NCBI GenBank assembly: GCA_038087875.1
Contig: CM075978.1
Coordinates: forward strand, 179,986,001 to 180,050,000
Length of the DNA stretch: 64,000 bases
Source of the DNA: Malacoraja senta
Lineage: Eukaryota
Reading direction: 5' to 3'
Shown here: positions 1 through 64,000 of the stretch, piece after piece
Numbering within the stretch: the stretch's first letter is position 1
Layout of the letters: each line of letters opens with the position of its first letter
Program-made: the position numbers and the translations under genes
Notes under the pieces: generated by a model
What the model was told of the DNA's origin: nothing
Seen by the model: the letters and a program-made list of their open reading frames with translations, nothing else
Database searches by the model: none

Positions 1-84
1 AATCTGACGATGACGAAAGAGATTTTGGCGTAAAAGCAATAATTCCACAAACATTGTTTAATGTTGTGAACACAAATTATAGTT

Positions 85-310
85 TAGTTTAGATATACAG
101 CGGGGAAACAGGCCCTTCGGCCCACCGGGTCCGCGCCGACCAGCGATCCCCGCATATTAACACTATCCTACACCCACTTGGAACAATTTTTACATTTACT
201 AAGCCAATTAACCTACAAACATTTACGTGTTTGGAGTGTGGGAGGAAACCGAGGATCTCGGAGAAACCCCACACAGGTCACGGGGACAACGTACAATCTC
301 CGTACAGAGT
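85..310 (-). mobile_element. Elasmobranch HE1-like SINE fragment
   Basis: Recognised from memory as HE1/V-SINE body with CR1-type tail (gggcctgtttccc...) ending in (ctaaa)n on the minus strand. Confidence 0.65.
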
Positions 311-589
311 TTGTAACTTTACATTTGTGTCCTGCTCAGATTACTTTAACGGAAATGTAAACGTTTAAGAGAGGAGGATGTTGTATTATAATATTTTGCA
401 TAATTGTTGTTGTGGCATACAATTTAAGCACCACGCACTTGGCGGCTGGGCACTGACGTCATGTGAGCAGAGAGTGCAGAAGCCATTCAATGTGAACCAC
501 GACCACAAAATGCCGTTTCGATTCCTTTTCTTTCGTCTTCGCAACCACAACTCATAATATGGATAGGCGACTGGTTGGGTCAGGACCAT

Positions 590-980
590 TCTTCAGACTG
601 ATAATAGTAGGGAAGAAACCTTGAAGAGAGGTGGGGGCGGGACAAAACCAGGCAAATGATATGTGGATACGGGTGAAGGAGTCAGTGTATGTGTTATCTC
701 CTTACCTCACTACCTTTTCTCTATTGATGTGTGGCATTTATCCAGTCATCTGCCAATTACCTCCCACTCTCTTCATCTGTATCCAACTACCACGTGCCTC
801 CCCAATCCTTCTTCCAGCTCCACCGCACCACCACCGCTACTATCAATCTGAAGATAGGTCCCGACCCGCAACATCGCATACCCACGTTCTGCTGAGATGC
901 TCCCTGGTCCACTGAGTTACTCAAGCACCATATGTCTCTCTTTGTAAACCAGCATCTGCAGTCCCATGTATCTACAACGT
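590..980 (+). mobile_element. Penelope-derived 3' fragment
   Basis: tctgaagatagg...cccgacccg...ctgagttactc...cagcatctgcagt tail, repeated many times in the window. Confidence 0.55.
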
Positions 981-1959
981 TTTAACAGTCTCTGAAATAT
1001 AAGCCTTTGCGTTCTGATGTAAATATGAGCAATATGCGGCAAGTGCGGAGAATGTTGATTATCTTGTCGCGTTGAATATAAAACGTTACACAGACCAATA
1101 CTCTAGTTTGTACCAAATTCATTCTGCTGACAAAAGCTGTGAATCACTTTTATTTGGGAAATTGATTCATTTGAATGTGATTCTGCAGGGTCGGGGATAT
1201 CGATATTCAGAAGCTCGATTCATAGGTTTTCATTCCCAGCATCAATACGTTTTCTGCCGCTTCAACTGTTCTTTTAAAAAAACTAAAGTTCAATCATTCA
1301 ATGTTGACATCTGATGCGTCTGAACTGGAACATGTGCAATTGAAAATTACATTTTCAACAACAAATTAGTTGGTACGTTTAGGGAGATGTTGAAATAGCT
1401 GACGTAGTGGTGGCGTAGCTGGAAGAGTTGCTTCCTCACAGCGTTAGAGACTCGGGTTCGATCCGAACCCAGCACAGATAAATGTTCCACTGATTGGTGC
1501 AACACGCTTGAGGCGACTAATTGTGTTTTGGGAAGCCAGGGTGTGGAGTGTGGAGAAGGTTACAAATATATCAAGAAGCAACGGTTAGTGGTAGAAACAA
1601 ATATTTTAATATTTTCATTATTATTTTAGGAGTATTCTCAATACCATCTCGAAACATACGTTAATTCAGGTAGCAAAATAATTATGGAGACCCAAGGAAC
1701 TGTGGCTGCTGGAATCTTGAGCGAAACGCAAAGTGCTAGAGTATCTCAGCAAGCAGTTAGCATCAGTGGAGGGAATAGATAGCGACGTTTTGGATGGGGA
1801 CATTTCTCACTCACTCCTTCCCACCTAACTCACCCCTCTCAAACCACTTTCCCCGGCAACTGTTGGAGTTACTGCAACTCCTCAATCACTTGCAACAAGG
1901 AACTCAGCAGCCATTACAGGCGAGAAAGCCTTTTGCATTTGTTGTACGAGATGTGGCCT

Positions 1960-2660
1960 CTTTAACATCGGTGACACCAAGCGTAGGTAATAGTTTCGCC
2001 AAAGCCGGCTGGAGGTCCCAGTTGCGTTCTAATTTCGCTCCCCCTCCTTGAATGTCCTTACCACCTCCGTTACCAGAGCGAGGCCACTTGCAATGGAACA
2101 GCGGCACATATTCCGCTTGGGTGACTTACAATCCAACTGTATGAATATTGAATTGTCCAATTTAATGTGTTACCTAACTACCAGATCTCTTTCTCCTGTA
2201 CACCCCTCTCCCAATTCCTTGCGCTCTCATCTCTCCCACAATCTCCCAATACCCTAGACCCATAGTCCTTCCCTAACGCGTACACACAACCCCATCCCCT
2301 AGTCGAATTTCCTTCCTCTTACCCCATCCCCTATCACCCATAATCCCACCCTCTGCCTTTACATTTCGCCCCACCCTCCTTCTTTCCTGACACACTTTTA
2401 TCTCATTTTCAACGCTAGCTGCTGTCACTATCAAGATCTATCAGCCAATAACCCCCACCCACACTCACCAATAGTCACACATCACTTCCCAGTCTTTGTC
2501 CCACCTCCAACTCTCTTTTCCTACTCTATCCCCCCCCCACCTTTGTACCCCACTCATCTCTCTGATGAAGGGTCCGACCGGAAACAGCGTCCAGCCATTC
2601 TCTCCACAGATGTTACATGCCCCGCTGCGTCCCTCTAGCTCTTGGTGTTTTGCTCGACAT
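1960..2660 (+). mobile_element. Penelope-like element fragment (GIY-YIG C-terminus and tail)
   Basis: EQRHIFRLGDLQSNCMNIELS resembles EEQHLLLRLGSLHPSGMNIDFS at 63.2 kb. Confidence 0.6.
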
Positions 2661-3419
2661 CTTTAGCAGCTGCAGTTTATCTCAAATTGCCATGATGCAT
2701 GTGCACCGACACCTGAGAATTGCGAAAGAAGGCTAAAGTAGTGGCATTTAAAAAAGTTTAATAAATGGCGAAGTGCATACGAAGATACATATACTTTTGC
2801 ACGTATCTCGTGGTTCATGCGTTATGTGTATATATACGCTCAGCTTCAGTTTGATTTTTGTTTCGAACAGATCTATGCAAAATAGTTTAAAAAAATAGAA
2901 CGAGTGGAACTAATTAGACTGTCTTAAAGATTCAAGTCACAGTGGAGTTAAGAAACAGTGCAACAGAAAATAACGCTTAGATTCAACCTTCAGAGTGACC
3001 ATTAAAACGTGTGCGTGTTGTTTATCAACTTTTGTTATGCAACGCCCAGTATAGTGTTGCAATTAACCTATATATTTGAAATTTGAACTGCAGATCTGTA
3101 CTGTTGTAACAAGCTGCGGATAGATTAAGTTACAAGACACTTAGAAGTTGACAAAGTAATCCCCGAATAATTTTAAAATTGGTATAGCCGCGCGGCAGAA
3201 TATCGTAAAACAAAAAGGTCTATTTTTCTGCTTGGATGCACAGAATGACATGCATTTGGGGATGACGAGGAGCTTCACTGTTTGAGGTGTGAATTGTAAT
3301 TTCAGTCCTCCGACATGTTGATGATTGCTGTTTTTTTTCATTTTCCATTGGATCGGTATTGTTAATGTGTCTCCACCATAAATCAAAGTCGAGCGAGAAA
3401 TCGGAAACCGTGCCACTGA

Positions 3420-3512
3420 TTATTCGATTCTCGTTTCTCTCCGCGCATATTCTTGCTCGTTTTGGATTTCTCCTGAGGCGCTCAATCCGCCGTCGTCAGC
3501 AACTTGTTTTAT
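3420..3512 (-). CDS. Candidate terminal cytoplasmic exon of gene A: IKQVADDGGLSASGEIQNEQEYARRETRIE*
   Basis: Strong acceptor tttccttttcag; start ttttcag-ATAAAACAAG matches the gene B terminal exon ttttcag-GTAAAACAAG; phase 0. Needs a phase 1-to-0 exon upstream (candidate 6257-6178). Confidence 0.45.
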   Translation of the reverse strand: MKQVADDGGLSASGEIQNEQEYARRETRIE

Positions 3513-4889
3513 CTGAAAAGGAAACGCTTATAAATATCGACAACGATCTATTTTGTTACATTTTGGTTTGTTTCCAATGTACATTTTAAACACAGGAGAA
3601 CAATGTTGATGGCGAAACAAGGACAATGTCTGACCAAACATAGTCCCTTAAAAACCGCCGAATTACGGATAGTTGACGTTTTCTTTCCGAGCAACTAATC
3701 TGAAACCTGGATATGTTTCCTCTGCATTAAAATAGAAAAATTCATTAGACCAGTCAGCACCCTCTGGGAAGGAGCACCATTCAGATTTTCTAGGCTGCGT
3801 CGCTTCATCAGTTTAGTTGTTATTCGGAGAAAAGGCGAGGGAGCGACGTGTAGTACAAATTGCAAATTGCATTTGTAGAATGATTTAAAATGGCATCGAT
3901 ATCAGCACTTTACGGTTCTGCATTGTGTTATGTGCATTGTTAATGATGAGCTGGTGGGTTTGCCCTACCTATTATAACTTAATAAATAGTGTATGAACAA
4001 CTGAACTAGTATTATATAAAAAATGAATAAAGGAATTTCTGGAATTGCACATTAGGTTTAGCTTGTATTTGATACAATTAACCCTATAGAAATATTATGG
4101 GGTCCACCGAGAATATGCGCAGGAGGTAAACCTTCTGGTGTTGACGACCTTGTCAGCATCTTAAAGCTATTCACAGATTCTAAACATAACGGTTTCGACG
4201 AAGGTACCCAATTGTCATCTGCGTTTTTTTGCCGAATGATCTTCCCAATTTTATTTTCTCTCCCCATAGCCACATATACTGATTTCAATATTTATCAATA
4301 CACTACTCGACAGATGCGTCCGATCGTTCATTACTTCGAAGAAATAGCTTTGACTGTTTGCAACAATGCATATTTCCACTTATGCCTCTTCCCGAAATCA
4401 ATATATACACTTACCAACTTTCCATGGCCAACGATCCTTTTGTATTTACCTTGAAACGGACGATATTTAATTAATAACAATGGTTAAAATCTTCACTCTA
4501 TTTACCATTTCTGATCGTTTAATATTTTTTATAATGAACATAAAACATAATATGAAATTAGATTTTATTCGGGCAGAGCAATGAATTTTGGCAAAGAGTA
4601 GACGGCTACATAGATGCTCCGTGAATTTTGCTGGCATCGCTAACTGACAGAATGAAAGTGGTGAATTTTCTGGCATTTTCAATCTCCCTGGCATTTTGCA
4701 AACTCTTCGGTGCAAATGTCTAAACAACGCTTAAAAGAAAATCAATAGATTGTCGAGCTAAATTGATAATCCGCTGGTATTTAAGTCATGGGATTGAACC
4801 ATCCCACCATGCAGTACCGTTCTATTCTTTTGGTTTATATGATCCATTCTGACTATTAACAAAGAAGCTCCAACGTACGACATACGCTC

Positions 4890-5710
4890 ATCCAATTCAA
4901 AACATTACATAGACTATATTATTCCAAAACTAAATTAAATAAAATCTTTCCTAATGTTTCACCAATCTGTGATAAATGTCTATGTCAAGAAGCTACCATA
5001 GCGCATTCTTTTGTTTTTTGTACAAAAATCCAAAATTTTTGGTATGAAATATTTGATATTTTCTCAAAATGAATTAAAAATAAAACTGGTACCAAACCAG
5101 AATGGATCATTTTTTGGAATATCGGAAGGTATCCCTGAATTAAACGTGTATCAGAAGAACTTATTCAATTACGGGCTAATAATGGGAAAAAGGCTCATAC
5201 TTAAATTCTGGAAAAATGCGCCCACACCAACAATAAAAATGTGGACATCAAATATGTTGGAAACATTACATCTGGAAGAGATGAGATTCCTCTTAGCAGG
5301 GAAAGCAGACCAATTCAAAAAGACGTGGTCTACGTTTTTGGACCTATTACAAGCATGAGGTGCAATAGTAATTTAAAATATAAATAAATAAAGAAATGGT
5401 ATCAGGACCTGGTAATGGGAGGTAAAACAATAAAAACAGACTTGGTCGGTGGTTCCCTTTCTGCGATTGTTCCTACTTTCTTTTTCTTTCTTTTCTAGGA
5501 TCTACTTTCTTACTTTACTTCCTTCTCTAACTTCTTTTCTAAGGGGCTTTCTTTTCACAACACTCTCTTGCACCTCACGACTCTTGCACACTTTCTTTAC
5601 TTTTCTTACTTCTATCTTTCTCTTAAAGCTCAAAAAAATGAAGCTGTATAAAAAATGTATTAAGATATAAGTGTTGTGTATTACTGTAATTTACCGTACT
5701 TCTAATAAAA
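4890..5710 (+). mobile_element. L1-clade LINE 3' fragment
   Basis: Homologous to the 3' end of the L1 at 36.0-36.8 kb (CDKC, LILKFWKNAPTPT, 3' UTR, aataaaaataa). Confidence 0.85.
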
Positions 5711-6177
5711 ATAATTTAATTTTTTTTTTTTTTTTAAACAAAGAAGTTCCGAGTTCCCATAGAAGACAAGCACTGATCTTTCTCAGTCCCATGGATCTGT
5801 GTTACCAAAATATGTCATCCCTGAAGCGTCTGCTCCGTGGTATAACAGTAATATTAATGTATAGAAAATATTATTTTTTCCATCTTGCCCTTTCAAAAGG
5901 TAAGGGTCCCTTATAACTTTAGGGTATAATGTCTACGTTTACTTCCAGTTATTGAGGGACAGATTTGAAAAAGGCAAATGCCGTGGGTTGGAATCCAACT
6001 GAGTCCTAACCGGGTAAAACACCGTTTGTCTCTAATGGACTTTAAACGACCACTTCATGTGCTACAAATGCTCTGCCGTTTCATAATCTCTTGTATTTTG
6101 TCGATACCTGGACTGTAAATAAAACGTTTAAATCATAGATCAAATTAGCGAAGTATCGTATCAGAATTTACTCCTAC

Positions 6178-6257
6178 CTTCACAATTATAAACCGAGGTA
6201 TTCCGATTGTGGCCATCATAAATAAAACATTAACACGCCGTTTTGTCTGACACTGAA
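6178..6257 (-). CDS. Candidate cytoplasmic exon of gene A (phase 1 to 0): FQCQTKRRVNVLFMMATIGIPRFIIVK
   Basis: Acceptor ttgtcttgcag, donor AAG|GTAGGA, 80 nt and open; no homology to gene B, so it may be chance. Confidence 0.25.
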
Positions 6258-6855
6258 CTGCAAGACAATGCGGATTATAGCATTGAGTAACTGGGGATTC
6301 TGGGTCATATTACTAAACCATAACTTCTCGAATAAGCTTTGGGAATTTTTCGCCATACGGGATGAATTTCAAGATACATTAACTGGCGATAATCCCCTGC
6401 GATTATGTAAAGATTTGTTGAAAGGAATTGTGCGTGGTATTAGGTGGATAGAAATGGCTTTCATTATCTGAGATTGTTTTTAGCTTTTGCCTTTCCCAAA
6501 TTATGCTGGAAATGTGAATTCAAGAACTGCCTTCGGTTTTGTTTGCGGTCGTTTCACAGGGCACGGGAATCCACAGCAAGGCGCATTCTCGAAATTGTAT
6601 GAATCGGTCATTTGGATTCCAATCATAATATATCCCTGAAAGTCGAGATTTCTCACTGTACATTACCACAAAACTAGTTTCCTTGACTTTCGTATGCATC
6701 CTTAAATTATATTTATGAGCTTAGTTACCATTTGCGTGATTTTAATAGCGTGGAACCACGGAGCAGCAATATGACCAAACAATTCAATTACTTATCAGTG
6801 AAGTCGACAGGGACCTCAGTGAATACGAAATATAAATTATAAGCATAATACTTAC

Positions 6856-6951
6856 AGTTATTCTTCAGTTTGCAGAATCCGACAATGACAGTCATAATGA
6901 ACAAAAATGCGATTACAACCGCCGAACGGACAGAACTCCAGATGACTGTTT
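6856..6951 (-). CDS. Gene A exon 4, transmembrane ETVIWSSVRSAVVIAFLFIMTVIVGFCKLKNN
   Basis: 96 nt, acceptor aacttgcag, donor CT|GTAAGT, phase 1 in and out; hydrophobic stretch with Arg, then basic stop-transfer residues. Confidence 0.85.
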
Positions 6952-9900
6952 CTGCAAGTTTAGAATGGCAGATACTGAATTCTACTTTGAGCCGACCATT
7001 GTTTGTTTTAAAGAATCTCTTTAGAATTTGGTGATTTGCTATCGCTCATAATTACATGCAAAAAACATTCTGCTTGAATCTGATATTAGAAACAACGTTG
7101 TCCCGAAGAGTGAGAATGAATAAATTGCCATCTGTACCGGATGCCGTAAATTACTTTAAGCGAGTTTAATTTCAGACGAATAAGTAGGGGGGAGGAGGAT
7201 GGGGGTGGAGTGGATATATTTCTTCACTTTTAATTGGAATGCAGCAGCACACAAAGCTCCAACGTCTTAGGGAAGTGCTGATTTGGTTGAGGTCCAAGGC
7301 AAATCTTCTTTCCCTTATGTACAGTATCAAGGTGTACTTTTTCCAGACACGCCTGCAGATCTTAAAGATAATGAGCTACGGTCATTATCATATGGTAAAT
7401 ACGCTATAGTAAGTCCCAGGGCGCCCTGTCCTCTAAAAAACGTTCAGTGATTGGCAATAAATCGCTCCCCATCATCGCCCCCCACATGCAGTTATTATAT
7501 TGAGTGAAACAGCACGGAAACCGGCCCTTGGCCCAGCACGTCTATGCCGATCAAAATACCTCACAATACCAGAATAGGAGTAATTGCTGAAACCCACCAT
7601 ACGGCGCTTGACCAGAAACAAGATATGAAACAGTTCCCTGCTTTAAATCCAAACAGGTTGGAAGGGACGACATTTTTTCTACACAGGATCACAAATCGGG
7701 ATGAATCCACAATGATAGGAATATGAATTCAATAAAGAGCTGCAAGTGGTTGTGTGTGGAGCAAAAATTAAAACCGCCCCCTCTAATTCGTTACCACAAT
7801 TTGAAAACAACAAATTTTGCGCGAATTTTCTGGAGAACTGAGTCGATACTATTTACGAGGATAGTATTATTTGCATTCCAATTTACATGATTTATCATCC
7901 ACAAACACAGAATTGAATCGTAGGTTGCAAAACGTCATAGTGTTTTTAAGTCATACCTTTGAAAACGACGTGGAATTTGCGACTTTGGTGGGAGATATGA
8001 GACACCAGATAAACGTAAATGTTTCCATTCGGCTCCGACTGTGTCACGGGCAATGAAGTAGAAACTGCGTACAGCCCTTCAGTATTTTTCTGTTTAACGT
8101 TATTAGTCTCAGTTCTAACTGCGGTACCATGTTTATGCCATACAAGAGTTCACTCGGGTGAAACTCGGCCGTTTCACAGACGTGAAGGGATAAAGGGAAT
8201 AAAGGCAGTAGTTGTGTGGGAAATAACTGCAGATGCTGGTTTAAACCGAAGATAGACACAAAATGCTGGAGTAACTCAGAGGGACAGGCAACATCTCTGG
8301 ATAGAAGGAATGGATGACATTTCGGGCTGTGACCCTTCTTCAGACAGAGAGAAAGAAGTAGCTTCCGAGCCTATTGCCCCCTGGCTTGTGAGGGGAACTT
8401 TCTGACAATTAGCTGAATTCTAGAACTTTTTTAAAAGAGTCTCCAAAATGAAAGGGATGCACCAATTTTGGGCAGTTCCTAGACATCTGTCAGCAAATTC
8501 AGTAGCAGACACTAAACAATGGATGTAGTATGAGGCTACGGGAGAATGCGTAGTAACGAGCAGACAATGCAAAATATTTCGAGCGAAAATGAATGCCATC
8601 CCTTCACATTTCGACAGTTACCTGAAATAGCGGGTCATTCTGGGACCCGTTAGAGACAGTGTTTACGATGATAGGAATGGCATTTGTCATCCTTTTAAAA
8701 CAAACGTTGTCAATATCAACACACTCAGATGTCAATAATAAGTTATAAAATTATACGGTGTTTCAAGTCATACCTTGGTCAGGTTTGCGAAGGGCGTGCG
8801 TGGCAATGGCGGGTCTTTGGAGGGAGATGTGCATCACCAGACAAATGTAAATATTCCCGTTGGCCTCCGACTGCGTCATGGGTATTGAACTGGAAGCCGT
8901 GTACAGCCCTTCACTATTTTTCTGTTTAATGGTATCAGCCTTAGCTGTAACAGCAACGCTATTTTTATACCATATAACGGTTAGATCACCCGGGTGAAAC
9001 TCGGCCGTTTTACAGACAAGCGTTGTAGCTGCAGATGAATTGCTCTCGGATATCCAGTTAAACTTCAGTGGAGTTGGAAGGGCTGTGGGGCAGAGTGCGA
9101 AAATATCATATTACTGGGATGAAATTAAGCAAAGACAGTAGGAGCATCTGGTTTAGAAATCCACATATTTTACCCGATCCCTTCAAGACAGAAGTTAACG
9201 AATTATTGATATCTGTTACCTCATACAGCGGAGCGCAATAACCGCAGCGGAAAGTTAATTTTGTTTCAACTCAACAAGCGTTCAATGACATGAAATGTGG
9301 AATCTTTTGGAGGTACAATTTATATTGATTTATGCTGGATCGTATTTGAAGGTGTGATGATCTCTTGATTGAAAGCTATTGTTACCTGTTTTGAAAGACA
9401 TCTTATTTGCTATATTTTTAAAATATATTTTCGGCATAATAATATCCATTGAACGTCGTAAATTCAATAAAACGAGCATAAAATTATATGGTTAGCAGTT
9501 TTCACATAATTTCATTGGGCCTTTCTCTCTCTCTCACAAATCGGAACTCTAATATAGAAATATAAATCTTGTGCAATATTATCGGCTATTCTGCTCACTT
9601 TTGTCACTCACCACATACTGTTAGTTCTGACCCTCTTCCTTCTCCCCTAATTTCCCCCTGACGCATGACTACACAGCGATAGTTTCCCGAATCCTGGTAG
9701 GTCGTGTTCAGCAAATCAAAATATCCGCCTGCTCTATTTTTGAAGGTGAATCGCTTTCTGCCATCAGCGTCGCTTTGTATATATTCATTCTCCCCCTGTT
9801 TTCGCCAACGCACTTCGATTCCCGAACTGTCATACGTAAGTGGGATTATGCAGTGAAAGGTGACGTTTGCTCCCTTCAATATAACCTTTCGTTCTGGAAT

Positions 9901-10164
9901 TTGGGTAACGTGGATCGCAGTTTCTTCAGCAGCTGTTGGAAAAACGTTTAAGATTTGGTTAATTATATTCAATGTAGTACCAACTCTTTAGATAATACAT
10001 TGGCATGAAAAACAAAACTAACAAAGACAAATAGAACAAATAGTTTTCACCAGTTAAGCCAGGAATAGTTTGGGATATTTTGGCATTTAGATAAGTCTAT
10101 ACGAGATCGTTCAAGTACCTGTGCAAATAATCACGGAGAGAGACAGAACCAGGACCAGAAACAT
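6856..10164 (-). CDS. Gene A: VJ-C1-TM Ig-superfamily receptor, activating type (TM Arg). Join 10164-10119, 9932-9612, 9082-8774, 6951-6856; cytoplasmic exons unresolved
   Basis: Four exons with GT-AG boundaries, all phase 1, splice into an open frame: signal peptide, V domain, C1 domain and hydrophobic TM containing Arg. Confidence 0.9.
7957..8185 (-). pseudogene. Relic C1-set exon in gene A intron 3
   Basis: Translates to VCETAEFHPSEL / VWHKHG...KQKNTEGLYAVSTSLPVTQSEPNGNIYVYLVSHIS with a frameshift, second Cys changed to Tyr and 5' part missing; keeps donor AG|GTATGA. Confidence 0.85.
8215..8345 (-). mobile_element. Penelope-type tail fragment
   Basis: aaatgctggagtaactcag...cccttcttcagac. 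Confidence 0.6.
8774..9082 (-). CDS. Gene A exon 3, Ig C1-set domain
   Basis: 309 nt, acceptor cccacag, donor AG|GTATGA; [32 protein letters not shown] match C1-set motifs. Confidence 0.93.
9612..9932 (-). CDS. Gene A exon 2, Ig V-set domain with joined J-like strand
   Basis: 321 nt, acceptor ttccaacag, donor TG|GTGAGT; B-strand Cys (TFHC), Trp (VRWRK), [17 protein letters not shown]. Confidence 0.95.
10119..10164 (-). CDS. Gene A exon 1, signal peptide MFLVLVLSLSVIICT
   Basis: ATG at 10164, 46 nt, donor AG|GTACTT, phase 1; hydrophobic leader; 3 differences from the gene B leader. Confidence 0.9.
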
Positions 10165-10251
10165 TGCAGTTTTAACATTCCGAGCAAATCATTCAACTGA
10201 TGCCTCACTACGATATTCACTCTAAGCAATGGTTACTTTGAAATGTGTTGC

Positions 10252-10313
10252 GATGACGTTTGGCGCGTTTTCTTACGTGGGTAGGACCACACTTCGCATT
10301 CGCTGGTGAAGGA
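10252..10313 (-). promoter_or_regulatory. Putative proximal promoter motifs of gene A (CACGTAAG, AACGTCA CRE-like half sites)
   Basis: Motifs 90-150 nt upstream of the ATG are also retained upstream of gene B and of the diverged relic leader. Confidence 0.35.
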
Positions 10314-10959
10314 ACATAAGTAAGAGTGCAGCATGTATAGGTAACAAAATAATGTTTCGGGGGTGTTTTTTGCAGGGCTAAAGGAGGTTTTTAAAAATAA
10401 TTGTAGAATTTAGATCTTAGATTGCAATTAAACTAGGGAATTATCAGAATTATCAGAGTTGGGGAATCCCTAAATGCCAGAGATCAGGGCGAGATTACAA
10501 AGAGAGTGATGGACAATTTGCGCCGATAATTACAAATCGTGCAGTAAATTAATCAAGGGATTCCTGTTTTACTGGACATCGTTGTGATTGATCTCGCATG
10601 GGGTGATATATTATTTTGCCATAATCGCAAATATATCCAAGTACAACAACAGATGGAAATGACAAGTCAGAATAGTAGAACTAAAAGGTAAAAGAACGTC
10701 ATAGCCGAATGCATCAGGGCCATTAAAGCAGAGGGAGAATCGGTGTTGGGATCAAGATTCATATTTTGTTGCTGTTGGCACATATATTGTTCACTGCTCA
10801 TCTAGATGTCAAATTTAACACCGTGTAGAGTCTACTTCAGTTTTCGACAGCTATCGGGAAGAATCGCATTTAGCGGGAATCCAGTTAGCGAACATAAAGT
10901 GGTTTTATTTGCATAGTTTTAGATTTTAATTGCGTAGATCGTCATGGAATGCGAGAATA

Positions 10960-11250
10960 TCTGTGAGCCCATCAATATAACCACTCTCTCCGGAATTTGA
11001 ATCACGTGGTTTCTTCGGCACCTGCTGCAAAAGCGTACCCAATTTGATTGTTAATATTCAGCGTGGAATGGTACACTCCAGATACATTTTGGCATGATTC
11101 ATTAAACAGCAACATATGGAAAAAAATTCTTCGCGCGGTTGAACCAGTAATTGTTCTGAGTATTCTGGCATTTAAAATAGTTTCAAAGAAAATATAAGGA
11201 TACCTGTATAAAAAAATCATCGAGAGAGACAGGAGCTGGAAGAGAAACAT
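10960..11250 (-). pseudogene. Relic leader exon plus truncated V exon of a third paralogue
   Basis: Leader-like MFLFQLLSLSMIFLY (11250-11204, 47 nt, wrong phase); then GAEE..HVIQIPERVVILMG with a 7-nt deletion and stop relative to the functional V exon. Confidence 0.8.
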
Positions 11251-12244
11251 GTCAGTCATAACATTCCGAGCATATCGTTCAACTGATGCCTCGTCAGGCG
11301 AGCAATGGTTGCTTTGTTGTACCTCGCAAAGCGTTGCATTGACGTTAGGCGTCACTCTTACGTGTGTAGGTTCCCACTTTTCATTCGTTGGCGAAGGAAC
11401 GGAAAGAAGAATACAACTGCTGCCATACCATAAGCATTTCACAGGACAATAGTCCTAAAAACAAAACGAAATGGATGGATGGGAGATTTACACGAGGAAA
11501 GAGTGCAATACGTTTTTGAAACAGTTGTACAATTCTAGGCTCGGCAGCTGGTGACACGATCGCAATTGTATTTGGGAAACATTAGAAAACCGACTTTGAG
11601 AAATTTCCAAATATCAAAGATTACAACGAGATTGGAGGGATACAAAGAGAAGTTAGGTAGCGATTTTTTTTAAAGTGCAATAATTTAAGTGCGGACGCGC
11701 TGATTCGCCGGACATCTTTTGAGATTCTGCTGTGCTGAGCCAATGCGATTAGAAACGGTCATCGCAGCAGGGTTATCTAAGTACAACGGAGCAGACACGA
11801 CAACTCCGAATAGTAAAGAGGAAAGAAAACAATGGATAAGTGCTTCAATACCACATAGGCATGTGGGTTTGCAAATCTAAAATTAGCATTCTGAGTACTG
11901 TGTTCGCACGAATATGCCCATTACTAATCAGAATGTCAGATGTGACTCCAAATCGTGTACAGTGGAGCCACAAGAGACCGTAGATGCTATAATCTGGATC
12001 AAAACTCAAACTGGAGAAAAAGCTCGACCAGAAACGTCGACGTCCACATATGCTGCCTTACCTGCTCTATTGCTCCATCGGTGTATTTTTTTTAACTCCG
12101 AAGCATGATTTATGCCGTTTCTATTTCCAACATCTATACAAAAGTATTTCTGATCGATGGCTAGGTGACGGAATTGGGAATTGAGGCGAACGACAAATAG
12201 TGCCCTCCACCATAGTTAATCGGGAAAATTTTATTTTCACTCAG

Positions 12245-15200
12245 ATTGCCCGGGGAAATGACAATGAAGCGGCGAAGAGTGCACCTGGTGTCGAGACAAT
12301 AATCTTTCTTGCAATTTCAGCAAGACAAAGGATATAGTAGTTGGCGTCAGGAAGCGAATCGGGTTGCATTGGCGGCGCTGAAGTAGAGATGGTTGAAAGC
12401 TTCAAATTCCTAGGGGTAAATATCACCAACAACTTGTCCTGGACCATCCATATTGAAGTAATGACTAAGAAAGCACACCAACGCCTCTACTTCTTTAGAA
12501 GGCTGAGGAAGTTCAACAAGTCCCCAAAACCTTTCACCAACTTCTGCAGATGTGCGGTAGAATATATGTTATCGGGATGCATCACAGCATGGTTTGCCAA
12601 GACCTCCATCCAAGAAAGCAAGAAATTGCAGAGAATTGTGGTCGCAGCATAGACCATCACACAAAGCAACCTCCCTTCTGACTCTATTTACACCTCACGC
12701 TGCTTCCGGAAGGCTATCAGCATAATCAAGGACGAGTCGCTGCACGGCCAGTCCCACTTTTCCCTTCTCCCAAGGGGAAAAAAGGCATAGAAGTGTGAAA
12801 ACGTACAGGGACAGTTCTTCCCAGCTGTTATCAAGCAACTGAACCATCCTACCAACAACTAGAGAGCAGTCCTGAACTATTTTACTTCGGATTCACGTGA
12901 GTGAGTACGTGAAGAACCCCGCCAGTGCGCCTGCGCGTCATTACGTCAGACGCCTTGACGCAAACGGACGTGAGGAGCAGAGCTCCTCCAGTGGTTTGTA
13001 GTCTTTCAACTACAAGGTAAGTAAAAACTTTTTTCATGTTTTCCAGGTCCGTTTACTGTGGGTCTGTGGGGATTTTCCCACAGACGCCATGGGAAAAAAC
13101 GGGCAGGGGGAAGAGGCGAGCGACTCAGCCGACAGAAAGTCGGGAAAGTCGGGAGTCCGCGGTTAGAGACCAACCGCCTCGAAACCCCGGTACAGTCGCC
13201 AGCGGTGAGCATAGCGACTGTGGACCTGGGGCTGGTGAAAACACAGTCAGCGCCTGTCGGGCAAAAGGCGACGTTTTAATCCCAACGGCCCACGGAGGGA
13301 GTCCCAGGCAATGGAAGTAGCTCCAGGGCTAGATACTGCTTTCGAGCGTATTGCCCAAATAGAAAGCCTTTTACATAGGCTGTTGGAGCAAAGTTCACTC
13401 AGGGAGGAGTGTACTAAAATCCAAGCTGCTGGAAGCAGCTCAACAGCTCCTGGTACAGGGCTAGATACTGCTTTCGAGCGTGTTGCCCAAATAGAAAGCC
13501 TTTTACATAGGCTGCTGGAGCAAAGTTCACTCAGGTGAAATCCAAGCTGCTAGAAGCAGCTCAACAGCACCTGGTACAGGGCTGATGGAATGCACCCTCA
13601 GGGATGAGGAGCGTGCTACGGGTCATGAGATTTCAGACCCCGACTCTGACGGTGAGGCTGTACAAGGCGATGAATGGCAGCTGCCAGATGTTCCACCCCT
13701 GGCAGTAGGATTCACTGCCCCGTCAGGGTCAGGAGAGCCATTAGGAGAAGAACTGGCATCCTTAAATAAATTACTTGGTTTCCCATCAGCTGGAACAGCA
13801 GGAGATGGATGAGACTGCAAGAAAGCAGGACACCCCAAGTAACTGTGGGTTGCTGAAAGCAGCAGCAGTGAACCAAATTATCTGGAATCAGTTGGAGAGA
13901 ATATTAAAGCTGCTGGGTTCTGGAATAACTGCTTTTACCAGAATAGCAGATAACAGCCAAGAGATGACGAAGTTGCATCAGGAAGCACTGGGGTTGCTAT
14001 GCAGCACCCACTTCGAGATCAATTATCTGAGGAAGGTGCTATACGGCCTACTATGAATCCGAAATTTGCAGCACTCTGCAAACCAAGTAATATACAATTA
14101 CCCAACTTACTCTTTGGAGAGGATCTCGGGAGACGTATTAAAGAGTTGGAAGATGAAGCGAAAACAGGATTGATGAAAACATCAATGGTTGCAAAGTCTG
14201 TAAAGAGGAAGTATCCTTTCAGACGTCATACGGATCCTGGACCAGGACCAAGTCGCTCATCAACGCAGGGACGTAGCTGGCGGCCTGCAGCGGGAGTAAG
14301 AACCAGTGGTGGTGCTTCCGGGAGAATCCAGGGATCTCAGAGTACTCAAATGACTCAAGAGGTAGGTGGACCTGGTTCTCATGGGAACATACTAACTGGA
14401 TTAAGTCCAAAAGTTGGAGGCAGATTACGTCTCTTCTATAACAATTGGAAGAAGATTACTTCAGATGTGGTAATTCTGAATAATATACAAGGATTTCGAA
14501 TTGAATTCAATCCAAATTATGATTTGCCTGTCCAGCATGTTCCGAGCAGAACGCTCCACTTTGCAAAGTAATGGAGGTTCAAGCTGCACTTCAAAACCCT
14601 ATATATAAAAGGTGTTATTGAAGAATCAGTCTACCAAATTCACCAATTTGGGTCAAATATATTCCCTCGATCAAAAAAGGATGGAGGATGTAGGATTATT
14701 ATAGACTTGACAAGTCTGAATCCTTTTGTTCAGTGTCTGTTCACTTGGAAGATATGAAGTATCTTAAATGTACATGGATGAACCAGTTAGGGCAAAGCTC
14801 TGCCTAATGGGTTAACGTCCGCTCCCAGAATATTCATAAAATTGTTAAAATCAATTCTGGGGTTGCTGAGAGCCAGGGGCATGTACTAATGGCATACCTG
14901 GATGATGTCCTGATTATAGGAAGGACAAAACAGTCAACAGAAGCATCTGTTGCAGTTATGAAATCAAACTTTTGAAAGTTTGGGGGTTTCTAAATTCATC
15001 CAAAGAAATCAAGGTTAAAAACATGTACCTTGTTTGATTATTTGGGGTTCACAATTGATTCAGCCCAAATGAAAATTACTTTGCCCAGTGAAAAAAGGGT
15101 GGAGTTGATTAAAGATTGCAGTAATCTGTTAAACGAGCAAAAACCTTTAATCAGACAGGTGGCTCGGGTACTGGGAAAATTAGTAGATTCCCAGCAGTCC

Positions 15201-17825
15201 AGTATGGACCATTACATTATCAACAGCTGCAGAGAATCAAAGAACAGGCACTGAGAGTAAATGCTGGTCATTTTGATAGACCATGCAAGTAACAACAAAT
15301 GCTGTTTCTAATCTGCAGTGGTGGATTCTACATGTCTCAAGCAGTTCAGGCAAAGTGCTGATTGAACAACCTTCCATGATATTACAAACTGATGCCAGTG
15401 CACTAGGATGGGGTGCAACTGACTTAACATCTAGCTGCGGAGGCAGATGGAACCAGGAAGAGTTATTGTTACTGCAGACATGGGGAATTCCCTATTTGGA
15501 GCTTTTAGGAGGTTTCTATGGACTCCAAGCTTATTGTTCTAACACAAGTTCAAATTAATAAACACAACAGCAGTTGCCTATATTAATGATATGGGTGGAA
15601 TTAAGTCGGTGTCATGTGACAAAATGGTTAAATCAACTTTGGTCTTGGTGCATTGAAAAGAACATTTGGATTTCAGCTATCTATCTACCAGGTAGAATGA
15701 ACACGATAGCAGACACCAGGTCACGAAAGTTCCATGATAATAAAGAATGGATGTTGAATCAAGAGGTATTCAATGATATAGTAATCAGATTTGGAATGCC
15801 CGACTGACTTAAATCATCAGCTATCGAGATATGTCTCATGGAAACCAGATCCAGGACCAGTGGCGATTGATGCTTTCTCGCTACATTGGGGTGGTATGTT
15901 TTCATATATATTTCCACCTTTCTGCCTCATAAGCCAATGTTTGCTTAAAATCAGGCAAGATGCTGATTCAAGGGTATTGGTAGTACCAGATTGGCCTACA
16001 CAGCCATGGTATCCGTTGATATTAGAATGAACATCACATGATGAAAGTCCCAAAAAGGAGTAATTTATTGCTGCACCTTGTAACAGGGGAACAACATCCA
16101 TTATATGATCATTTGGATTTGTTGCTTTGCAGGTTTTAAGAATGCCTTTTCTGGGACGAGGACTGTCTGAGCGTACTGTGGACATGCTTACGGCAGCCTG
16201 GAGGAAGAGCACTCAAAAACAGTACCTTTCTTATATTAAGAAATGGGAAGAGTTCTGTGTACAAAATAATGTGCAATAAAGTACTGCAGATATTTCAAAT
16301 GTTTAGAATTTCTGTCAAAAGTTTATTATGATGAAGGTCTGAGTTGTAGTGCAATTAATTCAGCCAGAAGTGCATTGTCCTCATATTTGGTTCTGGATTC
16401 AGAAAGAAACCCAGTTGGGTCACACCCAATTGTTTCCAGACTAATGAAAGGAATCTTTAATTCCAAACCACCGAAACCTAGGTACATGACAATCTGTGAT
16501 GTAAGTGTGGTACTGAAACTACTTCGTGAATGGTCATCAAGTGTGTCTTTACCTTAGGCCAAGCTCAGTATGAAAGTATTCATGCTTATGGCATGAGTGA
16601 CAGCACAACGAGTGCAAACACTTGGAAAATTACAAATAGACAGTATGGAAGTAACTGAAGATAAGGTTACATTCTATATCTATGACCTACTAAAGCAAAT
16701 TAGGCCAGGTGTGACAGGATTTAAAATTATGCTAGCAGCATATCCAAATGATCCTTGTCTCTGTATTAGGACATATTTGATACAATACATTGAGGTCACA
16801 AAGAATTTGAGAAGTACGGAAACTGGGTTGTTGATCACACACAAGAAACCACACAAGAGAGTTTCAATACAGACTATTTCCAGATGGATAAAATAAGTCT
16901 TAACAGCTGCTGGTATTAACACTTATGTTTTTATGTCTCACTCGCCGAGGGCAGCAGAGACGTCGGCGGCCAGGGCAAAAGACGTCCCCGTCGACCATAT
17001 CCTTGCAGCCGCCGGGTGGTCCAATGAGTTGATGTTTCAACATTTTTACCATCGGCCTATTGTTAATGCGGGATTGTTTGCAGAAACTATTTTAAGTTCT
17101 GTGTAAATTCCTCTGGTTTAAAGGGGATCTGATTAATTTAATTATTGAAATGAATTACTGCATTTGTGGTACAAATGTTATTATGAATGCATGATTGATT
17201 ATTTCTCGTTCCGAGTCAATCAATGCAGTGAGAAGCCGGGATTGATCTACGGCATGAAATCACAAAGCTTTAAAATCTTCACGTAGTCACTCACGTGACT
17301 CCGAAGTAAAATAGTAAGATTAAACGAGAACTTACCTAAGTTTGAAGTTTGATATTTATTTTATGAGGAGTTACGTAGGTGATTACGTGCCCGCCACGAC
17401 CCTACCCTCTATCATAAAGGTCAGATGGAAGTTGTTGTATTACTCATTTTATTATGAGACTATATTACTTCGGTTGTTGTTTTTTGTGCGCCGCTGCTTT
17501 GAAGATTGAGGCACAGGCGCACTGGTGGGGTTCTTCACGTAATCACCTACGTAACTCCTCATAAAATAAAGATCAAACTTCAAACTTAGGTAAGTTCTCG
17601 TTTAATCTTACTATTATCTACCTCATTGGAGATCCTTGGACAATCTTTGATCGGACTTTACTGGATTAATCTTGCACTAAACGTTATTCACGTTATTCCC
17701 ATTATCATGTATCCGTACACTGCTCGATTGTAATCATGTATTGTCTTTCCGCTGACTGGTTAGCACGCAACAAAAGCTTTTCACTGTACCTCAGTACAGG
17801 TGACAATAAACTAACCTAAATCTCA
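12245..17825 (+). mobile_element. Rex1/Babar-like LINE 3' fragment split by a DIRS insertion (12245-12879 plus 17614-17825)
   Basis: VEMVESFKFLGVNITNNLSW...RLYFFRRLRKF; the flanks rejoin as cctgaacta|ttatctacctcattgg; tail gtgacaataaa. Confidence 0.75.
12880..17613 (+). mobile_element. DIRS1-type tyrosine-recombinase retrotransposon, full length, ORFs degenerate
   Basis: RT YLDD (14895-14906), RNase H LQTDASALGWG, MT-like FPPF/VPDWPTQPWY, recombinase TAQRVQTL/HSPR/AGWS/FY; inverted termini and internal complementary region at about 17277-17389. Confidence 0.93.
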
Positions 17826-17899
17826 AACTCAAACAAAGCCATGAAGGGTGCGAAGAAACAAATCGAGACCAAGCTAGAATCCCAGAATAACTGCGCAGT

Positions 17900-18700
17900 C
17901 ACCTGTTGATTGTGGCAAGGCTCGCATGCTATAATAGGCTATAAAGTGAAGTCATACAGTATGGCTGCTAACAACGCATCCTTCCCAGTGTGGCTCTTTG
18001 TATTCAATGCTAGTTTTGAACATACGTTCAGTGGAATGACGCTATCTGCCCCGACAACCTTAGGAGCACCCATAACCAAGTTCACCATTGCTGACACCAA
18101 ATCGATCTTCTTGAGATTGAACCTGCAGGAAGGAACTGAAGAAGTCTCTGACAGTGACTTCAAAAGGACACAGGGGACACTGGTACTAGAATATTCGTGG
18201 ACATTTTTACTTGCTCCTCAGTTCATTCCGATGTGTCCACCCGATTTAAGAAGTCTGCGACCATCTCATTACTAAATGGCAAAATAGCACGCATTGATGA
18301 ATACCACCAGATGGCTCTGTCGTCCACCATCATGAACTACTTTTCGAGGCTGGTTTTGGCGCAAACCAACTCCAGCCTCCCATGTAGCATTGCTCCACAG
18401 CAATTCAATTATGATAAGTCAGTGGCAACGCCATCTCCTGAAAAAGATTGATCCCTGGGACGCATGGCGGACTATTTATTCTCGATAGCTTAGCCTTCAG
18501 CTCAATAATTACGAATGTTCATACTCTTCTACCTAGCACTCAGCAATCCCACAGCACATGCAACCTTGACTTTCTGACCCACAGACTAAAATTAGTAAAG
18601 ATGGATGACAAAACATTCTGCATGATACATTTCAACAGGTTGCTTCTCTGTGCCTTATAACATGTTCTACATTCTGACGGAAATTTGCAAGCTCTACAAA
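17900..18700 (+). mobile_element. Degenerate L2/Rex-type LINE ORF2 fragment
   Basis: Fragmented RT-like peptides; heavily mutated. Confidence 0.4.
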
Positions 18701-18799
18701 TATTCGCACCATACTTCAGCCCAGTCTTCATAAGTTCATAGGTCATGGGAGCAGAGATAAGCCATTCGAACTTTGAGTATACTCCGCCATTCATTCTTG

Positions 18800-20480
18800 G
18801 CTGATCGATCTTTTCACCTCAAACCCATTCTCCCAATTCCCATAACCTTTGTGACCCTTAATAATCAAGTATATGTCAATCTATGCCTTAAAATTGTTCA
18901 TTGACGGCCTCCACAGCCTTCTGTGAAAATTAATTCCACAGATTCACTACCCTCTGATGAAAGAACTTCATCCTCATCTCCTTTCTAAAGGTATGTCCTT
19001 TTATTCTGCGGCTGCGCCCTCCATTTCTCGACTCTTCCATTAGTGGAAACATCCACTCTATCCATGCCTTTCACTATTCGGTTAGTTTCAATGAGGTCCC
19101 CTCTCATTCTTCTAAACTCCAACAAGTACAGGCAAAGTGCCATCAAACACGCATCATATGTTAACCCAATCATCCCGGGAACATGCTCATAAACCTCCTT
19201 TTGATCCTCTCCAATGCCATCAAATCCTGCCTTAGAGTCCCGGCATCATCCTCATAAATCTTCTCTGCACCATTTCCAGCTAGACAATATATTTCCTGTA
19301 ACATGGTGGCCAGAACTGAACACAGTACTCTAAAGGTGGCCTCTCCAACATCTTGTTATCTGCCAAATGACCACCCAAGTTCTATACAATACTCTAACTA
19401 ATGAAGGCCAATGTGCTGAAAGGCTTTTGGCCACGCCATCTTCCTGTGGTGCCACTTTCAAGGAACTATGTACCTGCACCATCCCTCTGCTCTACAACAC
19501 TCCCCCAAGCCCTATAATTCACTATGTAGCACCTGCCCATGTTAGTTTTCTGAAAATGTAGCAATTCACATTTCTCTGTATTAAATTCAATCAACCATTC
19601 TTCAGATAAAATGCCCAACCGATCAAGATCCTGCTGCCATTTTTGACAACCATCTTCACTATCTACAACACCACCCACTTCTGTTTCATCCACAAACTTG
19701 CTAATCATGCCATGTACGTTCTCATTCAAATCATTGATATAGATGACAAACAGCAGAGTGTCCAGCACCGATCCCTGAGGCACACCATTAGTCACGTTTC
19801 CAGTCTGAAAAGCAATCTTGCAGCATCAATATCTGCTTTCTTCCATTAAGCCAATTTGCTATCCATTCAGCGATCTCTCTTGGATTCCATGGGTTCTAAC
19901 CTTCTAGAGCAGACTACCGTGTGGAACCTTGTCGAATACCGTGCTGAAATCCATATAGACAACATCTGCAATTCTGCCCTCATCAACCTTTTTGGTCACA
20001 TCTTCAAAAAACACAATCAGATTCGTGCAACCCACGTGCAAACCATGCTGACTATCCCTAATCAGCCCTTGTCCATCTAAATGCACGAATATCTTCTCCC
20101 TCAGAGTGCCCTCTAGTAACTTTACCACCAGATGTTAATCTCACTGGCCAGTAGTACCCAGGCGTATCCCTGCAGCCATTCTTGAATCGAGGCACAACAT
20201 TTGCCACCCTCCAGTCTTCTGGTGCGTATTAAATGACGACTCATAAATCTCAGCCAGGTCACCTGCAATTTCTTCTCAAACTTCCCACACGGTTCTCGGA
20301 TATGTCTGATCAGGCCCGGGAGATTGGACGACCTTCAGACGCGGCAATACCTTCAGCACCTCCTCCAACGTAATACTGACTGCTCTCAAGAACTTCCGTT
20401 GACTTCCCCAAGTCCCCCAGTACCCATGGCTATCCTCTCGAGGAGAAATACTGGTTGAGACCTTGCCCAACATTGCCCAT
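18800..20480 (-). mobile_element. CR1 LINE ORF2 fragment
   Basis: [33 protein letters not shown]. Confidence 0.9.
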
Positions 20481-21599
20481 GTTGAACCGTTATTCTCGGG
20501 ATCAAAATGTGAACAAGTGTCACGTGATCTCTTATCACCACTATCTCAATCCACAGTGTTGGCCAGAAGTCTATCAACCTGGACAGAAGTGCTAGTAACT
20601 CCAGGTGAAATTATTGTTTGAACATCCCAACCAAGAATGGTGAGACTTTAGTTGATAAACAAGTCGATAGGCCATGTTTCTAGAAATGCCATAACTGGAA
20701 ACGCCAATTAATAAAGAAATTGGTTCGCCTGCCAATGTGTTTTATGAGATTTAGATATTCAACAATTCTCTATTTCAATTACTGAAAGACTGCTGACGCT
20801 TTAAAGGTGATGGGAACATTCGTCATTAGCGCATGCCTTCTTTGAGAGTTGGCTGCTGAGATATGAGAGGTAATCTCATGTTTCAGAAACTCACTTTGAT
20901 TGTGAGAGGATAGTGGTATGCCGCAGGGAAAGCCTGCTGGAGGACAGTTGACCCCAAGAGTTTGAAGTAGGATCTATACTTGTGCATGAGTGAAATAATC
21001 TATGCTAACTTGGGGCTTGGTCACTAAGGGCATGTAAACATAAATGTCGAATGCAGCTCGATTAATGTGACTTTGATCATCTCGGTGATGAATCAATCTA
21101 GCTCTCAATATTGGCATTAGAAAATATATGATGTCACAAATTCTATTCTATAGCTTTATTACTTTAAGGAAATACAAGTAGCCAGTCATGCACAGTGTCT
21201 GGTGCACTTGATAATTACTTCCTGTTACAGATATGTCGCTGAAACCTTAATGTTCCACAGTTCACAGTACACTAATGAGCATTATGAACATTAATGTGAC
21301 GAAAATAGTGAACCATTTCAGGAAGTTAAGAGCCTGAGAAACCCTGGCCAGGGGACGTAGTCTGCAGGAACTTAAAATGTATGATGGAGGCAAGACCATG
21401 CTGTGTATAACTTGGAGGCCGATAATGAAACAACCAAGTCACTTGATTTGTGCCCATGAACAATGTGGGCGAACTATCTAAAGTTGAAAAATGTTCTGGA
21501 ATGCAGGTTCCCAAGATGAGATAGGAAATGTTCGAAAGTAGTCGAAAATTATGCAAGTTTAACCCAAGAGCTTACACTCTACAGAATATGTTAAACCCA

Positions 21600-22560
21600 A
21601 GAGCTTACACACGACAGAAGCCAGGTAGGAAGAAAGCCCAAAATAGTTAAGGTAACATAAAGATCATGTTCGGAAAGCAATACAATTTTGAAGATTGCAA
21701 TGCACAGCTCGCAGGAGTAAAAATAAACATGGGATGCTCTAAACTGGGCAGAGCACAACAAAACTGATCACGGGAAAAGAGGAGTTTGCAGGACAAGTGG
21801 AAGAATGATTCTCCAAACTACAGGAAGAGACGTCCTAGCCGGTTAGCCATAGAGAAATCCAGGGGAAATTATGCAAGGGCTACAGACAACAAAGAAACGT
21901 TGTTTACTGGTGAATTATTTCAAATATATAAAATCTGCATGTAACCATTTCTGCGAACGTTCTAAAATATTGTTGGTGTTGGAAGTCAGTGAAGCATCCC
22001 AGTAAAGCACTCTTGGAGTGCTTCCCGGTATATAACGGTATGGCCTGTATAAGAAAGAGTAAAAATAGCAGAAGTAAAGCGCGCCCAGGATGATGAATGT
22101 TAAATCATAATGAGGGAGAATCTGTCGCCCACCGCCCTGTCAGTGACGGAGTTTAGACCATGACGCATATACATATGGGCATGACGCGAACTATGGGCTA
22201 CGTCCACCCCAAGAAAAAAATGTATAGAAACTAGCCGCGGTCCTAGTAGCTCCGATTCCGGCAGTAAGCAGGACGACAAGGGGACGAACTACACAGACAT
22301 ACTCTGTGTGAGTTTTGACAGCCTCGGAGAAACACATGAGCTTTACATGAACTGTTCTCAATTAGAACGATGGCAAACATCTTTTATGCGATAAGATTTC
22401 AAAGGTAAAGGAGGCTCAGGTGTCCGCAGTAGCGTGAATAAATAAGGGAACAGGGAAGCGAAACCGCAGGCTATATGTTTTTATTGTGGGAAACCAAGTC
22501 ACTTTTCTAAGCAATGTAGATCATCCAAACAGGAAGGGTCAGGATGTCACACAACATTTA
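21600..22560 (+). mobile_element. Degenerate retroviral or LTR-retrotransposon gag relic
   Basis: Perfect CX2CX4HX4C knuckle CFYCGKPSHFSKQC at 22476-22517; the upstream extent is a guess. Confidence 0.5.
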
Positions 22561-24039
22561 AGTGCTTGGAAGAGTCTGATGCGACGTGGGGATGCTTAAA
22601 TGTATGGCTTTGCGTGAACAATGTCTTCCAGCATTCTTGTGTATCAAAGCCTTAACAGTTTCAACGATTCCTTGAGGCGTGTGTGATTGTGTTTTGCACA
22701 TGTTTTGTTTGTGTTTTGCTGATGTCCCATAAACCCACCACCTTCTGTGTGAAAACTTTGCCTTTCAAATTCCACTTGAATTTTTCTCCTCTCACCATAA
22801 ATTTATCTCCTCTAGTTCTCGATTCTGCTGCTCTGTGAAAACGATGCTGTGCTTTTTTCTCCCTCTCTATTTCCCCCATGATAAGAATTACATTTAACAA
22901 TGGGATAAAACAGTACCGATTATTCTCTTGACATAGAGCACAGAGGCTGAATTCGACATAAACATTTTTATTTTTTTCAATTCAAATAATAAACAAATAT
23001 GTTTCAATGTAGTATCTTGCGAGTGAGATCGTCATATTTTGTACTTAACATGCAATCGATATATTCATTTAAGTTAATTGGCATCTAAAATCCCGATGTC
23101 CTTAAACATTCCTACTGGGAATATGCTTTACCAGTAACATTGCGCACCAATGTTGTAGTGTAAGAAAAAGAAGAATAAAAAATCATAGATTCAGGGCACA
23201 TCATCTAACAACTTGGTGCTCGAGTCTACTCTGTACATTATTCTGGGCAGGGTGATTTTAGTCTTTCTATTACATTAGTCCGCTGTGATTAAAAGATAGG
23301 TATTCGCAACTCTTCTCCGCAAATGATCCTCGATCAATAATGTCATTATTGGGAAAACCTATAAGTAATTGAGCTCACTTCAACTTTGGGACAGCGTTTT
23401 ATCTCATGAGCAGATTTCCGCGGAACCTAGTGAACAAGCTAATCCTATAACACATATGTTTGCCTCCAATGCTCTTAGATGCTTGTGCTATGAATACATT
23501 AAGTCTCTCTTTCTAATTTGGTGACCACAGTATATACGAGCATAAATTGGTCAATAAATTATGACTTAGGACAAGAACATAATGATTCATAATGCTGATG
23601 GCCCTCGTGGTGTGTCTGCTTTTGTAGAAGAGACGCGGCTATTTGAGGTCAGCTCTCTTTCCATAATCAAAGGATTCCGATAGTGTTTTCAAAGGAAACG
23701 CCAATCGATTTACATTCCTTCCAGTCTAGAGAATTGATGTCTGTGTTCAGAATCTGACCTCCCCGACATTCGCCAAATCAAGGGCAGATCAGATGATTCC
23801 TTTGCAGCACGCCAGTACATAGGAGCTTCTTGATCCTTGCCATATTAATCTGCCATGCCATTTACTCCATGATCAATCTGCCTCATGCATTGTTCAGCAC
23901 GTAAATGCATGCTTGAGAAGAACAATACGATCCGGACAATATAAACTATTCTCCAACTTTATGTAATTCACCCTTCCATCCAGCCTCCAACAGAACCGAC
24001 CATTTCTGCTGTATATCATCCACCTGTAAGTAAATGTTC

Positions 24040-24400
24040 TCTGAAGATAGATACAAAATGCTGGAGTAACTCAGCGGGACAGGCAGCATTCTCCGGATAG
24101 AAGGGATGGGTGACTTTTCGGGTCGAGTCCCTTCTTCAGACAGAGTCAGGGAAGAGGGTAGAGTTCTGGATTAATGGAGATGCAGCTGCAGGAAAATGTA
24201 GAATGATTCATTGTTAGCTGAGGGGGAGGTGAAACGAGGCATACAATCAGTAAAATTTAATCAGGTGGACAGTGAAACTAGTCGGAGAGCTAGGATGGGG
24301 AGGGACGGAGAGAGAAGGAATGCAAGGGTTACTTGAAGCTAGAGAAATCAATATTCATATCGCTAGGTTGCATGTAATGTTCTCTGTAATTTTCACTGCC
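24040..24400 (-). mobile_element. Penelope-like 3' fragment
   Basis: Same tail as the 8215 and 63.4 kb copies. Confidence 0.6.
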
Positions 24401-24599
24401 TATTAATACAGGTGGACATGCTGACATGTCCCAAGGTCTTGCTACTAGCAACACAAAGAAGCATGATCACAATCCCACGGCATTTAGAAACAGAAACATG
24501 GAAAAATAGGTGCAGGATAGGCCATTCGGCCCTTTGAGCCCGCACCGGCTGTAGGAGTGATTTCTGTTTAGGCTAGCCACTGTTGGCATATTATATTCT

Positions 24600-26720
24600 T
24601 TTGTCTAGATATTTCTAGCAGTATCATTTTGAACACTTGCGGGTGGGCATTTGATGCATAGAGAGGCAGAACAAATGGGCTTAGTGGACAGGTAGTGATT
24701 CCGTTCAGGCGGAGGAGGTGGAGAGTACACAGTTCTAAACAGACCTCGAGAACTGAAAGTTACAACTTGTATGAGAATAAGGAGGACCAGGTATGTTCAT
24801 TAAAAACAGACAGGTGGGCAGAGGGGATGGGGTAGCTCTGTTGGTGAAGAATGAAATTCAGTCCGTTGCGAGGGGTGACATTGAATCAGGACAATCAGAA
24901 TCAGTTTGGATAGAATTGTAAGGGTAAAAATACCCTAATGGGAGTTATCCACAGACCCCAAACAGTAGCCTGGATATAGTGTGCAAGTTGAATCAAGAGT
25001 TAAAATTGGCATGTCGTAAAGGTAACGCTACGGTTGTTATGGGAGATTTCAACATGCACGTTGACTGGGAAAATCAAGTTGGTACTGGACCCCAAGAAAG
25101 GGAGTTTGTGGACTGCCTCCATGATGGATTCTTAGAGCAGCTTGTACTGGAGCCTACCAGGGAGAAGACAATTTTGGATTTAGTGTTGTGTAATGAACAG
25201 GATTTGATAAAGGGAACTCGATGTAAAGGAGCCATTAGGAGATAGTGACCATAATATGATAAGTATTAACCTACAATTTGAGAAGGAGAAGGGTAAATCG
25301 GAGGTGTCAGTATTACAGTTGAACAAATGGGACTTTGGAGCCATGAGGGAGGAGCTGGCCAAAGTTGATTAGAAAGATAACCTAGCAGGGATGACAGTGG
25401 AACAACAATGGCAGGTATCCAAGGGGAGTAAGGGGCGACCGTGGCTGACAAGGGACGTCAGGGACAGTATAAAAATAAAAGTGAAGTATAACATAACAAA
25501 GATGAGCGGAAAGCCAGAGGATTGGGTAACTTTTGAAGAACAACAGAAGGTAACTAAAAAGGCAATATGAGGAGAATAATGAGGTACGAAGGTAAGCTAG
25601 CCAAGAATATAAAGGAGAATAGTAGAAGCTTCTTTAGGTATGTGAAAAGGAAAAAATAGTTAAGATCAAAATTGGACCCTTGAAGACTGAAAAGGGCAAA
25701 TTTATTATGGGGATCAAGGAAATGGCAGACGAGTTGAACAGGTACTTTGGATCCGACTTCACTGAGGAAGACACAAACAATCTCCCTAATGTAGCAGTCG
25801 CCAGAGGATCTAGGGTGATGGAGGAACGGAAGGAAATCCACATTAGGCAGGAAATTGTGCTGGGTAGACTGATGGGACTGAAGGTTGCTAAATCCCCAGG
25901 GCCTGATGGTCTGCATCCCAGGGTACTTAAGGAAGTGGTTCTAGAAATCATGGACGCATTGGTGATCATTTTCCGATGTTCTATAGAATCAGGATCAGTT
26001 CCTGTGGATTGGAGGCTGTCTAATGTTATCCCACTTTTTAAGAAAGGTGGGAGAGAGAAAACAGGGAATTATAAATCAGTTAGCCTGACATCAGTGGTGG
26101 GGAAGATGCTGGAGGCAATTATAAAAGATGAAATGGCGGCACATTTGGATAGCAGTAGCAGGATCAGTCCGAGTCAGCACAAATTTACGAAGGGGAAATC
26201 ATGCTTGCCTAATCTTCTGGAATTTTTTGAGAATGTAACTAGGAAAATGGACAAGGGAGAGCCAGTGGATGTGGTGTACATGGACTTTCAGAAAGCATTT
26301 GATAAGGTCCCACATAGGAGATTAGTAGGGAAAATTAGAGCACATGGTATTGGGGGTATGGTGCTGACATGGATAGAAAATTGGTTGGCAGACAGGTAAC
26401 AAAGAGTAGGGATTAACAGGTCCCTTTCAGAATGGCATGCAGTGACTAGTCGGGTACTGCAAGGCTCTGTGCTGGGACCGTAGCTATTTACAATATATAT
26501 TAATGATTTAGATGATGGGATTAAAAGTAACATTAGCAAATTTGCAGATGACAAAGCTGGGTGGCAGTGTGAACTGTGAGGAGGATGCTATGAGGATGCA
26601 AGGTGACTTGGACAGGTTGGGTGAGTGGGCAGATGCATGGCAGATGCAAATTAATGTGGATACATGTGAGGTTATCCACTTTGGTGGCAAAAACAGGAAG
26701 GCAGCTTATTATCTAATTTA
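24600..26720 (+). mobile_element. CR1 LINE (endonuclease plus RT), degenerate
   Basis: VVMGDFN, KSPGPDGLHPRVLKE, YMDFQKAFDKVPH. Confidence 0.9.
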
Positions 26721-29700
26721 TAAAAAGCTGGATATAATTACTGGAAGATCTGTTCCTTTTTGGGCTGCGTAGGACGACTCCTACTTACCTGTGTAATAAT
26801 GGCAAGGGAAAGTTGGACATTGGAAAAGTTAGAAATTGCCATTGCAACCTCCATTCAATATGATCATGGCTGATCATCTCAAATCAGTACACCATATCCC
26901 TTGATTCCTTAAGCCCTAAGAGCTAAATCGAACTCTCTCTTGAAAACATCGAGTGAATTGGTCTCCACTGCCTTCTGTGGCAGGGAATTGCACAGATTCA
27001 CAACTCTCTGGGATCAAATGTTTTCCCTCATCTCAGTCCTAAATGGCCGACCCCTAATTTTTAAACTGTGACCCCTATTTCTGGACACCCTCAAAATCAG
27101 GGACATTTTTCCTGAATCAAGCCTGTCCAATCATTTAAGAATTCTATATGTTTCTATAAGATACCCTCCCATCCTTCTAAATTCCAGTGAATACAAGCCC
27201 AGTCAACCCATTCTTTCATCATATGTCATCCCCGCAATCCCAGGAATTAACCTTGTGAACCTACACTGCACTCCCTCAATAGCAAGAATGTCCTTCCTCA
27301 AATCTGGAGACCAAAACTGCACACAATACTCCAAGTGTAGTCTCACTATTAACCTGGTGAACATACGCTGCACTTCCTCAACAGCAATAATGTCCTTCCT
27401 CAGATTAGGAGACCAGATCTGCATACAATTCTCCAAGTGCGGTCTCACCAGGGCCCTGTACATCGGCAGGCGGATGTCCTTGCTCCTAAAATCTAATCCT
27501 CTTGCAATGAAGGCCAACATGCCATTAGCTTTCTTCATTGTATCTGCTCTATCTGCATGCTTACTTTCAGTGACTGATGTACAAGCACACTCATGTCTCG
27601 TTGCACCTCCCCTTTTCCTAATCTGAGACCATCCAGATAATAATCTGCCTTTGTGTTCTTGCCACCAAAGTGGACAACCTCACATTTATCCACATTATAC
27701 TGAATCTGCCATGCAACGTACACAGACTCACCCAACCTATTCAAGTCACCCTGCAGCCTCATACCATCCTCCTCGCAGCTCACACTGCCACCCAGCTTTG
27801 TGTCATCCACAAACCTGGAGATGTTACATTTAATTCCCTCATCTAACTCGTTAATATATATTGTAAATTACAGGTGTGCCAGTACCAAGCCTTGCAGCAC
27901 CCCACTAGTGACTGCCTGCATTCTGAAAAGTTACCATTAATTCCTACTCTTTACTCCCTGTCTGCCAACCAGTTGTCTATGGTGTCAAAGAGGGAATTGG
28001 AGGGCCATCTGAAATCAACGTACACAGCCAACCAAAGATTTGAGCAGAGGGGGATACCTCCAGACATGCCCCCATTCCTCAACCAGAACACCAGTTGGAC
28101 GACAGCCTCCCAAGGTGCAGCGAAGTCGAGAAGCCCGTAAGGAAGGCAAGGGCAACTTCAGCTCCAGGACCAAATGGAGTTCCATACCGGCTGTACAAAA
28201 ATGCTCCAAATGTTCTACGGTTCCTATGGAGGCAAATGAAGGTAGCATGAAAAAAGCAAACCATCCCAAAAGCATGGCGAAGAGCAGGGGGAGTGGTGAT
28301 CCGCAAGGAAAAAGATGTCTCAAACATCGACGTATTCCGGCAAATCAATCTCTTGAATGTTGAAGGGAAGATCTTCTTTAGCATTGTTGCTCAAAGGATG
28401 ATAACCTACCTGAAAGAACAACTTGATTGACACGTTGGTACAGAAAGCTGGTATACCAGGCTTCTCTTGATGCTTAGAACACACAAGCATGATATGGCAT
28501 CAAATCCAGCCTGCAAGAAGGGAAGGAAGAGATCTGCACGTCTTATTCCTGGACCTAGCCAATGCTTTTGGATCGGTTCCCCATTCTCTCCTCTGGACAG
28601 CCTTCGATTTCTTCCATGTGCCAAAGACCATTACAAACCTGGTCAGAAACTACTTCCAAGATTTACAATTCTGTATTACAACAGAATACACAACATCATG
28701 GCAATCACTGGAAGTGGGAATAATGGCAGGTTGCACCATCTCCCCGCTAGCCTTCACCATGGCGATAGAAGTGATCATCCGAGCTTCCAAGTGGGTCATA
28801 GGAGGAGAGCGGCTGCAGTCTGGGCAGCGGCTACCTCCCATTCTCACCGACATGGATGACATGACCACCCTGACCTCAACCATTGCATGTACCAAGCGCC
28901 TGCTGGAAAAGCTTCATGCGAACATAACATGGGCCCGGATGAAGTTGAAACCCAGCAAATTCAGGAGCATATCCATCATCAGAGGAAATATCGTAGACAA
29001 GCGATTCCACATTGATGAAACACCTATTCCGATGTGTTAGAGCTGCCGGTCAAGAGTTTAGGATGGTACAATGCAAGCCTCAAAGACTCAGACCAGTGTG
29101 ACCAACTGAGGGAAAAACCCATCAAAGGCCTTGCTAGCATAGACAAGACCTCGCTTCCTGGTAAGCTGAAACTGTGGTGCCTGCAGTTATGGATTGCTCC
29201 CCCGTCTGATGTGGGCCTCTGATGGTTTACGAGATCCCCATCACCAAAGTCGAGAAGTTGGAGAGGACAGTCAGTTCATACATCAAGAAGTGGCTTGGAC
29301 TCCCACGTTAGCCTCAGCAATATTGGCTTGTTTGGACACAGTGCTCTGGAACTGCCTGTCTCTAGCCTCATATAAGAATACAAATGCACCAAAGTGAGGC
29401 TGGACATGACCCTGACCGAATCTCAAGATGATGCGGTACGAGCGGCTGCTCCCAGACTGGCAACTGGGAGGAAGTGGACCCCATCGGAGGCTGTACAGCA
29501 AGCAAAATCTGCTCTCAGGCATGGAGACATTGTAGGACAGGTGCAGCAGGGAAGAGGTGGGATTGGACTCGGGACAAGTCGACCCACATGGTACACGGCA
29601 ACATCCACCCAGAGAAGAAAGCTGGTAGTTGCTGAGGTCCGTCAGCAAGAGGAGGCAGAGAGATGCGCAAAGGCAGTCTCACAGTCCAAACAGGGTCAGT

Positions 29701-30403
29701 GGACTACCTGGGAAGACATGGAGCATCGTAAGCTTACCTGTAGATCGGCTATTGCATGCTAGCCAATCATAGTACATGCTTTATAATATTAAGAACTCGC
29801 CTACGTCAGTAGATGTAGCAGCTCGGAGATGTAACGTACTGCAGATCCAATGCTGTAAGTGTTTAATAAAGATGTGTTGTATCTTTACATGTGTCTGAGT
29901 CTCGTAGTTACAAGGTGTAATTCAGACATTGCTGAGCGATGGCGTCATTTTGAACGTGACTACACTCATTATATCCGCATCATTCATCGGAATGACCCTA
30001 CTGACCTGAAAGCATCGCTCCTGCTTAATCTAGCGGGTCCTGAGGCAATGAATCGTGCCGACAACTTTGACTTTGCTCCTGCTGTTCTGGATGCCAATGG
30101 GCAGGTCCTAGTTCCTGCCGAGACTATAGTTGACCCCATGGTTTTGCTCAGAAAATTTAGAGAGCTGTGCGATTGACTTCCAACCACATAATTGAAAGAA
30201 CAAAGTTCTATGCTCGTTCGTAGCAGGTTGATGAACTTATTGAACGATTTATCAGCGTCTTAAAACACATGGCTGTGCGCTGTCGCTTCGGTGAGTTGAC
30301 TGATGAACTTGTTAGAGGTAAGCTTGTCGGGGGCATGATTGATAGCAAACTGAGAGCTGAGCTTCTTCACAACACTGAATTAACACTTAACCAAGCGATC
30401 CAC

Positions 30404-33400
30404 ACAGGACTTCCGGTGGCGCCATGGAGCAGTTAGGGCGCTGCATTGAGCTCCGCTCCCGTTAAAATCGCAAAAAAGCCGTTTTGGAAGACAGGATCAA
30501 TTTATAAACACTCACCGGGGCTGTTTGACGTCGCGTAAGTGACGTCATCAGAAATCACCGCGAAATAACGGAGATTAACGACAGTTTTAAATGAGAAAAA
30601 AGAATCTTCCTCAGAGACCTGAAAGACCTGCCACAAGAAGCCATCTTAAAGAACTTGGCAAAACTCTGCAAACAGCAGCTGAAAGCTCAGAAGAAGGAGC
30701 TGATTCTCAAAGGTTACCTTTTGAAATGGCTGCGAAGGAGAGACAGATGGAACAAATGGAACAATCGGTAAGAGCTTCAGTTACTAAAGACATTTCTCAA
30801 ATGATTTCTCAAATTATACTGGATGGGAACGTCATACTGGAGAAAAATCTGTCTAGAAAGATTAAACAAGGTAACAATGAAATGATTGAGCAATTTGCTA
30901 CTCTAAAGAAACGTGTGAATGAAGTTGAGAAGGAGTTTACTTCAGAAATCAAGCGGGTGGAAAGAGTCTGCAATGAGAAGTTTGATTCTATTCTCAAGAC
31001 CACTCAAAAGTATGACACGGTTATGGAAGAAATGGAAGTTGCAATGAGTGAGATGTCTAAGGAGATAGAGAGACTGAGAAAGGCACAAAAAGCTGCTGGG
31101 GAGCAACTTGTTAAAATGACTGACAAATGCTTGGAAGCGAGATCGAGAAGGCAGAACTTAAGAATTGATGGAGTAAAGGAAGGGAGGGAGGCTGGAAAGC
31201 ACCCCCGAGAGTTTGCGGCTAACTTAATTAAACAAGTTTTTAAGCTGCCGGAAAACCCGAGAATAGATGTGGCTCACCGGGTTCGTCGTGCTCAGACAGG
31301 ACCTGAGTCCCCCCCAAGACAGATTATTGTGAAATTTCTTGACATCTCTGCATTGGAAGATATAATGAAACAGATTCCGTACGGATCGAATCTGACATAC
31401 GAAGGGGATAATCTTCTTTTTTTTCACGACTATCCAGCTGAAATCATTAAAAAAAAAAGGAATATGTTCACATAGACAAGACACATTTTGAAAGGAATCC
31501 CTGGTGTAAAATATGGTATAATGTATCCTGCAAAAATGAGAATTACCTATAACTCCAGGGTTACGTGCCTTTATGGACCCAGAAGCGGCATTTAAATATG
31601 CACAAGATATCGCAAAGGAGAACGACTGAGAACCAAAAATATGACAGAGCAGAACCGGTGAAGATAAGACCCTTTTTTAAAAATAAAAAATAACTTGTTC
31701 TCATTAAGATGGCGGAATTTTACATGAGGCGTTGGCCAGACATGTTATCTCCCTCGAATATGAATTCGAGGTCGCAAGCTATGTTTCACCTTGATTGAAG
31801 GACTTCAAGAAAAACAAAACGAAGTCGGGGAATGTGGAAAACAACCTCGAGCCTGAGAACATGGAAAATAATACAAATGGACTTGAATATAAAAAAGCTT
31901 GATTTAAGAAAATTGTTTTTTTTATATAATCATATACTAACATAAAATAATTAACCAACCCAACTAACTCAACAATACTAACCTACTTTTAATGTACTGC
32001 TAAGTTTAAGGATAATGAGCTAAAATTATAGATATATACTAACAACAATATTAATTAATTAAATGTTCATAATAGAACTAGCATAGGTTTTGTGTAAATG
32101 AGGGGGGAGGAGATTCAGACACTTGGAAGGTATCCAGGAGTCTGACTCGGTTAACCCCTTGGAACCTGCTGTTGTTTAAAATGAAAGGTTTGGACTTAAG
32201 TGGGGAATTGAAGGTAATAATGGTTGGGGTATAGGTATATATGGGTATATAACTAACATATGGTAAATTTCAGTATATATTCAAGACTAGACCACTTGGA
32301 GATGCATATAGATATTTAGAACCCAAGTGTTTTTGTTTTTTTCCCGTTTGGATATATTTCATAGCCTTGAAACGGCCTTTCTTCCTTTTTACAATATTTG
32401 GTCAAGGGAGCGGAGCTGAATGTATAATAATAACGATGGAAGCTCATAAATACTTATTTACCACCGTTAGGTGGTTTCTCTTTATTAAGGTGTCCCTCTT
32501 TAGATACTTTATCACCACTTTTTTTTAAATTATTATTATTTTTTCATCACCTCACTCTTTCTTGTTGGTTTTAAGGTTTACTTTGGAAAGGAGATGTCAA
32601 ATAAATTCAATAGTTCTGGATGACCACCCAACACCTAGAGCTCTGAGGTACTTGGTTGCATCATATGACTTAAGGGTAATAAAATGATTCACAATGCAAG
32701 ACGATAAACAAAAGAAGACAGGAGGAATCGCGTTTTGTAGTTGGAATATAAGGGGCACTAATCAACCAATTAAAAGGGGCAAGATATTCGCCCAATTAAA
32801 ATCATTTAATTCTGACATAATTTTCTTGCAGGAAACACACCTGAAACAACAAACACAAATAAGATTGAAGGCAAATTGGATCGGGCAAACATATTATTCC
32901 TCATTTACTTCTAAATCTAGAGGGACCGATATTATTATTCGTAAAGGTATACCATTTAAATCCAAGAACATCATATCAGATAAAGAGGGGAGGTATGTCA
33001 TAGTTATGGGAGAAATTCACTCCACTCCACTTACTATGATAAACATTTATGCGCCTAATTTTGACAACCCTCAATTATTTAATAAAATTCTGGATATGAT
33101 TTCAGAGTTTAATTATCAAAATGTGATAAAAGGGGGGTTTCAACTGTCTTAGATCCATATTTAGATAAATCTGCAAAACACAAAAGGAGTAATATAAAAT
33201 CTAAAACAAGCGAACTCCTAAATACATATATAAAAAATACAAATATAACAGACGAATGGAGAATTGCTAACCCAGTTGGAAGGGAATACTCATTTTACTC
33301 ATCGGTACATAAAACTTATTCACGAATTGACTATTTTTTAGTAGACATGAAATTAATTCCGTATACAATCAACCCTAAATATCATAATAGCATTATTTCT

Positions 33401-36400
33401 GATCACTCCCCGTTAACTTTTTAAATTAAAATTAGAAGGAATGATGGATAAACAATCATTTTGGAGGTTTAACCCCCAAATTCTAAACAACCCACAAGGT
33501 AGTACATATTTAAAACAACAGATGAAACTCTTCTTCGAGACCAACGATACAACAGGTATTTCACCTTCGTTATTATGTGAAACTTTCAAGGCATTTATTA
33601 GAGGAGTTATAATTTCATATCAAGCCTTCCAAAATAAAAAGAATAACATAGAACAATTGCAGTTAGAACAAGAAATTAGACAATTAGACCTAGATAATGC
33701 CAAAGACCCAACCATAGACAAACACAATAAGATAACTTTATTGACATTTAAATTAAATAAAATTTTATCGGCAAGAGTAATAAGATTATTTCAAATTACA
33801 AAACAGGAAAACTTTGAATTTGGCGATAAACCACATAAACTTTTAGCACGGCAGCTGAAAGAACGGGAAAAGGAAAATACAATTACAAAAATTAAATCAG
33901 ATAAGGGTGAATTATTAACATTACCTAAAGATATTAATAAAAGATTTGCTCAATTTAATCAAAATTTATATACATCTAAAACAGCAGCAGATAACATTAA
34001 AATTACAAATTTCTTAGGTAAGTGTAACCTTCCAAAACTTACTTTGTTGGAACAAGAGGAGTTAGGAGCTCAGATTACACTTAAAGAAATAGAAGAAACA
34101 ATAAACCCATTGAAAAATGGCAAAACACCAGGACCAGATGGTTTTAGTAATGAATTTTACAAAAGATTCCACAAGATAATTTCTCCGCGCCTACAAATAT
34201 GATATACTAATGCCTTTAAAGAAAACACATTACCAGAAAGATTAGCTGAATCAACTATTACACTTATACCAAAAAAAGATAAAGATCTAGAAGAACCAGG
34301 TTCATATAGAGCTATAGCACTCTTAAATACAGATCAGAAAATACTAGCAAAGACTTTAGCGAGAAGACTGAGTAAATACGTTAGTAAACTAATAAACCCG
34401 GATCAAACGGGGTTTATACCTAAAAGATACTCAGCCAACAATTTGAGACGCTTGAGTCACAAATTTGAGTCACAAAAAACTGAAGATGATGTATCAATTA
34501 TTTCATTGGACGCAGAAAAAGCATTTGATCAAGTAGAATGGCAATATCTGTATAAAGTATTGCAAAAATTTAACATGGGAGAGAATTTTTTATCATGGGT
34601 AAAATTATTATATGACAAGCCGACTGCTAGAATACTGACTAACAATATGTTATCTTTAAAATTTCATTTAACAAGGGGCAATAGACAAGGGTGTGCACTA
34701 TCACCCCTGCTATTTGCCCTTGTGATAGAGCCTTTAGCAGAAAGTATAAGAAGCCATCCGAATATTCGGGGATATAATACCAAAGATTCAAATAATAAAA
34801 TTTCACTATACGCAGACGACGTATTATTATACATTACAAATTCGCAAGTTAGTATACCAAATATACTAAATTTAATGGAGGAATTTGGCTCCTTTTCAGG
34901 ATATAGAATAAATTGGAATAAAAGTGAAATTATGACGTTAAAACCCCAAGACTCGACACACCTGTTAAAATTTCCCTTTAAAATTGCAACAGAAAAATTC
35001 AAGTATTTGGGTATCCAAATTACTAGAAAATATAAATCACTATTTAATGCAAATTTTATGCCTTTATTAACTAAATTGAATGCGTTGATTAAATTCTGGA
35101 AAACCCTGCCGGTCTTTAATAGGTAGAATAAATGCTATAAAAATGATTTTTCTACCACAAATATTATATCTATTTCAATCAATACCAATATACTTACCAA
35201 AAAACATCTTAAAAAATTAGACTCCAATATTACAAACTTCATATGGGGCCTACAGATCGCACAGAATCCAAAGAAAACACCTGTGTAAACCTAAAGAATC
35301 TGGGGGATTGACACTCCCGATCTTTTTATACTACTACTGGGCAGTACATATTAAAAACATAATTTATTGGTTGGACAGCTCTACCCAACAGGTAGAATGG
35401 ATAAGAATGGAGAAAGAGGATTGCTCTCCTTTTAATATAGGAGCGATCCTCTTCTCCCCGATAAAATTAAACAACACAATATATAAGAAGAACCCAATTA
35501 TCCACAACACAATTCGAATTTGGAAACAAATAAAACTAACTTTGAAATTAAGAAACTTATCGCTTTTATCTCCAATAGTAAATAATCCCTCATTTAAACC
35601 ATCTCTCACTGACAAAACGTATACCTATTGGGAAAGATTAGGAATTAAAAAGATTGGAGACTTGTATGAAATGGAATTTTTAAAAATCATTTCAACAATT
35701 ACAATTAAAATACAACTTGAAAAATAACCAATACTTTAAATACCTTCAAATTAGAGATTATTTGAAAAAACACATACAAGGATATCAAATTCTAACTCTA
35801 GATTTATTAGATGAAGCAATGAATATTAAGGCAGATTCATGCAATTTAATATCATACATATAATATCATTTTAAATATAGAATCACCATCGACAGAGACA
35901 ATCAGAGCAGATTGGGAACAAGAATTACAGATAAAAATTTCGAAAGAAACATGGGAAAAATACCTGATATACATACATAAATGTTCGATTAATGCAAAAC
36001 ATAATTTAATTCAATTAAAAGTTTTACATAGATTATACTACTCGAAAACTAGACTGAATAAAATCTATCCAAATATCTCTCCCATCTGTGATAAATGCTT
36101 ATCTGAGAATGCCACCATAACACACTCTTTTGTCTCCTGTATAAAACTTCATAAATCCTGGAATAAAATTTTTGAAATGTTTACAAAACTATTTAATAGA
36201 AGACTTGAACCTTATACAGAAAGGATTATCTTTGGATCAATGAAAGATGGGAATAAGCTAAATACGTTTCAAAAATCTCTACTTTATTACGGTTTAATAA
36301 CGGCAAAAAAACTCATACTTAAATTTTTGAAAAATGCGCCAACACCAACGCTCAAAATGTGGATTTCAAATATGTCGGAAACAGCATATCTTGAAGAAAT

Positions 36401-36818
36401 GTGACTCCTTCGACCAATTCTTATTGATTTGGTCTCCTTTTATCGACTTCTTACAAGCATATGGTGCAACACAATCATAGAAATAAAATGGTTCATAATC
36501 AGGTGACGGGTGGCCAGGAACATTAAATAGGTATATCGCTTTCAATCTCCTTTTTCCTTTTTTTCCCCTCTATTTCGACTCTTTCTCTTTCTCTTTCTAC
36601 TTCTTCTTCTTTCTTCTTTCTTCTTTCGGGCTATCTTTCTATTTCACGCAACACTCGATGTCAATCTCTCCTTTTCTATTCTTTTCTCCCTTACTCCTGT
36701 TTTATTATTAAATTAAAAATAAGAAGTTGTATATGAAATGTAATATGTCAACAAGTATTAGGTACTGTGGTACCACATTATTGTACTTACTTCTAACAAA
36801 AATAAAAAATAAAATAAA
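30404..36818 (+). mobile_element. Full-length L1-clade LINE inside the Gypsy gag
   Basis: ORF1 30591-31475 (coiled coil, RSRRQNLRIDG), ORF2 APE (SWNIRG) and RT YADD (34809) with frameshifts, A-rich tail, TSD AAGCGATCCAC at 30393-30403 and 36819-36829. Confidence 0.93.
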
Positions 36819-37125
36819 AAGCGATCCACTCGTGTCGAATTTCAGAGATTACTGCTTCGCATGCAGATTCTGTCTCTTTCAACCCACGACAGCAACACAA
36901 TATCAATCTTACTGACTACTCCTCCCGCAAAGCCTCCAATGTGCCTGCTGCGCGATGTCAGAATTTAAACTATTTTCATGCGAAGGGTCGCCAGTTCTGC
37001 ATAGCTTACGGAAAGATCTGCAATTGTTGTAAAAGCAAAATCATTTCGCGAGAAGTTGCCGTTCCTGTGGGACTGATAATGTTTCAAGGACAAACTTGCC
37101 CCTGCTTCGACATGAGTTCTCTGAT

Positions 37126-37865
37126 ACTGAACTGAACTGAACTGAACTGAACTTTATTTATAGAGCACTTTAAAAACAACCACTGTTGCAACAAAATGCT
37201 GTACATGACTTAATCATAAACATAAAACAAAACAATAAAAACATTAAAAGACAGTAAAAACAATAAAAAACAATAGAAACACAGGAACAAAGTCTCATGC
37301 AGGGTCAAAAGCCAAGGAATAGAAAAGGGTTTTAAGACTAGTTTTGAAAATGGACAGTGAAGGGGCCTGTCTAATGTGCAAAGGTAGAGTGTTCCATAAT
37401 GTCGGAGCAGCAACAGAGAAGGCTCTATCCCCTCTGAGCTTCCGCTTAGACCTCGGTACCTCCAGGAGCAGCTGATCAGCTGACCTGAGGCACCGAGCAG
37501 GAGCGTAGGGATGAAGCAGCTCAGAGAGGTAAGGCGGGGCGAGACCATTTAAAGATTTAAAAACAAATAAAAGAATTTTAAAATGAACTCTAAAGTACAC
37601 AGGCAGCCAGTGGAGGGAGGCCAGAATATACGTTATGTGCTCCCTCTTACGTGTTCCAGTTAAAAGGCAAGCAGCAGCATTCTGAACCAACTGGAGGCGT
37701 GCAAGGGATGATTGTCTAACTCCAAAATAAAGTGTGTTACAGTAATCCAGCCGAGACGTGATGAAGGCACGGATTACTGTTTCAAAATGCTGTCGTTCAA
37801 GAATGGGCTTCACCTTTGCCAGCTGCCTTAAATGAAAGAAGCTGAACTTAACTACCACGCCTATT
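37126..37865 (-). mobile_element. L2 LINE 3' fragment inside the Gypsy element
   Basis: AFITSRLDYCN...LHWLPV...RAFSVAAPTLWN; (CAGTT)n tail. Confidence 0.88.
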
Positions 37866-40800
37866 TGACGCGGTAGTTACTGACTCGCAAGAGCCTGAAA
37901 CGCCATCCCACCAGCAGCGTTCAGACAGTGCTGATAACAGTTCTGCTATTCACTCCCTCCTCCCATTGTCTAACAAGCTACTTGACCCCGAAGTAAATGT
38001 GTTCGTGAATAACAGGCCCATACTCGCCAAAGTAGACACGGGGGCAAAGGTCAACGTCATGTCGATAAGAGAGTTTAATAAAATTCGAAATACATAAGGA
38101 CTCCTCAACACTTCGGGCTTACGGGGCAGAGATCCTTCATCCACTGGGAAAAGCTGATTTAAAGTGCACAGTAGACGAGCAGACACGCACACTGCAGTTT
38201 TACATTGTCAAATCAAACTCAGAGACTTTGCTTGGTATCAATGCATGCCACGATCTAGGCCTGGTGTATTTTGGAAGTGCGGTCCACAAATTATTCCTCA
38301 CTGATGAGCCAGCTCAACAACTGCTTTCCCAGTACAAAGACCTGTTTGATGATGGACTTGGCAAGTTGCCTATAAAATATCGAATCACTGTTGATCCTAC
38401 AGTCACACCTGTAGTCCGAGCACCACATCGAGTTCCACATGCCATGTGCGACAGAATACACGATGAACTCAGACGCATGGTCTCAATGGGAGTCATTGCT
38501 GAAGATACCAACCCGTCTGACTGGGCTTCCACCATGGTCGTTGCAACTAAGAAAAACAAAGAGATACGTATCTGCATCAATCCGAGAGATCTGAATACTG
38601 CAATCGAGCACCCCCACTACCCAATGAGAACCACAGGAGATGTCGCTGCATAGATTGGAAACGCATCAGTGTTCTCAGTCCTGGATGCCAAAAGCTCCTT
38701 TTGGCAGATTCCATTAGACTCGGACTCATCTAACCTCACTACTTTCGGTACACTCTTCGGCCGTTTCAAGTTTCTGAGGATGCCCTTCGGCATCAACTCC
38801 GCCAGCGATGTTTTGCAACGCACCATGGAACAACTGTTTGCAGAGTACTCGTGCGCCATCTTTGTTGATGATATTCTCGTCTACGGTCGCGACCTGGCTG
38901 AAAATGACGCTAATCTGAAGTGAGTGCTCGACCATGCAAAAGACATTAATCTCAAACTGAATCACTAAACTGCAGGTTTCGAGTTCCGGTGGTCACCTAC
39001 GTCGGACATGTTTTCACCAGAAGTGGTTTCAGTCCTGATCCACTGAAAACTGCAGCCATCAACGAACTGCCAGTTCCCACTGACGTCACGGGTTTACAAT
39101 GATTCCTCGGCAAGGTCAACTACCTGGGTAAATTTATTCCTAACCTCAGCGAGCTATCGGCTCCTCTGCACGAGCTGACACACAAAGACATGGCATGGTC
39201 CTGGTACCCTCAGCACCAAACAGCTTTTGACACCCTCAAACTACAACTGGTCAGCGCGCCAACACTTTCATATTTTGATCTAAAGTTACCGGTTACGATC
39301 TCCTGCGATGCATCCCAGTACGGGCTAGGTGCGGCCTACAGACCACTACCGACGGCGGCATCAAGCCTGTCTCATATGCATCCCGTACTCTGACTGATAC
39401 CGAACAGCAATATGCCCAGATTGAAAAGGAACTGCTCGTGGTGGTTTTCGCATGTTCTAAATTCAAGGACTTCCACATCATCTACAAGAAAGGTAAAGGC
39501 ATGCACATAGCATACACGCTATCCAGAGCCCTGCGCAGAGCCAGTGAACAGCACCTCTCCGAACAGGACGAATTCTCAGTCATGAAGGTCTCGTTTGTGC
39601 CCACTCATCGTTTACGCCGTCTTGCCGAACACATGGCTGCGGATGAGACTTTACAATTGCTGTCAACAGTCATACGGGACGGTTGGCCCCACAAATACCC
39701 CGCTCGAGTAACGCCCCTACTTCCTAGTTCATGATGAATAAGTGCTACAGGACGGTGTCATAGTCAAGGGCCACAAGGCGGTGGTCCCAACCGCACTATG
39801 GGATGAATACTACATCGACGTCCACAGGGGCCACCCCGGCATGGAGGCCACCCTCCTACGGGCACAAAGTATGTTTTACTGGCCCGGAATGACAAAATAC
39901 ATACGTGAAAGAACCAAAATGTTTGCTGTCTGCAACAGTTTAGCACCACTTCAGCAGAAGCAGCCTCTTCTGCCCCAACCAGTTCATCCTCTTCCGTGGT
40001 CCTCGCTGGCCACCGACATCTTCGAATGGCATGGGAAACACAATCTGGTTCTTGTTAACTCTTATTCGGAATGGTTCAAAATAGACCTACTGCAAACCAT
40101 TTCCTCGGAGGCAGTGATCGAGAAGCTGCAATGGCACCTTTCCGTGCATGGTTCCCCTGCACGTATTCCGACTGACAATGGCAGACAATTCACCAGCCAA
40201 GCATTTAAGGCCTTTGCTGAAAGATGGGACTTCCGACGCATTACCAGCAGCCCCGAGTTCCCGCAGTCCAATGGACTGGCCGAACGGGCTTTTCGGAGTG
40301 CGAAACAACTTATGGAAAGTTCTTACCTTGCCAAAACCGACGTATACCTGCACTTGCTCAATCTACGAAACATTGCATGGGACCCCATCCTAGGCTCTCC
40401 AGCCCAGCGACAAATGTCTCACCAAACCCGTGCACCCCTGCCTGTCTCTCAGCAGCTGCTGCAGCCGCGCGTTCACTTCCCGCCCACGGTACATAAGCAG
40501 CTACAATTCAAACGGGACACACAGAAGTGTTCTTCGACAAGTCCAGCAAGCCACTTAAACCACTTGCACATGGACTGCAATCCGACAAGGGCCATACACG
40601 ACATTTATAGCCCGTCCAAAGAGCCACGTTCATACCTGGTCGAAGTGGACAGAATTATCTACAGACGCAACTGTCAACATATCCTTCCAGTGAAGGAACC
40701 ACATCCTTTAACTCCAGGTCCTGATGCCCCGCCTCTCGTCTTCGCTCCTACAGCCGTTCCAGCGACTCCACCACCAGCCGTTACTACTGCCGCGGGTTCC

Positions 40801-40995
40801 CCACGTCGGTTGACACCTGGCTCGCCTATGGCATTTCCCACCAGGCCTGCCAGCTCGCCGGTCGTGTCCCCACTCCCTTCCCCTGTCTTTTCTCCCGCGA
40901 AAGGAGGTGAGGCTGTCTCCTACCGCACGAGAGCTGGACGGGTTTGCAAGCCACCTGTTAGATATGGCGATTTTGTATAATCTTGCTGCCGGGAA

Positions 40996-42620
40996 GTGGT
41001 GTTAGGTAAATTGAATGGAATAAAGGCCGATAAATCCCCAGGGCCAGATAAGTTGCATCCCAGAGTACTTAAGGAAGTAGCCCCAGAAATAGTGGATGCA
41101 TTAGTGATAATTTTTCAAAACTCTTTAGATTCTGGAGTAGTTCCTGAGGATTGGAGGGTAGCTAATGTAACCCCACTTTTTAAAAAGGGAGGGAGAGAGA
41201 AAACGTGGAATTACAGACTAGTTAGTCTAACATCGGTAGTGGGGAAAATGCTAGTCAGTTATTAAAGATGGGATAGCAGCACATTTGGAAAGTGGTGAAT
41301 TCATTGGACAAAGTCAGCATGGATTTATGAAAGGTAAATCATGTCTGACGAATCTTATAGAATTTTTCGAGGGTGTAACTAGTAGAGTGGATAAGGGAGA
41401 ACCAGTGGATGTGTTATATCTGGACATTCAGAAGGCTTTCGACAAGGTCCCACATAAGAAATTAGTATGCAAACTTAAAGCACACGGTATTGGGAGTTCA
41501 GTATTGATGTGGATAGAGAACTGGCTGGCAGACAGGAAGCAAAGTGTAGGAGTAAACGGGTCCTTTTCTGAATGGCAGGCAGTGACTAGTGGGGTACCGC
41601 AAGGCTCAGTGCTGGGACCCCAGCTATTAACAATATATATTAATGATCTGGATGAGGGAATTGAATGCAACATCTCCAAGTTTGTGGATGACACAAAGCT
41701 GGGGGGCAGCATTAGCTGTGAGGAGGATGCTAGGAGGCTGGAAGGTGACTTGGATAGATTGGGTGAGTGGGCAAATGCATGGCAGATGCAGTATAATGTG
41801 GATAAATGTGAGGTTATCCACTTTGGTGGCAAAAACAGGAAGGTAGACTATTATCTGAATGGTGGCCGATTATAGGAAAAGGGACGATGCAACGAGACCT
41901 GGGTGTCATGGTACACCAGTCATTGAAAGTAGGCATGCAGGTGCAGCAGGCAGTGAAGAAAGCGAATGGTATGTTAGCATTAATAGCAAAAGGATTTGAG
42001 TATAAGAGCAGGGAGGTTCTACTGCAGTTATACAGGGTCTTGGTGAGACCACACCTGGAGTATTGCGTACAGTTTTGGTCTCCTAATCTGAGGAAAGACT
42101 TTCTTGCTATAGAGGGAGTACAGAGAAGGTTCACCAGACTGATTCCTGGGGTGACAGGACTTTCATATGAAGAAAGACTGGATAGACTCGGCTTGTACTC
42201 GCTAGAATTTAGAAGATTGAGGGGGTATCTTATAGCAACTTACAAAATTCCTAGGGGTTGGACAGGCTAGATGCAGGAAGATTATTCCCAATGTTGGGAA
42301 AGTCCAGAACAAGGGGTCACAGTTTAAGGATAAGGGGGAAGTCTTTTAGGACCGAGATGAGAAAATCATTTTTTACACAGAGAGTGGTGAATCTGTGGAA
42401 TTCTCTGCCACAGAAGGTAGTTGAGGCCAGTTCATTGGCTATATTTAAGAGGGAGTTAGATGTGGCCCTTGTGGCTAAAGGGGTCAGGGGGTATGGAGAG
42501 AAGGCAGGTACAGGATACTGAGTTCGATGATCAGCCATGATCATATTGAATGGCGGTGCAGGCTCAAAGGGCCGAATGGCCTACTCCTGCACCAATTTTC
42601 TATGTTTCTATGTTTCTATG
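40996..42620 (+). mobile_element. CR1 LINE 3' 1.6 kb inside the Gypsy element
   Basis: [29 protein letters not shown]; (ctatgttt)n tail. Confidence 0.92.
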
Positions 42621-43895
42621 CTAACATATTCTTAGCATCCCCTCGTCATATTATTTAAGGCACCGTAGTTTATTTATTTTCTACAAGAAGAGATGTAGAT
42701 CGGCTATTGCATGCTAGCCAATCATTGTGCTTGTTAGTAGTAGCCCCGCCTAGTACATGCTTTATAATATTAAGAACTCGCCTATGTCAGGCAATAGGTG
42801 CAGCAGTCGGAGATGTAACTCCAATGCTGCAGCTGCAGATCCAATGCTGTAAGTGTTTAATAAAGATGTGTTGTATCTTTACATGTGTCTGAGTCTCGTA
42901 GTTACAGATCGGTGGGAGATGGAAGCCATCTTAGCTTCATCAACAGAGCCACCTACGATGTTCTTCCCTCACCCAAGAACCTAAACGAGTGGCTTGGAGA
43001 AGATCCATTATGTTCTCTCTGTCAAATCCCAGCAACATTAAGGCACATCCTCACTGGCTGCAAAACCAGTCTTTCACAAGGCCGCTACACCTGGAGGCAC
43101 AATCAGGTTCTGCGACAACTGGCAATTACCTTGGAAGGAAGAAGAACTCCCACCAATGCCTCCCTCCCCCACGCCTGGTTTCTCGAACACCACCCCTTTT
43201 GTAAAGGCAGGACAACTTCCAGAAAAGCCATTTGCAAGAAGGGAACCGACCCTCCTGGACACTGCCCGGGACTGGAAAATGCAGGCTGATCTAGACCAGA
43301 AGCTCATCTTTCCACCAGAGATCATCACAACCAATCTCATGCCGGACCTGATCTTGTGGTCAACCTCATAGAAGTCCCTGTACATCATGGAGTTAACTGT
43401 GCCTTGGGAGGCTGCAGTTGGGGAAGTGCATGAACGCAAATGTCTGAAGTATTCATAATTAGCAGCCGAGGCAGAACAATGCGGCTGGCATACCCAGGTG
43501 CTCCCTGTAGAGGTTGGTTGTAGAGGGTTTGTAGCCATGTCAACAACCAGACTCCTGAAGGGAATGAGAGTTCGAGGATAGGCCTTCCGGCAAGCCGTCA
43601 GGTTGCTGTCAGAGGCTGCCGAGCGAAGCAGCAACTGGCTGAGGCTGAAGAGGAAGGACTCCAATTGGGCTGCAAAATGACCAGCAAGTGGGGTAAAATG
43701 GAGGGGAGCACACCTGGGATGCCAGGTGTTGCTGTTGAGCCCTCTGGAGGTGTCGTGGGCCTATCAACAAAACATCAAGGAAGGAGGGTGCCCACCTGAT
43801 GACCCCACTGAAGCCTTTACCCCTACCCCCACTCAAGATATTAAGAAGGTGCCAATTGTAGTAGGGATTGTAATATCAAGTCTTATAAGCTCAAC

Positions 43896-46800
43896 AGATA
43901 AGCTGGAGAAATCCAGTGACTGCTGTGAAAATGCAGCTGACAACTAGGGAAAGACCATGTGATGGCGTGGAAAGACAGCTGTCAGGAGGAAAAGACCCCA
44001 ACGGGGTTAGCATGGACTAGCTATCCATGACGGCTGGCTCCGTCACTGTGAATTGTGAATAGGAGTCACCCCTCATGGCAACGAAAAATTTAAAGAGGAA
44101 AATACCCCCTGAGTCTGCGAGAGAGGGGGTGGAAGTTGACTCATCGGATGACAACCCGGTAACCGACCCTTGCATGAACACGATGACGAAGAAGATAATC
44201 GGCATGGCACTTACAACATCAGCTGCAGGACAAGAACTCCAAGAGTGTCGCTGTGGCTGGTCCAAGGTAACATCGATCAGAGGCCTATAAATACATCAAG
44301 GGCGGATGAAGTGCTTGAAGGAGGTGAGGCCTGGACCTCGCATTGATCAGTATCTCCTGAGAGAAAGATCAAATCAGTCGAGTGAAGCTCAGCGGCAGGA
44401 TACAACCCAGTCCAACGAGCATCAATACCCCAGTGGCTAAGGAGAATAATTCAAGCACAACATCTGAGAACCCGGAATCCAGCCAGACGCAGCCTGCTTT
44501 GGAGAAGAAGATGCAAGGCCACAGACATCATGTGAAGTGGCCAAAGTCCAGCAGCAAGAAAGAGTGGGCAACAATCGACGCAGACCTGAGTAAGATCCTA
44601 GACGGACTTCACGGAACAGTGGAGAAGAAACTGGAGAAAATGAGTGATCTGATCTACTTCTACGGGGCAGAAAGGTTCAGAACCAAAAAGAAGGAAACAA
44701 CAACCCCTCCAAAGCTCAGAAGGCAGCGAGAAATCGAGCGCCTAATCAAAGAGAGAAGGGACCCGAGGTAATGGTGGAGGAAATCCTCACTGGAGGAAAG
44801 AGTGGGCATCAACCTCCTGCAAGCAGATCTAATGGAATGCCTGGGAAGACTACGGAGAGCAGAAACCCTCAGAATTCAACGCAAGAAGAAGGAGAGGGCA
44901 AGAACATCATTCTACAAGCATCCCTTCAGATTTGTGAAAGGACTCTTCACAAAGGAAAAGACTGGGTCACTTAAGGTGTCAAAGAGGGAATTGGAGGACC
45001 ATCTGAAATCAACGTACACAGACTACCAAAGATTTGAGCAGAGGGGGATACTTCCAGACATGCCACCCATTCCTCAACCGGAACACCAGTTGGACAACAG
45101 CCTCCCAAGGTGCAGCGAAGTCGAGAAAGCCGTAAGGAAGGCAAGGGCAGCTTCAGCTCCAGGACCAAACGGAGTTTCATAACGGCTGTACAAAAATGCT
45201 CCAAATGTTCTAAGGTTCCTATGGAAGCAAATGAAGGTAGCATGGAAAAAGCAAACCATCCCAAAAGCATGGCGAATAGCAAGGGGAGTGGTGATCCCCA
45301 AGGAAAAAGATGCCTCAAACATCGACCAATACCGGCAAATCAATCTCTTGGATGTTGAAGAGAAGATCTTCTTTAGCATTGTTGCTCAAAGGATGATAAC
45401 CTACCTGAAACAGAACAACTTGATTGACACGTCAGTACAGAAAGCTGATATACCAGGCTAGTCTGGATCCTTAGAACACACAAGCATGATATGGCATCAA
45501 ATCCAGTCAGCAAGAAGGGAATGAAGAGATCTGCACGTCTTATTCCTGGAACTAATCAATGCTTTTGGATCTGTTCCCCATTGTCTCCTCTGGACAGCCT
45601 TCGAGTTCTTCCATGTGCCAAAGAACATTGCAAACCTGGTCAAGATTTACAATTCTGTATTACAACAACAGAATAGACAACATCATGGCAATCACTGGAA
45701 GTGGGAATAATGGCAGGTTGCACCGTCTCCCCGCTAGCCTTCACCATGGCGATGGAAGTGATCATCTGAGCTTCCAAGTGGGTCGTAGGAGGAGAGCGGC
45801 TGCAGTCTGGGCAGCGGCTACCTACCATTCGCGCCTACATGGATGACATGACCACCCTGACCTCAACCATTGCATGCACCAAGCGCCTGCTGGAAAAGCT
45901 TCATGCGAAATGACATGGGACCGGTTGAAGTTGAAACCCAGCAAATCCAGGAGCATATCCATCATCAGAGGAAAAATCGTAGACAAGCGATTCCACAATG
46001 ATGAAACACCCATTCCGATGGTATCAGAGCTGTCAGTAAAGAGTTTAAGACGGTGGTACAATGCAAGCCTCAAAGACTCAGACCAGTGTGACCAACTGAG
46101 GGAAAAAAACATCAAAGGCCTTACTATCATAGACAAGACCTCGCTTCCTGGTAAGCAGAAACTGTGGTGCCTGCAGTTTGGCTTGCTCCCCCATCTGATG
46201 TGGCCTCTGACCATCTACGAGGTCCCCATCACCAAAGTCGAAAAGTTGGAGAGGACAGTCAGTTCATACATCAAGAAGTGGCTTGGACTCCCGTGTTGCC
46301 TCAGCAATATCGGCTTGTTTGGACACAGCGCTCTGGAACTGGAAGTCTCTAGCCTCATAGAAGAATACAAATGCACCAAAGTGAGGCTGGACATGATCCT
46401 GGCCGAATGTCAAGATGATGCGGTATGAGCGGCTGCTCCCAGACTGGCAACTGGGCGGAAGTGGACCCCATTGGAGGCTGTACAGCAAGCAAAATCTGCT
46501 CTCAGGCATGGAGACATTGTAGGACAGGTGCAGCAGGGAAGAGGTGGGATTGGACTCGGGACAAGTCGACCCACATGGTACAAGGCAACATCCACCCAGA
46601 GAAGAAAGCTGGTAGTTGCTGAGGCCCGTCAGCAAGAGGAGGCAGAGAGATGCGCAAAGGCAGTCCCACAGTCCAAACCGGGCGAGTGGACTACCTGGTA
46701 AAACCTGGAGCATCGTAAGCTTACCTGGAATGATCTGTGGGAAATGGGAAGAAGCTGTCTTAGCTTCATCATCAGAGCCACCTACGATGTTCTTCCCACA

Positions 46801-47727
46801 CCCAGGAAACCAACCCAGTGGCTTGGAGAAGATTCATTATGTTCTCTCTGTCAAACCCCAGCAACATTAAGGCACATCCCCACTGGCTGCAAAACCAGTC
46901 TTTCACAAGGCCGCTACACCTGGAGGCACAATCAGGTCCTGTGACAACTGGCGATTACCTTGGAAGGAAGGAGAACTACCACGAATGGCCTCCCTCCCCC
47001 AACGCCTGGTTTCTCGAACACCACCCCTTTTGGAAAGGCAGGGCAACTTCCAGGGAAGCCATTTGCAAGAAGGGAACCGATCCTCCTGGACATTGCCCGG
47101 GACAGGAAAATGCAGGCTGATCTAGACCAGAAGCTCATCTTTCCACCAGAGATCATCACAACTAATCTCAGGCCGGACCTGATCTTGTGGTCAACCTCAC
47201 CGAAGTCCCTGTACATCGTGGAGTTAACTGTGCCTTGGGAGGTTGCAGTTGGTGAAGCGCATGAACGCAAATGTCTGAAATATTCAGACTTAGCAGCCGA
47301 GGCAGAACAACGCGGCTGGCGTACCCCAGGTGCTCCCTGTAGAGGTTGGTTGTAGAGGGTTTGTAGCCATGTCAACAACCAGACTCCTGAAGGGAATGGG
47401 AGTTCGAGGACAGGCCTTCCGGCAAGCCGTCAGGTCGCTATCAGAGGCTGCGAGCGAAGCAGCAACTGGCTTGTGGCTGAAGAGGAAGGACTCGTATTGG
47501 GCTGCAAAATGACCAGCAAGAGGGGTAAAACAGAGGGGAGCGCACCTGGGACGCCAGGTGTTGCTGTTGTGCTCTCTGGGGGTGTCCTGGGCATATCAAC
47601 CAAATACCAAGGAAGGAGGGTGCCCACCTGATGATCCCAATTAAGTCTTTACCCCTACCCCCACTCAAGATATTAAGAAGGCACCAATTGTAGTAGGGAT
47701 TGCAATATCAAGTCCTATAAGCTCAAC
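43896..47727 (+). mobile_element. Hero-type non-LTR element, copy 2, near full length, degenerate ORF
   Basis: N-terminal Cys/His motif (CRCGW...IHQGRMKC), RT (AYMDDMT), CSLC...RHNQVL, RPDLILWS...ELTVPWE...KYSDL; 3' end identical in layout to copy 1. Confidence 0.88.
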
Positions 47728-48872
47728 TCCATGTCAATACTCTACCACCAATACCATGTGCTCTAATTTTGCACACTAAACTCTTGTGTGAGTCCTTGTC
47801 TTTTTGAAAGTCCAGATACACCACATCCACTCGCTCTCCCTTATCCATTCTACTTGTCATATCCTCGACAAAATCCAAAAGATTAGTCAAACATTATATC
47901 CCCTTCATAAATCCATGCTGACTTTGATCGATCCTGTCACTGCTTTCCAAATGTGCTGCTGTTACACCTTTAATAATCGACTCAAGCATCTTCCCCACTA
48001 CCTGGCATATAATTCCCCATTTTCTCTCTCTCTCCTTTCTTAAAACGTGGAGTTATGTTAGCTACCCTCCAGTCCACGGGAACGGATCCAGAGTCTATCG
48101 AACACTGGAAAATGATCACCAATGCATCCATGATTTTTAGGGCCACCTCCTTGAGTATGGGATGCAGACCATCTGGCCCTGGGAGAATAAAGAGGGAAGA
48201 TTAGACTTTATTGCCTTCCATCACAGTGAGGAATGTAGGGAATCCCCTGTGGTGGATGTATATGTTGACTTTTATGTAGTTGTGTGTCTTGTTCCTTTTT
48301 CTAGTATGGCTGTATGGTAAACCGAGTTTCACTGTACATTAATTGGTACTCGTGACCATAAAATACATTTGAAACCTTTGAAACCTTTTATCTGCCTTTA
48401 GTCCCAACAGTTTACATCACACCATTTCCTCACTAATGTGGATTCCCTTCAGTTCCTCCCTCCCGCTAGATCCTCAGTCTCCCAGTATATCTCCAGTATT
48501 TAAGAAACTTGATCAAGGCATCCTTGGGCTCACAGATATTCTCGCATTCCATGACTATCCACGCAATTAAAATCTAAAATTATGCAAATAAAACCACTAA
48601 ATGCGATTCTTCCCGATAGCTGTCGAAAGCTGAAGTAGACTCTACTCGGTGTTAAATTTGACATCTAGATGAGCAGTGGACAATATCGGTGTCAACAGCA
48701 ACAAAATCTGAATCTTGATCGCAGCACCGATTCTTCCTCTGCTTTAATGGCCCTGATGCATTCGGCTATGACGTTCTTTTACCTTTTAGTTCTACTATTC
48801 GGACTTGTCATTTCCATCTGTTGTTGTACTTGGATATAGTTGTGATGATGGCAATATATTGTATAACCCCAT

Positions 48873-49014
48873 CTTCTTCTTCTTCTTTCGTGTGGCGTGC
48901 ACAGCCTAAAGTTGTTGGACAACTTGTTCTATTTGATCTTCCGTTTGTGCACGTCGAGTTGATTGCATTAGTCGAAACAGGGCAGACCACGTGAAGGTTG
49001 CAATCTTCCACCCC
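48873..49014 (-). mobile_element. 142-bp SINE-like insertion with (GAA)n tail
   Basis: Absent from the gene A arm; flanked by gtataaccccat / gtataatcccat (11 of 12 match). Confidence 0.8.
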
Positions 49015-49310
49015 GTATAATCCCATGCTAGATCAATTACAATGGCGTCCAGCAACACAGGGGTCCCTTAATTAAATTATTGCACGTTTTGGAATTATCG
49101 GCGCACATTGTCCCATACTCTGTCGGTAATCGCGCCCTGATCTCTGGCATTTAGGAATTCCCCAACTCTGATAATTCGCTAGTTTAATTGCGATCTAAGA
49201 TCCAAATTCTACAATTATTTTCAAAAACCTTCTCGCTTCGCTTTCGCCCTGCAGAAAACACCTCCCAAACATTATTTTGTTAGTTACCGGATGCACTCTT
49301 ATTTATGTTC

Positions 49311-49370
49311 TTTCACCAGCGAATGCGAAGTGTCGTCCCACCCACGTAAGAAAACGCGCCAAACGTCATC
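49311..49370 (+). promoter_or_regulatory. Putative proximal promoter motifs of gene B
   Basis: ccagcgaatgcgaagtg...cacgtaag...aaacgtca is conserved in all three leader-upstream regions. Confidence 0.35.
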
Positions 49371-49457
49371 GCACCACATTTCAAAGTAACCATTGCTTAA
49401 AGTGAATATCGTAGTGAGGCATCAGTTGAATGATTTTCTCCGAATGTTAAAACTGCA

Positions 49458-49503
49458 ATGTTTCTGGTCCCGATTCTGTCTCTCTCCATGATTATTTGCA
49501 CAG
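49458..49503 (+). CDS. Gene B exon 1, signal peptide [15 protein letters not shown]
   Basis: ATG at 49458, donor AG|GTACTT, phase 1. Confidence 0.9.
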
Positions 49504-52500
49504 GTACTTGAACGATCTCATATAGACTTATCTAAATGCCGAAATATCCAAAACTATTCCTGGCTTAACTGATGAAATCTATTTGTTCTATTTGTCTGTT
49601 AGTTTTGTTTTTCATGCCAATGTATTATCAAAAGAGTTGGTTCTACGTTGAATATAATTAACCAAATCTTAAACGTTTTTCCAACAGCTGCTGAAGAAAC
49701 TGCGATCCACGTTACCCAAATTCCAGAACGAAAGGTTATATTGAAGGGAGCAAACGTCACCTTTCACTGCATAATCCCACTTACGTATGACATTTCGGGA
49801 ATCGAAGTGCGTTGGCGAAAACAGGGGGAGAATGAATATATACAAAGCGACGCTGGTGGCAGAAAGCGATTCAGCGTCAAAAATAGAGCAGGCGGATATT
49901 TTGATTTGCTGAACACGACCTACCAGGATTCGGGAAACTATCGCTGTATAGTAATGCGTCAGGGGGAAATTAGGGGAGAAGGAAGAGGGTCAGAACTAAC
50001 AGTATGTGGTGAGTGACAAAAGTGAGCAGAATACCTGAGAATATTGCACAAGATTTATATTTCTATATTAGAGTTCCGATTTCTGAGAGAGAAGGGCCCA
50101 ATGAAATTATGTGAAAACCCATACAATTTGATGCTCGTTTTAGTGAATGTACAACGTTCAATATTATTATGCCGAAAATATATGTTAAAAATACAGCAAA
50201 TAAGATGTATTTCAAAACAGGTAACAATAGCTTTCAATCAAGAGATCGTCACACCTTCAAATACGATCCAGCATAAATCACTATAAATTGCACCTCCAAA
50301 AGATTCCACGTTTCATGTCATTGAACACTGGTTGAGTTGAAACAGAATTAACTTTCCGCGGCGGTTCTTGCGCTCCGCTGTATGATGTGACAGATATCAA
50401 TAATTCGTTAACTTCTGTCTTGAAGGGACCGGGTAAAATAGGTGGATTTCTAAACAAGCTGGGACTGGCAGAGGTTTGCTTCCTTCTCCTACTGTCTTTG
50501 TTTAATTTCATCCCAGTAATATGATATTTTCGTACTCTGCCCCACAGCCCTTCCAACTCCACTGAAGCTTAACTGGATATCCGAGAGCAATTCATCTGCA
50601 GCTACAACGCTTGTCTGTAAAACGGCTGAGTTTCACCCGGGTGATCTAACCGTTATATGGTATAAAAATAGCGTTGCTGTTACAACTAAGGCTGATACCA
50701 TTAAACAGAAAAATAGTGAAGGGCTGTACACGGCTTCCAGTTCAATACCCATGACGCAGTCGGAGGCCAACGGGAATATTTACATTTGTCTGGTGATGCA
50801 CATCTCCCTCCAAAGACCCGCCATTGCCACGCACGCCCTTCGCAAACCTGACCAAGGTATGACTTGAAACACCGTATAATTTTAAACTTATTATTGAATG
50901 CGTTTCTTGATGTTGACAAAGTCNNNNNNNNNNNNNNNNNNNNNNNNNNNNNNNNNNNNNNNNNNNNNNNNNNNNNNNNNNNNNNNNNNNNNNNNNNNNN
51001 NNNNNNNNNNNNNNNNNNNNNNNNNNNNNNNNNNNNNNNNNNNNNNNNNNNNNNNNNNNNNNNNNTCTATTCTAACGGGTCCCAGAAAAACTCATTATTT
51101 CTGGTAACTCTGGAAGTATGAATATGAGATGGAAGGGATGGTATTTATTTTCCCTCTAAACATTTTGCGTCGTTTGCTCATTCTCCCGAGGCTTCATACT
51201 AAATTTATTGTTTAGTTTACATTGCCGGATTTCGTGACAGATGTCGAGGAACGTTACGTCGTTTCTTTGTTCTGGAGCCTACCCCTAAAATAGTGCATCT
51301 CTTTCATTTCGGAGATTCCAGAATTGAGTTGTCAGGATGTTTCCTTTCCAAGCCATGGGCAATGGGCTCGGAAGCTCCCTCCTTTATTTTACACGGCCTC
51401 ATCCTTTTCACTAATATCGTACTAAATTATGGATTCACAGAAATAATGGCAATGTATATTTATATAACTGGAAGGTACACAAAAATGCTGGAGAAACTCA
51501 GCGGGTGCAGCAGCATCTATGGAGCGAAGGAAATAGGCGACGTTTCGGGCCGAAACCCTTCTTCAGACTGATAGGGGGTGGGGAACAAAAAGGAAAAAAG
51601 GAAAAAGGCGGAGGAGGAGCCCGAGGGCTGGGGGAGGGGAGGAGACAACCAGAGGGCTGATGAAGGGGAGGGGACAGCAAGGGCTAGCAGAATTGGGAGA
51701 ATTCAATGTTCAAGCCCCCAGGATGTAGACTGCCCAAGCGGAATATGAGGTGCATTTCCTCCAATTTACGGTGTTGCTCGCTGTGGCCATGGAGGAGACC
51801 CAGGACAGAGAGGTCAGATACGGAATGGGAGGGGGAGTTGAAGTGCTGAGCCACCGGGAGGTCAGGTTGGTTATCCCCGGATGCTCGAGAAAATGTGTTT
51901 TCCGCCTTCAATAATCGTTGCAATCTCTGTGTGAATGGACAACATATGTGGAACTGTGGCTATGATGGTGGAGTGCGAAATGTGCCTACTTTCATTACCC
52001 TCGCTGATGAAAGTAGCCGGTTTGGTAGTTACTGTCGAACTAATCTTGGCGAGCCCTCTATTTTTATCTGCTTCACACGCACTATCGCGATGCAGGATCT
52101 AATAAACAATAACATAAGCATGGTCTGAAGAAGGGTCGAAACGAAATGAAAGGGTCGAAACGAAGGGTTGACCCGAAACGTCGCCCATTCCTTCTTTCCA
52201 GAGATGCTGCCTGTCCCACTGAGTTACTCCAGCATTTTGTGTCTAACTTCGATTAAAACCAGCATCTGCAGTTCTTTCCTACACAATAAAATGAGCATGA
52301 TGTACTGATCCTTGCTACTGCAGATCAGCGAAGGATATTAAATATAGTGTTTTACTCAATTCAAGCGAATTGTTGGTCAGAGTATGGGGCGCCATAGTTT
52401 ATTCTATTGCCAAGCCAAGTCAAGTAAAAGAAACATTACTCCCTTCCAGCAATACGTATTCACCTGTCTTTAAATAATGCTCAGTACACCGGAGACTGAT

Positions 52501-55500
52501 ACGGTGCAAATTATTCACGGCACGCAAATTACTCAGGTCGCATGTTACATTTTGCCAGAAAAAATAATTACGGATGTCAGAATAAAAAATACTTTAAAAA
52601 TTAAATGCAAATGTGATTATCTTTTTACAGTTATCTCGCGCTATTCCGTGTAGTTATCGTAAGCTTATAAATCAGTTCAGTCACAAGTAATTCAAATAAC
52701 TATTCTTTTAACGTATCAAAAGTACCCAAAGTGGAATTCATTATTTTTCCTCATCTTTCAGAACTCGATAACAAATATTTCTATATCTGGGCTTCTGGAA
52801 GCGCGGTCGGTGGAATCGGCATTTTGGTGTTTGTATTTATCATTGTCCTGAGGTGCCGTTCGACAAATAAAAGCAAGTATTATGCTCACCGATGTGTTTT
52901 CTGAGAACCTAGACAACACCGCAGATAATGAATACAATTTCTAAATGATAGAGCTGCTATGCAATTTTGCAGGAATTCGAATTGCACCGGACATGACCGG
53001 TAATTCAGTATTTATAATTTAATAGTGATCACAGAAGAAATAAATATAAATATTATTCTGCTTATTTGCAAGAGTATGTTTCAATTTTACATATGGAAAA
53101 GCGAAATCTAGATACATTTCAGGTGCAACTGGTTTGAGCAGGATGGTATTAGTGCCCAGTCGAGAGGAAATAGCGGATGCTTGGCGGGCTCACATTTTTA
53201 ACTTAAATATGATATGTCAAAATAATTTCCAACCACAAATGCAAACTTTATGCTGTTCATTAAGGAATTGTAGAGAACTATCCTCATTTGCTACACATGA
53301 AAATCCAATTCTCACCATGATCTCTTATTGATAAACTTTCTAACATTGTTTCAAAACTTCCCATTTGGTTGAATCTGCAAGAGTCCTCCAATTACCCACC
53401 TCCCCCCGCCACAGTTCATTCAAAACTTTTCTCGATACGATAAGGAACGACACATTATAGACAAGGGCAATCGCAATCGCAATCGAAGTCAAAGGGGATA
53501 GTATTTAGACGCAGCAGTGTGAAGCGTTGTGAACACCTTTTTTCGAAAAGATATTTGAAGTAAAATCTCATGTGACGGATGCAGTATAGATCTCAATGTA
53601 ATCGTTGGATTATGACATGCTGAATAACACGTTAATGTTGCTTAGATATATAATCTTGTAGTTTTATCTGATTTAAAATAAATAATGTAGTAATCGCACA
53701 AAAATATCGTTGAATATTAAGAAACGTGGAAACTAGAGGGAGACAGAAAGGCCTGGATAGAGGGGATGTGTAGAGGATGTATCCACTTGTGGGAGAGTCT
53801 AGGACCAGAGACCATAGCCTCGGACTAAAATGACGTACATTTAGAAAGAAAGGGAGGAGGAATTTCTGCAGTCAGGATGGTGAATCCGTGGAAGTCATTG
53901 CCACAGAAGACTATGAAGGCCAAGTGAATGGATATGTTTAATGGCGGAGAGTGATAGATTCTTGATTAGTACGGGTGTCAAAGGTTATGGGGAGAAAGCA
54001 GGAGAATGGGGTTGAGAGGGAAAGACAGGTTAGCCATAATTGAATGGCGGAGTAGACTTGATCGGGCGAATGGCTTAATTCTGCTCTTATAATGTATTAA
54101 TATATGAACAGTAAACGCTGCATTTGCGTGTGACAGTTGCATTCTGCATTTGAAGTAAGATAACGTTTCTCACTTAAATAACGCCTGTCTTAAATAACTC
54201 AATTATTCACGAGTTTATATTAAATTAATCATATCATACTAGAAACATAATATTGTGTTTCCTCTCTCCGTGAAATTCATTGTCCTCGTTAAAGAAAGAA
54301 CGGTTCTTATAATTGCACCAACCCTCAAAGTCTTGCATCGTTTAACGATGTTCTCGGATATGAATTTAACCCGAATTTCAATGAATGAAATCATCCTTTG
54401 ATATTGCTTGATGCTTTGGATGGGCAATTTCATTGAAGAGTCCGCGAAGCTCCAAAAATGCTCTTCGTCACTTTTACAATTCACAATGTTCATGCATATA
54501 CATAATCGAATATATGTGTGACTGTGTGCATTGCCCGTCATTTTTGCTGAATGGATAGCACATTGGCTCCATGGAAGGAAGCAGAGGGTGATAGTGGAAG
54601 GTTTCTTCTCAGAATGGAGGCCAGTGACTAGTGGTGTGCCACAGGGTTCGGTGCTGGGCCCGTTATTGTTTGTCATCTACATCAATGATTTTGGAGAACA
54701 TACAGGGCCAGATTAGCAAGTTTGCTGATGATACAAAAGTTAGCGGTTTTGCAGCAGGATCTGGATCGATTGGAATTTATTCTTGATGGAATTTAATACA
54801 GAGAAGTGTGAGGTGTTACATTTTGGGACGTCGAACAAGGGCATGACATACACGGTAAATGGTAGGCCTCTGGCTAGTGTTGTAGAGCAGAGGGATCTAG
54901 GAGTACAAGTGCATGGTTCCTTGAAGGTCGAGTCACAAGTAGATAAGGTGGTCAAAAAGGCTTTTGCCACTGGCCTTCATCAGTCAGAGTATTGAGTATA
55001 GAAGTTGGGAGGTCATGTTGCAGTTGTATAAGAAGTTGGTGAGACCGCATTTAGAATATTGTATTCAGTTCTTGGCACCATATTATAGAAAAGATATTGT
55101 CAAGCTTGAAAGGGTTCAGAAAAGATTTACGAGGATGTTGCCAGGACTAAAGGGTGTGAGCTATAGGGAGAGGTTAAGCAGTCTGGGTCTCTATTCCATG
55201 GAGCGTAGGAGGATGAGGGGAGATAGAGGTATATAAAATCATGAGAGGAATAGATCGGGTAGATGCACATTCTTTTACCCAGAGTAGGGGAATCGAGCAT
55301 CCGAGGACGTAGGTTCAAGGTGAAGGGGAAAAGATTTAATAGGAATCCCAGGGGTAACTTTTTCACACAGAGGGTGGTGGGTGTATGGAACAAGCTGCCA
55401 GAGGAGGTCATTGAGGCGGGGACTATCCCATCGTTTAAGAAACAGTTGGACAGGTAACTGGATAGGATAGGTTTGGAGGGTTATGGATCAAGCGCAGACA

Positions 55501-57368
55501 AGTGGTAGCTGGAACATTATTGGCCAGTGTGGACGAGTTGGGCCGAAGGGCCTGTTTCCACAGTGTATCACTCTATGACTGTATGACTATTTAATCTCAT
55601 TGCTCATCGCTTTCCCTGCATACAATGATAGTCTCTTGTTTTACTGTTACCATAAAAAAAGTATTAATAGGACACGGGAAAATGTTTTACCGTTATTTAT
55701 AATTTAATTTCATTAACTTTTAGAGCCAAGAAGTACCGGGGGCCATGAAGAATCGGTATGCATTTATGTATATATACATATATATTACATTTGAGAAAAC
55801 GGTTGAAGCATCTATAAATAAAGTTGTAAAACAAGTATTCTGTCAGAACTATTTCGCAAAAGTATCAATCGCTATCGCGGATCTGTTAAATTGGGTTTAA
55901 CATTAATTTGACGGCAGTTGCGACGTTTGTGTAAGTGGTTATAGGAAGAGACAAATTAAATTGATTAATTAATTCCGCATATACGTAAATAATAACTACA
56001 TTCATCGATCCAAGTTACGTTTGAACTCAGTAATTCCACCTAGTGATGCTGAATGACAGTGAAACCCATCAAGTTTAAGTTCAGTAGATAAATTCTACTT
56101 AAAACCCATACAGGTCTTCTAGTTTTAGATTTATAAACTATATCTTTTGTATGTGTTTGGAATTTACTCCATTGCGCTTACTGGCAAATGCGCAAACAAC
56201 GATAATGGCACGTGCAGTCATGTAAATTATTTTCTTTCTGATCCATGCAGGTTGAAGCGAACAACACCCTGACTTATTCTGCTGTAGATATGAGCAATTC
56301 CAAAAGGAAATTGAGACAGAAAAGCGAAGAGGAGACAGCCTATGCACGAGTAAGATTTTGCAGCACATAAAGAAAACATAGAACGCGGCGCAGAAAATAG
56401 GTGTAAAAGAGCCATATCCTAATATCATAAATCATGAGACATAGAGCCCATCGAGTCTGCTCTGTCATTGGATCATGGCTGATTTATTTTTCCCACTCAA
56501 CCTCATTCTGCTGCCATATCTCCGTAATCTTTGACAACCTTACTAATCAAGAATATTGTTAAATCTTTGCTTAGAAAATATCCAATAAATTGTCCGCCAC
56601 TTCCGTCAATGAATCTTCTATCCAAGAATCAAGAGTCAATAATGTTTTATTGTCATATGTCCCACCCAGGCTAGTACCTTGCCTCTAACACCATGAACTC
56701 CTATCTTGTTCAGCAGCTTCATGTGGGTCCTGAAAATCCAAGTAAACGTGGTCCATGGTCTCTCCTTTGTCCATCTCCCCTTAAAACTATGCTGACTTCG
56801 GCCTGTTTGACAATATTTTAAGTACCCCGAAACCTCATCATTCGTAATGTACACTAATATCAGACCAACCACTGAATGTCTGGGATTATAGGCACAAGTG
56901 ACTGCAGATGCTGGAATCCTGTCCAAAAAACCCGAAGCTTTTTGCATCCGAGGAAGGAAAAATCAGGTGCCATTTTAATCCAAAGAAGGGTCGAGATCCA
57001 TCACATAGTTTCTTATTTTTCTTCCACAGATGTTGCCAGGCCTACAGTGTTCGTTCCTCCGGCACGTTGTCTATTTACTCAATATCTGCGTTTGTCCCAA
57101 CGTTGGTAGTGTGGCGCGTCTAAAGTTGTTCCGATGTTTTTGATATCTGACTTGATCCGCAGGCCACAAAGTGGTTCAACAATGACATATTTTGCAACCG
57201 TTGGTTTTTCAGGTAAAACAAGGGGCCGCCCGGGAAGTACTTACATACGCATCTGTGGAATTGTCTCAACCCGGGAATGCTGGTAAAGTTAAAGCCAGGG
57301 ATAAGATCACGGAATATGCAGCGCTGCAGACGGCAAATCCACGAAGAGTAAAAGAAGACGGAAAGTAA
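49458..57368 (+). CDS. Gene B: VJ-C1-TM Ig-superfamily receptor, inhibitory type (SIRPalpha-like tail), 366 aa. Join 49458-49503, 49688-50008, 50548-50856, 52762-52872, 52973-52999, 55724-55755, 56251-56349, 57213-57368
   Basis: Exon lengths 46+321+309+111+27+32+99+156 = 1101 nt give one open frame ending in TAA; all acceptors AG, donors GT except one GC. Confidence 0.85.
49688..50008 (+). CDS. Gene B exon 2, Ig V-set domain with joined J-like strand
   Basis: Same motifs as gene A; 6 nt differences in 321. Confidence 0.95.
50548..50856 (+). CDS. Gene B exon 3, Ig C1-set domain
   Basis: [10 protein letters not shown]...[20 protein letters not shown]...[10 protein letters not shown]...PDQ; 3 nt differences from gene A in 309. 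Confidence 0.93.
50924..51064. other. Assembly gap (141 N) in gene B intron 3
   Basis: Run of N. Confidence 1.
51470..51880 (-). mobile_element. Penelope-like fragment
   Basis: [17 protein letters not shown]...[24 protein letters not shown]. Confidence 0.8.
52762..52872 (+). CDS. Gene B exon 4, uncharged transmembrane [37 protein letters not shown]
   Basis: Acceptor tcatctttcag; GC donor AA|GCAAGTATTATGCT aligns with the gene A donor CT|GTAAGTATTATGCT. Confidence 0.85.
52973..52999 (+). CDS. Gene B exon 5 (27 nt, RIRIAPDMT)
   Basis: Acceptor ttttgcag, donor CG|GTAATT, phase 1 to 1. Confidence 0.7.
53720..54090 (+). mobile_element. CR1 3' fragment in a gene B intron
   Basis: gagtctaggaccagag...ggttatggggagaaagcagg...gaatggc 3' UTR. 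Confidence 0.75.
54530..55590 (+). mobile_element. CR1 3' fragment in a gene B intron (sense)
   Basis: [24 protein letters not shown], (ctatgact) tail. Confidence 0.88.
55724..55755 (+). CDS. Gene B exon 6 (32 nt, [11 protein letters not shown])
   Basis: Acceptor taacttttag, donor CG|GTATGC; supplies the phase 1-to-0 change needed to read the ITIM exons. Confidence 0.7.
56251..56349 (+). CDS. Gene B exon 7, ITIM plus ITSM: [33 protein letters not shown]
   Basis: Acceptor ttctttctgatccatgcag, donor GA|GTAAGA, 99 nt, phase 0 to 0. Confidence 0.85.
57213..57368 (+). CDS. Gene B terminal exon, ITIM plus ITSM-like: [51 protein letters not shown]
   Basis: Acceptor ggtttttcag, phase 0, stop TAA at 57366-57368. 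Confidence 0.85.
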   Translation, partial: VKQGAAREVLTYASVELSQPGNAGKVKARDKITEYAALQTANPRRVKEDGK

Positions 57369-60359
57369 TCAAGGAAATTCTACGATGGCCTGGTAATACT
57401 TTACGGTCCACGATGTAAAGGGTCTTCATTATATACACGTTCACATCCACCTATGTTATAGAAATACCGAAATTGGACATATTACGCAACAATCATATTG
57501 ATCTTTAATTATTCAGATTATCTGTCTGCAATTGATGAATTCTAAAAAATATTCACAATAACTCAGTTATTTAAAACTATTAAAAATATACTAACAGCAT
57601 GCATTAATTGTACGTCATGCTATTTTCCTATATGTTTGTTTATCCGATCTCATAGTTTATACAGAAATATTAAGATATCTTCGGGAACTGAAAGACAATT
57701 AAAAAAAAAAAAAAATCCCTTCAAATCCAGTATATCCCGGCTTCTTTTCTAGCCGATACTTTTGGAGTATTCGTTACAACATTTCCGCTCTTTGGATCTT
57801 TCATGGAATTTCTGAATTCTACTTTAAATGATGGTAGAATGTCATATTTGCACGCAATGTTGGTTGGCTGCCCAATCTTTTCCGGGCCGCATATTCAAAT
57901 TACTTCCGAAGCCCCAAAACTCTGGGATAATCAATTTGCAAAACGGTACTTAGAATCTTCTAAGACTAACAATATTCCGGAGTGCTGCATGCGATTTTAT
58001 TTGTGTGAAAATATAAGCACTATCCGCTTTATATAAACATATGTACATATATATGTAAAGCCCATAGGAAAGAGCGAATAAAATACCACCGCCTGTTACA
58101 TCTGAAGCGGCTAATCGCTTGTCTTTGAACTTGAAATTGCGGAAGGCGACGCAAATCAGCATCTCTTTTTTGTAACTGTCATGGTAGAGTTCTTGTGTAC
58201 GTCACCAAACAGGAGGATCGATACGTTCGTATGTGTTTTACATGCCAGAAGCATTACCACATTAAAATGGCATCATTATTTTTCTCCCTAAATAATTACA
58301 TCTTCCTACAAAGTCTCCAAAGTCATCAGTTTTCCATCTTTTAACGCAAATGCTTAAAATATGAACCAGTTATTTGACTCAAATTCTGAAAATGAAAAGA
58401 ACTTAAAAATTCACACAATCCAACTATTTTGTAGAGCATTTTGCATCACCATTCTATAATTTGTGAGTATGTTAGCTTTGCTCGTATATGTTAATTTTCA
58501 TGGCTCAATGGCCATAATTCAACAATTGTTTATAAACATGTTACGTTTTTGCAAGTTCACATCAAATTTCCGCAACTATTGTATTGAATGACCCTTTTCC
58601 AAATCGCTACATAACCTCAGCCCGCAATTTCTTAAGGTCGTCGCCTATTGTCAACCCACACCTTCGCACCTTTTTCACCTATCTTAATGTAAATTGGAAC
58701 TTTCATGATAGCGTTGGGACGGCAATCGAGATAAACTCAAAGAAAGTCAAAAAGTCAAGATCCATATTCTCCATTCTTTCCCTTCTTACCGAGGCTCGGA
58801 GAATATTGCATATTTTCTACGCAAAAGGTATCACCGCCGATTTGCATCTTCATTTGATCTTCAAAAATAACGTTTTATTTCACATTCCTCTGCCATCTGC
58901 ATCTGCTGCTATCTCTCCGTTCAGGTGTCCCCGCCAATATCTATCTTCGGGATTTCACATGACCTATTTTAGGTTGTCCGATCTCAGTTTCAAATTGTTG
59001 CCATCGTTAAATTTCGAGGTTAATCCCAAAACAATTTATATATTCAGCAAATGAAAGCACTGCCACTAAATGGTCCAGGAAACACCCGCCATGAAATATT
59101 TGGATTCCAAACTGCTTCCCTTCTCTCTGATATTTTTATTTGCACCGTTCTACCCACTCTTGTTATTTGTGAACATATCATTTAACGTTACCTTTGAGCT
59201 GCCTTGGTAAACGCCATTCAGAAATCAGTTATAAACACCTTTATGGTCATCTTTTGAATATTCCTTCAGTCATTTTTTCAGGTATTTTCTAAGTTAAACA
59301 GAACACACTTTGCTGAGCCAACGTTAATGCTCATTGGTCTCGGCAAGCAGTTGGAGTAAAAAATCGAAATAAACAAGATGCAGCAATACGTAATTAAATG
59401 AGTTTAACCTCGTTACATATGATTTTCTATTAACAAAATATATTTCATTCTTTGTAATCAGTTCTGACATTCATGGGCCGTAACCGAAAGGTTAACCAGT
59501 GGAAAAACATGGTTTTGTTAGCTTATTCGCAATATTAACACGCTTCTAAATATAATCGACAATGACGCATTAGTTTCCTGCGCCAGATATAAGCGGTTAA
59601 TGAAGTAGGTACGGTTCTGCAGTTCTTTGCAAATTTAGCAGTTACCTGTCTGAAAATATGTCGTTTGGTGCATAACGGAAGTGCATAGAGCTCATGGATC
59701 AACACGTAACTGTCGCCTCAAAAGTAGATTCTAATCGCTATTTTCCATTGCAATGTTTCCGAAGAAGAGTTTCTATTTTCCCCATCTCCCATATTACATT
59801 GCGTAGGCGTCTTGCTGAAAGAACAATAATAAAGTGATGCTGTATACGTGAATGCATCCACAAATAGCTAGATATCTGTATAATGCTTATTTGGCTGTAT
59901 TCAACCGCAAACTTGTATTTACGAAGTAGTGTGATTACACCTTTCACAGCTACCTAGTGACTTGATATTTACCCCCATCAAACCTACTCCGTGATCTTTA
60001 GCTTAATTTACCACGTGCTTTTTCACCATAAGCCAAAGGACACGATTTGGCAATAAGTTGAAACAGTATTTTTTCTCTTTGGAAAACACGTTCTTAGTGA
60101 ATCAATGCATTGCCGGGGCTCTGCGAACAAGGCAAAAAAACACAATGGAATATGAAGAATAGCACCCTTAGATTTATTAGTGGAAGCAAGCCCATCTCCA
60201 AGTTAAAGGTACAACTATGGGCACTCACACGTGCCCCAGCTGTGCCCGCCTTTTTGTCACTTACGTCAAACAGTTCTTTTTCCAGGTGTGCACTGGCACA
60301 CTCCCCTGTGCAGAACTAATTGATTTCAGATGTGTCGATATTTACTGTTGAATAAAGGT

Positions 60360-61550
60360 AACTACAGAGGCGTGAGGGAGAACTGGCTAAAGGCGATTGG
60401 AAAGGGACCCTAGCGGGAATGACAGTGGAGCAGCAATGACACGACTTTCTGGGAGTAATTCGGAAGACACAGGATCTTTTCATCCCAAAGAGGAAGAAAT
60501 AAACTTCCTCTGTGGCAACCGTGGCTGACATAGAAAGTCAAAGACAGCATAAAAGTAAAAGTGAAGGCATTTAATATTTTAAAGAATAGCATGAAGCTGG
60601 AAGGTTGGGGAGCTTTTAAAAAACAACAGAAGGCTTTCCGACGGGCCGCGCGGCCAGAAGGTGTCCCGACCACCGGGAACGCGGCCGGAGGCCTTTATCG
60701 AAGCGCCGCGGTCGCGATGCCACCCGGATCGCCGCGTAGAAGCCCGGGTCGGGGCCTCGCGGATAGAAGTCCGGGTCGGACGAAGCGGCCAACGGAGCCC
60801 ACGGCTGGGGCCCGGATCGGCACCAGGGAGGCGTGAAGTGGGGCGTCGACAGTGGTGAGTCCTCGCGGTCGACGGTCGATGAAAGCGTGGTGGACCACAG
60901 TGAGGGGGGAGGGGGAAGAACAATGGATGACCCGGCGTGGGGGGGGGGGGCGCCGTGAGGGAGGAGGGAGGGAAACAAGGGACAATGTGGGTGGGGGGGG
61001 GGGGGAGGACACAGGGCAATGGGGACCCGACGTGGGGGAACTGATGGGAGGGGTGGGGGACAAAAGGGGGAGCCGGCGTGCTTTGTATCTTTGTCAGCGC
61101 CGTAGGTGTATGCAAGCAAAGAATCTCACTGCCTAGTCACATGTGACAATAAAGTTTTCCTATTCCTATTCCTAAAAAGTTAATAAAGGATTGTGCTTAG
61201 CATGATGAGAGCCCAGGTACTAGCATGGATAGATTGGCTGAAAGGCAGAAGGCAAAGAGTGCGAATAATTAGGGTTTTTTTCTGCTAGGCTGCCGATGAT
61301 TAGTGGTGTTCCACAGGGGTCGGTTGGAACCATTACTTTTCACATTGTATATTCATGATTTGGATGATGGAATTGATGGCTTTGTGGCCAAGTTTGCAGA
61401 TGATACAAAGATAGGTGGAAGGGCAAGTAGTGTAGATGAAGCAGGGAGTCTGCAGAAGGACTTTGACAGGTTGGGAGAATGGGCAAAGAAGTGGCAGATG
61501 GAATACAGCGAAGCAAAGTGAATGGTCATATAATTTGGTAGTAGGAATCA
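60360..61550 (+). mobile_element. CR1 fragments interrupted by a GC-rich non-autonomous repeat (about 60640-61175)
   Basis: CR1-like peptides on both sides; the insert ends gtgacaataaag(ttcct)n. Confidence 0.55.
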
Positions 61551-61859
61551 GTGCCGGATTTAGATGAAGAGAGGCCCTAGCTGTTCCACTTGTGAGCCCC
61601 CTCCCAATCCCCCACTCCCACGACTAGAGGAAGATGGAAGAGTCCATCAGATTGACACCGATTTGCAGCCGAGCGTGGCCAATGAGATAAGGGGCTGGAA
61701 AGCTGCGCTTTTTATTTATTTATTTATTGCCAGTGCTAGTGTTGAGTTATCGGCTTAAAACACTATTATTCTGAAATGGAGGGCAAGGAAAATTACTGGA
61801 GGGTTGTTTAGAGACTACAGTGCATTGTGACAGCATATGTAAGAAAGGCCTATGACAGT

Positions 61860-62680
61860 GTCAACAATATTATACACCTTGAACACCTGGTATTGTGTGG
61901 CGGTGCCTTGTGGCTGCGGCTCGCCTGCAGTCTGTCTGTCTTTTTTCTTTTTTTTTGTCTTGTTAGAGTATGATTTCGGTTTATTTTAGTTGTGTTTATG
62001 TGGGGGAGGGGGTTGGAGGGGGGTGGGGGAAACTTTATAACTTTTTAATCTCTTCCTTGAACGGAGACGCGACCTTTTCCTTGACGTGTCTCCGTTTCGC
62101 TGGGGCCTAACATTGTGGAGCTGGCGGCCTCCAACCTGAATCAACTTGAGGGCTCAAGTCGTAGAGCCTGCGGACTCATTTACCATCACGGAGCTGGCTC
62201 GGAGGCTGTGGTGGCTCGGCGGCTGCGACCTGACTGCGGAGCTTCGGAGGCTTCAGCCGTAGGCCCTGTAGATGGTAAAATCGGGAGCTTGCAAATGCCT
62301 GGTGGGAGACCGATTTTCGGGAGCTCCCGCAACGGTAACTTCACCCGCCCCGAATCGCGGGGTTTGAATTGGCCTGTTGTAGGGCCTTACATCGCTTGGT
62401 GCGGCTTAATCGGCCGCGGGACTTACCAACGCCCGCCGGGGGCTTTAACATCAAGAGCCTCGATTACCTCAACACGGAAGAAGAACAAAGAACAGGGAAG
62501 TGATAAGACTTTTGCCTTCCAACACAGTGAAGAGGTGTTTGGAGATTCCTGTGATGGATGGGTGTGTGAGTGTTAATGCTGTGTTATGTTTATTCTACTG
62601 TTATGACTGCAGGGAACGAAATTTCGTTCAGACCTCTGTTTGTTTGAATGACAATAAAGGCAATTTGTTTTGTATTTGTA
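61860..62680 (+). mobile_element. Non-autonomous LINE-related repeat
   Basis: Ends gaaatttcgtt...gaatgacaataaag, an L2/Rex-type tail. Confidence 0.45.
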
Positions 62681-63044
62681 TTGCAGGGCTCTCACTTAAC
62701 TTTTTTTCTCTGTTGTCAGCCGAGCAACCTTGGCAGCTTTTAAGGTTGCCAAATGACAGCTTAGGTGGTCATTTAAGACAGCTTGCATGACGCGTGCGAT
62801 AATGTGCTCGGACGAAGTGCTTAGTTACCAGCCGGAATTATGCTCAATGAAGCATTCACATATTATTTCTGCTTCAAATAAAGTCACAAATTAAACATAT
62901 TCACCAATCAAGGCATGATATATACCGCAATGACATGCAGCAAAATTATAATACAGTATCTCAACTCTTTTTACACGTTGCAATGAATGCAATTTCTATT
63001 ATTTCTTTCCACTTCCAAACAAAAATGTGGTTGGATTATTCAGC

Positions 63045-64000
63045 GTATGATCAACCTCGGTGAGACCGAGCGCAGGCTTGGCGATCGCTTCGCCAAACAC
63101 CCCCGTTCGGTTCGCAATAACCAACCTGATATCCCGGTGGCTCAGCACTTCAACTCCCCCTCCCATTCCGAATCCAACCTTTCTGTCCTGGGCCTCTTCC
63201 ATGGCCAGAGTGAGGCCCACCGTAAATTGGAGGAGCAGCACCTCTTATTACGCTTGGGCAGTTTACACCCCAGCGGTATGAACATTGACTTCTCCAATTT
63301 CAGGTAGTCCCTGCTTTCTCATCCCCTTCCCAGCTCTCCCTCAGCCCACTGTCTCCGCCTCTTCCTTTCTTCTTCCCGTACCCCCCACCCTCACATCAGT
63401 CTGAAGAAGGGTCTCGACCAGAAATGTCGCCTATTTCCTTCGCTCCATAGATGCTGCCTCACTCGCTGAGTTTCTCCAGCATTTTTGTCAACCGATTCAC
63501 ACAAGTTCTATTATCCCACTTTCCTCACCCACTCCCTACACATTAGGGGCAATTTTACAGAGACAAGTTAACCTACAAAGCCAAACCTACAGATAAATGG
63601 AAAATTGAACTAATTAAAACATCACTAAGTAGATTAACAAATAAAACACCAGCACTGAGACAGCTCCTCATACCAGCCCTTTGATCATGACTGCCATGGA
63701 CACTCACATGAACCCATATGCTATGCATACTCTTTTATTAGTTATGTCAAGTTGTCCTTGCACACAGGCACCATCCCCCAGCTCTTTCTCCACTACATTG
63801 ATAATTGCCTTGGAGCTGCCTCCTACATCCTTGCAGAACTTATTGATTTCATTCATTTTACCACTAACTTCTGCCCTGCCCTCACATTCACAGACTATCT
63901 CTGACACCTCTCTCCTCTTTCTTGATCTCTATCACAGGGGATAGACCATCGACTGACTTCTGCTATAAACCTCCTAACTCCTAGTGCTATCGGAACTGCA
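63045..64000 (+). mobile_element. Penelope fragments (GIY-YIG plus tail 63045-63490; RT fragment 63660-64000)
   Basis: LGETERRLGDRFAKH...EEQHLLLRLGSLHPSGMNIDFS; ISDTSLLFLDL. Confidence 0.8.

Follow-up and report, generated by a model that had tools for sequence, protein, structure and literature searches.

A head-to-head pair of V(J)-C1 receptor genes in the skate Malacoraja senta with near-identical ectodomains and opposite candidate signalling ends

A window of 64,000 nucleotides from Malacoraja senta contains two divergently transcribed genes, gene A (6856-10164, minus strand) and gene B (49458-57368, plus strand), each with a leader, a V domain encoded with a J-like motif in a single exon, and one C1-set exon. 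The head-to-head V(J)-C1 pair is confirmed, and its reading as a paired activating/inhibitory receptor system is supported by the sequence comparisons given below; we put at roughly 0.7 the probability that the genes are two old paralogues serving as an inhibitory (gene B) and an activating (gene A) receptor, with ectodomains homogenised by gene conversion. Paired receptors of opposite signal are central to the control of mammalian NK and myeloid cells, and are thought to have been shaped by arms races with pathogens. Neither the KIR, LILR and Ly49 receptors of mammals nor the NITRs of bony fish are known from cartilaginous fish, which are the most ancient surviving lineage to possess Ig, TCR and MHC. 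The locus presents a concrete, well-delimited paired design on a scaffold that matches one antigen-receptor chain, and it supplies testable candidates for innate recognition in sharks and skates.

The exon models of both genes have consensus splice sites and compatible phases (Table 1). Pfam assigns the second domain exon to the C1-set (E 9e-14) and the V exon to Ig_3 (34.6 bits) and V-set (30.4 bits for gene A; 26.2 bits for gene B, which sits at the cut-off of 26 bits); in the PDB, the gene A C1 exon matches Ig heavy-chain constant domains and the C domain of UrIg2. The leader-V intron of gene A measures 186 nt. Where it was scanned, the window contains the two genes, transposon debris and nothing else; among the ten longest open reading frames scanned in the spacer there is no further gene.

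Table 1. Positions of the features of the gene pair in the window.
Feature	Positions	Strand	Basis
Gene A leader exon (MFLVLVLSLSVIICT, phase-1 donor)	10119..10164	-	ATG, AG/GTACTT donor
Gene A V exon, germline J-like motif GRGSELTV in same exon	9612..9932	-	Pfam Ig_3 and V-set, splice sites
Gene A C1-set exon, YICLVMH hallmark	8774..9082	-	Pfam C1-set E 8.6e-14; PDB matches
Relic of second C1 exon, gene A	7965..8185	-	78% identical to C1 exon
Gene A TM exon, Arg in outer third of helix	6856..6951	-	Splice sites; conserved in L. erinacea
Gene-conversion tract of gene A, leader to C1 end	8770..10200	-	Site grouping; partner in gene B about 49420-50860
Spacer between the two 5' ends	12000..48500	.	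Retrotransposon debris; RVT_1 and integrase matches
Gene B leader exon	49458..49503	+	Splice sites
Gene B V(J) exon	49688..50008	+	Pfam, splice sites, identity to gene A
Gene B C1-set exon	50548..50856	+	Pfam, splice sites, identity to gene A
Assembly gap, intron 3 of gene B	50924..51065	.	Flanks collinear with L. erinacea
Gene B TM exon, uncharged helix (22 residues), GC donor AAA/GCAAGT	52762..52872	+	
Gene B cytoplasmic exon 1 (cyt1), 32 nt, phase 1 to 0, 11 residues	55724..55755	+	Located via P0169
Gene B cytoplasmic exon 2 (cyt2): LTYSAV (ITIM), TAYARV (ITSM-like)	56251..56349	+	
Gene B cytoplasmic exon 3 (cyt3): LTYASV (ITIM), TEYAAL; stop 57366-57368	57213..57368	+	

The ectodomain exons lie in an inverted repeat, 8707-10971 paired with 48525-50919, built of blocks of 93-99% identity. 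The identity of 98-99% that an earlier note on this DNA gave for the V and C1 exons was recovered (315/321 nucleotides, 98.1%, for V; 306/309, 99.0%, for C1), and the ectodomain proteins are about 97% identical. Introns of the two genes are 94-96% identical and the TM exons about 60%. The same note had called the signalling halves unrelated, but the TM exons are diverged homologues: within the window each is the other's best match, their splice phases are common to both genes, and the starts of the introns flanking them agree at 14 of 16 positions.

At the signalling ends the exon models agree with the contrast first drawn there, between a TM segment with an arginine and no ITIM in gene A (VIWSSVRSAVVIAFLFIMTVIVGF) and a neutral TM segment followed by four tyrosine motifs in gene B. 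The gene B tail comprises 95 residues in two repeated units, each an ITIM and then an ITSM-like tyrosine; beyond the TM exon, three exons of 32, 99 and 156 nt encode it, where four small exons had originally been counted. The gene A TM exon is followed at 6855 by a GTAAGT donor, and the unspliced frame would run for 22 more codons to a TAA at 6788-6790. Searches of the 6.85 kb that follow gene A here, and of 10 kb in Leucoraja erinacea, found no homologue of any tail exon, which argues against splicing of gene A onto an ITIM tail; given the perfect donor, a further exon may lie beyond 6.85-10 kb.

Orthologues of both genes were found in this second skate, again head to head and 17.8 kb apart: P0158 (XP_055505063.1) for gene A and P0169 (XP_055504649.1; 355 aa, fully modelled) for gene B. 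The P0169 tail confirms the tail exons of gene B, and an AlphaFold model of this orthologue shows a TM helix and two beta-sandwich domains predicted with confidence. Informative sites among the four sequences (genes A and B in two skates) were counted in 200-nt bins. Inside the tract that spans leader to C1, 29-31 sites group by species and one by orthology; on its 5' side the ratio of species to orthology sites is 2:34, in the bin spanning the 3' edge it is 2:5, and on the 3' side there are 4-5 orthology sites. On the evidence of these sites, concerted evolution is limited to leader, V and C1, and orthology governs the flanks, TM and tail; the tract ends just 3' of the ectodomain exons, leaving the signalling exons outside.

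In our preferred reading, the paralogues would both be type I membrane proteins with a non-rearranging V domain, its J motif built in, and a single C1-set domain, so that the outer part would resemble one antigen-receptor chain. Gene B, with its uncharged TM helix and ITIM/ITSM-like tail, would be the inhibitory member, and its phosphorylated tail would be expected to recruit SH2 phosphatases of the SHP-1/SHP-2 type. Gene A would be the activating member: with a TM arginine and a short tail free of motifs it would need an ITAM adaptor with an acidic TM segment, candidate types being FcR-gamma, CD3-zeta or DAP12. Repeated gene conversion between the inverted copies would hold leader, V and C1 near-identical within each species, so that the two receptors should go on recognising one and the same ligand while it changes. 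The signalling exons (TM and tail) are outside the tract, and the opposite signalling ends are retained. The hallmark of paired receptors is a homogenised ectodomain combined with opposite signalling (PMC3210942; PMC3533184). The pair would belong to a large multigene family in which the switch of signalling end has recurred many times.

A different division of labour, with gene B as the inhibitory receptor and gene A as a soluble decoy competing for the same ligand, is unlikely but the most serious of the alternatives. Gene A would then be mainly or only secreted as V-C1 through read-through of the C1 donor, its TM exon decaying. The only public model of the gene A orthologue (P0158, an NCBI model) does read through that donor (...GQGMT-stop), ending 4 codons into intron 3 without the TM exon, so a secreted product may be made; the GMT-stop read-through is present in both genes A and B, and several family members in the databases have no TM segment. 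Truncated gene models are, however, a common pipeline artefact, and the TM exon is more conserved than its surroundings. It is identical to that of L. erinacea at 94 of 96 positions (97.9%), with frame, arginine and both splice sites kept in the two species, whereas the flanking intron stands at about 92%, and among non-coding windows of 96 nt just 1.7% reach the conservation of the exon. The adjoining relic of a second C1 exon, unlike the TM exon, drifts at the intron rate (91.4% against L. erinacea); it has lost its 5' part and acceptor, is frameshifted in M. senta and has its second cysteine changed to tyrosine. Arginine is also found at the equivalent place in the shark members P0157 (S. 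canicula) and P0159 (Mustelus), and the shark models of P0157, P0159 and P0015 are full-length proteins of the TM-Arg form.

Still less probable is that one or both genes are young pseudogenes, alike through conversion among dying copies, with constraint lost and the tail of gene B severed by its GC donor. Between the skates dN/dS is about 1.1 for the ectodomain, 0.7 for the tail and about 0.9 overall, values which fit fast-evolving immune receptors and would be compatible also with relaxed constraint; decayed exon fragments surround both genes. The donor of the gene B TM exon is GTAAGT at the same place in L. erinacea, and the GT-to-GC change is specific to M. senta; the GC donor, with A at position -1, is weaker than the GT of L. 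erinacea and might make splicing of the tail less efficient in M. senta. GC-AG introns followed by AAGT are nonetheless usually functional. Against loss of function, the frames are complete and all splice sites present in two species that are about 8% apart. The gene B frame, of 355-357 codons, is intact in both skates with one in-frame indel, no frameshift occurs in about 1.07 kb (gene B) and 0.77 kb (gene A) of coding DNA while the introns carry many indels, and the key positions of all four tyrosine motifs are kept.

That two haplotypes or a collapsed tandem copy were misjoined in inverted orientation, a concern raised in the earlier note and suggested by a right repeat arm ending 1-4 nt ahead of the assembly gap, is highly improbable, since the same divergent pair occurs in another species whose assembly is independent, each arm has its own orthologous sequence alongside it (the 5' sites counted above), the differing TM and tail regions each have their own orthologue, and collinearity with L. 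erinacea extends to either side of the gap. Window positions 49256-50922 and 51066-51465 correspond, with order and orientation unchanged, to 9800-11427 and 11544-11925 of the L. erinacea sequence L002, where the interval equivalent to the gap is 116 nt (142 N here). The gap begins 67 nt past the gene B C1 exon, and no exon or reading frame spans it.

Among known systems, the SIRPs of mammals and birds (SIRP-alpha/SIRP-beta1) share with the skate pair a V domain at the N-terminus that includes a J-like motif, a C1-set domain next to it, an inhibitory member whose four-tyrosine tail has two similar units, a short-tailed partner with a basic residue in its TM segment, and ectodomains kept similar between activating and inhibitory members. 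SIRP-alpha is the top match in a structural search of Swiss-Prot (E 2e-17), by a small margin; in a PDB profile search SIRP-alpha and SIRP-gamma rank high, but SIRP comes fifth, behind Ig heavy chains and UrIg2, and in sequence the skate genes are no more similar to SIRP than to those two. SIRPs also have two C1 domains and a TM lysine, whereas the skate genes have one intact C1 exon each (the second of gene A being broken) and gene A has an arginine; the SIRP-type architecture of V plus two C1-set domains was not found here.

The NITRs of bony fish likewise combine a germline V domain and J motif with large multigene families of ITIM-tailed and charged-TM members, and occupy the same functional niche as candidate NK-type receptors. 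NITRs consist of a V domain, or a V and an I-type domain, without a C1-set domain. As NITRs are so understood, the skate genes fall outside them: their second domain is C1-set, and the checked relatives are all from cartilaginous fish.

The antibody-like UrIg/UrIg2 of sharks is confined to cartilaginous fish and has a non-rearranging single-exon VJ followed by C1-type domains (PMC12227049). In UrIg2 (9dmx) it is the first C domain that the skate C1 exon matches (E 7.5e-16); for the V exon, no match to the V domain of UrIg2 reached E 0.01. The crystallised UrIg2 comprised V-C1-C2-C3, and the protein makes Fc-like dimers linked by disulfide bonds; the paper mentions neither ITIMs nor SIRPs (PMC12227049). 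With an architecture of V-C1-TM-tail and that V exon, the skate genes were not assigned to UrIg/UrIg2. The pair adds a membrane-bound relative to the debate on non-rearranging VJ-C1 genes (UrIg, NKp30, SIRP).

Ig light chains and TCR chains have the same two-domain V(J)-C1 fold, and Ig light chains are the best structural matches in the PDB (about 25% identity), but each skate gene has its own signalling end, of the ITIM or the charged-TM type. The exon layout does not fit a rearranging antigen-receptor gene: the GRGSELTV J-like motif lies inside the V exon, which is spliced directly to C1, so no rearrangement is needed to join V and J. Opposite signalling ends, near-identical ectodomains and gene conversion also characterise KIR, LILR/PIR, Ly49, NKG2 and CEACAM1/3 (PMC3210942; PMC5112662). 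These receptors are built from C2/I-set Ig or C-type lectin domains and none is known to use a V(J)-C1 module.

The wider family was found in sharks, rays and chimaeras: in an exhaustive V-domain search, each family match whose species was checked came from a cartilaginous fish. Sequence searches found no homologue in bony vertebrates, and a literature search found no published description of the family. In a tree of ectodomains, neutral-TM/ITIM and TM-Arg/short-tail forms interleave, with at least six switches forced by well-supported branches; near-identical pairs include P0027/P0030 and P0164/P0015. With the pair conserved, homogenisation restricted to the ectodomain and both forms recurring, the earlier proposal, that cartilaginous fish have paired receptors built on a V(J)-C1 scaffold of antigen-receptor type, is supported. 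A few relatives (P0027) have two C1 domains. In a third class of putative partner the TM segment carries an Arg...(Asp/Glu)-His signature, perhaps a sign of one more adaptor arrangement that has yet to be described. More tentatively, and at odds that we consider somewhat short of even, the family may be the long-missing germline-encoded NK-/myeloid-type recognition system of sharks, rays and chimaeras: a membrane-bound non-rearranging V(J)-C1 chain, paired as inhibitory and activating forms since the base of the jawed vertebrates, perhaps sister to the SIRP ancestor, together with the Arg...(Asp/Glu)-His partner class.

The suspicion that such genes are under-annotated holds in part. The gene A orthologue is truncated in its public model, and the M. 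senta proteins of genes A and B were absent from close-relative searches of the protein collection, but the gene B orthologue is fully modelled despite its small exons, and the GC donor is peculiar to M. senta, L. erinacea having GT. The locus also flags inconsistent public naming of one family, whose members are spread over at least ten differing, mostly unrelated automatic names: the gene B orthologue is called 'novel immune-type receptor 1d' by NCBI, and many other members are named SIRP-alpha-like or SIRP-beta1-like by the same pipeline.

The window, 42% G+C, carries an inverted repeat with 93-99% block identity, each arm of which holds the 5' half of one receptor gene, and the 5' ends of gene A (minus strand) and gene B (plus strand) are opposed across a spacer of 39 kb, as against 17.8 kb in the little skate, Leucoraja erinacea. 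The earlier note's description of divergent genes with near-identical ectodomain exons was borne out: there are 6 mismatches over the 321 positions of the V exons (98.1% identical) and 3 over the 309 of the C1 exons (99.0%), with introns 94-96% and transmembrane (TM) exons ~60% identical. The leader-V intron of gene A is short (186 nt). Splice phases match and the splice sites are AG/GT throughout, the single exception being the donor of the gene B TM exon (52872/52873), which reads AAA/GCAAGT here and GTAAGT in L. erinacea; the GC may reflect a substitution that has become fixed, a polymorphism or an error in base calling.

Coordinates of the receptor exons and of other features in the window
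Feature	Position	Strand	Remark
Inverted repeat arms	8707-10971; 48525-50919
Gene A leader	10119-10164	minus	encodes MFLVLVLSLSVIICT
Gene A V exon	9612-9932	minus
Gene A C1 exon	8774-9082	minus
Gene A TM exon	6856-6951	minus
Gene B leader	49458-49503	plus
Gene B V exon	49688-50008	plus
Gene B C1 exon	50548-50856	plus
Gene B TM exon	52762-52872	plus
Gene B cytoplasmic exon cyt1	55724-55755	plus
Gene B cytoplasmic exon cyt2	56251-56349	plus
Gene B cytoplasmic exon cyt3	57213-57368	plus
Assembly gap	50924-51065		sole run of N, 142
Relic of second C1 exon	7965-8185	minus	5'-truncated; gene A third intron
Decayed leader and V-exon 5'-end fragments	10949-11008; 11201-11292	minus
Decayed leader and V-exon 5'-end fragment	48525-48598	plus
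Reverse-transcriptase/integrase ORF remnants	25680-26396; 28489-29037; 34443-35123; 41285-41872; 39742-40977		spacer
Reverse-transcriptase-like ORF	54522-55454		gene B TM-cyt1 intron
Short interspersed repeat copies	51471-51874; 63117-63493; 8212-8345; 52172-52286

The first Ig exon passes the Ig_3 and V-set models, among others in Pfam, and ends in a J-type motif, G-x-G-S-x-L-x-V, which is encoded within the V exon and makes rearrangement unnecessary. The second is a C1-set domain (Pfam, E 9e-14) with the hallmark Y-x-C-x-V-x-H; its matches among PDB sequences are to constant domains of Ig heavy chains and to the first UrIg2 C domain, and those of the V exon are weak and generic only. Beyond these domains the gene B model (357 residues) has, as the earlier note held, an uncharged predicted TM and four tyrosine motifs in its tail (LTYSAV, TAYARV, LTYASV and TEYAAL), the part past the TM exon being encoded by three exons, not four. 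The further claim that the signalling halves are unrelated has to be given up: the TM exons of the two genes are reciprocal best matches in the window and have identical splice phases, and CAAAGTRGAATTCA is common to the introns upstream of them; the following intron begins GTAAGTATTATGCTTA in gene A and GCAAGTATTATGCTCA in gene B.

A HMMER search, run exhaustively with the V exon as query, recovered a family of proteins with a single V domain, 220-400 residues long, two of them from the little skate: P0158 (XP_055505063.1, 228 aa, named “tapasin-related protein-like”) and P0169 (XP_055504649.1, 355 aa, named “novel immune-type receptor 1d”). Their loci lie on opposite strands of CM054023.1, head-to-head, with start codons 17,845 bp apart, and the window matches them at 90-92% identity throughout, which shows it to be from another skate. 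By sequence, gene A is the orthologue of the P0158 gene and gene B that of the P0169 gene; P0169 is ~90% identical to the gene B model, and the 32-nt exon was located through it.

The 3' end of gene A allows more than one reading. The TM helix, VIWSSVRSAVVIAFLFIMTVIVGF, has an Arg in its outer third, and the exon is followed by a GTAAGT donor; were this donor unused, 22 more codons would lead to a stop at 6788-6790, with no Tyr-x-x-Leu/Val motif among them. A rival reading takes the product for a secreted decoy whose TM exon is not used, and the P0158 model is truncated, running past the C1 donor and ending after GMT. The TM exon itself is identical at 94 of 96 positions in L. erinacea, where the Arg is retained and so are both splice sites; the surrounding intron is ~92% identical, and among non-coding 96-nt windows only 1.7% are conserved to the level of 94/96. 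A conserved poly(A) signal after the read-through stop of gene A was rejected, as the ATTAAA found ~40 nt past the stop here is absent in L. erinacea. An ITIM tail hidden downstream was likewise rejected: queries with the gene B tail exons and the tails of eight relatives gave no match at E<=1 in positions 1-6855 of the window (6.85 kb), and in 10 kb 3' of the L. erinacea orthologue the sole match was a 12-residue chance match.

The history of the pair was followed by counting informative sites in a four-sequence alignment of genes A and B from both skates. From ~40 nt before the start codon to the end of C1 (10200-8770 in gene A), 29-31 sites group by species and 1 by orthology; 5' of this tract the counts are 2 and 34, and 3' of it 1-2 and 4-5, respectively. 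Grouping by species inside the tract and by orthology outside it indicates that the A/B duplication predates the split of the two skates, and that the 1.45-kb leader-V-C1 tract was homogenised separately in each lineage whereas the TM and tail exons were not. Such ectodomain-limited homogenisation is a behaviour described for paired opposing receptors (PMC3210942). The assembly gap begins 67 nt past the gene B C1 exon, within intron 3, and is crossed by no exon and no reading frame; its flanks are collinear and co-oriented with the orthologous L. erinacea intron, where the interval measures 116 nt as against 142 N here. An assembly artefact or a mis-join of haplotypes, which the earlier note had considered, is ruled out by the head-to-head pair in the second species, these flanks and the site counts.

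Both genes have complete frames and retain every splice site in the two skates, between which the coding DNA has a single in-frame indel and the introns many, and 12 of 12 key motif positions in the gene B tail are unchanged; these features point to function. The dN/dS of gene B between the skates (ectodomain ~1.1, tail 0.7) is fast, as in many immune receptors, and is by itself no proof of function.

All relatives with a readable source are cartilaginous fish: skates and rays (Leucoraja, Pristis, Mobula, Hemitrygon, Hypanus and Narcine), sharks (Heterodontus, Heptranchias, Scyliorhinus, Mustelus, Chiloscyllium, Hemiscyllium, Rhincodon, Cetorhinus and Carcharodon) and the chimaera Callorhinchus. 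Word-indexed searches, one of which scored only the 8000 best candidates, and an exhaustive HMMER search found no relative outside this group, which does not prove absence. The relatives are already present as gene models in public annotation, under inconsistent automatic names (SIRP-alpha-like, SIRP-beta1-like, SIRP-gamma-like, tapasin-related, NCR3LG1-like, Ig lambda-like, TCR beta-like, CD276 homolog and NITR 1d). Some (P0006, P0012, P0063 and P0073, from Callorhinchus, Narcine and Mobula) have no C1 domain and run from V to TM to ITIM tail, and P0027 has two C1 domains.

When 70-odd members were grouped according to TM and tail, three classes emerged: a neutral TM combined with one to five motifs of ITIM/ITSM type; a TM whose Arg lies close to its outer end, combined with a short motif-free tail (S. 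canicula P0157, Mustelus P0159, Hypanus P0015); and short-tailed forms whose TM runs from an outer-end Arg to an inner-end (Asp/Glu)-His, found in sharks and chimaera (P0029, P0058, P0061, P0071, P0081, P0129 and P0166). On the ectodomain tree the classes are interleaved, well-supported branches forcing at least six changes of TM-Arg state, and several near-identical ectodomain pairs have different ends. Third-class forms often adjoin an ITIM form, and Callorhinchus P0161 (ITIM) and P0166 (third class) are identical over the alignment columns used. The interleaving and the near-identical pairs with different ends indicate that the paired design is family-wide and not peculiar to this locus.

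AlphaFold gives P0169 a TM helix and two confidently predicted Ig domains, and the best structural matches of this model in Swiss-Prot (Foldseek) are human, cattle and rat SIRP-alpha (E ~1e-17 to 1e-15), followed by PD-L1/2, B7-H6, TCR beta and tapasin-related protein; in PDB the best are Ig light chains. When the family profile was compared with PDB, IgA heavy chain, UrIg2 and others outranked SIRP-alpha (1.9e-30) and SIRP-gamma. The two-unit, four-tyrosine tail of gene B resembles that of SIRP-alpha, and the family may work in the manner of SIRP-alpha/SIRP-beta, but it does not have the three domains by which SIRPs are defined. Nor is the family NITR, judged by the NITR architecture. Membership of UrIg/UrIg2 is ruled out by the V domain and by the architecture, UrIg2 having been crystallised as V-C1-C2-C3 in Fc-like dimers (PMC12227049). 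A full-text literature search, with key subscription papers outside its reach, found no description of the family; an earlier one is possible.

The comparison demonstrates, at the level of sequence, two linked genes with a common converted ectodomain and different, separately conserved putative signalling exons. By analogy with established receptor biology, the gene B ITIM/ITSM units, once phosphorylated, would recruit SHP-type phosphatases and inhibit, and gene A would activate, its TM Arg pairing with an acidic residue in an ITAM adaptor; an Arg in the outer third of the TM is typical of FcR-gamma/CD3-zeta partners. The two receptors would compete for one rapidly changing ligand; members of paired systems usually bind a common ligand with unequal affinities. 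With signalling inferred in this way, the paired-receptor interpretation is correct in its essentials, given the converted ectodomain tract, the conserved opposite ends and the recurrence across the family, and the pair is apparently an undescribed addition to the paired-receptor class, not a new kind of system.

The C1 relic in gene A has no acceptor, its second Cys is changed to Tyr and a repeat replaces its 5' third; it is frameshifted here and in frame in L. erinacea, and it changes as fast as the intron does. A second C1 domain in gene A was rejected on these grounds, and the relic may be the remnant of a V-C1-C1 ancestor or of a partial tandem duplication. Decayed leader and V fragments (HVIQIPERVVILMG...) lie upstream of both genes, in or beside the repeat arms, and also in the L. 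erinacea locus sequence (L001, 8518-8802). Among the ten longest ORFs scanned in the spacer there were only reverse-transcriptase and integrase remnants; the translation of the ORF in the gene B TM-cyt1 intron, read by eye, is also reverse-transcriptase-like. Genes A and B contain, and are flanked by, copies of a short interspersed repeat in both orientations.

Follow-up and report, generated by a model that had tools for sequence, protein, structure and literature searches.

Does a skate possess the adaptor-coupled half of a paired immune receptor? In vertebrate immunity, inhibitory receptors are time and again paired with activating ones, and the age of the adaptor-coupled half is not settled. 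The question is raised by a locus of Malacoraja senta, of which we analysed a continuous stretch of 64 000 nucleotides (hereafter, the window). A first-pass annotation had proposed that 96 bases of this window encode the membrane segment of an adaptor-coupled activating receptor (gene A), marked by an arginine in place of a residue of a second gene (gene B) whose membrane segment is uncharged. The best-supported reading of our analyses, to which we would give roughly an even chance (about 0.5), is that gene A, one of two inverted SIRP-like V(J)-C1 genes, encodes an activating-type, adaptor-coupled receptor.

An inverted pair of V-C1 genes

Gene A lies on the minus strand. Its leader exon (10119–10164, with the ATG at 10164, encoding MFLVLVLSLSVIICT) ends in a phase 1 GT donor and was matched by tblastn to the leader of a Leucoraja erinacea protein, P0172. 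It is followed by a V exon that includes a germline-joined J-like motif of 10 residues (9612–9932, an open reading frame assigned by Pfam to V-set/Ig_3), by an exon with an open frame for a constant-type immunoglobulin domain of the C1 set (8774–9082), and by a transmembrane exon reading (E)TVIWSSVRSAVVIAFLFIMTVIVGFCKLKNN (6856–6951), which is bordered by the acceptor ttgcag/AA and the donor AACT/GTAAGT. When the leader, V(J), C1 and transmembrane exons are joined they give an open frame of 257 residues, with AG/GT at every border and every junction in phase 1. The top PDB sequence matches of the C1 exon are immunoglobulin heavy-chain constant domains and the shark protein UrIg2, and SIRP was absent among the listed PDB sequence matches to the V and C1 exons.

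The comparator, gene B, lies on the plus strand, with a V exon at 49688–50008 and a C1 exon at 50548–50856, the latter followed by an assembly gap (50924–51065). The two arms of the inverted duplication (10971–8707 versus 48525–50919) are 92–96% identical in DNA, and the ectodomains of the two genes differ at five of 107 residues in V (95% amino-acid identity between the exons) and at two of 103 in C1. Their membrane exons are about 58% identical by codon count. Within the duplicated arms, upstream of both genes, there are short V-exon-like remnants (HVIQIPERVVILMGSQIFSH; 10949–11008 on the minus strand and 48525–48598 on the plus strand). The 38 kb that separate the genes, together with the flanks of gene B, consist largely of retroelement or reverse-transcriptase-like open frames (12341–16900, 19466–20128, 44382–47355, 54522–55236 and 61303–61521).

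Beyond the ectodomain, gene B has an uncharged transmembrane exon (52762–52876), a cytoplasmic exon encoding LTYSAV and TAYARV (56251–56349), and a last coding exon encoding LTYASV and TEYAAL (57213–57368, stop codon at 57366–57368), all on the plus strand, and the resulting four-tyrosine tail matches those of SIRP-alpha-like proteins of sawfish and rays. The transmembrane exon has two possible donors, A/GCAAGT at 52872 and AA/GTATTA at 52876, of which the second is favoured by ray orthologues that read ...NKSKHG. The phases of these exons do not fit directly, since the transmembrane exon leaves off in phase 1 or 2 and the one at 56251 begins in phase 0; one or more small exons must therefore intervene (52880–56250). 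Rays carry a mini-exon, HGDTDTADHEDL, at the position between the transmembrane and tail exons; a motif search found no mini-exon of this kind in gene A or gene B.

The intron between the C1 and transmembrane exons of gene A holds a decayed second C1-like pseudo-exon (7985–8226, minus strand) that can be read only by using two frames. It shares 78% DNA identity with the C1 exon of gene A, is shortened in its 5' part, is frameshifted after ...FHPSEL and has Tyr for its second Cys; it is a recent, broken copy of that exon. Splicing it in would break the frame of gene A, so a working gene has to leave it out, as presumably happens. Searches for public sequencing runs returned only two. Mapped to the window, both covered the introns continuously and without splice joints, and are thus DNA-like, possibly deriving from the sequenced animal; no indel variants were seen in them at this pseudo-exon. 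Separately, word depth in both DNA-like runs was very high at 8146–8342 and at 4797–5781 (up to millions, versus about 3–40 elsewhere), which identifies these intervals as high-copy interspersed repeats.

The membrane segment and its arginine

The span singled out by the first-pass annotation (6856–6951) is exactly one exon of 96 bases, with canonical splice sites and phase 1 at both ends, and the peptide from which the annotation had argued, IWSSVRSAVVIAFLF, is encoded within it on the minus strand (6899–6943). That peptide had been aligned with a 14-residue membrane peptide of gene B (52785–52826, plus strand) such that the arginine replaced a glycine. While the peptide and the exon are real, this alignment was off by one residue. 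In an ungapped codon alignment, in the tblastn alignment to Heterodontus P0167 and in a MAFFT alignment of 18 family members, through all of which the motifs A-F-L and C-x-L-K-N stay in register, the arginine stands at the fourth position after the tryptophan (Trp+4), opposite a Ser in gene B and a Cys in the inhibitory relatives; at Trp+3, where a Gly is conserved, gene A has a Val, and an arginine opposite glycine requires a gap. The arginine codon is CGT (6926–6928, minus strand), as in Leucoraja erinacea, and one T-to-C change would suffice to convert the relatives' Cys codon, TGY, into the Arg codon CGY. No variants were found in this exon in the two DNA-like runs, which may come from the sequenced animal itself, and a PDB sequence search with the 31 residues of the exon returned no match.

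The claim that the arginine lies near the outer leaflet was borne out. It is residue 8 of a 26-residue, otherwise uncharged stretch between a Glu and a Lys, and 18 uncharged residues follow it before the first cytoplasmic Lys, so that it stands 19 residues above that Lys; the cytoplasmic end itself reads K-L-K, with no acidic residue. The best 19-residue hydrophobic window omits the arginine, while the best 21- and 23-residue windows contain it, on both the Kyte–Doolittle and the Wimley–White scales, which agree. The arginine accordingly lies at the outer edge of the helix and may be interfacial instead of buried.

This position bears on an alternative in which gene A is a tail-less surface decoy, competing with gene B for ligand, and its interfacial arginine merely snorkels to the lipid head groups without a partner. 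The 18 residues that follow the arginine can nearly span a bilayer by themselves, and among Arg-bearing receptors the dependence of surface expression on FcR-gamma is weak for XFL1.7, Fc-alpha-R and OSCAR (PMC2413239). However, an arginine on the outer flank contradicts the positive-inside rule (PMC13107469), and the repeated gain of an arginine within a two-residue window, in several lineages and together with loss of the ITIM tail (see below), would be hard to explain if that arginine were functionless. We consider a surface decoy very improbable.

The 3' end of gene A

If gene A is an activating-type receptor, as we favour, it would be expected to lack an inhibitory tail. We found no homologues of the tail exons of gene B or of its relatives in the 6.8 kb of the window downstream of the gene A transmembrane exon (1–6855), nor in the orthologous Leucoraja erinacea locus. 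Three models of the end of gene A can be drawn instead, all on the minus strand. In the first, which is hypothetical, the transmembrane exon is read through into CKYYAYNLYFVFTEVPVDFTDK (6788–6855), a tail of 22 residues that ends at a TAA (6790–6788); an ATTAAA lies beyond this span (6746–6741), and the frame survives a 9-base deletion in Leucoraja erinacea.

The second model, equally hypothetical, uses a candidate spliced exon (6520–6635) with an acceptor AG at 6637–6636, in which the junction T+GG gives a Trp that is followed by 37 residues and a TGA (6522–6520). This exon falls in a block just downstream of the transmembrane exon (6424–6660) that is about 97% identical to Leucoraja erinacea and whose open frame is phase-compatible with the GTAAGT donor; within the candidate exon, the Leucoraja erinacea sequence lacks 6 bases, which keeps the frame, and otherwise differs by a single synonymous substitution. 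The open frame in this block may be the last coding exon of gene A. The candidate exon has no similarity to the tail of any relative; a resemblance to a stingray tail (E = 0.17) was dropped when a direct search gave it no support. In the third model, the GTAAGT donor is joined to an AG at 6589–6588, which creates a TAA across the junction. The three models extend 5–43 residues past the last membrane residue (a Cys), and none of them contains an ITIM, ITSM or ITAM.

The end of the transmembrane exon also differs between the two genes, reading GTAAGT, a strong donor, in gene A (6850–6860, minus strand) versus GCAAGT in gene B (52868–52880, plus strand). Both genes share a second possible donor, AA/GTATTA, 4 bases downstream, at the position that the ray orthologues (...NKSK/HG) appear to use, and the phases of the two donors differ (1 and 2, respectively). 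The one-base difference between GTAAGT and GCAAGT may have changed the phase of splicing and so contributed to the loss of the tail from gene A.

Conservation in a second skate

The Leucoraja erinacea locus that encodes P0172 (L001, CM054023.1) is collinear with positions 12000–378 of the window, at 89–92% identity. The repeat block at 4869–5737 is absent from the Leucoraja erinacea locus, which also has a C1-like copy of 78% identity (L001 11928–12131). The transmembrane exon (L001 13117–13212) is identical at 94 of 96 bases and keeps the Arg codon and both splice sites, although the two changes both alter the protein (Val to Ala, and Ser to Pro at the residue adjoining the arginine). Substitutions in this exon amount to 2.1%, versus 7.8% in the flanking intron, such that two differences are seen where about 7.5 would be expected from the intron rate (Poisson P about 0.02). 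Over all four exons the two skates show 30 differences in 772 bases and no indels, versus 6.9 indels expected (P = 0.001); non-coding DNA between the two differs by 5–8%, with 69 indel events in 7756 aligned bases. The deficit of indels in the exons and the low divergence of the transmembrane exon suggest that the frame of gene A, and this exon, are under some constraint.

These data are also where the main rival to our reading has to be weighed, namely that gene A does not signal from the membrane at all and is instead a duplicate in decay, or a V-C1 decoy that is secreted, with an unused membrane exon and an arginine that is merely tolerated. The annotated Leucoraja erinacea model, P0172 ('tapasin-related protein-like', 228 aa, L001 10001–11374), is in keeping with this rival, as it reads through the C1 donor, ends in GMT-stop and omits the transmembrane exon; word-index and exhaustive searches found no database protein that carries the gene A transmembrane exon. 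The pN/pS ratio between the two skates, at 1.0, could reflect decay, although it fits either diversifying pressure on an immune receptor or relaxed constraint. Decay would likewise be consistent with the frameshifted C1-like pseudo-exon in the C1–transmembrane intron, with the loss of the gene A tail exons, and with a pyrimidine tract ahead of the transmembrane exon that is visibly poorer than that of gene B. On the other hand, a gene in decay would be expected to have gathered some of the 6.9 indels that its 772 coding bases lack, and an unused membrane exon should not be less diverged than the intron around it, with its splice sites and its arginine kept. Moreover, the combination of an arginine with a short tail recurs in annotated proteins of sharks and rays. 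On balance, we judge this rival unlikely, and turn to those relatives for what they imply about an activating gene A.

A family of V-C1 proteins in cartilaginous fish

An exhaustive search with the V domain returned 167 relatives. The closest of these combine V, C1 and transmembrane parts and come from chimaera, sharks, rays and skates; automatic annotation labels them, among others, 'tyrosine-protein phosphatase non-receptor type substrate 1-like', 'signal-regulatory protein beta-1-like' or 'tapasin-related protein-like'. A literature search found no paper on this family. Of the 59 distinct relatives from sharks, rays and chimaera that have a membrane segment, 14 carry an Arg (13) or a Lys (one) at 17–21 residues above the cytoplasmic boundary. 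The distal ITIM/ITSM is absent from 13 of these 14, versus 15 of the 45 relatives with neutral segments (Fisher p = 1.1e-4, a value that ignores relatedness and so overstates independence), and the median tail is 15.5 residues long with a basic segment versus 98 with a neutral one.

The arginines are of two types. In the first, found in Scyliorhinus, Mustelus, Hypanus and Hemitrygon, the segment derives from the inhibitory one and reads W-x-x-R-C-x-x-G-G, with the Arg at Trp+3. In the second, found in sharks and chimaera (P0131, P0081, P0060, P0063, P0030 and P0180), an Arg is followed by 16 hydrophobic residues and then by D/E-H or D-Y; one of these, Chiloscyllium P0131, reads NIFR...VDH and resembles the FcR-gamma-binding NxxR module of frogs and mammals, a module that a 2014 survey did not report from cartilaginous fish (PMC4016189). 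Gene A belongs with the first type, except that it lacks the GG motif and has its Arg one residue later, at Trp+4. The short-tailed relatives of the first type (Scyliorhinus 'SIRP beta-1-like' P0171, Mustelus P0173, Hypanus P0014 and Hemitrygon P0156) are otherwise like gene A in their V-C1 architecture, in the placement of the Arg within the first third of the segment, in the lack of an ITIM and in a C-x-L-K-N-K motif, but in them the Arg replaces the Gly at Trp+3 and the GG is kept. Given these differences, gene A is likely to have gained its arginine independently of the sharks and stingrays. We tentatively suggest, at somewhat less than even odds and from sequence comparison, that one old V(J)-C1 family gained a membrane arginine on several separate occasions, each time with loss of the ITIM tail.

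Comparison with known receptor systems

The gene A/gene B pair resembles mammalian SIRP-alpha and SIRP-beta-1 in several respects: the two ectodomains are near-identical, each with a J-like strand in its V domain and a C1-set domain behind it; the inhibitory member (gene B) has four tail tyrosines in two ITIM-like pairs (ITIM/ITSM-like); and the other member (gene A) has a basic membrane residue and no inhibitory tail. In contrast, SIRP has one V and two C1-set domains, while gene A has a single intact C1 and its relatives are also V-C1, and the gene A arginine is at the top of the segment while the DAP12-binding Lys of SIRP-beta-1 is central. The link between SIRP and the skate family consists of automatic database names only.

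NKp30 has a non-rearranging V domain of VJ type, as does gene A. An identity with NKp30, suggested by the J-like motif, was ruled out by the C1 exon and by the SIRP-like tail of gene B. In NKp46, GPVI and CD89 the Arg is followed by 16 residues and then an acidic residue, while in gene A there are 18 residues, all uncharged, before a Lys. Like gene A, NKp30 (NCR3), NKp46, Fc-alpha-RI (CD89) and TCR-alpha have their Arg high in the helix (PMC13107469), but their membrane segments have no detectable sequence relationship to that of gene A.

Another parallel is the NxxR TM1 module of Xenopus XFL and mammalian LILRA, PIR-A, GPVI and OSCAR, where, as here, an N-terminal Arg occurs in the short-tailed members of a large paired family, and where NxxR is the signature of a proven FcR-gamma-binding module (PMC2413239). 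The gene A arginine does lie in the N-terminal third of its segment, but the segment reads S-S-V-R, has no Asn at position -3 and hence no NxxR, ends in K-L-K, and derives from the inhibitory type. Other members of the family, such as Chiloscyllium P0131 with its NIFR...VDH, look closer to this module than gene A does. Finally, shark UrIg and UrIg2 share with gene A a VJ exon followed by C1-set domains and a restriction to cartilaginous fish, but they have three (UrIg) and nine (UrIg2) C domains, and no activating/inhibitory pair or ITIM is mentioned for them (PMC12227049); the number of domains rules out that gene A is one of these.

The choice of adaptor

Through which adaptor would an activating gene A signal? 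The first-pass annotation had set an N-terminal transmembrane Arg, pairing with FcR-gamma or CD3-zeta, against a central Lys that pairs with DAP12. This rule is stated in a 2026 review, according to which receptors with a high-lying Arg in the segment (as in TCR-alpha, CD89, NKp30 and NKp46) assemble with the two Asp of a zeta–zeta or gamma–gamma dimer, and those with a central Lys with DxxxT/S adaptors; there are exceptions such as NKG2D, whose Arg pairs with DAP10 (PMC13107469). Gene A has, in place of the central Lys that adaptors of the DAP12/DAP10 type take, an Arg 19 residues above the cytoplasmic boundary. DNA alone does not tell which adaptor is used, but gene A fits this depth rule, which comes from mammals, and FcR-gamma or CD3-zeta would therefore be a likelier choice for it than DAP12.

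Alternatively, gene A might be coupled not to a zeta/gamma dimer but to an adaptor of the DAP12/DAP10 type, or to an unknown one of cartilaginous fish. Its mammalian namesake, SIRP-beta-1, uses DAP12. An arginine is also not exclusive to zeta/gamma pairing, as the NKG2D–DAP10 complex demonstrates (PMC13107469), gene A is without the NxxR of the FcR-gamma module (PMC2413239), and a 2014 survey, based on older data, reported no FcR-gamma in cartilaginous fish (Akula et al., 2014; PMC4016189). Two features of the family nonetheless speak for another partner: the gene A arginine is well above the centre of the segment, and the basic residue of the family is Arg in 13 of 14 cases and Lys only once, whereas DxxxT/S adaptors typically take a central Lys. 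We regard coupling to a non-zeta/gamma adaptor as distinctly improbable.

If gene A does assemble with an ITAM adaptor, its arginine would dock onto the Asp pair of a disulfide-linked dimer, which by the depth and the type of the residue would most likely be of the zeta/gamma family (CD3-zeta or FcR-gamma). Binding of a ligand to the ectodomain common to both proteins would then give an activating signal opposing that of the phosphatase-recruiting tail of gene B, and gene A would be expected to reach the cell surface poorly without its adaptor. What we retain of the original proposal is mainly its general form, an adaptor-coupled activating receptor, which is well supported by analogy, namely by the twin ectodomain, by the arginine at the top of the segment, by the lack of an inhibitory tail exon within 6.8 kb, by the preservation of the exon in a second skate, and by the association of arginine with tail loss across the family.

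Implications

To read gene A as an activating partner is in itself routine, as the pattern is an ordinary one and relatives are already publicly named SIRP-beta-1-like. What the locus offers is a clean natural pair in a skate, with a common ectodomain, one four-tyrosine tail, and one arginine-bearing membrane exon that a second species has retained, and genes A and B are thus a convenient pair for testing zeta/gamma-type assembly in cartilaginous fish. The wider meaning depends on the tentative reading given above, of repeated arginine gain and tail loss in one old family. Were this correct, and were the pairing with zeta/gamma, both adaptor-coupled paired receptors and the FcR-gamma-type membrane module would be older than the split between cartilaginous and bony fish, which would run counter to the view, reached in 2014, that the origin of FcR-gamma and its partner receptors lies with the bony fish.

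What the first reader, a model, noticed from the sequence alone, without database searches (positions are those of the whole stretch)
9612..9932. Non-rearranging V exon with germline-joined J motif followed by a true C1 domain
Seen: one exon holds the whole V domain including the G-strand GxGS-x-L-x-V motif and ends directly in a splice donor; I found no RSS beside it; the next exon is C1-set. Established: C1-set domains are largely restricted to Ig, TCR, MHC, tapasin, SIRP and B7H6-type genes, and VJ-C1 genes have been proposed as relatives of the pre-RAG antigen-receptor ancestor. Inference: these genes are candidates for that class in the oldest vertebrate lineage with RAG-based immunity.
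Basis: partly seen in the sequence, partly recalled or inferred. Interest (0 to 1): 0.7.

Follow-up and report, generated by a model that had tools for sequence, protein, structure and literature searches.

The report
Paired SIRP-like V-C1 skate receptors
Two neighbouring skate genes encode surface immune receptors built like half an antigen receptor (a ready-joined V domain plus one antibody-type constant domain), one apparently wired to switch cells on and one off.

Summary
On the minus strand, 9612-9932 is one phase 1-1 exon. It encodes a whole V-like domain, including a conserved GxGSxLxV G strand, and ends at a GTGAGT donor. No RSS lies beside it or anywhere in the window. The next exon (8774-9082) is a true C1-set domain by Pfam (1.2e-13) and by fold.

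The gene (A) goes on to a transmembrane exon carrying an Arg, then a short tail. An inverted copy (gene B, 49.4-57.4 kb) has a 97% identical ectodomain, an uncharged transmembrane segment and an ITIM/ITSM tail. Together they look like an activating/inhibitory receptor pair.

At least 82 clusters (at 50% identity) of this family turned up, named only from sharks, rays and chimaera. NCBI names them inconsistently (SIRP-alpha-like, SIRP-beta-like, tapasin-related-like and others). I found no paper on the family.

SIRP-alpha is the closest solved V-C1 protein, by a small margin; orthology is not shown. The V domain lacks a C'' strand, does not nest in IgL or TCR, and is no closer to Ig/TCR V than to other V or I-set domains. 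Relatives are not on the MHC chromosome of sawfish or catshark.

This scan had already noted the same family elsewhere in this genome.

The parts
10119..10164 (-). Gene A leader exon (ATG at 10164; signal peptide MFLVLVLSLSVIICT; phase-1 donor G|GTACTT)
   Evidence: Sequence; coordinates; the junction matches the L. erinacea model P0158.
9612..9932 (-). Gene A V(J) exon: whole V-like domain with the [11 protein letters not shown] strand, ending at a GTGAGT donor. This is the finding.
   Evidence: no RSS.
8774..9082 (-). Gene A C1-set exon (phase 1-1)
   Evidence: Pfam C1-set 1.2e-13. The fold matches MHC II beta2/alpha2, UrIg2 and Ig C.
7957..8180 (-). Relic of a second C1 exon in gene A. It is 78% identical in DNA to the C1 exon. 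Its 5' end is replaced by an interspersed repeat, it carries a frameshift near 8146-8149, and the second Cys is now Tyr.
6856..6951 (-). Gene A stalk/transmembrane exon (ETVIWSSVRSAVVIAFLFIMTVIVGFCKLKNN) with an Arg in the outer part of the helix. The donor is T|GTAAGT. If the donor is not used, the frame runs on to a stop at 6788.
   Evidence: The same Arg position with a short tail is seen in at least 13 family members.
49458..49503 (+). Gene B leader exon
49688..50008 (+). Gene B V(J) exon, 98.1% identical in DNA to gene A's (5 non-synonymous and 1 synonymous codon differences)
50548..50856 (+). Gene B C1-set exon, 99.0% identical in DNA to gene A's
52762..52872 (+). Gene B stalk/transmembrane exon, with no charged residue in the helix and a GC donor (A|GCAAGT)
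56251..56349 (+). Gene B cytoplasmic exon with LTYSAV (ITIM) and TAYARV (ITSM-type)
   Evidence: tblastn with the sawfish homologue P0004; sequence and splice sites.
57213..57368 (+). Gene B last coding exon with LTYASV (ITIM) and TEYAAL, then the stop codon
8707..10971 (.). Arm of the inverted duplication shared with 48525-50919: promoter side, leader, V and C1. Identity is 92% in the flanks, 94-96% in the introns and 98-99% in the V and C1 exons.

Best explanation
The V exon belongs to gene A, an intact-looking, non-rearranging immunoglobulin-superfamily receptor gene of a skate. Its plan is split leader, one V(J) exon, one C1-set exon, then a transmembrane exon with an Arg and a short tail.

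Gene B lies about 40 kb away in inverted orientation. It has almost the same ectodomain, but an uncharged transmembrane helix and a tail with two ITIMs and two ITSM-type tyrosines.

Shown here: the exon anatomy, the domain types, the absence of RSS, membership of a large family that I saw named only in cartilaginous fish, and the family-wide split into 'Arg in the membrane, short tail' and 'long ITIM tail' forms.

Inferred: the two genes work as a paired receptor. B would recruit SHP-type phosphatases through its phosphorylated ITIMs and damp the cell. A would bind the same or a similar ligand through a nearly identical V-C1 ectodomain, and signal through an ITAM adaptor docked on the membrane Arg (FcR-gamma/CD3-zeta type, judged from the position of the Arg). 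The ectodomains are kept alike by recent duplication or gene conversion.

The closest known system in architecture, signalling layout and profile score is SIRP-alpha/SIRP-beta. Whether the family is orthologous to SIRP is left open.
For: - Exon structure and splice phases.
- Junctions confirmed by the 91% identical L. erinacea model P0158 and by the same exon plan in C. milii.
- Domain types: Pfam V-set/Ig_3 and C1-set; AlphaFold models with fold matches.
- No RSS.
- Family: 166 proteins at E<=1e-3, and 82 of the best 150 are family members, most with V directly followed by C1. The named members are all chondrichthyan and carry SIRP-alpha-like or SIRP-beta-like names among others.
- Gene B tail exons found by homology, with LTYSAV, TAYARV, LTYASV and TEYAAL.
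- Tail classes among the family members checked: 28 with ITIM tails of 45-150 residues, 13 with a membrane Arg and a tail under 45 residues.
- Activating/inhibitory pairs with near-identical ectodomains recur across the tree, for example P0027/P0030 and P0161/P0166.
- A and B are 202/209 identical over V-C1, while their transmembrane exons are only 67/117 identical in DNA.
- SIRP-alpha (2wng) ranks 4th of 177,635 PDB sequences for the V-C1 profile. It gives the best single collinear V+C1 envelope (61.2 bits, profile 3-193), and its second C1 scores 41.3 bits. The comparison figures are 56.5 bits for a lambda light chain and 47.8 for UrIg2.
Against:
- Gene A's 3' end is unresolved: the tail could be read-through or reach an undetected exon.
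- A small exon of gene B between 52872 and 56251 was not located, and an assembly gap (50924-51065) follows B's C1 exon.
- The SIRP affinity is modest. SIRP V is not among the best V-only matches. The family has one C1 where SIRP has two. The activating form carries Arg where SIRP-beta is said to carry Lys (from memory, not checked here).
- The V exon differences between A and B are 5 non-synonymous to 1 synonymous. That could mean diversifying selection, or relaxed constraint on one copy.
Confidence: 0.8

Rival explanations
1. One reading: the gene is a surviving close relative of the pre-RAG antigen-receptor ancestor, a VJ-C1 relic in the sense of UrIg/UrIg2. Its V would then be specifically related to the V exon that the RAG transposon invaded.
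For: It has an unsplit VJ exon with a split leader plus a true C1 domain. UrIg2 is among the best C1 matches by sequence and by fold. The architecture is shared by chimaera and skate, so it is old.
Against: The V is no closer to Ig/TCR V than to PD-L1, CD79b, TMIGD2 or I-set domains, at 20-26% identity. It lacks the C'' strand that Ig/TCR V domains have. The family is a large, rapidly duplicating paired-receptor family with ITIM tails. In catshark the contig is also larger than every MHC-paralogon chromosome listed except possibly chr4.
Confidence: 0.1
2. The family is the true cartilaginous-fish orthologue of tetrapod SIRP, not merely SIRP-like.
For: NCBI's pipeline names many members SIRP-alpha-like or SIRP-beta-like. 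SIRP-alpha gives the best collinear V-C1 profile match and the best-scoring single C1 domains in the PDB. A skate member (P0027) has V-C1-C1, and gene A keeps the relic of a second C1. The inhibitory tail has four tyrosines alternating xTYAxL and TEYAxxQ, which resembles what I recall of SIRP-alpha's tail (from memory, not tested).
Against: The margin over Ig light chain and UrIg2 is small (61 against 56 and 48 bits). No SIRP appeared in either word-indexed profile search: the full-length one found an IgE heavy chain as its only outside hit, and the V-only one found TMIGD2 at E=2.5. The same family also receives tapasin-related, CD276, Ig lambda and NCR3-like names. Synteny was not tested.
Confidence: 0.3
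3. A secondarily germline-joined Ig light chain or TCR gene, a kind of gene reported in sharks (from memory).
For: The V-J-C1 order with a split leader resembles a germline-joined IgL cluster. One family member is auto-named 'immunoglobulin lambda-1 light chain-like'.
Against: There is no RSS or remnant. The V is short and lacks C''. None of the 68 non-family proteins among the 150 best V matches has V directly followed by C1. The genes have transmembrane exons with ITIM tails or a membrane Arg. The same unsplit exon is present in the chimaera.
Confidence: 0.01
4. Gene A is a decaying duplicate, an untranscribed or non-functional copy next to the working inhibitory gene B.
For: It carries a dead second C1 exon. 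Its 3' end is unresolved. A third leader plus a truncated V fragment lies just upstream. The differences from B in the V exon are mostly non-synonymous. There are no expression data.
Against: All four coding exons are open, with consensus splice sites in matching phases. The V and C1 exons are more conserved between A and B than the introns are (98-99% against 94-96%). The Arg-bearing short-tail form is a conserved class across sharks and rays.
Confidence: 0.15

Closest known systems
SIRP family (SIRP-alpha inhibitory, SIRP-beta activating; PDB 2wng, 4i2x)
   Same: Non-rearranging V domain with a J-like G strand in one exon, followed by C1-set domain(s). Paired inhibitory (multi-tyrosine ITIM tail) and activating (basic residue in the membrane, short tail) members with near-identical ectodomains. 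Best collinear V-C1 profile match in the PDB. Many members carry NCBI SIRP-like names.
   Different: One C1 domain instead of two, although a relic of a second sits in gene A and one skate relative has two. The V lacks a C'' strand. The membrane residue is Arg near the outer leaflet, where SIRP-beta is said to have Lys (from memory). Sequence affinity is only marginally better than to Ig or UrIg2. Ligand and synteny are unknown.
UrIg / UrIg2 (non-rearranging elasmobranch VJ-C1 genes; PMC12227049; PDB 9dmx)
   Same: Unsplit VJ exon, split leader and C1-set constant domains, in cartilaginous fish. UrIg2 is among the best C1 matches.
   Different: UrIg2 has up to 9-11 C domains in sharks, and its recombinant form is a disulfide-linked dimer with an Fc-like C2-C3. 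UrIg lies in the MHC and UrIg2 in the Ig/TCR complex. Here there is one C1, ITIM or membrane-Arg signalling, and many copies per genome. Relatives are not on the MHC chromosome.
NKp30 (NCR3)
   Same: Non-rearranging VJ-type domain. The activating form's Arg near the outer end of the membrane helix also resembles NKp30 (from memory). A V-only isoform of a sawfish family member is auto-named NCR3-like.
   Different: NKp30 has no C1 domain (from memory). The genes annotated NCR3 in elasmobranchs sit in the MHC class III region beside AIF1 and PRRC2A. This family does not.
IgNAR V domain and NCAM Ig1 (structural type of the V domain only)
   Same: These are the best structural matches to the V model: Z 14.5, rmsd 1.8-1.9 A over 97-98 of 106 residues, and the top Foldseek hit. 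The model itself has no C'' strand, and short, C''-less V domains are what I recall of IgNAR V and I-set domains.
   Different: Only 18-26% identity. Z is barely above that for VH and TCR V (13.6-14.2). IgNAR V rearranges and NCAM is an adhesion molecule. No specific kinship is shown.
Teleost NITRs and other paired IgSF receptors (KIR, PILR, LILR)
   Same: Works alike: multigene clusters of activating (charged membrane residue) and inhibitory (ITIM) members that share ectodomains. NITRs also have a V with a J-like motif (from memory).
   Different: As far as I recall, none of these has a C1-set domain. No sequence relationship was seen in any search here.

Membership tests
Pfam C1-set (PF07654) | Score over the curated cut-off and a C1-type fold | tested here: met
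   51.6 bits against a cut-off of 21, E 1.2e-13, with C2-set_2 only 19.8 bits. The top 50 PDB hits and top 30 Swiss-Prot fold hits are all proteins with C1-set domains.
Pfam V-set (PF07686) | Score over the cut-off; A' strand, G-strand GxG bulge, and C' and C'' strands | tested here: inconclusive
   V-set scores 29.5 bits (cut-off 26), but Ig_3 scores 34 and I-set 25.7, both also over their cut-offs. The model has the A' strand and a break in the G strand at the GxG motif, only a one-residue bridge for C', and no C''. Best fold matches are IgNAR V and NCAM Ig1.
SIRP | N-terminal V domain with a J-like G strand encoded in one exon | tested here: met
SIRP | Two membrane-proximal C1-set domains | tested here: not met
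   There is one intact C1 exon in A and one in B. A has only a dead relic of a second. A gap follows B's C1 exon. One skate relative (P0027) does have two.
SIRP | Inhibitory member with a multi-tyrosine ITIM tail, paired with an activating member that has a basic membrane residue and a short tail | tested here: met
   Gene B has LTYSAV, TAYARV, LTYASV and TEYAAL. Gene A has a membrane Arg. The split is family-wide.
SIRP | Sequence closer to SIRP than to any other V-C1 protein | tested here: inconclusive
   SIRP-alpha gives the best collinear envelope, 61.2 bits against 56.5 (lambda light chain) and 47.8 (UrIg2). No SIRP appeared in the V-only or word-indexed searches.
SIRP | CD47 binding; conserved synteny with the SIRP locus | not testable with these tools
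   The window holds only the two genes and retroelement debris. There is no binding assay.
Rearranging IgL/TCR genes (including germline-joined copies) | RSS beside V or J, or their remnants | tested here: not met
   0 sites in 64 kb, and none at relaxed settings beside either V exon.
Rearranging IgL/TCR genes (including germline-joined copies) | V nests among Ig/TCR V families | tested here: not met
   Family members score 63 bits or more, non-family hits 50 bits or less, and no non-family hit has V followed by C1. Identity to TCR and Ig V is 20-26%.
UrIg/UrIg2 | VJ exon with split leader followed by several C1 domains | tested here: not met
   The VJ exon and split leader are present, but there is only one C1 domain, with ITIM or membrane-Arg signalling. 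UrIg2 features are taken from PMC12227049.
UrIg/UrIg2 and NKp30 | Location in the MHC or in the Ig/TCR complex | tested here: inconclusive
   This cannot be read from the window. Relatives sit on contigs of 53.95 Mb (sawfish) and 198.79 Mb (catshark). The MHC chromosomes end at about 19.8 and 163.4 Mb, so they are not on the MHC chromosome. Other paralogons are not excluded in sawfish.

The most novel reading that the evidence does not exclude
The family would be an ancient third lineage of non-rearranging VJ-C1 genes, beside UrIg and UrIg2. Its short, C''-less V domain would be the nearest non-rearranging relative of the IgNAR / NAR-TCR V domain, the cartilaginous-fish V whose origin is unexplained. 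IgNAR V is the best structural match (Z 14.5, 98 of 106 residues) and the best single-domain V chain in the sequence-profile search (37.6 bits). The margins over TCR V, VH and NCAM are small.
Probability: 0.06. Interest if true: 0.75.

Novelty: new member of a known kind. Interest (0 to 1): 0.48.

Why it matters
C1-set domains occur in very few gene families, nearly all tied to adaptive immunity. A large, old family of non-rearranging VJ-C1 receptors in sharks, rays and chimaeras is therefore useful for comparison. It shows that the V(J)-C1 module was already in use for germline-encoded activating/inhibitory signalling in cartilaginous fish, alongside Ig, TCR, UrIg and UrIg2.

If the family proves orthologous to SIRP, that receptor system would date to the base of jawed vertebrates. 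In practice, databases name these genes inconsistently (SIRP-like, tapasin-related-like, CD276, Ig lambda-like, NCR3-like), and I found no paper describing them. They deserve a proper name and a phylogeny.

The single exon in the finding is one ordinary member of that family.

Tried and rejected
- Single-sequence PDB searches of the V exon gave only weak hits to I-set domains, TCR and IgNAR V, with nothing family-specific.
- Ranking PDB chains by whole-chain score is confounded by chains with many domains. I therefore read per-domain envelopes instead.
- The only non-chondrichthyan hit of the full-length profile search (P0175) turned out to be a peccary IgE heavy-chain constant region, not SIRP.
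- A V-only profile search among short proteins found only family members, plus TMIGD2 at E=2.5.
- I could not assemble a curated reference set (SIRP, TCR, IgL, NKp30, UrIg) as tool-held sequences. In that run my script mis-spliced gene B by one base, so B's branch length there is an artefact.
- The first run of segment identities used wrong leader coordinates; one search is the corrected one.
- Literature searches for SIRP or signal-regulatory protein together with elasmobranch, Callorhinchus or cartilaginous fish found nothing relevant. The UrIg 2023 and B7H6/NKp30 2012 papers are not held.
- The catshark locus DNA could not be fetched because the file was too large.
No read evidence was obtained.
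Full report
**What is in the sequence.**
The finding lies on the minus strand. A 46-nt leader exon (10119-10164) starts with ATG, encodes a hydrophobic signal peptide and ends ...ACAG|GTACTT in phase 1.

After a 186-nt intron comes the exon in question, 9612-9932. It has the acceptor ccaacag|, is 321 nt long, is phase 1 at both ends, and ends ...GTATGTG|GTGAGT. It encodes an entire Ig domain with the canonical Cys27, Trp42 and DSGNYRC (Cys86), and a G strand reading [10 protein letters not shown].

The next exon downstream (8774-9082) has the acceptor ccccacag| and the donor CCAAG|GTATGA. It is also phase 1-1, so the reading frame runs ...LTVC-A-LPTPLK... across the splice. The NCBI model of the Leucoraja erinacea orthologue (P0158) is 91% identical over 209 residues and has exactly these two junctions. 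I take this as independent support for the splice predictions.

**Domain types.**
The V exon passes the Pfam cut-offs for Ig_3 (34 bits), V-set (29.5 bits, cut-off 26) and I-set (25.7 bits). The second exon hits C1-set at 1.2e-13 (51.6 bits, cut-off 21), far above C2-set_2 at 19.8 bits.

AlphaFold models were built on family alignments. The V model has pLDDT 87.8 and shows strands A, A', B, C, D, E, F and G. The G strand is broken at the GxG motif, C' is only a one-residue bridge, and there is no C'' strand. Only 59 residues separate the two cysteines. Its best structural neighbours are IgNAR V domains and NCAM Ig1 (Z 14.5, rmsd 1.8-1.9 A over 97-98 of 106 residues). CD79b, TCR V-alpha, VH, PD-1 and SIRP-alpha V follow closely at Z 13.6-14.2.

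The C1 model has pLDDT 77. It matches MHC class II beta2 and alpha2, UrIg2, Ig constant domains and B7-H6, all of which carry C1-set domains.

The 'V domain' is a V-like domain of the short, C''-less kind.

**No rearrangement signals.**
A scan for a heptamer (CAC fixed, at most 1 mismatch), a 12- or 23-bp spacer (plus or minus 1) and a nonamer (at most 2 mismatches) found nothing on either strand in 64 kb, against 0.6 expected from shuffles. A relaxed scan found nothing next to either V exon.

The J-like motif is part of the V exon in the chimaera Callorhinchus milii as well. Locus L001 has the same plan: leader, a single VJ exon, C1, transmembrane and cytoplasmic exons. The unsplit state is therefore ancestral for the family.

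**The rest of the gene, and its twin.**
Downstream of C1, gene A has a dead relic of a second C1 exon (7957-8180). It is 78% identical in DNA to the C1 exon. Its 5' part is replaced by an interspersed repeat, it carries a frameshift, and the second Cys is now Tyr.

Next comes a transmembrane exon (6856-6951) encoding ETVIWSSVRSAVV...GFCKLKNN, with an Arg in the outer part of the helix, followed by a short tail.

An inverted copy, gene B, lies on the plus strand:
- leader 49458-49503
- V 49688-50008
- C1 50548-50856
- an uncharged transmembrane exon 52762-52872
- two cytoplasmic exons, 56251-56349 and 57213-57368

The cytoplasmic exons were found with the sawfish homologue P0004. They carry LTYSAV, TAYARV, LTYASV and TEYAAL, that is two ITIMs and two ITSM-type motifs.

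The inverted arms (8707-10971 against 50919-48525) are 92% identical in the flanks, 94-96% in the introns, and 98.1% and 99.0% in the V and C1 exons. The two ectodomains are 202/209 identical. The transmembrane exons share only 67 of 117 aligned bases. This is the pattern of an activating/inhibitory receptor pair whose ligand-binding part is kept alike.

**The family.**
An exhaustive HMMER search of 1.84 billion representatives with the V exon gave 166 proteins at E<=1e-3. Of the best 150, 82 are family members, scoring 63-154 bits against the family's V profile. Most have a C1 domain directly after the V. The other 68 are multi-Ig proteins scoring 50 bits or less, and none of them has V followed by C1. 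So no Ig or TCR chain is among the best 150 matches.

All named members come from cartilaginous fishes: Pristis, Mobula, Hemitrygon, Hypanus, Leucoraja, Amblyraja, Heterodontus, Heptranchias, Scyliorhinus, Mustelus, Chiloscyllium and Callorhinchus. They carry inconsistent automatic names:
- 'tyrosine-protein phosphatase non-receptor type substrate 1-like' (SIRP-alpha)
- 'signal-regulatory protein beta-1-like'
- 'tapasin-related protein-like'
- 'CD276 antigen homolog'
- 'immunoglobulin lambda-1 light chain-like'

Among the members checked, 28 have long ITIM-bearing tails, and 13 have an Arg at the same place in the membrane helix together with a tail under 45 residues. In a maximum-likelihood tree the Arg forms are scattered, needing 13 changes for 14 rows. 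They often sit next to an ITIM form with a nearly identical ectodomain, for example P0027/P0030 and P0161/P0166. Paired signalling is therefore a property of the family, not an accident of this window.

**Closest known family.**
A profile of the V-C1 part of 16 members was run against all PDB sequences. SIRP-alpha (2wng) ranked 4th of 177,635. It is the only top hit aligned collinearly over both domains (profile 3-193, 61.2 bits), and its second C1 scores 41.3 bits. For comparison, the lambda-type V-C stretch of 2rcj chain C scores 56.5 bits, UrIg2 scores 47.8, and individual Ig C domains score 18-32. SIRP-gamma is also in the top 60.

The margin is small. SIRP V is not prominent in the V-only searches. 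The family has one C1 where SIRP has two. The word-indexed profile searches returned no SIRP.

My conclusion is 'SIRP-like in architecture and signalling layout, SIRP the nearest solved relative, orthology open'. I found no paper describing the family. The literature on non-rearranging VJ-C1 genes in elasmobranchs concerns UrIg and UrIg2 (PMC12227049, PMC10751288).

**The evolutionary reading.**
Neither occurred: the V does not nest in IgL or TCR, and the second domain is C1. But nothing specific links this V to the Ig/TCR V lineage either.

On linkage, sawfish and catshark family members lie on contigs of 53.95 Mb and 198.79 Mb. The supplementary tables of PMC10751288 show the sawfish MHC chromosome 34 ending near 19.8 Mb and the catshark MHC chromosome 13 near 163.4 Mb. 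No 'non-receptor type substrate' gene is listed in those supplementary tables, which cover the sawfish chromosome to its end.

The catshark contig is larger than chromosome 13. Assuming chromosomes are numbered by decreasing size, it cannot be any of the listed paralogon chromosomes 16, 17, 21 or 25; only chromosome 4 remains possible. This argument rests on sizes and is not a mapping.

Earlier notes of this scan place tapasin and MHC genes on other pieces of this genome. I treat that as an unchecked lead.

**Limits.**
One small gene B exon and gene A's true 3' end are unresolved. An assembly gap (50924-51065) lies exactly where the arm homology stops.

**Earlier notes of this scan.**
The scan had already described the same family on this genome. 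A follow-up 5.19 Mb upstream reads 'Skate SIRP-like VJ-C1 inhibitory receptor gene'. First-reader notes cover a neighbour 21-24 kb before the window, the membrane Arg, and the identity gradient of the arms. My results were obtained independently and agree with them.

Noticed in passing
window 7957-8180 (-): Dead relic of a second C1 exon in gene A, 78% identical in DNA to the live C1 exon. Its 5' end is replaced by a repeat, it has a frameshift near 8146-8149, and the second Cys is now Tyr. This suggests the ancestor had V-C1-C1, as SIRP and the Amblyraja member P0027 do.
   Followed up: partly
window 11204-11250 and 10943-11067 (-): A third leader-like exon (MFLFQLLSLSMIFLYR, donor GTATCC) followed by a truncated, frameshifted 5' fragment of a V exon, just upstream of gene A. 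Part of the fragment (10898-10971) is also in the B arm (48525-48598). Probably a remnant of an older tandem copy.
   Followed up: partly
window 8766-8773 (-) and 50857-50867 (+): If the C1 donor is not spliced, both genes read on for three codons (G-M-T) to a stop. The L. erinacea NCBI model P0158 ends in exactly this way (…QGMT). A secreted V-C1 isoform is possible.
   Followed up: no
window 52873-52878 (+): Gene B's transmembrane exon ends at a GC donor (A|GCAAGT), where gene A has T|GTAAGT at the homologous place.
   Followed up: no
window 9613-9615 (-) and 50005-50007 (+): A Cys directly follows the J-like motif (LTVC) at the V/C1 boundary. It is present in 9 of the 20 family sequences aligned, with His, Tyr, Arg, Trp, Leu or Lys in the others. 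It could be a free or interchain cysteine.
   Followed up: no
window 9612-9932 vs 49688-50008: The two V exons differ at 6 codons, 5 of them non-synonymous (S/I, D/G, T/S, F/V, V/I). This could be diversifying selection on the binding domain or relaxed constraint on one copy. The counts are too small to decide.
   Followed up: partly
window 12000-48000: The roughly 36 kb between the two genes is retroelement debris. There are reverse-transcriptase ORFs at 25638-26396, 28471-29037 and 41255-41872, and an integrase ORF at 39742-40977 (Pfam). No other cellular gene was seen.
   Followed up: partly
window 50924-51065: A run of 142 N begins 5 bases after the inverted-arm homology ends (50919). The true extent of the duplication, and whether gene B has a second C1 relic, cannot be read.
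   Followed up: no
window 8212-8349: A short interspersed repeat with copies at 24043-24145, 51471-51568, 52172-52286 and 63396-63489. One copy replaced the 5' end of the relic C1 exon.
   Followed up: no
L001 23440-23562 (C. milii MU249845.1): A stop-interrupted C1-like fragment lies about 7 kb downstream of the C. milii family member P0160, consistent with a tandem cluster that includes pseudogenes.
   Followed up: no

Follow-up and report, generated by a model that had tools for sequence, protein, structure and literature searches.

Background

Paired receptors with a common face and opposing signals are thought to evolve where a pathogen has come to exploit an inhibitory receptor and the host counters with a look-alike that activates. 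Described examples include SIGLEC11/SIGLEC16 of primates and SIGLEC5/SIGLEC14, in which an inhibitory and an activating receptor have been homogenised by gene conversion (PMC5701461, PMC4042635). SIGLEC11 and SIGLEC16 lie head-to-head, 9 kb apart, with a converted 5' region of about 3 kb in which the tracts are fragmented and constraint is relaxed (PMC5701461). Concerted evolution of the N-domain in CEACAM1-related pairs has been interpreted as a decoy, or counter-measure, against pathogens that exploit the inhibitory member (PMC2832619, PMC7042247). The UrIg and UrIg2 genes of elasmobranchs are non-rearranging VJ-C genes, with conversion between Ig-domain exons within one gene (PMC12227049). 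A literature search found no paper describing the cartilaginous-fish V(J)-C1 family that databases label 'SIRP-like'.

Here we analyse a window of 64,000 nucleotides from the skate Malacoraja senta (contig CM075978.1, positions 179,986,001 to 180,050,000) that contains two such genes, A and B. They probably form a couple of an activating-type and an inhibitory receptor, belonging to a cartilaginous-fish V(J)-C1 family, in which a common 5' module has been overwritten by gene conversion at least two times.

Two divergent genes with a common 5' module

Repeat finding and BLAST delimited two inverted arms, at 8352-10971 on the minus strand (gene A) and 48525-51384 on the plus strand (gene B), in a head-to-head, divergent arrangement and 37.5 kb apart. 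Aligned by BLAST and MAFFT, the arms define a module of about 2.6 kb, consisting of 0.93 kb of 5' flank, the leader, V and C1 exons, and roughly the initial 0.5 kb of the intron after C1. The 5' edge of arm B is abrupt, with identity passing from 96% to none at 48525, and the 3' edge is stepped. For comparison, we used the Leucoraja erinacea orthologue of locus A (L001, hereafter LeA), which represents the A side only; it is collinear with window positions 12831 to 378, differs from locus A by 5.8-7.0% at neutral sites, and has both junctions of arm A at the orthologous place. Exon borders were set from canonical AG/GT sites and homology to the L. erinacea protein P0152, and splice sites are canonical in all exons.

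At the sequence level gene B is intact, with seven exons and an open coding sequence of 1071 nucleotides (356 amino acids), an uncharged transmembrane (TM) segment and a tail with four tyrosines in ITIM/ITSM motifs. Its leader exon (49458-49503, plus strand, 46 nucleotides, phase 1) was located by tblastn with P0152 and ends in a GT donor. An open reading frame at 48768 had been a candidate leader and was ruled out; homology to P0152 places the leaders at 49458-49503 and 10164-10119, and 48768 is 5' flank. An octamer, ATGCAAAT, at 48582 and 10913 was likewise rejected as a promoter element, lying about 875 nucleotides upstream of the ATG and being altered in L. erinacea. The V exon (49688-50008, plus strand, 321 nucleotides, AG/GT) encodes a germline J-like motif and matches the Pfam V-set at 26.2 bits, and the 309-nucleotide exon at 50548-50856 (plus strand) matches the Pfam C1-set at E=7e-14. 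The uncharged TM exon follows at 52762-52876 (plus strand), and its product is 49-59% identical to those of inhibitory genes from Heterodontus, Pristis, Hemitrygon and Mobula. Scanning for exons of length 3n+1 bounded by AG and GT yielded a predicted mini-exon of 25 nucleotides (55731-55755, plus strand; STGGHEES), which holds the tail in frame and is similar to TAGHEDL in Pristis. The tail itself is encoded at 56251-56349 and 57213-57368 (plus strand; tblastn with P0004 and P0145, and splice sites), where the motifs read LTYSAV, TAYARV, LTYASV and TEYAAL.

Gene A has leader, V and C1 exons as in B, joined to a very different TM exon that bears an arginine (6852-6951, minus strand; IWSSVRSAVVIAFLF...). 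The encoded segment reads IWSSVRSAVV..., and both the arginine and the open reading frame are kept in L. erinacea, at 97% nucleotide identity versus about 93.4% at neutral sites. No ITIM exons were found downstream of this exon. Judged on its sequence, gene A would thus be of activating type. The TM exons of the two genes barely align (59% identity in DNA, 36% in protein), as the earlier note on this DNA had observed.

At locus A the module is flanked by what is left of an older gene of the family. Immediately upstream of the arm, at 10971-11259 (minus strand), lie a pseudo-leader (11259-11215) with its intron and some 60 nucleotides from the start of a V exon, and L. erinacea has the same remnant. 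We considered whether this pseudo-V runs on into arm A and could rule this out: identity to V exons is 76% up to 10971 and 42% past it, so that the remnant junction coincides with the edge of the arm. Between the C1 and TM exons of A lies a C1-like pseudo-exon (7985-8181, minus strand) that is 77% identical to C1 exons in nucleotides, is frameshifted and has a cysteine replaced by tyrosine. An extension of the arms as far as a SINE that is 90% identical between the loci (A 8326-8212, B 52172-52286) was also ruled out; its flanks are unlike on both sides, indicating independent insertions in A and B.

Divergence between the arms is tiered

The first reading of this DNA had proposed an identity gradient across the arms, and its counts were reproduced exactly: 315/321 for V (B 49688-50008, A 9932-9612), 306/309 for C1 (B 50548-50856, A 9082-8774) and 43/46 for the leader (B 49458-49503, A 10164-10119). 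The leader-V intron, put at about 95%, is 175/183 or 95.6% identical, and the lower upstream patches correspond to 48839-49339, at 85.8%. The sharp drop in the post-C1 intron is also real, but the rough figure of 70% given for it was too low, as identity there measures about 79% (73-76% at 50898-50923 and 80% at 51066-51384). Uniform divergence, which that reading had held to speak against conversion, is not what the arms display: binary segmentation divides them into stretches of 4.5%, 14.2%, 3.5% and 20.9%. By sequence class, the exons diverge by 1.4%, the introns and 5' flank by 4-6%, the upstream patch by 14% and the post-C1 intron by 21%.

The upstream patch (48839-49339, plus strand) includes a 154-nucleotide insertion present only in B (48868-49021). 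Over 46 nucleotides of the patch, at 49030-49075, B agrees with LeA against A (B-LeA fragment, P=5e-4), and the nine A-specific changes clustered there supply part of its 14%; its divergence is, at least in part, not simply a measure of age.

The longest run of identity between A and B extends over 212 nucleotides (50686-50897, plus strand); permutation gives P=5e-4 when restricted to the high-identity tract and P=5e-5 when the whole arm is considered. A permutation test of the Sawyer/GENECONV type, the kind of check that the earlier note had called for, singles out the same fragment, with 12 consecutive concordant variable sites (P=1e-4). A 150-nucleotide window of it is 6.7% different from LeA. 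It is probably the youngest conversion tract, and it extends 41 nucleotides past the C1 exon into the intron, where the breakpoint at 50897/50898 opens onto the old tier of the arms (50898-51384, plus strand), about 21% diverged from A.

That the exons are the most similar segments could be taken to mean that A and B are ordinary old duplicates whose ectodomain exons were held similar by purifying selection. Exons do differ less than the adjacent introns (9/626 against 45/908, Fisher P=2e-4), but the differences in them carry no mark of constraint: pN is 0.0146 and pS 0.0141, seven of the nine changes are non-synonymous, and with pN close to pS, purifying selection does not explain the gradient. 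There are two synonymous differences, whereas the intron rate predicts 7.1 (P=0.03). Identity of 94-96% also extends over the introns and 0.9 kb of 5' flank, the exons change almost neutrally between species, where they differ by 4-5%, and the high identity enters the intron for 41 nucleotides and then ends within a few bases. Selection on old duplicates is already contradicted by these observations, and we give it almost no credence.

The breakpoint and the assembly gap

The only run of N in the window, an intronic gap of 142 N at 50924-51065, begins 26 nucleotides to the right of the identity switch, and this proximity raises the question of an artefact, either because the join across the gap put an A-like ectodomain from one contig in front of an unrelated ITIM gene, or because short-read polishing homogenised the exon blocks. 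The switch at 50897/50898 nevertheless falls inside read sequence, and positions 50898-50923, ahead of the gap, already differ from A by 27%. On both sides of the gap the sequence is collinear with arm A (A 8704 versus B 50922; A 8654 versus B 51071) and likewise with LeA, and the right flank resumes at the collinear intron position with matching divergence against both A and LeA. In place of the 142 N, A has 49 nucleotides and the L. erinacea orthologue 47. The gap starts 67 nucleotides beyond the C1 splice donor, within the intron, and it interrupts no reading frame, as the following exon begins only at 52762. As for polishing, the arms differ by 117 substitutions and several indels, including the 154-nucleotide insertion, and at 53 sites in the high-identity part of the arm, B agrees with LeA against A, which A reads cannot yield. 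An assembly error is therefore a very improbable source of the pattern.

Clustering by species and by gene

The earlier note had predicted that the V and C1 exons would cluster by species and the TM and tail exons by gene, and this holds on the A side. We counted sites in three sequences as shared by A and B, by A and Le, or by B and Le. In the V and C1 exons the counts are 25:7:1, in introns 1-2 with the leader 30:21:23, and in the post-C1 intron (intron 3) 15:47:12. The patterns are heterogeneous across five segment classes (chi-square P=4e-10), and exons differ from intron 3 at P=7e-7 (Fisher). Against the L. erinacea orthologue the V/C1 exons are 3.5-5.5% different. In the ectodomain protein tree A and B of the window are sisters (89/86) within a skate clade (100/100), whereas in the TM exon tree A joins LeA (100/100) and B joins the inhibitory genes of Pristis, Mobula and Hemitrygon (82/93). 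Relative to LeA and the outgroups, A and B have about four to five derived residues in common, among them R94 and R98.

No B orthologue from L. erinacea or another skate came up when P0004, P0152 and the C1 open reading frame of L. erinacea were used as queries, or when the V open reading frame of that species was looked up by exact match. P0001, a V-exon open reading frame on a Logan contig that is one residue off LeA, might be a B copy.

Some of these data would also fit a simpler course, in which a single partial duplication or cassette replacement of the 5' module took place around or after the species split and unequal mutation together with selection produced the gradient. In the 5' flank and introns 1-2 the pattern is star-like, with A, B and LeA nearly equidistant and A-B divergence (4.5-5.9%) similar to that between the species; an AU test on the ectodomain protein is weak, failing to reject a clade of A with LeA (p=0.14); and the 5' edge at 48525 is abrupt. 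With no older homology past it, that edge resembles a junction left by duplication or insertion more than the terminus of a converted stretch. A single event, however, predicts one level of divergence and one topology, where we find levels of 0-2%, 4-6%, 14% and 21% and the marked topological heterogeneity given above. It also leaves the synonymous divergence of the exons below the intron rate despite pN being close to pS, and it does not account for the identical 212-nucleotide fragment. Finally, collinear homology of older date continues on the far side of the 3' breakpoint, with 79% identity in intron 3 and 59% in the TM exons, which points to exchange between paralogues that already existed. 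Taken together, we consider a single event unlikely.

A proposed history of repeated overwriting

The divergence mosaic, the switch in topology and the Sawyer-type tract thus support gene conversion of the ectodomain as the source of the A-B gradient, as first suggested in the earlier note. That suggestion had also included an old inverted duplication later homogenised. The older homology bears out its age, but a whole-gene inverted duplication does not agree with the anatomy, which is that of a module of about 2.6 kb. The claim that homogenisation was repeated agrees with the divergence tiers, its basis being these tiers and one orthologue.

The following history would account for the observations. 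The module would have been common to both loci since well before the split from L. erinacea, its oldest surviving layer being about 21% diverged, some three times as much as the two species are. On at least two later occasions, parts of the module would have been overwritten by non-reciprocal exchange between the inverted copies. The 5' flank and introns 1-2 would retain a layer of 4-6%, about as old as the species split, and the V and C1 exon blocks a younger layer of 0-2%, whose 3' end is the breakpoint 41 nucleotides into the intron. The near-identical outer exons of A and B would thus reflect DNA copied between the genes more than once, although the 4-6% layer could be the product of one event near the species split and not of repeated conversion. 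It is plausible that the inverted orientation lets conversion proceed without deletion. The outcome would be nearly the same ligand-binding face on A and B, coupled to opposite signalling.

It is quite possible, if a little short of probable, that this is the first documented non-mammalian head-to-head inhibitory/activating pair with recurrently converted ligand-binding exons, and that A arose not by whole-gene duplication but when a promoter-to-C1 cassette was inserted into an older gene of the family, with a truncated V on one side and a decayed C1 on the other, so that this gene acquired the face of the inhibitory receptor.

Comparison with known receptor systems

Public gene sets label the relatives P0004, P0145, P0146 and P0151 as SIRP-like, and database names of relatives are inconsistent ('tapasin-related', 'SIRP beta-1-like', 'PTPNS1-like'). 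Like SIRP-alpha/SIRP-beta, the skate pair carries its V domain, which includes a J-like strand, at the N-terminus and a C1-set domain after it, and has both ITIM-tailed and basic-TM members. Unlike SIRPs, which are V-C1-C1 with a lysine in the TM segment, the skate genes have one V and one C1 exon each, and the basic TM residue is an arginine; the second C1-like element of A (8181-7985) is frameshifted and has lost its cysteine. Orthology to mammalian SIRPs, or binding of CD47, is suggested only by the automatic names of relatives.

With UrIg/UrIg2 the skate pair has in common germline, non-rearranging VJ and C1 genes in cartilaginous fish and gene conversion of Ig exons. UrIg has many C domains, whereas in the skate genes the TM and tail exons come after a single C1, and the match to PDB 9dmx (UrIg2) amounts to C1-domain similarity only. 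The UrIg study makes no mention of SIRP, ITIM or activating/inhibitory pairing (PMC12227049). CEACAM1-related pairs resemble the skate pair in that ligand-binding exons coevolve by species and signalling exons are gene-specific; they are mammalian and belong to another family with another domain type.

The closest likeness is to the SIGLEC pairs. In both cases adjacent head-to-head genes have a near-identical 5' region of about 2.4-3 kb, comprising upstream sequence and ligand-binding exons; one gene has an ITIM and the other a basic TM residue, with differing TM and cytoplasmic parts; and the converted stretches are fragmented, with the converted exons under relaxed constraint. The skate pair differs in combining V(J) with one C1-set domain instead of V with C2-set, in its occurrence in a cartilaginous fish, and in its spacing of 37.5 kb versus 9 kb. 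With a near-identical ectodomain beside a diverged TM segment, an ITIM opposed to a basic TM residue, clustering by species and by gene (for the A orthologue only) and a conversion tract, the evidence, all of it from sequence, supports classing A and B as putative paired receptors of the SIGLEC11/16 type with a gene-converted ectodomain.

Conversion in such pairs keeps the activating look-alike up to date. The skate lineage is some 450 million years removed from mammals, and the occurrence of this genomic design there suggests that the strategy is as old as jawed vertebrates. If so, the 'decoy' logic of paired receptors and the swapping of ectodomain cassettes would be an ancient jawed-vertebrate strategy, and A and B offer a concrete gene pair in which to hunt for ligands. 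The features common to the skate and mammalian designs are head-to-head genes, a converted 5' region of about 2.4 kb and unconstrained ligand-binding exons, here in an antigen-receptor-like V(J)-C1 family.

Organization of the two receptor genes

Repeat finding and BLAST delimited two copies of a module comprising the 5' flank, leader, V and C1 exons and the start of post-C1 intron 3: arm A (10971 to 8352, minus strand) in gene A, and arm B (48525 to 51384, plus strand) in gene B. The arms are divergently oriented, with a 37.5-kb spacer rich in retroelement copies. Much of it is occupied by large copies (25850-29610 and 40992-47727) with reverse-transcriptase-like ORFs, which are 91-97% identical to one another and have relatives upstream of the Leucoraja erinacea gene. 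An octamer, ATGCAAAT, is present in both arms (48582 and 10913) about 875 nt 5' of the leader ATG; ATGCAACT takes its place in the L. erinacea orthologue.

Exon limits were set by homology to the L. erinacea protein P0152 plus canonical AG/GT sites. Each gene has leader, V and C1 exons of 46, 321 and 309 nt, in phase 1 throughout (49458-49503, 49688-50008 and 50548-50856 on the plus strand in gene B; 10164-10119, 9932-9612 and 9082-8774 on the minus strand in gene A), with V-set and C1-set Pfam domains (C1-set E=7e-14). Four further plus-strand exons lie 3' of C1 in gene B: a transmembrane (TM) exon (52762-52876), a predicted 25-nt mini-exon (55731-55755; STGGHEES), and two tail exons (56251-56349 and 57213-57368). 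Joined, all exons form an open frame of 1071 nt (356 aa) with four tyrosine motifs, similar in size and layout to the 'SIRP-alpha-like' proteins of Mobula (355 aa) and Hemitrygon (357 aa). The mini-exon is required for the in-frame ITIM tail, since splicing TM directly to tail reaches a stop after 7 codons. The 3' end of gene A is a prediction: its TM exon (6951-6852, minus strand) carries an arginine (IWSSVRSAVV...), and no ITIM exons were found 3' of it within the window. This exon, arginine included, is retained in L. erinacea at 97% nucleotide identity, versus about 93.4% in neutral flanks. On these motifs, B would act as an inhibitory and A as an activating receptor.

Divergence between the arms

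Recounting reproduced exactly the identities of an earlier note for V (315/321), C1 (306/309) and leader (43/46), and placed its leader-V intron estimate of about 95% at 95.6%. A-B divergence is far from uniform, with segments spanning 1.4% to 20.9%. It is 4.5% over 48525-48838, rises to 14.2% at 48839-49339, a segment of lowered identity already noticed upstream that contains a 154-nt insertion private to B, and falls to 3.5% over 49340-50897 (exons 1.4%, introns 5.0%). The sharp rise reported in the post-C1 intron is present, though at 20.9% divergence (50898-51384) rather than the roughly 70% identity estimated. Homology ends beyond 51384, and the TM exons, said to align poorly, share 59% DNA and 36% protein identity. 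The longest identical run, 212 nt at 50686-50897, is significant by permutation both within the tract (P=5e-4) and across the whole arm (P=5e-5). Copies of a SINE-like short repeat (8212-8351, 52170-52286, 51440-51589, 863-962 and 2542-2648) in some cases adjoin the 3' ends of both arms; the copies beside arms A and B share 90% identity yet differ in flanking sequence, indicating independent insertions.

The only N run of the window (50924-51065, 142 nt) starts 67 nt 3' of the C1 donor, inside the post-C1 intron of gene B; being intronic, it interrupts no reading frame. On either side of it, the sequence remains collinear with arm A (at 8704 and 8654) and with the L. erinacea orthologue. The corresponding stretch measures 49 nt in arm A and 47 nt in the orthologue, so the missing sequence probably falls short of 142 nt. 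The identity switch at 50897/50898 is off the gap, and the final 26 read bases 5' of the gap are already 27% diverged from A.

Could selection account for the similarity of the exons? Seven of the nine exon differences are non-synonymous (pN 0.0146, pS 0.0141), synonymous differences number two, against 7.1 expected from the intron rate (P=0.03), and perfect identity continues 41 nt into intron 3 before collapsing within a few bases. Judged by these sequence patterns, selection is rejected as the explanation.

Comparison with Leucoraja erinacea

The single comparison species was L. erinacea. The P0152 locus on its chromosome CM054023.1 is collinear with window positions 12831 to 378 (minus strand) and is thus the orthologue of locus A. 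Both junctions of the arm are present there, as are the upstream remnant (pseudo-leader and pseudo-V), the pseudo-C1 and the Arg-TM exon, so the presence of the module in locus A predates the divergence of the two skates. The RefSeq model of this orthologue (10001-11374 of the L. erinacea locus; 228 aa, 'tapasin-related protein-like') runs through the C1 donor (..GQGMT*) and omits the conserved Arg-TM exon at about 13117-13216. Upstream of locus A, window positions 12831-17610 (about 4.8 kb), which include a 99% inverted repeat at 17310-17615, are missing from the collinear locus (which skips from 6945 to 6843) and are likely a lineage-specific insertion. Homology searches and an exact V-ORF look-up found no B orthologue in L. 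erinacea or other skates.

Neutral substitution divergence between the two species at locus A is 5.8-7.0%. Three-way site patterns (shared by A and B, by A and L. erinacea, and by B and L. erinacea) were 25, 7 and 1 in the V and C1 exon blocks; 30, 21 and 23 in the leader and introns 1-2; 6, 5 and 9 in the 5' flank; 10, 22 and 22 in 48839-49339; and 15, 47 and 12 in intron 3. They are heterogeneous across the five segments (chi-square P=4e-10; exons versus intron 3, Fisher P=7e-7). The last 150 nt of C1 are identical in A and B, and each is 6.7% off the orthologue. Sawyer/GENECONV-type permutation on variable sites supports the A-B fragment 50686-50897 (P=1e-4) and a fragment shared by B and L. 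erinacea at 49030-49075 (A 10595-10550; P=5e-4), where nine substitutions private to A cluster in 46 nt. This cluster hints at a further exchange with another copy in one lineage: a third paralogue could have donated a short tract to A by micro-conversion, or B could have converted A in L. erinacea.

Trees rooted with batoid and shark relatives placed the A and B ectodomains as sisters (89/86), nested in a skate clade with the L. erinacea orthologue (100/100). The TM exon of A instead joined L. erinacea (100/100), and that of B the inhibitory genes of Pristis, Mobula and Hemitrygon (82/93); B TM identity is 49-59% to these and a Heterodontus gene, and only 36% to A. Site patterns and trees thus bear out, on the A side, the prediction that V/C1 would cluster by species and TM by gene. 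A and B share four or five derived residues relative to the orthologue and outgroups. At the protein level, the AU test did not reject an ectodomain grouping of A with L. erinacea (p=0.14), leaving the argument to rest on the DNA site patterns.

Probable layers of exchange and proposed origin of the module

The evidence fits the gene conversion proposed earlier, acting between already existing paralogues and leaving three or more layers of different age. The oldest, intron 3, would date to about 3 times the species-split age, the 5' flank and introns to about 0.7-0.9 times, and the exon blocks to about 0.2 times. On its 3' side, the young layer stops within older collinear homology, as expected for homology-driven exchange. 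Since the last homogenisation, B has gained seven private exon changes and A one.

The accompanying proposal of an old duplication needs refining, in that the event seems not to have been a whole-gene one; the module in A looks inserted. Its upstream neighbour is the initial 60 nt or so of an older V exon, preceded at a distance of 185 nt by a leader of its own (11259-10971, minus strand); downstream, ahead of the Arg-TM exon, lies a frameshifted C1 exon with a Cys to Tyr change (8181-7985, minus strand). These remnants (pseudo-leader, its intron and V start at 10971-11259; C1 at 7985-8181) occupy conserved positions in L. erinacea. Bracketing arm A as they do, they suggest that a promoter-to-C1 cassette may once have been inserted into an older Arg-TM family member.

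Comparison with known paired receptors

A and B belong to a cartilaginous-fish V(J)-C1 family, named inconsistently in gene sets ('SIRP-like', 'tapasin-related', 'PTPNS1-like'). The family has one C1 domain whereas SIRPs have two, and it is distinct from UrIg/UrIg2 (PMC12227049). No account of conversion between paired receptors of cartilaginous fish turned up in the literature searched. The geometry of A and B matches that of SIGLEC11/16, which lie head-to-head 9 kb apart; there, a converted region of about 3 kb takes in the V exon together with sequence upstream, the tracts are fragmented and constraint is relaxed (PMC5701461). The pair also resembles coevolving CEACAM pairs (PMC2832619).

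What the first reader, a model, noticed from the sequence alone, without database searches (positions are those of the whole stretch)
56251..57368. Four-tyrosine ITIM/ITSM tail built from two similar exons
Seen: exon 7 has LTYSAV...TAYAR and exon 8 has LTYASV...TEYAAL. The Val that completes TAYARV is the first codon of exon 8. Established: alternating ITIM/ITSM-like pairs recruit SHP-1/SHP-2, as in SIRPalpha (ITYADL, TEYASI, LTYADL, SEYASV) and PD-1. Inference: the tail arose by duplication of one ITIM-ITSM exon, which would suggest either deep SIRP homology or convergence.
Basis: partly seen in the sequence, partly recalled or inferred. Interest (0 to 1): 0.72.

Follow-up and report, generated by a model that had tools for sequence, protein, structure and literature searches.

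The report
SIRP-like inhibitory tail of ray receptor
These are the last two exons of a cartilaginous-fish immune "brake" receptor; each carries one pair of inhibitory tyrosine motifs, and the whole tail resembles that of mammalian SIRP-alpha, so this is an ordinary further member of a gene family that this scan has already met several times.

Summary
Exon 56251-56349 encodes LTYSAV...TAYAR. Exon 57213-57368 starts with Val, which completes TAYARV, and then encodes LTYASV...TEYAAL and a stop.

They are coding exons 6 and 7 of a 357-aa receptor: leader, germline-joined VJ-type V domain, one C1 domain, TM, then a tail with exactly four tyrosines. The same exon plan and tail occur in sawfish, a shark and a chimaera. 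Public gene sets label the family inconsistently, most often "SIRP-alpha-like".

Each tyrosine pair is its own phase-0 exon, and family members carry one to three or more such units. The exon-duplication idea is therefore supported, but the event is ancient and shared by the whole family.

Homology with the SIRP-alpha tail is likely (about 60%) but unproven. All four tyrosines align colinearly (z 9; hhalign 91%, E 1e-6), and the phase-0 boundary before the first tyrosine sits at the same position. In the mammalian SIRPA gene examined (a deer), however, all four tyrosines lie in one exon.

One caveat: in this copy the TM exon's splice donor is GC, not GT. No RNA data could be found, so in-frame joining of the tail is inferred.

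The scan has already reported this family at several other places in this genome.

The parts
49458..49503 (+). Leader exon ([15 protein letters not shown], ends in phase 1)
   Evidence: ATG followed by a hydrophobic leader and a gt donor; the assembled reading frame is open. The leader exon has the same position and phase in Callorhinchus and Heptranchias genes.
49688..50008 (+). V exon with germline-joined J-like motif (GRGSELTV), phase 1-1
   Evidence: Pfam Ig_3 (above its cut-off) and V-set (just below its cut-off). phmmer gives E 4e-29 to the sawfish gene and 1e-10 or better to 38 cluster representatives, those whose source names were checked being cartilaginous-fish proteins. Splice sites.
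50548..50856 (+). Single C1-set Ig exon, phase 1-1
   Evidence: Pfam C1-set E 9.8e-14. PDB hits are Ig constant domains and UrIg2. Splice sites.
52762..52872 (+). Transmembrane exon (uncharged TM), ends in phase 1
   Evidence: Aligns with the TM exons of Pristis and of the window's minus-strand paralogue.
52873..52878 (+). Splice donor GCAAGT (GC-AG intron) where relatives have GTAAGT
   Evidence: Alignment. Contigs of two DNA samples are identical to the window here. Use of the GT 4 nt downstream would give a stop in the next exon.
55724..55755 (+). 32-nt cytoplasmic mini-exon ([11 protein letters not shown]), phase 1 to 0
   Evidence: Aligns with the 35-nt exon of the sawfish gene, differing by an in-frame 3-nt deletion. 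The GHE(E/D) motif is shared with the sawfish exon, and Callorhinchus has DHPEEE at that place.
56251..56349 (+). Tail unit A exon: ITIM LTYSAV plus TAYAR(V), phase 0-0, tyrosines 22 residues apart
   Evidence: Orthologous exons in Pristis, Callorhinchus and Heptranchias are 99-102 nt and phase 0-0.
57213..57368 (+). Terminal tail unit B exon: Val completing the ITSM, ITIM LTYASV, ITSM-like TEYAAL (23 residues apart), stop codon
   Evidence: 78% nucleotide identity to the sawfish exon, dN/dS 0.23.
6856..10164 (-). Inverted paralogue: leader 10164-10119, V 9932-9612, C1 9082-8774, frameshifted second C1 about 8181-7949, TM exon 6951-6856 with Arg in the membrane span; no tail-unit exons found
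   Evidence: blastn shows 91% identity over the leader, V and C1 region. Exon mapping and the TM sequence TVIWSSVRSAVV... are. tblastn with the tail exons finds no second copy in the window.

Best explanation
The two exons are the last two coding exons of an intact-looking gene for an inhibitory cell-surface receptor. The gene belongs to the cartilaginous-fish 'SIRP-like' VJ-C1 family: leader, non-rearranging V domain with a built-in J motif, one C1 domain, uncharged TM, and a tail of about 95 aa.

The tail is modular. A 32-nt mini-exon is followed by unit exons in phase 0. Each unit encodes one ITIM-type tyrosine and, 22-23 residues later, one TxYxx(V/L) tyrosine. The +3 residue of the second motif of unit A comes from the first codon of the next exon.

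The two units are paralogous. They derive from an exon duplication that predates the split of rays, sharks and chimaeras, and some relatives have duplicated units again.

Inferred mechanism, not shown here: when the V domain engages its ligand, Src-family kinases phosphorylate the four tyrosines. Each bis-phosphorylated pair then docks the tandem SH2 domains of SHP-1/SHP-2, which damp signalling. This opposes the neighbouring inverted paralogue, which has a 91% identical ectodomain region, an arginine in its TM and no such tail, and so looks like an adaptor-coupled activating partner.

The tail unit and the receptor are probably (about 60%) homologous to SIRP-alpha rather than convergent.
For: Gene model: open 357-aa frame, AG acceptors throughout and GT donors at all introns but one.

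Same seven-exon plan and phases in Pristis, Callorhinchus and Heptranchias.

Tail exons are more conserved than the introns, dN/dS 0.39 against the sawfish gene, with all four motifs kept.

Unit similarity: z 5.0 in the window; z 12.3 (units 1 and 2) and 13.3 (units 2 and 3) in Callorhinchus, where units 2 and 3 also have nearly identical intron ends. Unit number varies in the family.

SIRP link: four tyrosines colinear, SW 67, z 9.1. hhalign of family tails against SIRP-alpha tails: 91%, E 1.1e-6. Same phase-0 exon start 8 codons before the first tyrosine, and TM exon ending in phase 1. BLASTP E 1e-11. The top named Atlas clusters are SIRP-alpha, 0.97. NCBI automatic names are SIRP-alpha-like or SIRP-beta-1-like for many members.

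Partner gene with a TM arginine.
Against: There is no RNA evidence. The only runs holding the locus are DNA, with even depth over the introns.

The TM exon donor is GC in this copy. A GT 4 nt downstream would truncate the protein before the tail.

TEYAAL is not a strict ITSM.

In the mammalian SIRPA gene examined, all four tyrosines are in one exon and two mini-exons precede it.

The units show no A-to-1 or B-to-2 orthology with the SIRP-alpha halves.

The V domain's best PDB matches are Ig light-chain, NAR and TCR domains; SIRP-alpha is not among the 60 listed.

This gene has one C1 domain, not two.

SHP binding, ligand and expression are untested.
Confidence: 0.8

Rival explanations
1. The resemblance to SIRP-alpha is convergent. 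The family is an independent cartilaginous-fish V-C1 lineage whose tail was shaped by the same constraint: two tyrosines 22-26 residues apart, to fit the tandem SH2 domains of SHP-1/2.
For: Each unit resembles either SIRP-alpha half equally (z 3-7), so there is no orthology signal. SIRP-alpha's two halves are themselves an internal repeat (z 7.6), so duplication could have happened separately in each lineage. Duplication of units is recurrent in the fish family. No intron separates the pairs in the mammalian SIRPA gene examined. Other unrelated-looking multi-V receptors also carry VTYADL...VVYAEV tails. The V domain is not SIRP-specific in the PDB search. Automatic names are inconsistent: tapasin-related, CD276, NCR3LG1-like.
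Against: Colinear alignment of all four motifs including non-motif residues (NN.xTY, N.TEYA..Q), with z 9.1 against 0-4.4 for other ITIM tails. hhalign 91%. Identical position and phase of the exon boundary before the first tyrosine, and of the TM exon end. A VJ plus C1 ectodomain is a rare combination shared with SIRPs. SIRP-alpha is the top Atlas match.
Confidence: 0.35
2. In this particular copy the tail is not made. The T-to-C change in the TM exon donor diverts splicing to the GT 4 nt downstream or causes intron retention, giving a short-tailed receptor (...KSKAKKYRGP*). The tail exons would then be recent relics.
For: GCAAGT replaces the GTAAGT seen in Pristis and in the window's own paralogue. 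The base before the donor is A, not the usual G. An alternative GT lies 4 nt downstream and leads to a stop in the mini-exon. The change is present in the contigs of two DNA samples.
Against: GC-AG introns are a normal minority class, and this site has the full AAGT consensus at +3 to +6. The mini-exon keeps its frame through an in-frame 3-nt deletion and keeps the GHE motif. Both tail exons are open, with all four motifs intact.
Confidence: 0.15
3. The motifs are chance open frames in intronic or intergenic DNA and not exons at all.
For: No transcript evidence for this species.
Against: Exact AG/GT boundaries in compatible phases. Homologous exons sit in NCBI gene models of three other species. 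The exons are more conserved than the flanking introns. Four motifs against about 0.19 expected by chance.
Confidence: 0.01

Closest known systems
SIRP-alpha (SHPS-1 / PTPNS1 / CD172a) and its paired relatives such as SIRP-beta
   Same: V domain with a J-like motif followed by a C1-set domain. Uncharged TM, with the TM exon ending in phase 1. Four cytoplasmic tyrosines in two ITIM-type pairs, colinear with this tail and similarly spaced (22/14/23 here, 24/17/26 in SIRP-alpha). The exon carrying the first tyrosine starts in phase 0, 8 codons before it. Both tails are 84 aa from that boundary to the stop. Both have paired relatives with a basic residue in the TM.
   Different: One C1 domain instead of two. 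The tyrosine pairs lie on two exons here but on one exon in the mammalian SIRPA gene examined. One mini-exon precedes the tail here, two in SIRPA. The V domain is very divergent. Ligand (CD47?) unknown. The second motif in most family members is TVYAQT, not a strict ITSM.
Cartilaginous-fish 'SIRP-alpha-like / SIRP-beta-1-like / tapasin-related-like' V-C1 gene models (e.g. Pristis pectinata XP_051884095.1, Callorhinchus milii XP_007902824.2, Heptranchias perlo model P0157)
   Same: Same exon plan, phases, domain order and tail units. The sawfish locus is colinear with the window through the introns.
   Different: This copy has a GC donor after the TM exon. Only the two ray genes examined (this one and the sawfish gene) have Val at +3 of the second motif (TAYARV/TPYAQV); most other members read have Thr there. 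Unit number differs between members.
PD-1 and PECAM-1 (ITIM plus ITSM tails that recruit SHP-2)
   Same: One ITIM followed about 23-25 residues later by TxYxx(V/I), the geometry used by the tandem SH2 domains (established knowledge).
   Different: Single pair only. Unrelated ectodomains: PD-1 has a lone V domain, PECAM-1 has six non-C1 Ig domains. No sequence relation was tested here.
UrIg / UrIg2, non-rearranging VJ-C1 genes of sharks (PMC12227049)
   Same: Germline-joined VJ exon followed by C1 domains in cartilaginous fish. UrIg2 was among the best PDB hits for the C1 exon.
   Different: UrIg2 has nine C1-type domains, and the paper's main text contains none of the words ITIM, ITSM, SIRP or tyrosine. 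Rejected as the identity of this gene.

Membership tests
SIRP family | N-terminal V-set domain with a J-like G-x-G-x-x-L-x-V strand encoded in one exon | tested here: met
   GRGSELTV at the end of exon 49688-50008. Pfam Ig_3 above its cut-off, V-set just below its cut-off.
SIRP family | Two membrane-proximal C1-set domains | tested here: not met
   One C1 exon. No second C1 in the + gene by blastn or ORF reading. Only the minus paralogue has a second, frameshifted C1. A 142-N run lies in intron 3 and was left unfilled; the paralogue has no exon in the matching interval.
SIRP family | Cytoplasmic tail with four tyrosines in two ITIM-type pairs, alignable to SIRP-alpha | tested here: met
   SW 67, z 9.1, all four colinear. 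hhalign 91%, E 1.1e-6.
SIRP family | Tail gene structure: TM exon ending in phase 1; tyrosine-bearing exon starting in phase 0, 8 codons before the first tyrosine | tested here: met
   Window; Muntiacus SIRPA.
SIRP family | All four tyrosines in a single terminal exon (as in mammalian SIRPA) | tested here: not met
   Two exons here and in Pristis and Heptranchias, three in the Callorhinchus gene; one exon in Muntiacus SIRPA. Non-mammalian SIRPA could not be fetched.
SIRP family | SIRPs are the nearest named relatives of the whole protein | tested here: inconclusive
   For: Atlas top named clusters are SIRP-alpha at 0.97; BLASTP E 1e-11; many NCBI names. Against: other members are named tapasin-related, CD276 or NCR3LG1-like, and SIRP-alpha is not among the 60 listed PDB hits of the V exon. 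No phylogeny was made.
SIRP family | Binds CD47; tail recruits SHP-1/SHP-2 when phosphorylated | not testable with these tools
   Needs protein biochemistry.
SIRP family | Conserved synteny with the SIRP gene cluster | not tested
   The window holds only the two receptor genes and retroelement remains. The neighbours noted by the scan are more genes of the same family.
Cartilaginous-fish SIRP-like VJ-C1 receptor family (unnamed in the literature searched) | Seven-exon plan: leader, V, C1, TM, mini-exon, unit exon(s), with introns in phases 1,1,1,1,0,0 | tested here: met
   Window, Pristis, Callorhinchus, Heptranchias.
Cartilaginous-fish SIRP-like VJ-C1 receptor family (unnamed in the literature searched) | Significant sequence similarity of the V domain and tail to family members | tested here: met
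   phmmer E 4e-29 (Pristis) and 3e-34 (Heterodontus). Tail 65-70% identical to the Pristis tail.
ITIM/ITSM inhibitory receptors (functional class) | (S/I/V/L)xYxx(I/V/L) and TxYxx(V/I) motifs in the cytoplasmic tail of a type I membrane protein | tested here: met
   LTYSAV, TAYARV and LTYASV are strict matches; TEYAAL is relaxed (Leu at +3).
Paired activating/inhibitory receptors | Neighbouring gene with a near-identical ectodomain, a charged TM residue and no inhibitory tail | tested here: met
   91% identity over leader, V and C1. TM reads TVIWSSVRSAVV.... No tail exons in the 6.8 kb downstream. Adaptor pairing is not testable.
UrIg/UrIg2 | VJ domain followed by multiple C1 domains (nine in UrIg2); no ITIM tail described | tested here: not met
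   One C1 and an ITIM tail here; the paper's description is.

The most novel reading that the evidence does not exclude
The phase-0 'ITIM plus ITSM' exon is the ancestral building block of the SIRP-alpha tail. Under this reading the cartilaginous-fish family and SIRPs descend from one VJ-C1 inhibitory receptor of the first jawed vertebrates. The fish keep the original one-unit-per-exon layout, and mammals have fused the units into one exon. That would date the SIRP lineage, a proposed relative of the antigen-receptor precursor, and its SHP-docking tail to before the split of cartilaginous and bony fishes.
Probability: 0.5. Interest if true: 0.55.

Novelty: new member of a known kind. Interest (0 to 1): 0.35.

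Why it matters
SIRP-alpha is one of the few non-rearranging receptors with a V-J-type domain and C1 domains, and it has been argued to sit close to the ancestor of antibodies and T-cell receptors (PMC2785349). A whole family with the same outer architecture and a colinear four-tyrosine tail in sharks, rays and chimaeras would push that lineage, and its inhibitory signalling module, back to the earliest jawed vertebrates.

The one-unit-per-exon layout also shows a simple route by which inhibitory strength can be tuned: duplicating a symmetrical phase-0 exon.

For this scan the practical point is that this is another copy of a family already reported several times. It adds three things: the unit-exon comparison, the comparison with the SIRPA gene structure, and the GC splice donor.

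Tried and rejected
RNA evidence. Two run searches found only DNA-like runs. Laying four runs showed even depth across the introns and no exon-exon joints, so splicing could not be tested.

UrIg2 lead. It came from the PDB hit and was rejected after reading the paper: nine C domains and no ITIM tail.

Literature. Searches for SIRP in cartilaginous fish or elasmobranchs and for PRARP found no description of this family in the held library. Sano et al. 1999 on the mouse SHPS-1 gene structure could not be opened.

Non-mammalian SIRPA. The tail-restricted protein search listed only mammals among its best 120.

First SIRPA locus. The look-up with P0247 failed because the isoform is not on record; P0268 worked.

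Unit-to-unit orthology (A with SIRP half 1, B with half 2) gave no signal.

A second C1 exon or further tail units in the + gene: none found.

Structure prediction was not run, because the question concerns a disordered tail.
Full report
OBSERVATION. Exon 56251-56349 is 99 nt, preceded by ag and followed by gtaaga, with phase 0 at both ends. It reads [33 protein letters not shown]. Exon 57213-57368 is preceded by ag and starts with GTA (Val). It reads [51 protein letters not shown] and then a stop. Spliced together they give LTYSAV (ITIM), TAYAR|V (strict ITSM, completed across the junction), LTYASV (ITIM) and TEYAAL (ITSM-like). These are the only four tyrosines in the tail. A loose motif [ILVST]xYxx[ILV] occurs at 0.0022 per codon in the window's six frames, about 0.19 expected in 84 residues, and no open frame in the window has more than two.

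GENE MODEL. The exons end a seven-coding-exon gene on the + strand:
- leader, 49458-49503
- V exon, 49688-50008, ending in the J-like GRGSELTV
- C1 exon, 50548-50856 (Pfam C1-set E 9.8e-14)
- TM exon, 52762-52872
- a 32-nt mini-exon, 55724-55755
- the two tail exons

Intron phases are 1,1,1,1,0,0 and the product is 357 aa. I found no second C1 exon in this gene. A run of 142 N in intron 3 was left alone; the paralogue has no exon in the matching interval.

SPLICING EVIDENCE AND A CAVEAT. No RNA data could be brought to bear. The only runs holding the locus have even depth across introns and exons and show no exon-exon joints, so they are DNA.

The junctions therefore rest on comparison. A Pristis pectinata gene model (XP_051884095.1) lies at a locus colinear with the window through its introns (about 70% identity). 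It has the same exons with the same boundaries and reads ...EEETPYAQ|VKQGAVRE.... The tail exons are 78-84% identical to it against about 67-70% for the introns, and dN/dS is 0.39 over both exons (small sample, exon A alone is uninformative).

The caveat is the donor of the TM exon. Pristis and the window's own paralogue have GTAAGT; this gene has GCAAGT. Contigs from two DNA samples are identical to the window there, so it is unlikely to be an assembly slip, although one sample may be the assembly's own. With the GC donor (phase 1) the tail is in frame. With the GT four bases downstream the protein stops in the mini-exon (...KSKAKKYRGP*). GC-AG introns with AAGT at +3 to +6 are a normal minority class. 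The mini-exon keeps its frame (an in-frame 3-nt deletion relative to Pristis) and keeps its GHE motif. I therefore think the tail is made, with about 15% probability that it is not.

THE FAMILY. A full-library phmmer search with the V exon found 146 proteins. The best are V-C1-TM proteins of Pristis, Heterodontus, Callorhinchus, Mustelus, Hypanus, Heptranchias, Mobula, Chiloscyllium and others. NCBI's automatic names are inconsistent: SIRP-alpha-like (tyrosine-protein phosphatase non-receptor type substrate 1-like), SIRP-beta-1-like, tapasin-related-like, CD276 homolog, NCR3LG1-like. Many members have tails made of the same units; many others have short tails. Paper searches found no description of the family. 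UrIg2, suggested by a PDB hit, is a different gene: nine C domains and no ITIM tail.

EXON DUPLICATION. In the window the two exons are more alike than composition-preserving shuffles (Smith-Waterman z 5.0, p about 0.0014). The family makes the case much stronger.
- In a Callorhinchus gene with six tail tyrosines, each pair sits on its own exon. The two internal units are phase 0-0 exons of 102 and 117 nt, and the third is the terminal exon.
- Units 2 and 3 of that gene have nearly identical intron ends.
- Its units score z 12.3 (1 with 2) and 13.3 (2 with 3) against each other.
- Heptranchias (a shark) has the same leader, V, C1, TM, mini-exon, unit A, unit B plan.
- Other members have one to three or more units, some nearly identical repeats.

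The A/B duplication, however, is older than the split of rays, sharks and chimaeras, and the symmetrical phase-0 exon has been duplicated repeatedly since. A family detail: the +3 residue of unit A's second motif is always supplied by the next exon. It is Thr in most members read (TVYAQ|T) and Val in the two ray genes examined, this one and the sawfish gene (TAYAR|V, TPYAQ|V). Only those two therefore have a strict ITSM there.

COMPARISON WITH SIRP-ALPHA. I fetched mammalian SIRP-alpha proteins and one SIRPA locus, from Muntiacus reevesi.

Points in favour of homology:
- The SIRPA TM exon ends in phase 1, as here.
- The exon carrying the tyrosines starts in phase 0 at IQDNNDITY, exactly where the window exon starts (VEANNTLTY), with the tyrosine at the ninth codon in both.
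- From that boundary to the stop both tails are 84 aa. They align end to end with all four tyrosines matched (score 67, z 9.1), whereas seven other ITIM-bearing tails give z 0-4.4. Those controls have two or three motifs each, so the comparison is generous to the four-motif tails.
- A profile-profile comparison of ten family tails with eleven SIRP-alpha tails gives 91% probability, E 1.1e-6, over 71 columns.
- BLASTP of a full-length Callorhinchus member against SIRP-alpha gives E 1e-11 in two registers. One aligns V-J-C1 with SIRP d1-d2; the other runs from C1 through the TM to the tail.
- The top named ESM-Atlas clusters for that protein are SIRP-alpha (0.97).

Points against homology:
- The mammalian SIRPA gene examined has all four tyrosines in one exon and two mini-exons (25 and 52 nt) instead of one.
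- Each fish unit resembles either SIRP half equally. SIRP's halves are themselves a repeat (z 7.6), so the two-unit state could have arisen separately.
- The V domain's best PDB matches are Ig light-chain, NAR and TCR domains, and SIRP-alpha is not among the 60 listed.
- There is one C1 domain, not two.

I put common descent of the tail unit and the receptor at about 60%, and convergence under the SHP tandem-SH2 constraint at about 35%. I do not file the gene as a SIRP: two defining features were tested and not met.

HOW IT MOST LIKELY WORKS. What is shown: a type I membrane protein with a V-J domain, a C1 domain, an uncharged TM and two tyrosine pairs 22 and 23 residues apart. This matches the 24 and 26 residues measured in SIRP-alpha and, from established knowledge, about 25 in PD-1 and 23 in PECAM-1.

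What is inferred: after ligand binding, Src-family kinases phosphorylate the tyrosines. Each doubly phosphorylated pair binds the two SH2 domains of SHP-1 or SHP-2, and the phosphatase damps nearby activating signals.

CONTEXT. The context fits a paired system. An inverted paralogue lies 38 kb away on the minus strand: leader 10164-10119, V 9932-9612, C1 9082-8774, TM exon 6951-6856. It is 91% identical over the leader, V and C1 region, diverges from the TM exon on, has an arginine in its membrane span (TVIWSSVRSAVV...), and has no tail-unit exons in the 6.8 kb downstream. Whether it couples to a DAP12-like adaptor cannot be told from DNA.

NOVELTY AND EARLIER FINDINGS. After forming this reading I looked up the scan's notes. 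Other members of the same family in this genome have already been followed up at several places, with the same conclusion: SIRP-like VJ-C1 receptors, inhibitory and activating members, serial tail exons, no paper found. The window lies inside a large cluster of them.

This finding is therefore a further member.
- the unit-per-exon structure in three lineages
- the statistics for the exon duplication
- the direct comparison with a SIRPA gene structure
- the GC donor in this copy

The 38 kb between the two genes holds only retroelement remains: reverse-transcriptase, integrase and endonuclease fragments.

Noticed in passing
window 52873-52878 (+): The TM exon's splice donor is GCAAGT, where the sawfish orthologue and the window's own paralogue have GTAAGT. 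A GT 4 nt downstream would shift the frame and stop the protein before the inhibitory tail.
   Followed up: partly
window 6856-6951 (-): The TM exon of the inverted paralogue encodes an arginine within the membrane span (TVIWSSVRSAVVIAFLF...), as in adaptor-coupled activating receptors. No ITIM exons were found downstream of it.
   Followed up: partly
window 7949-8181 (-): The minus-strand paralogue has a second C1-type exon, 77% identical in DNA to the first C1 of the + gene. Its reading frame is broken by a frameshift between ...FHPSEL and TLVWHK, so it may be a pseudo-exon or an assembly indel. The + gene has no counterpart.
   Followed up: partly
window 48525-50922 (+) versus 10971-8704 (-): The inverted duplication of upstream region, leader, V and C1 is 87-91% identical. 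Identity then drops to about 70% or nothing beyond the C1 exon. This is the pattern expected of paired receptors with a homogenised or recently copied ectodomain.
   Followed up: partly
The matching interval in the paralogue is about 50 bp and holds no exon.
   Followed up: no
window 11000-48500, and 53600-55700 inside intron 4: Retroelement remains: ORFs with reverse transcriptase, integrase and endonuclease domains between the two receptor genes. A very high-copy repeat sits inside the intron before the mini-exon, with depth thousands of times that of the unique flanks in the DNA runs. These are described only.
   Followed up: partly
window 56347-56355 (+): If the intron after unit A were retained, its first codon (GTA of the donor gtaaga) would also read Val. 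TAYARV would therefore be complete with or without splicing, although the frame runs to a stop 6 codons later.
   Followed up: no
L002 (Callorhinchus) 8730-8765 and 9560-9593: Two consecutive tail-unit exons of one chimaera gene share nearly identical upstream intron ends (...ttcgcttcacag / ...ttggcttcacag). This is a footprint of tandem duplication of an exon together with its flank.
   Followed up: yes
runs X3-X23: DNA runs of at least seven other coded organisms hold 9-15% of the sampled words of 56200-57700. One relative (X3) has contigs about 93-94% identical across the TM exon (52626-53054) and unit B (56645-57496), so close relatives carry the same locus. Whether they share the GC donor was not visible in the output.
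   Followed up: no
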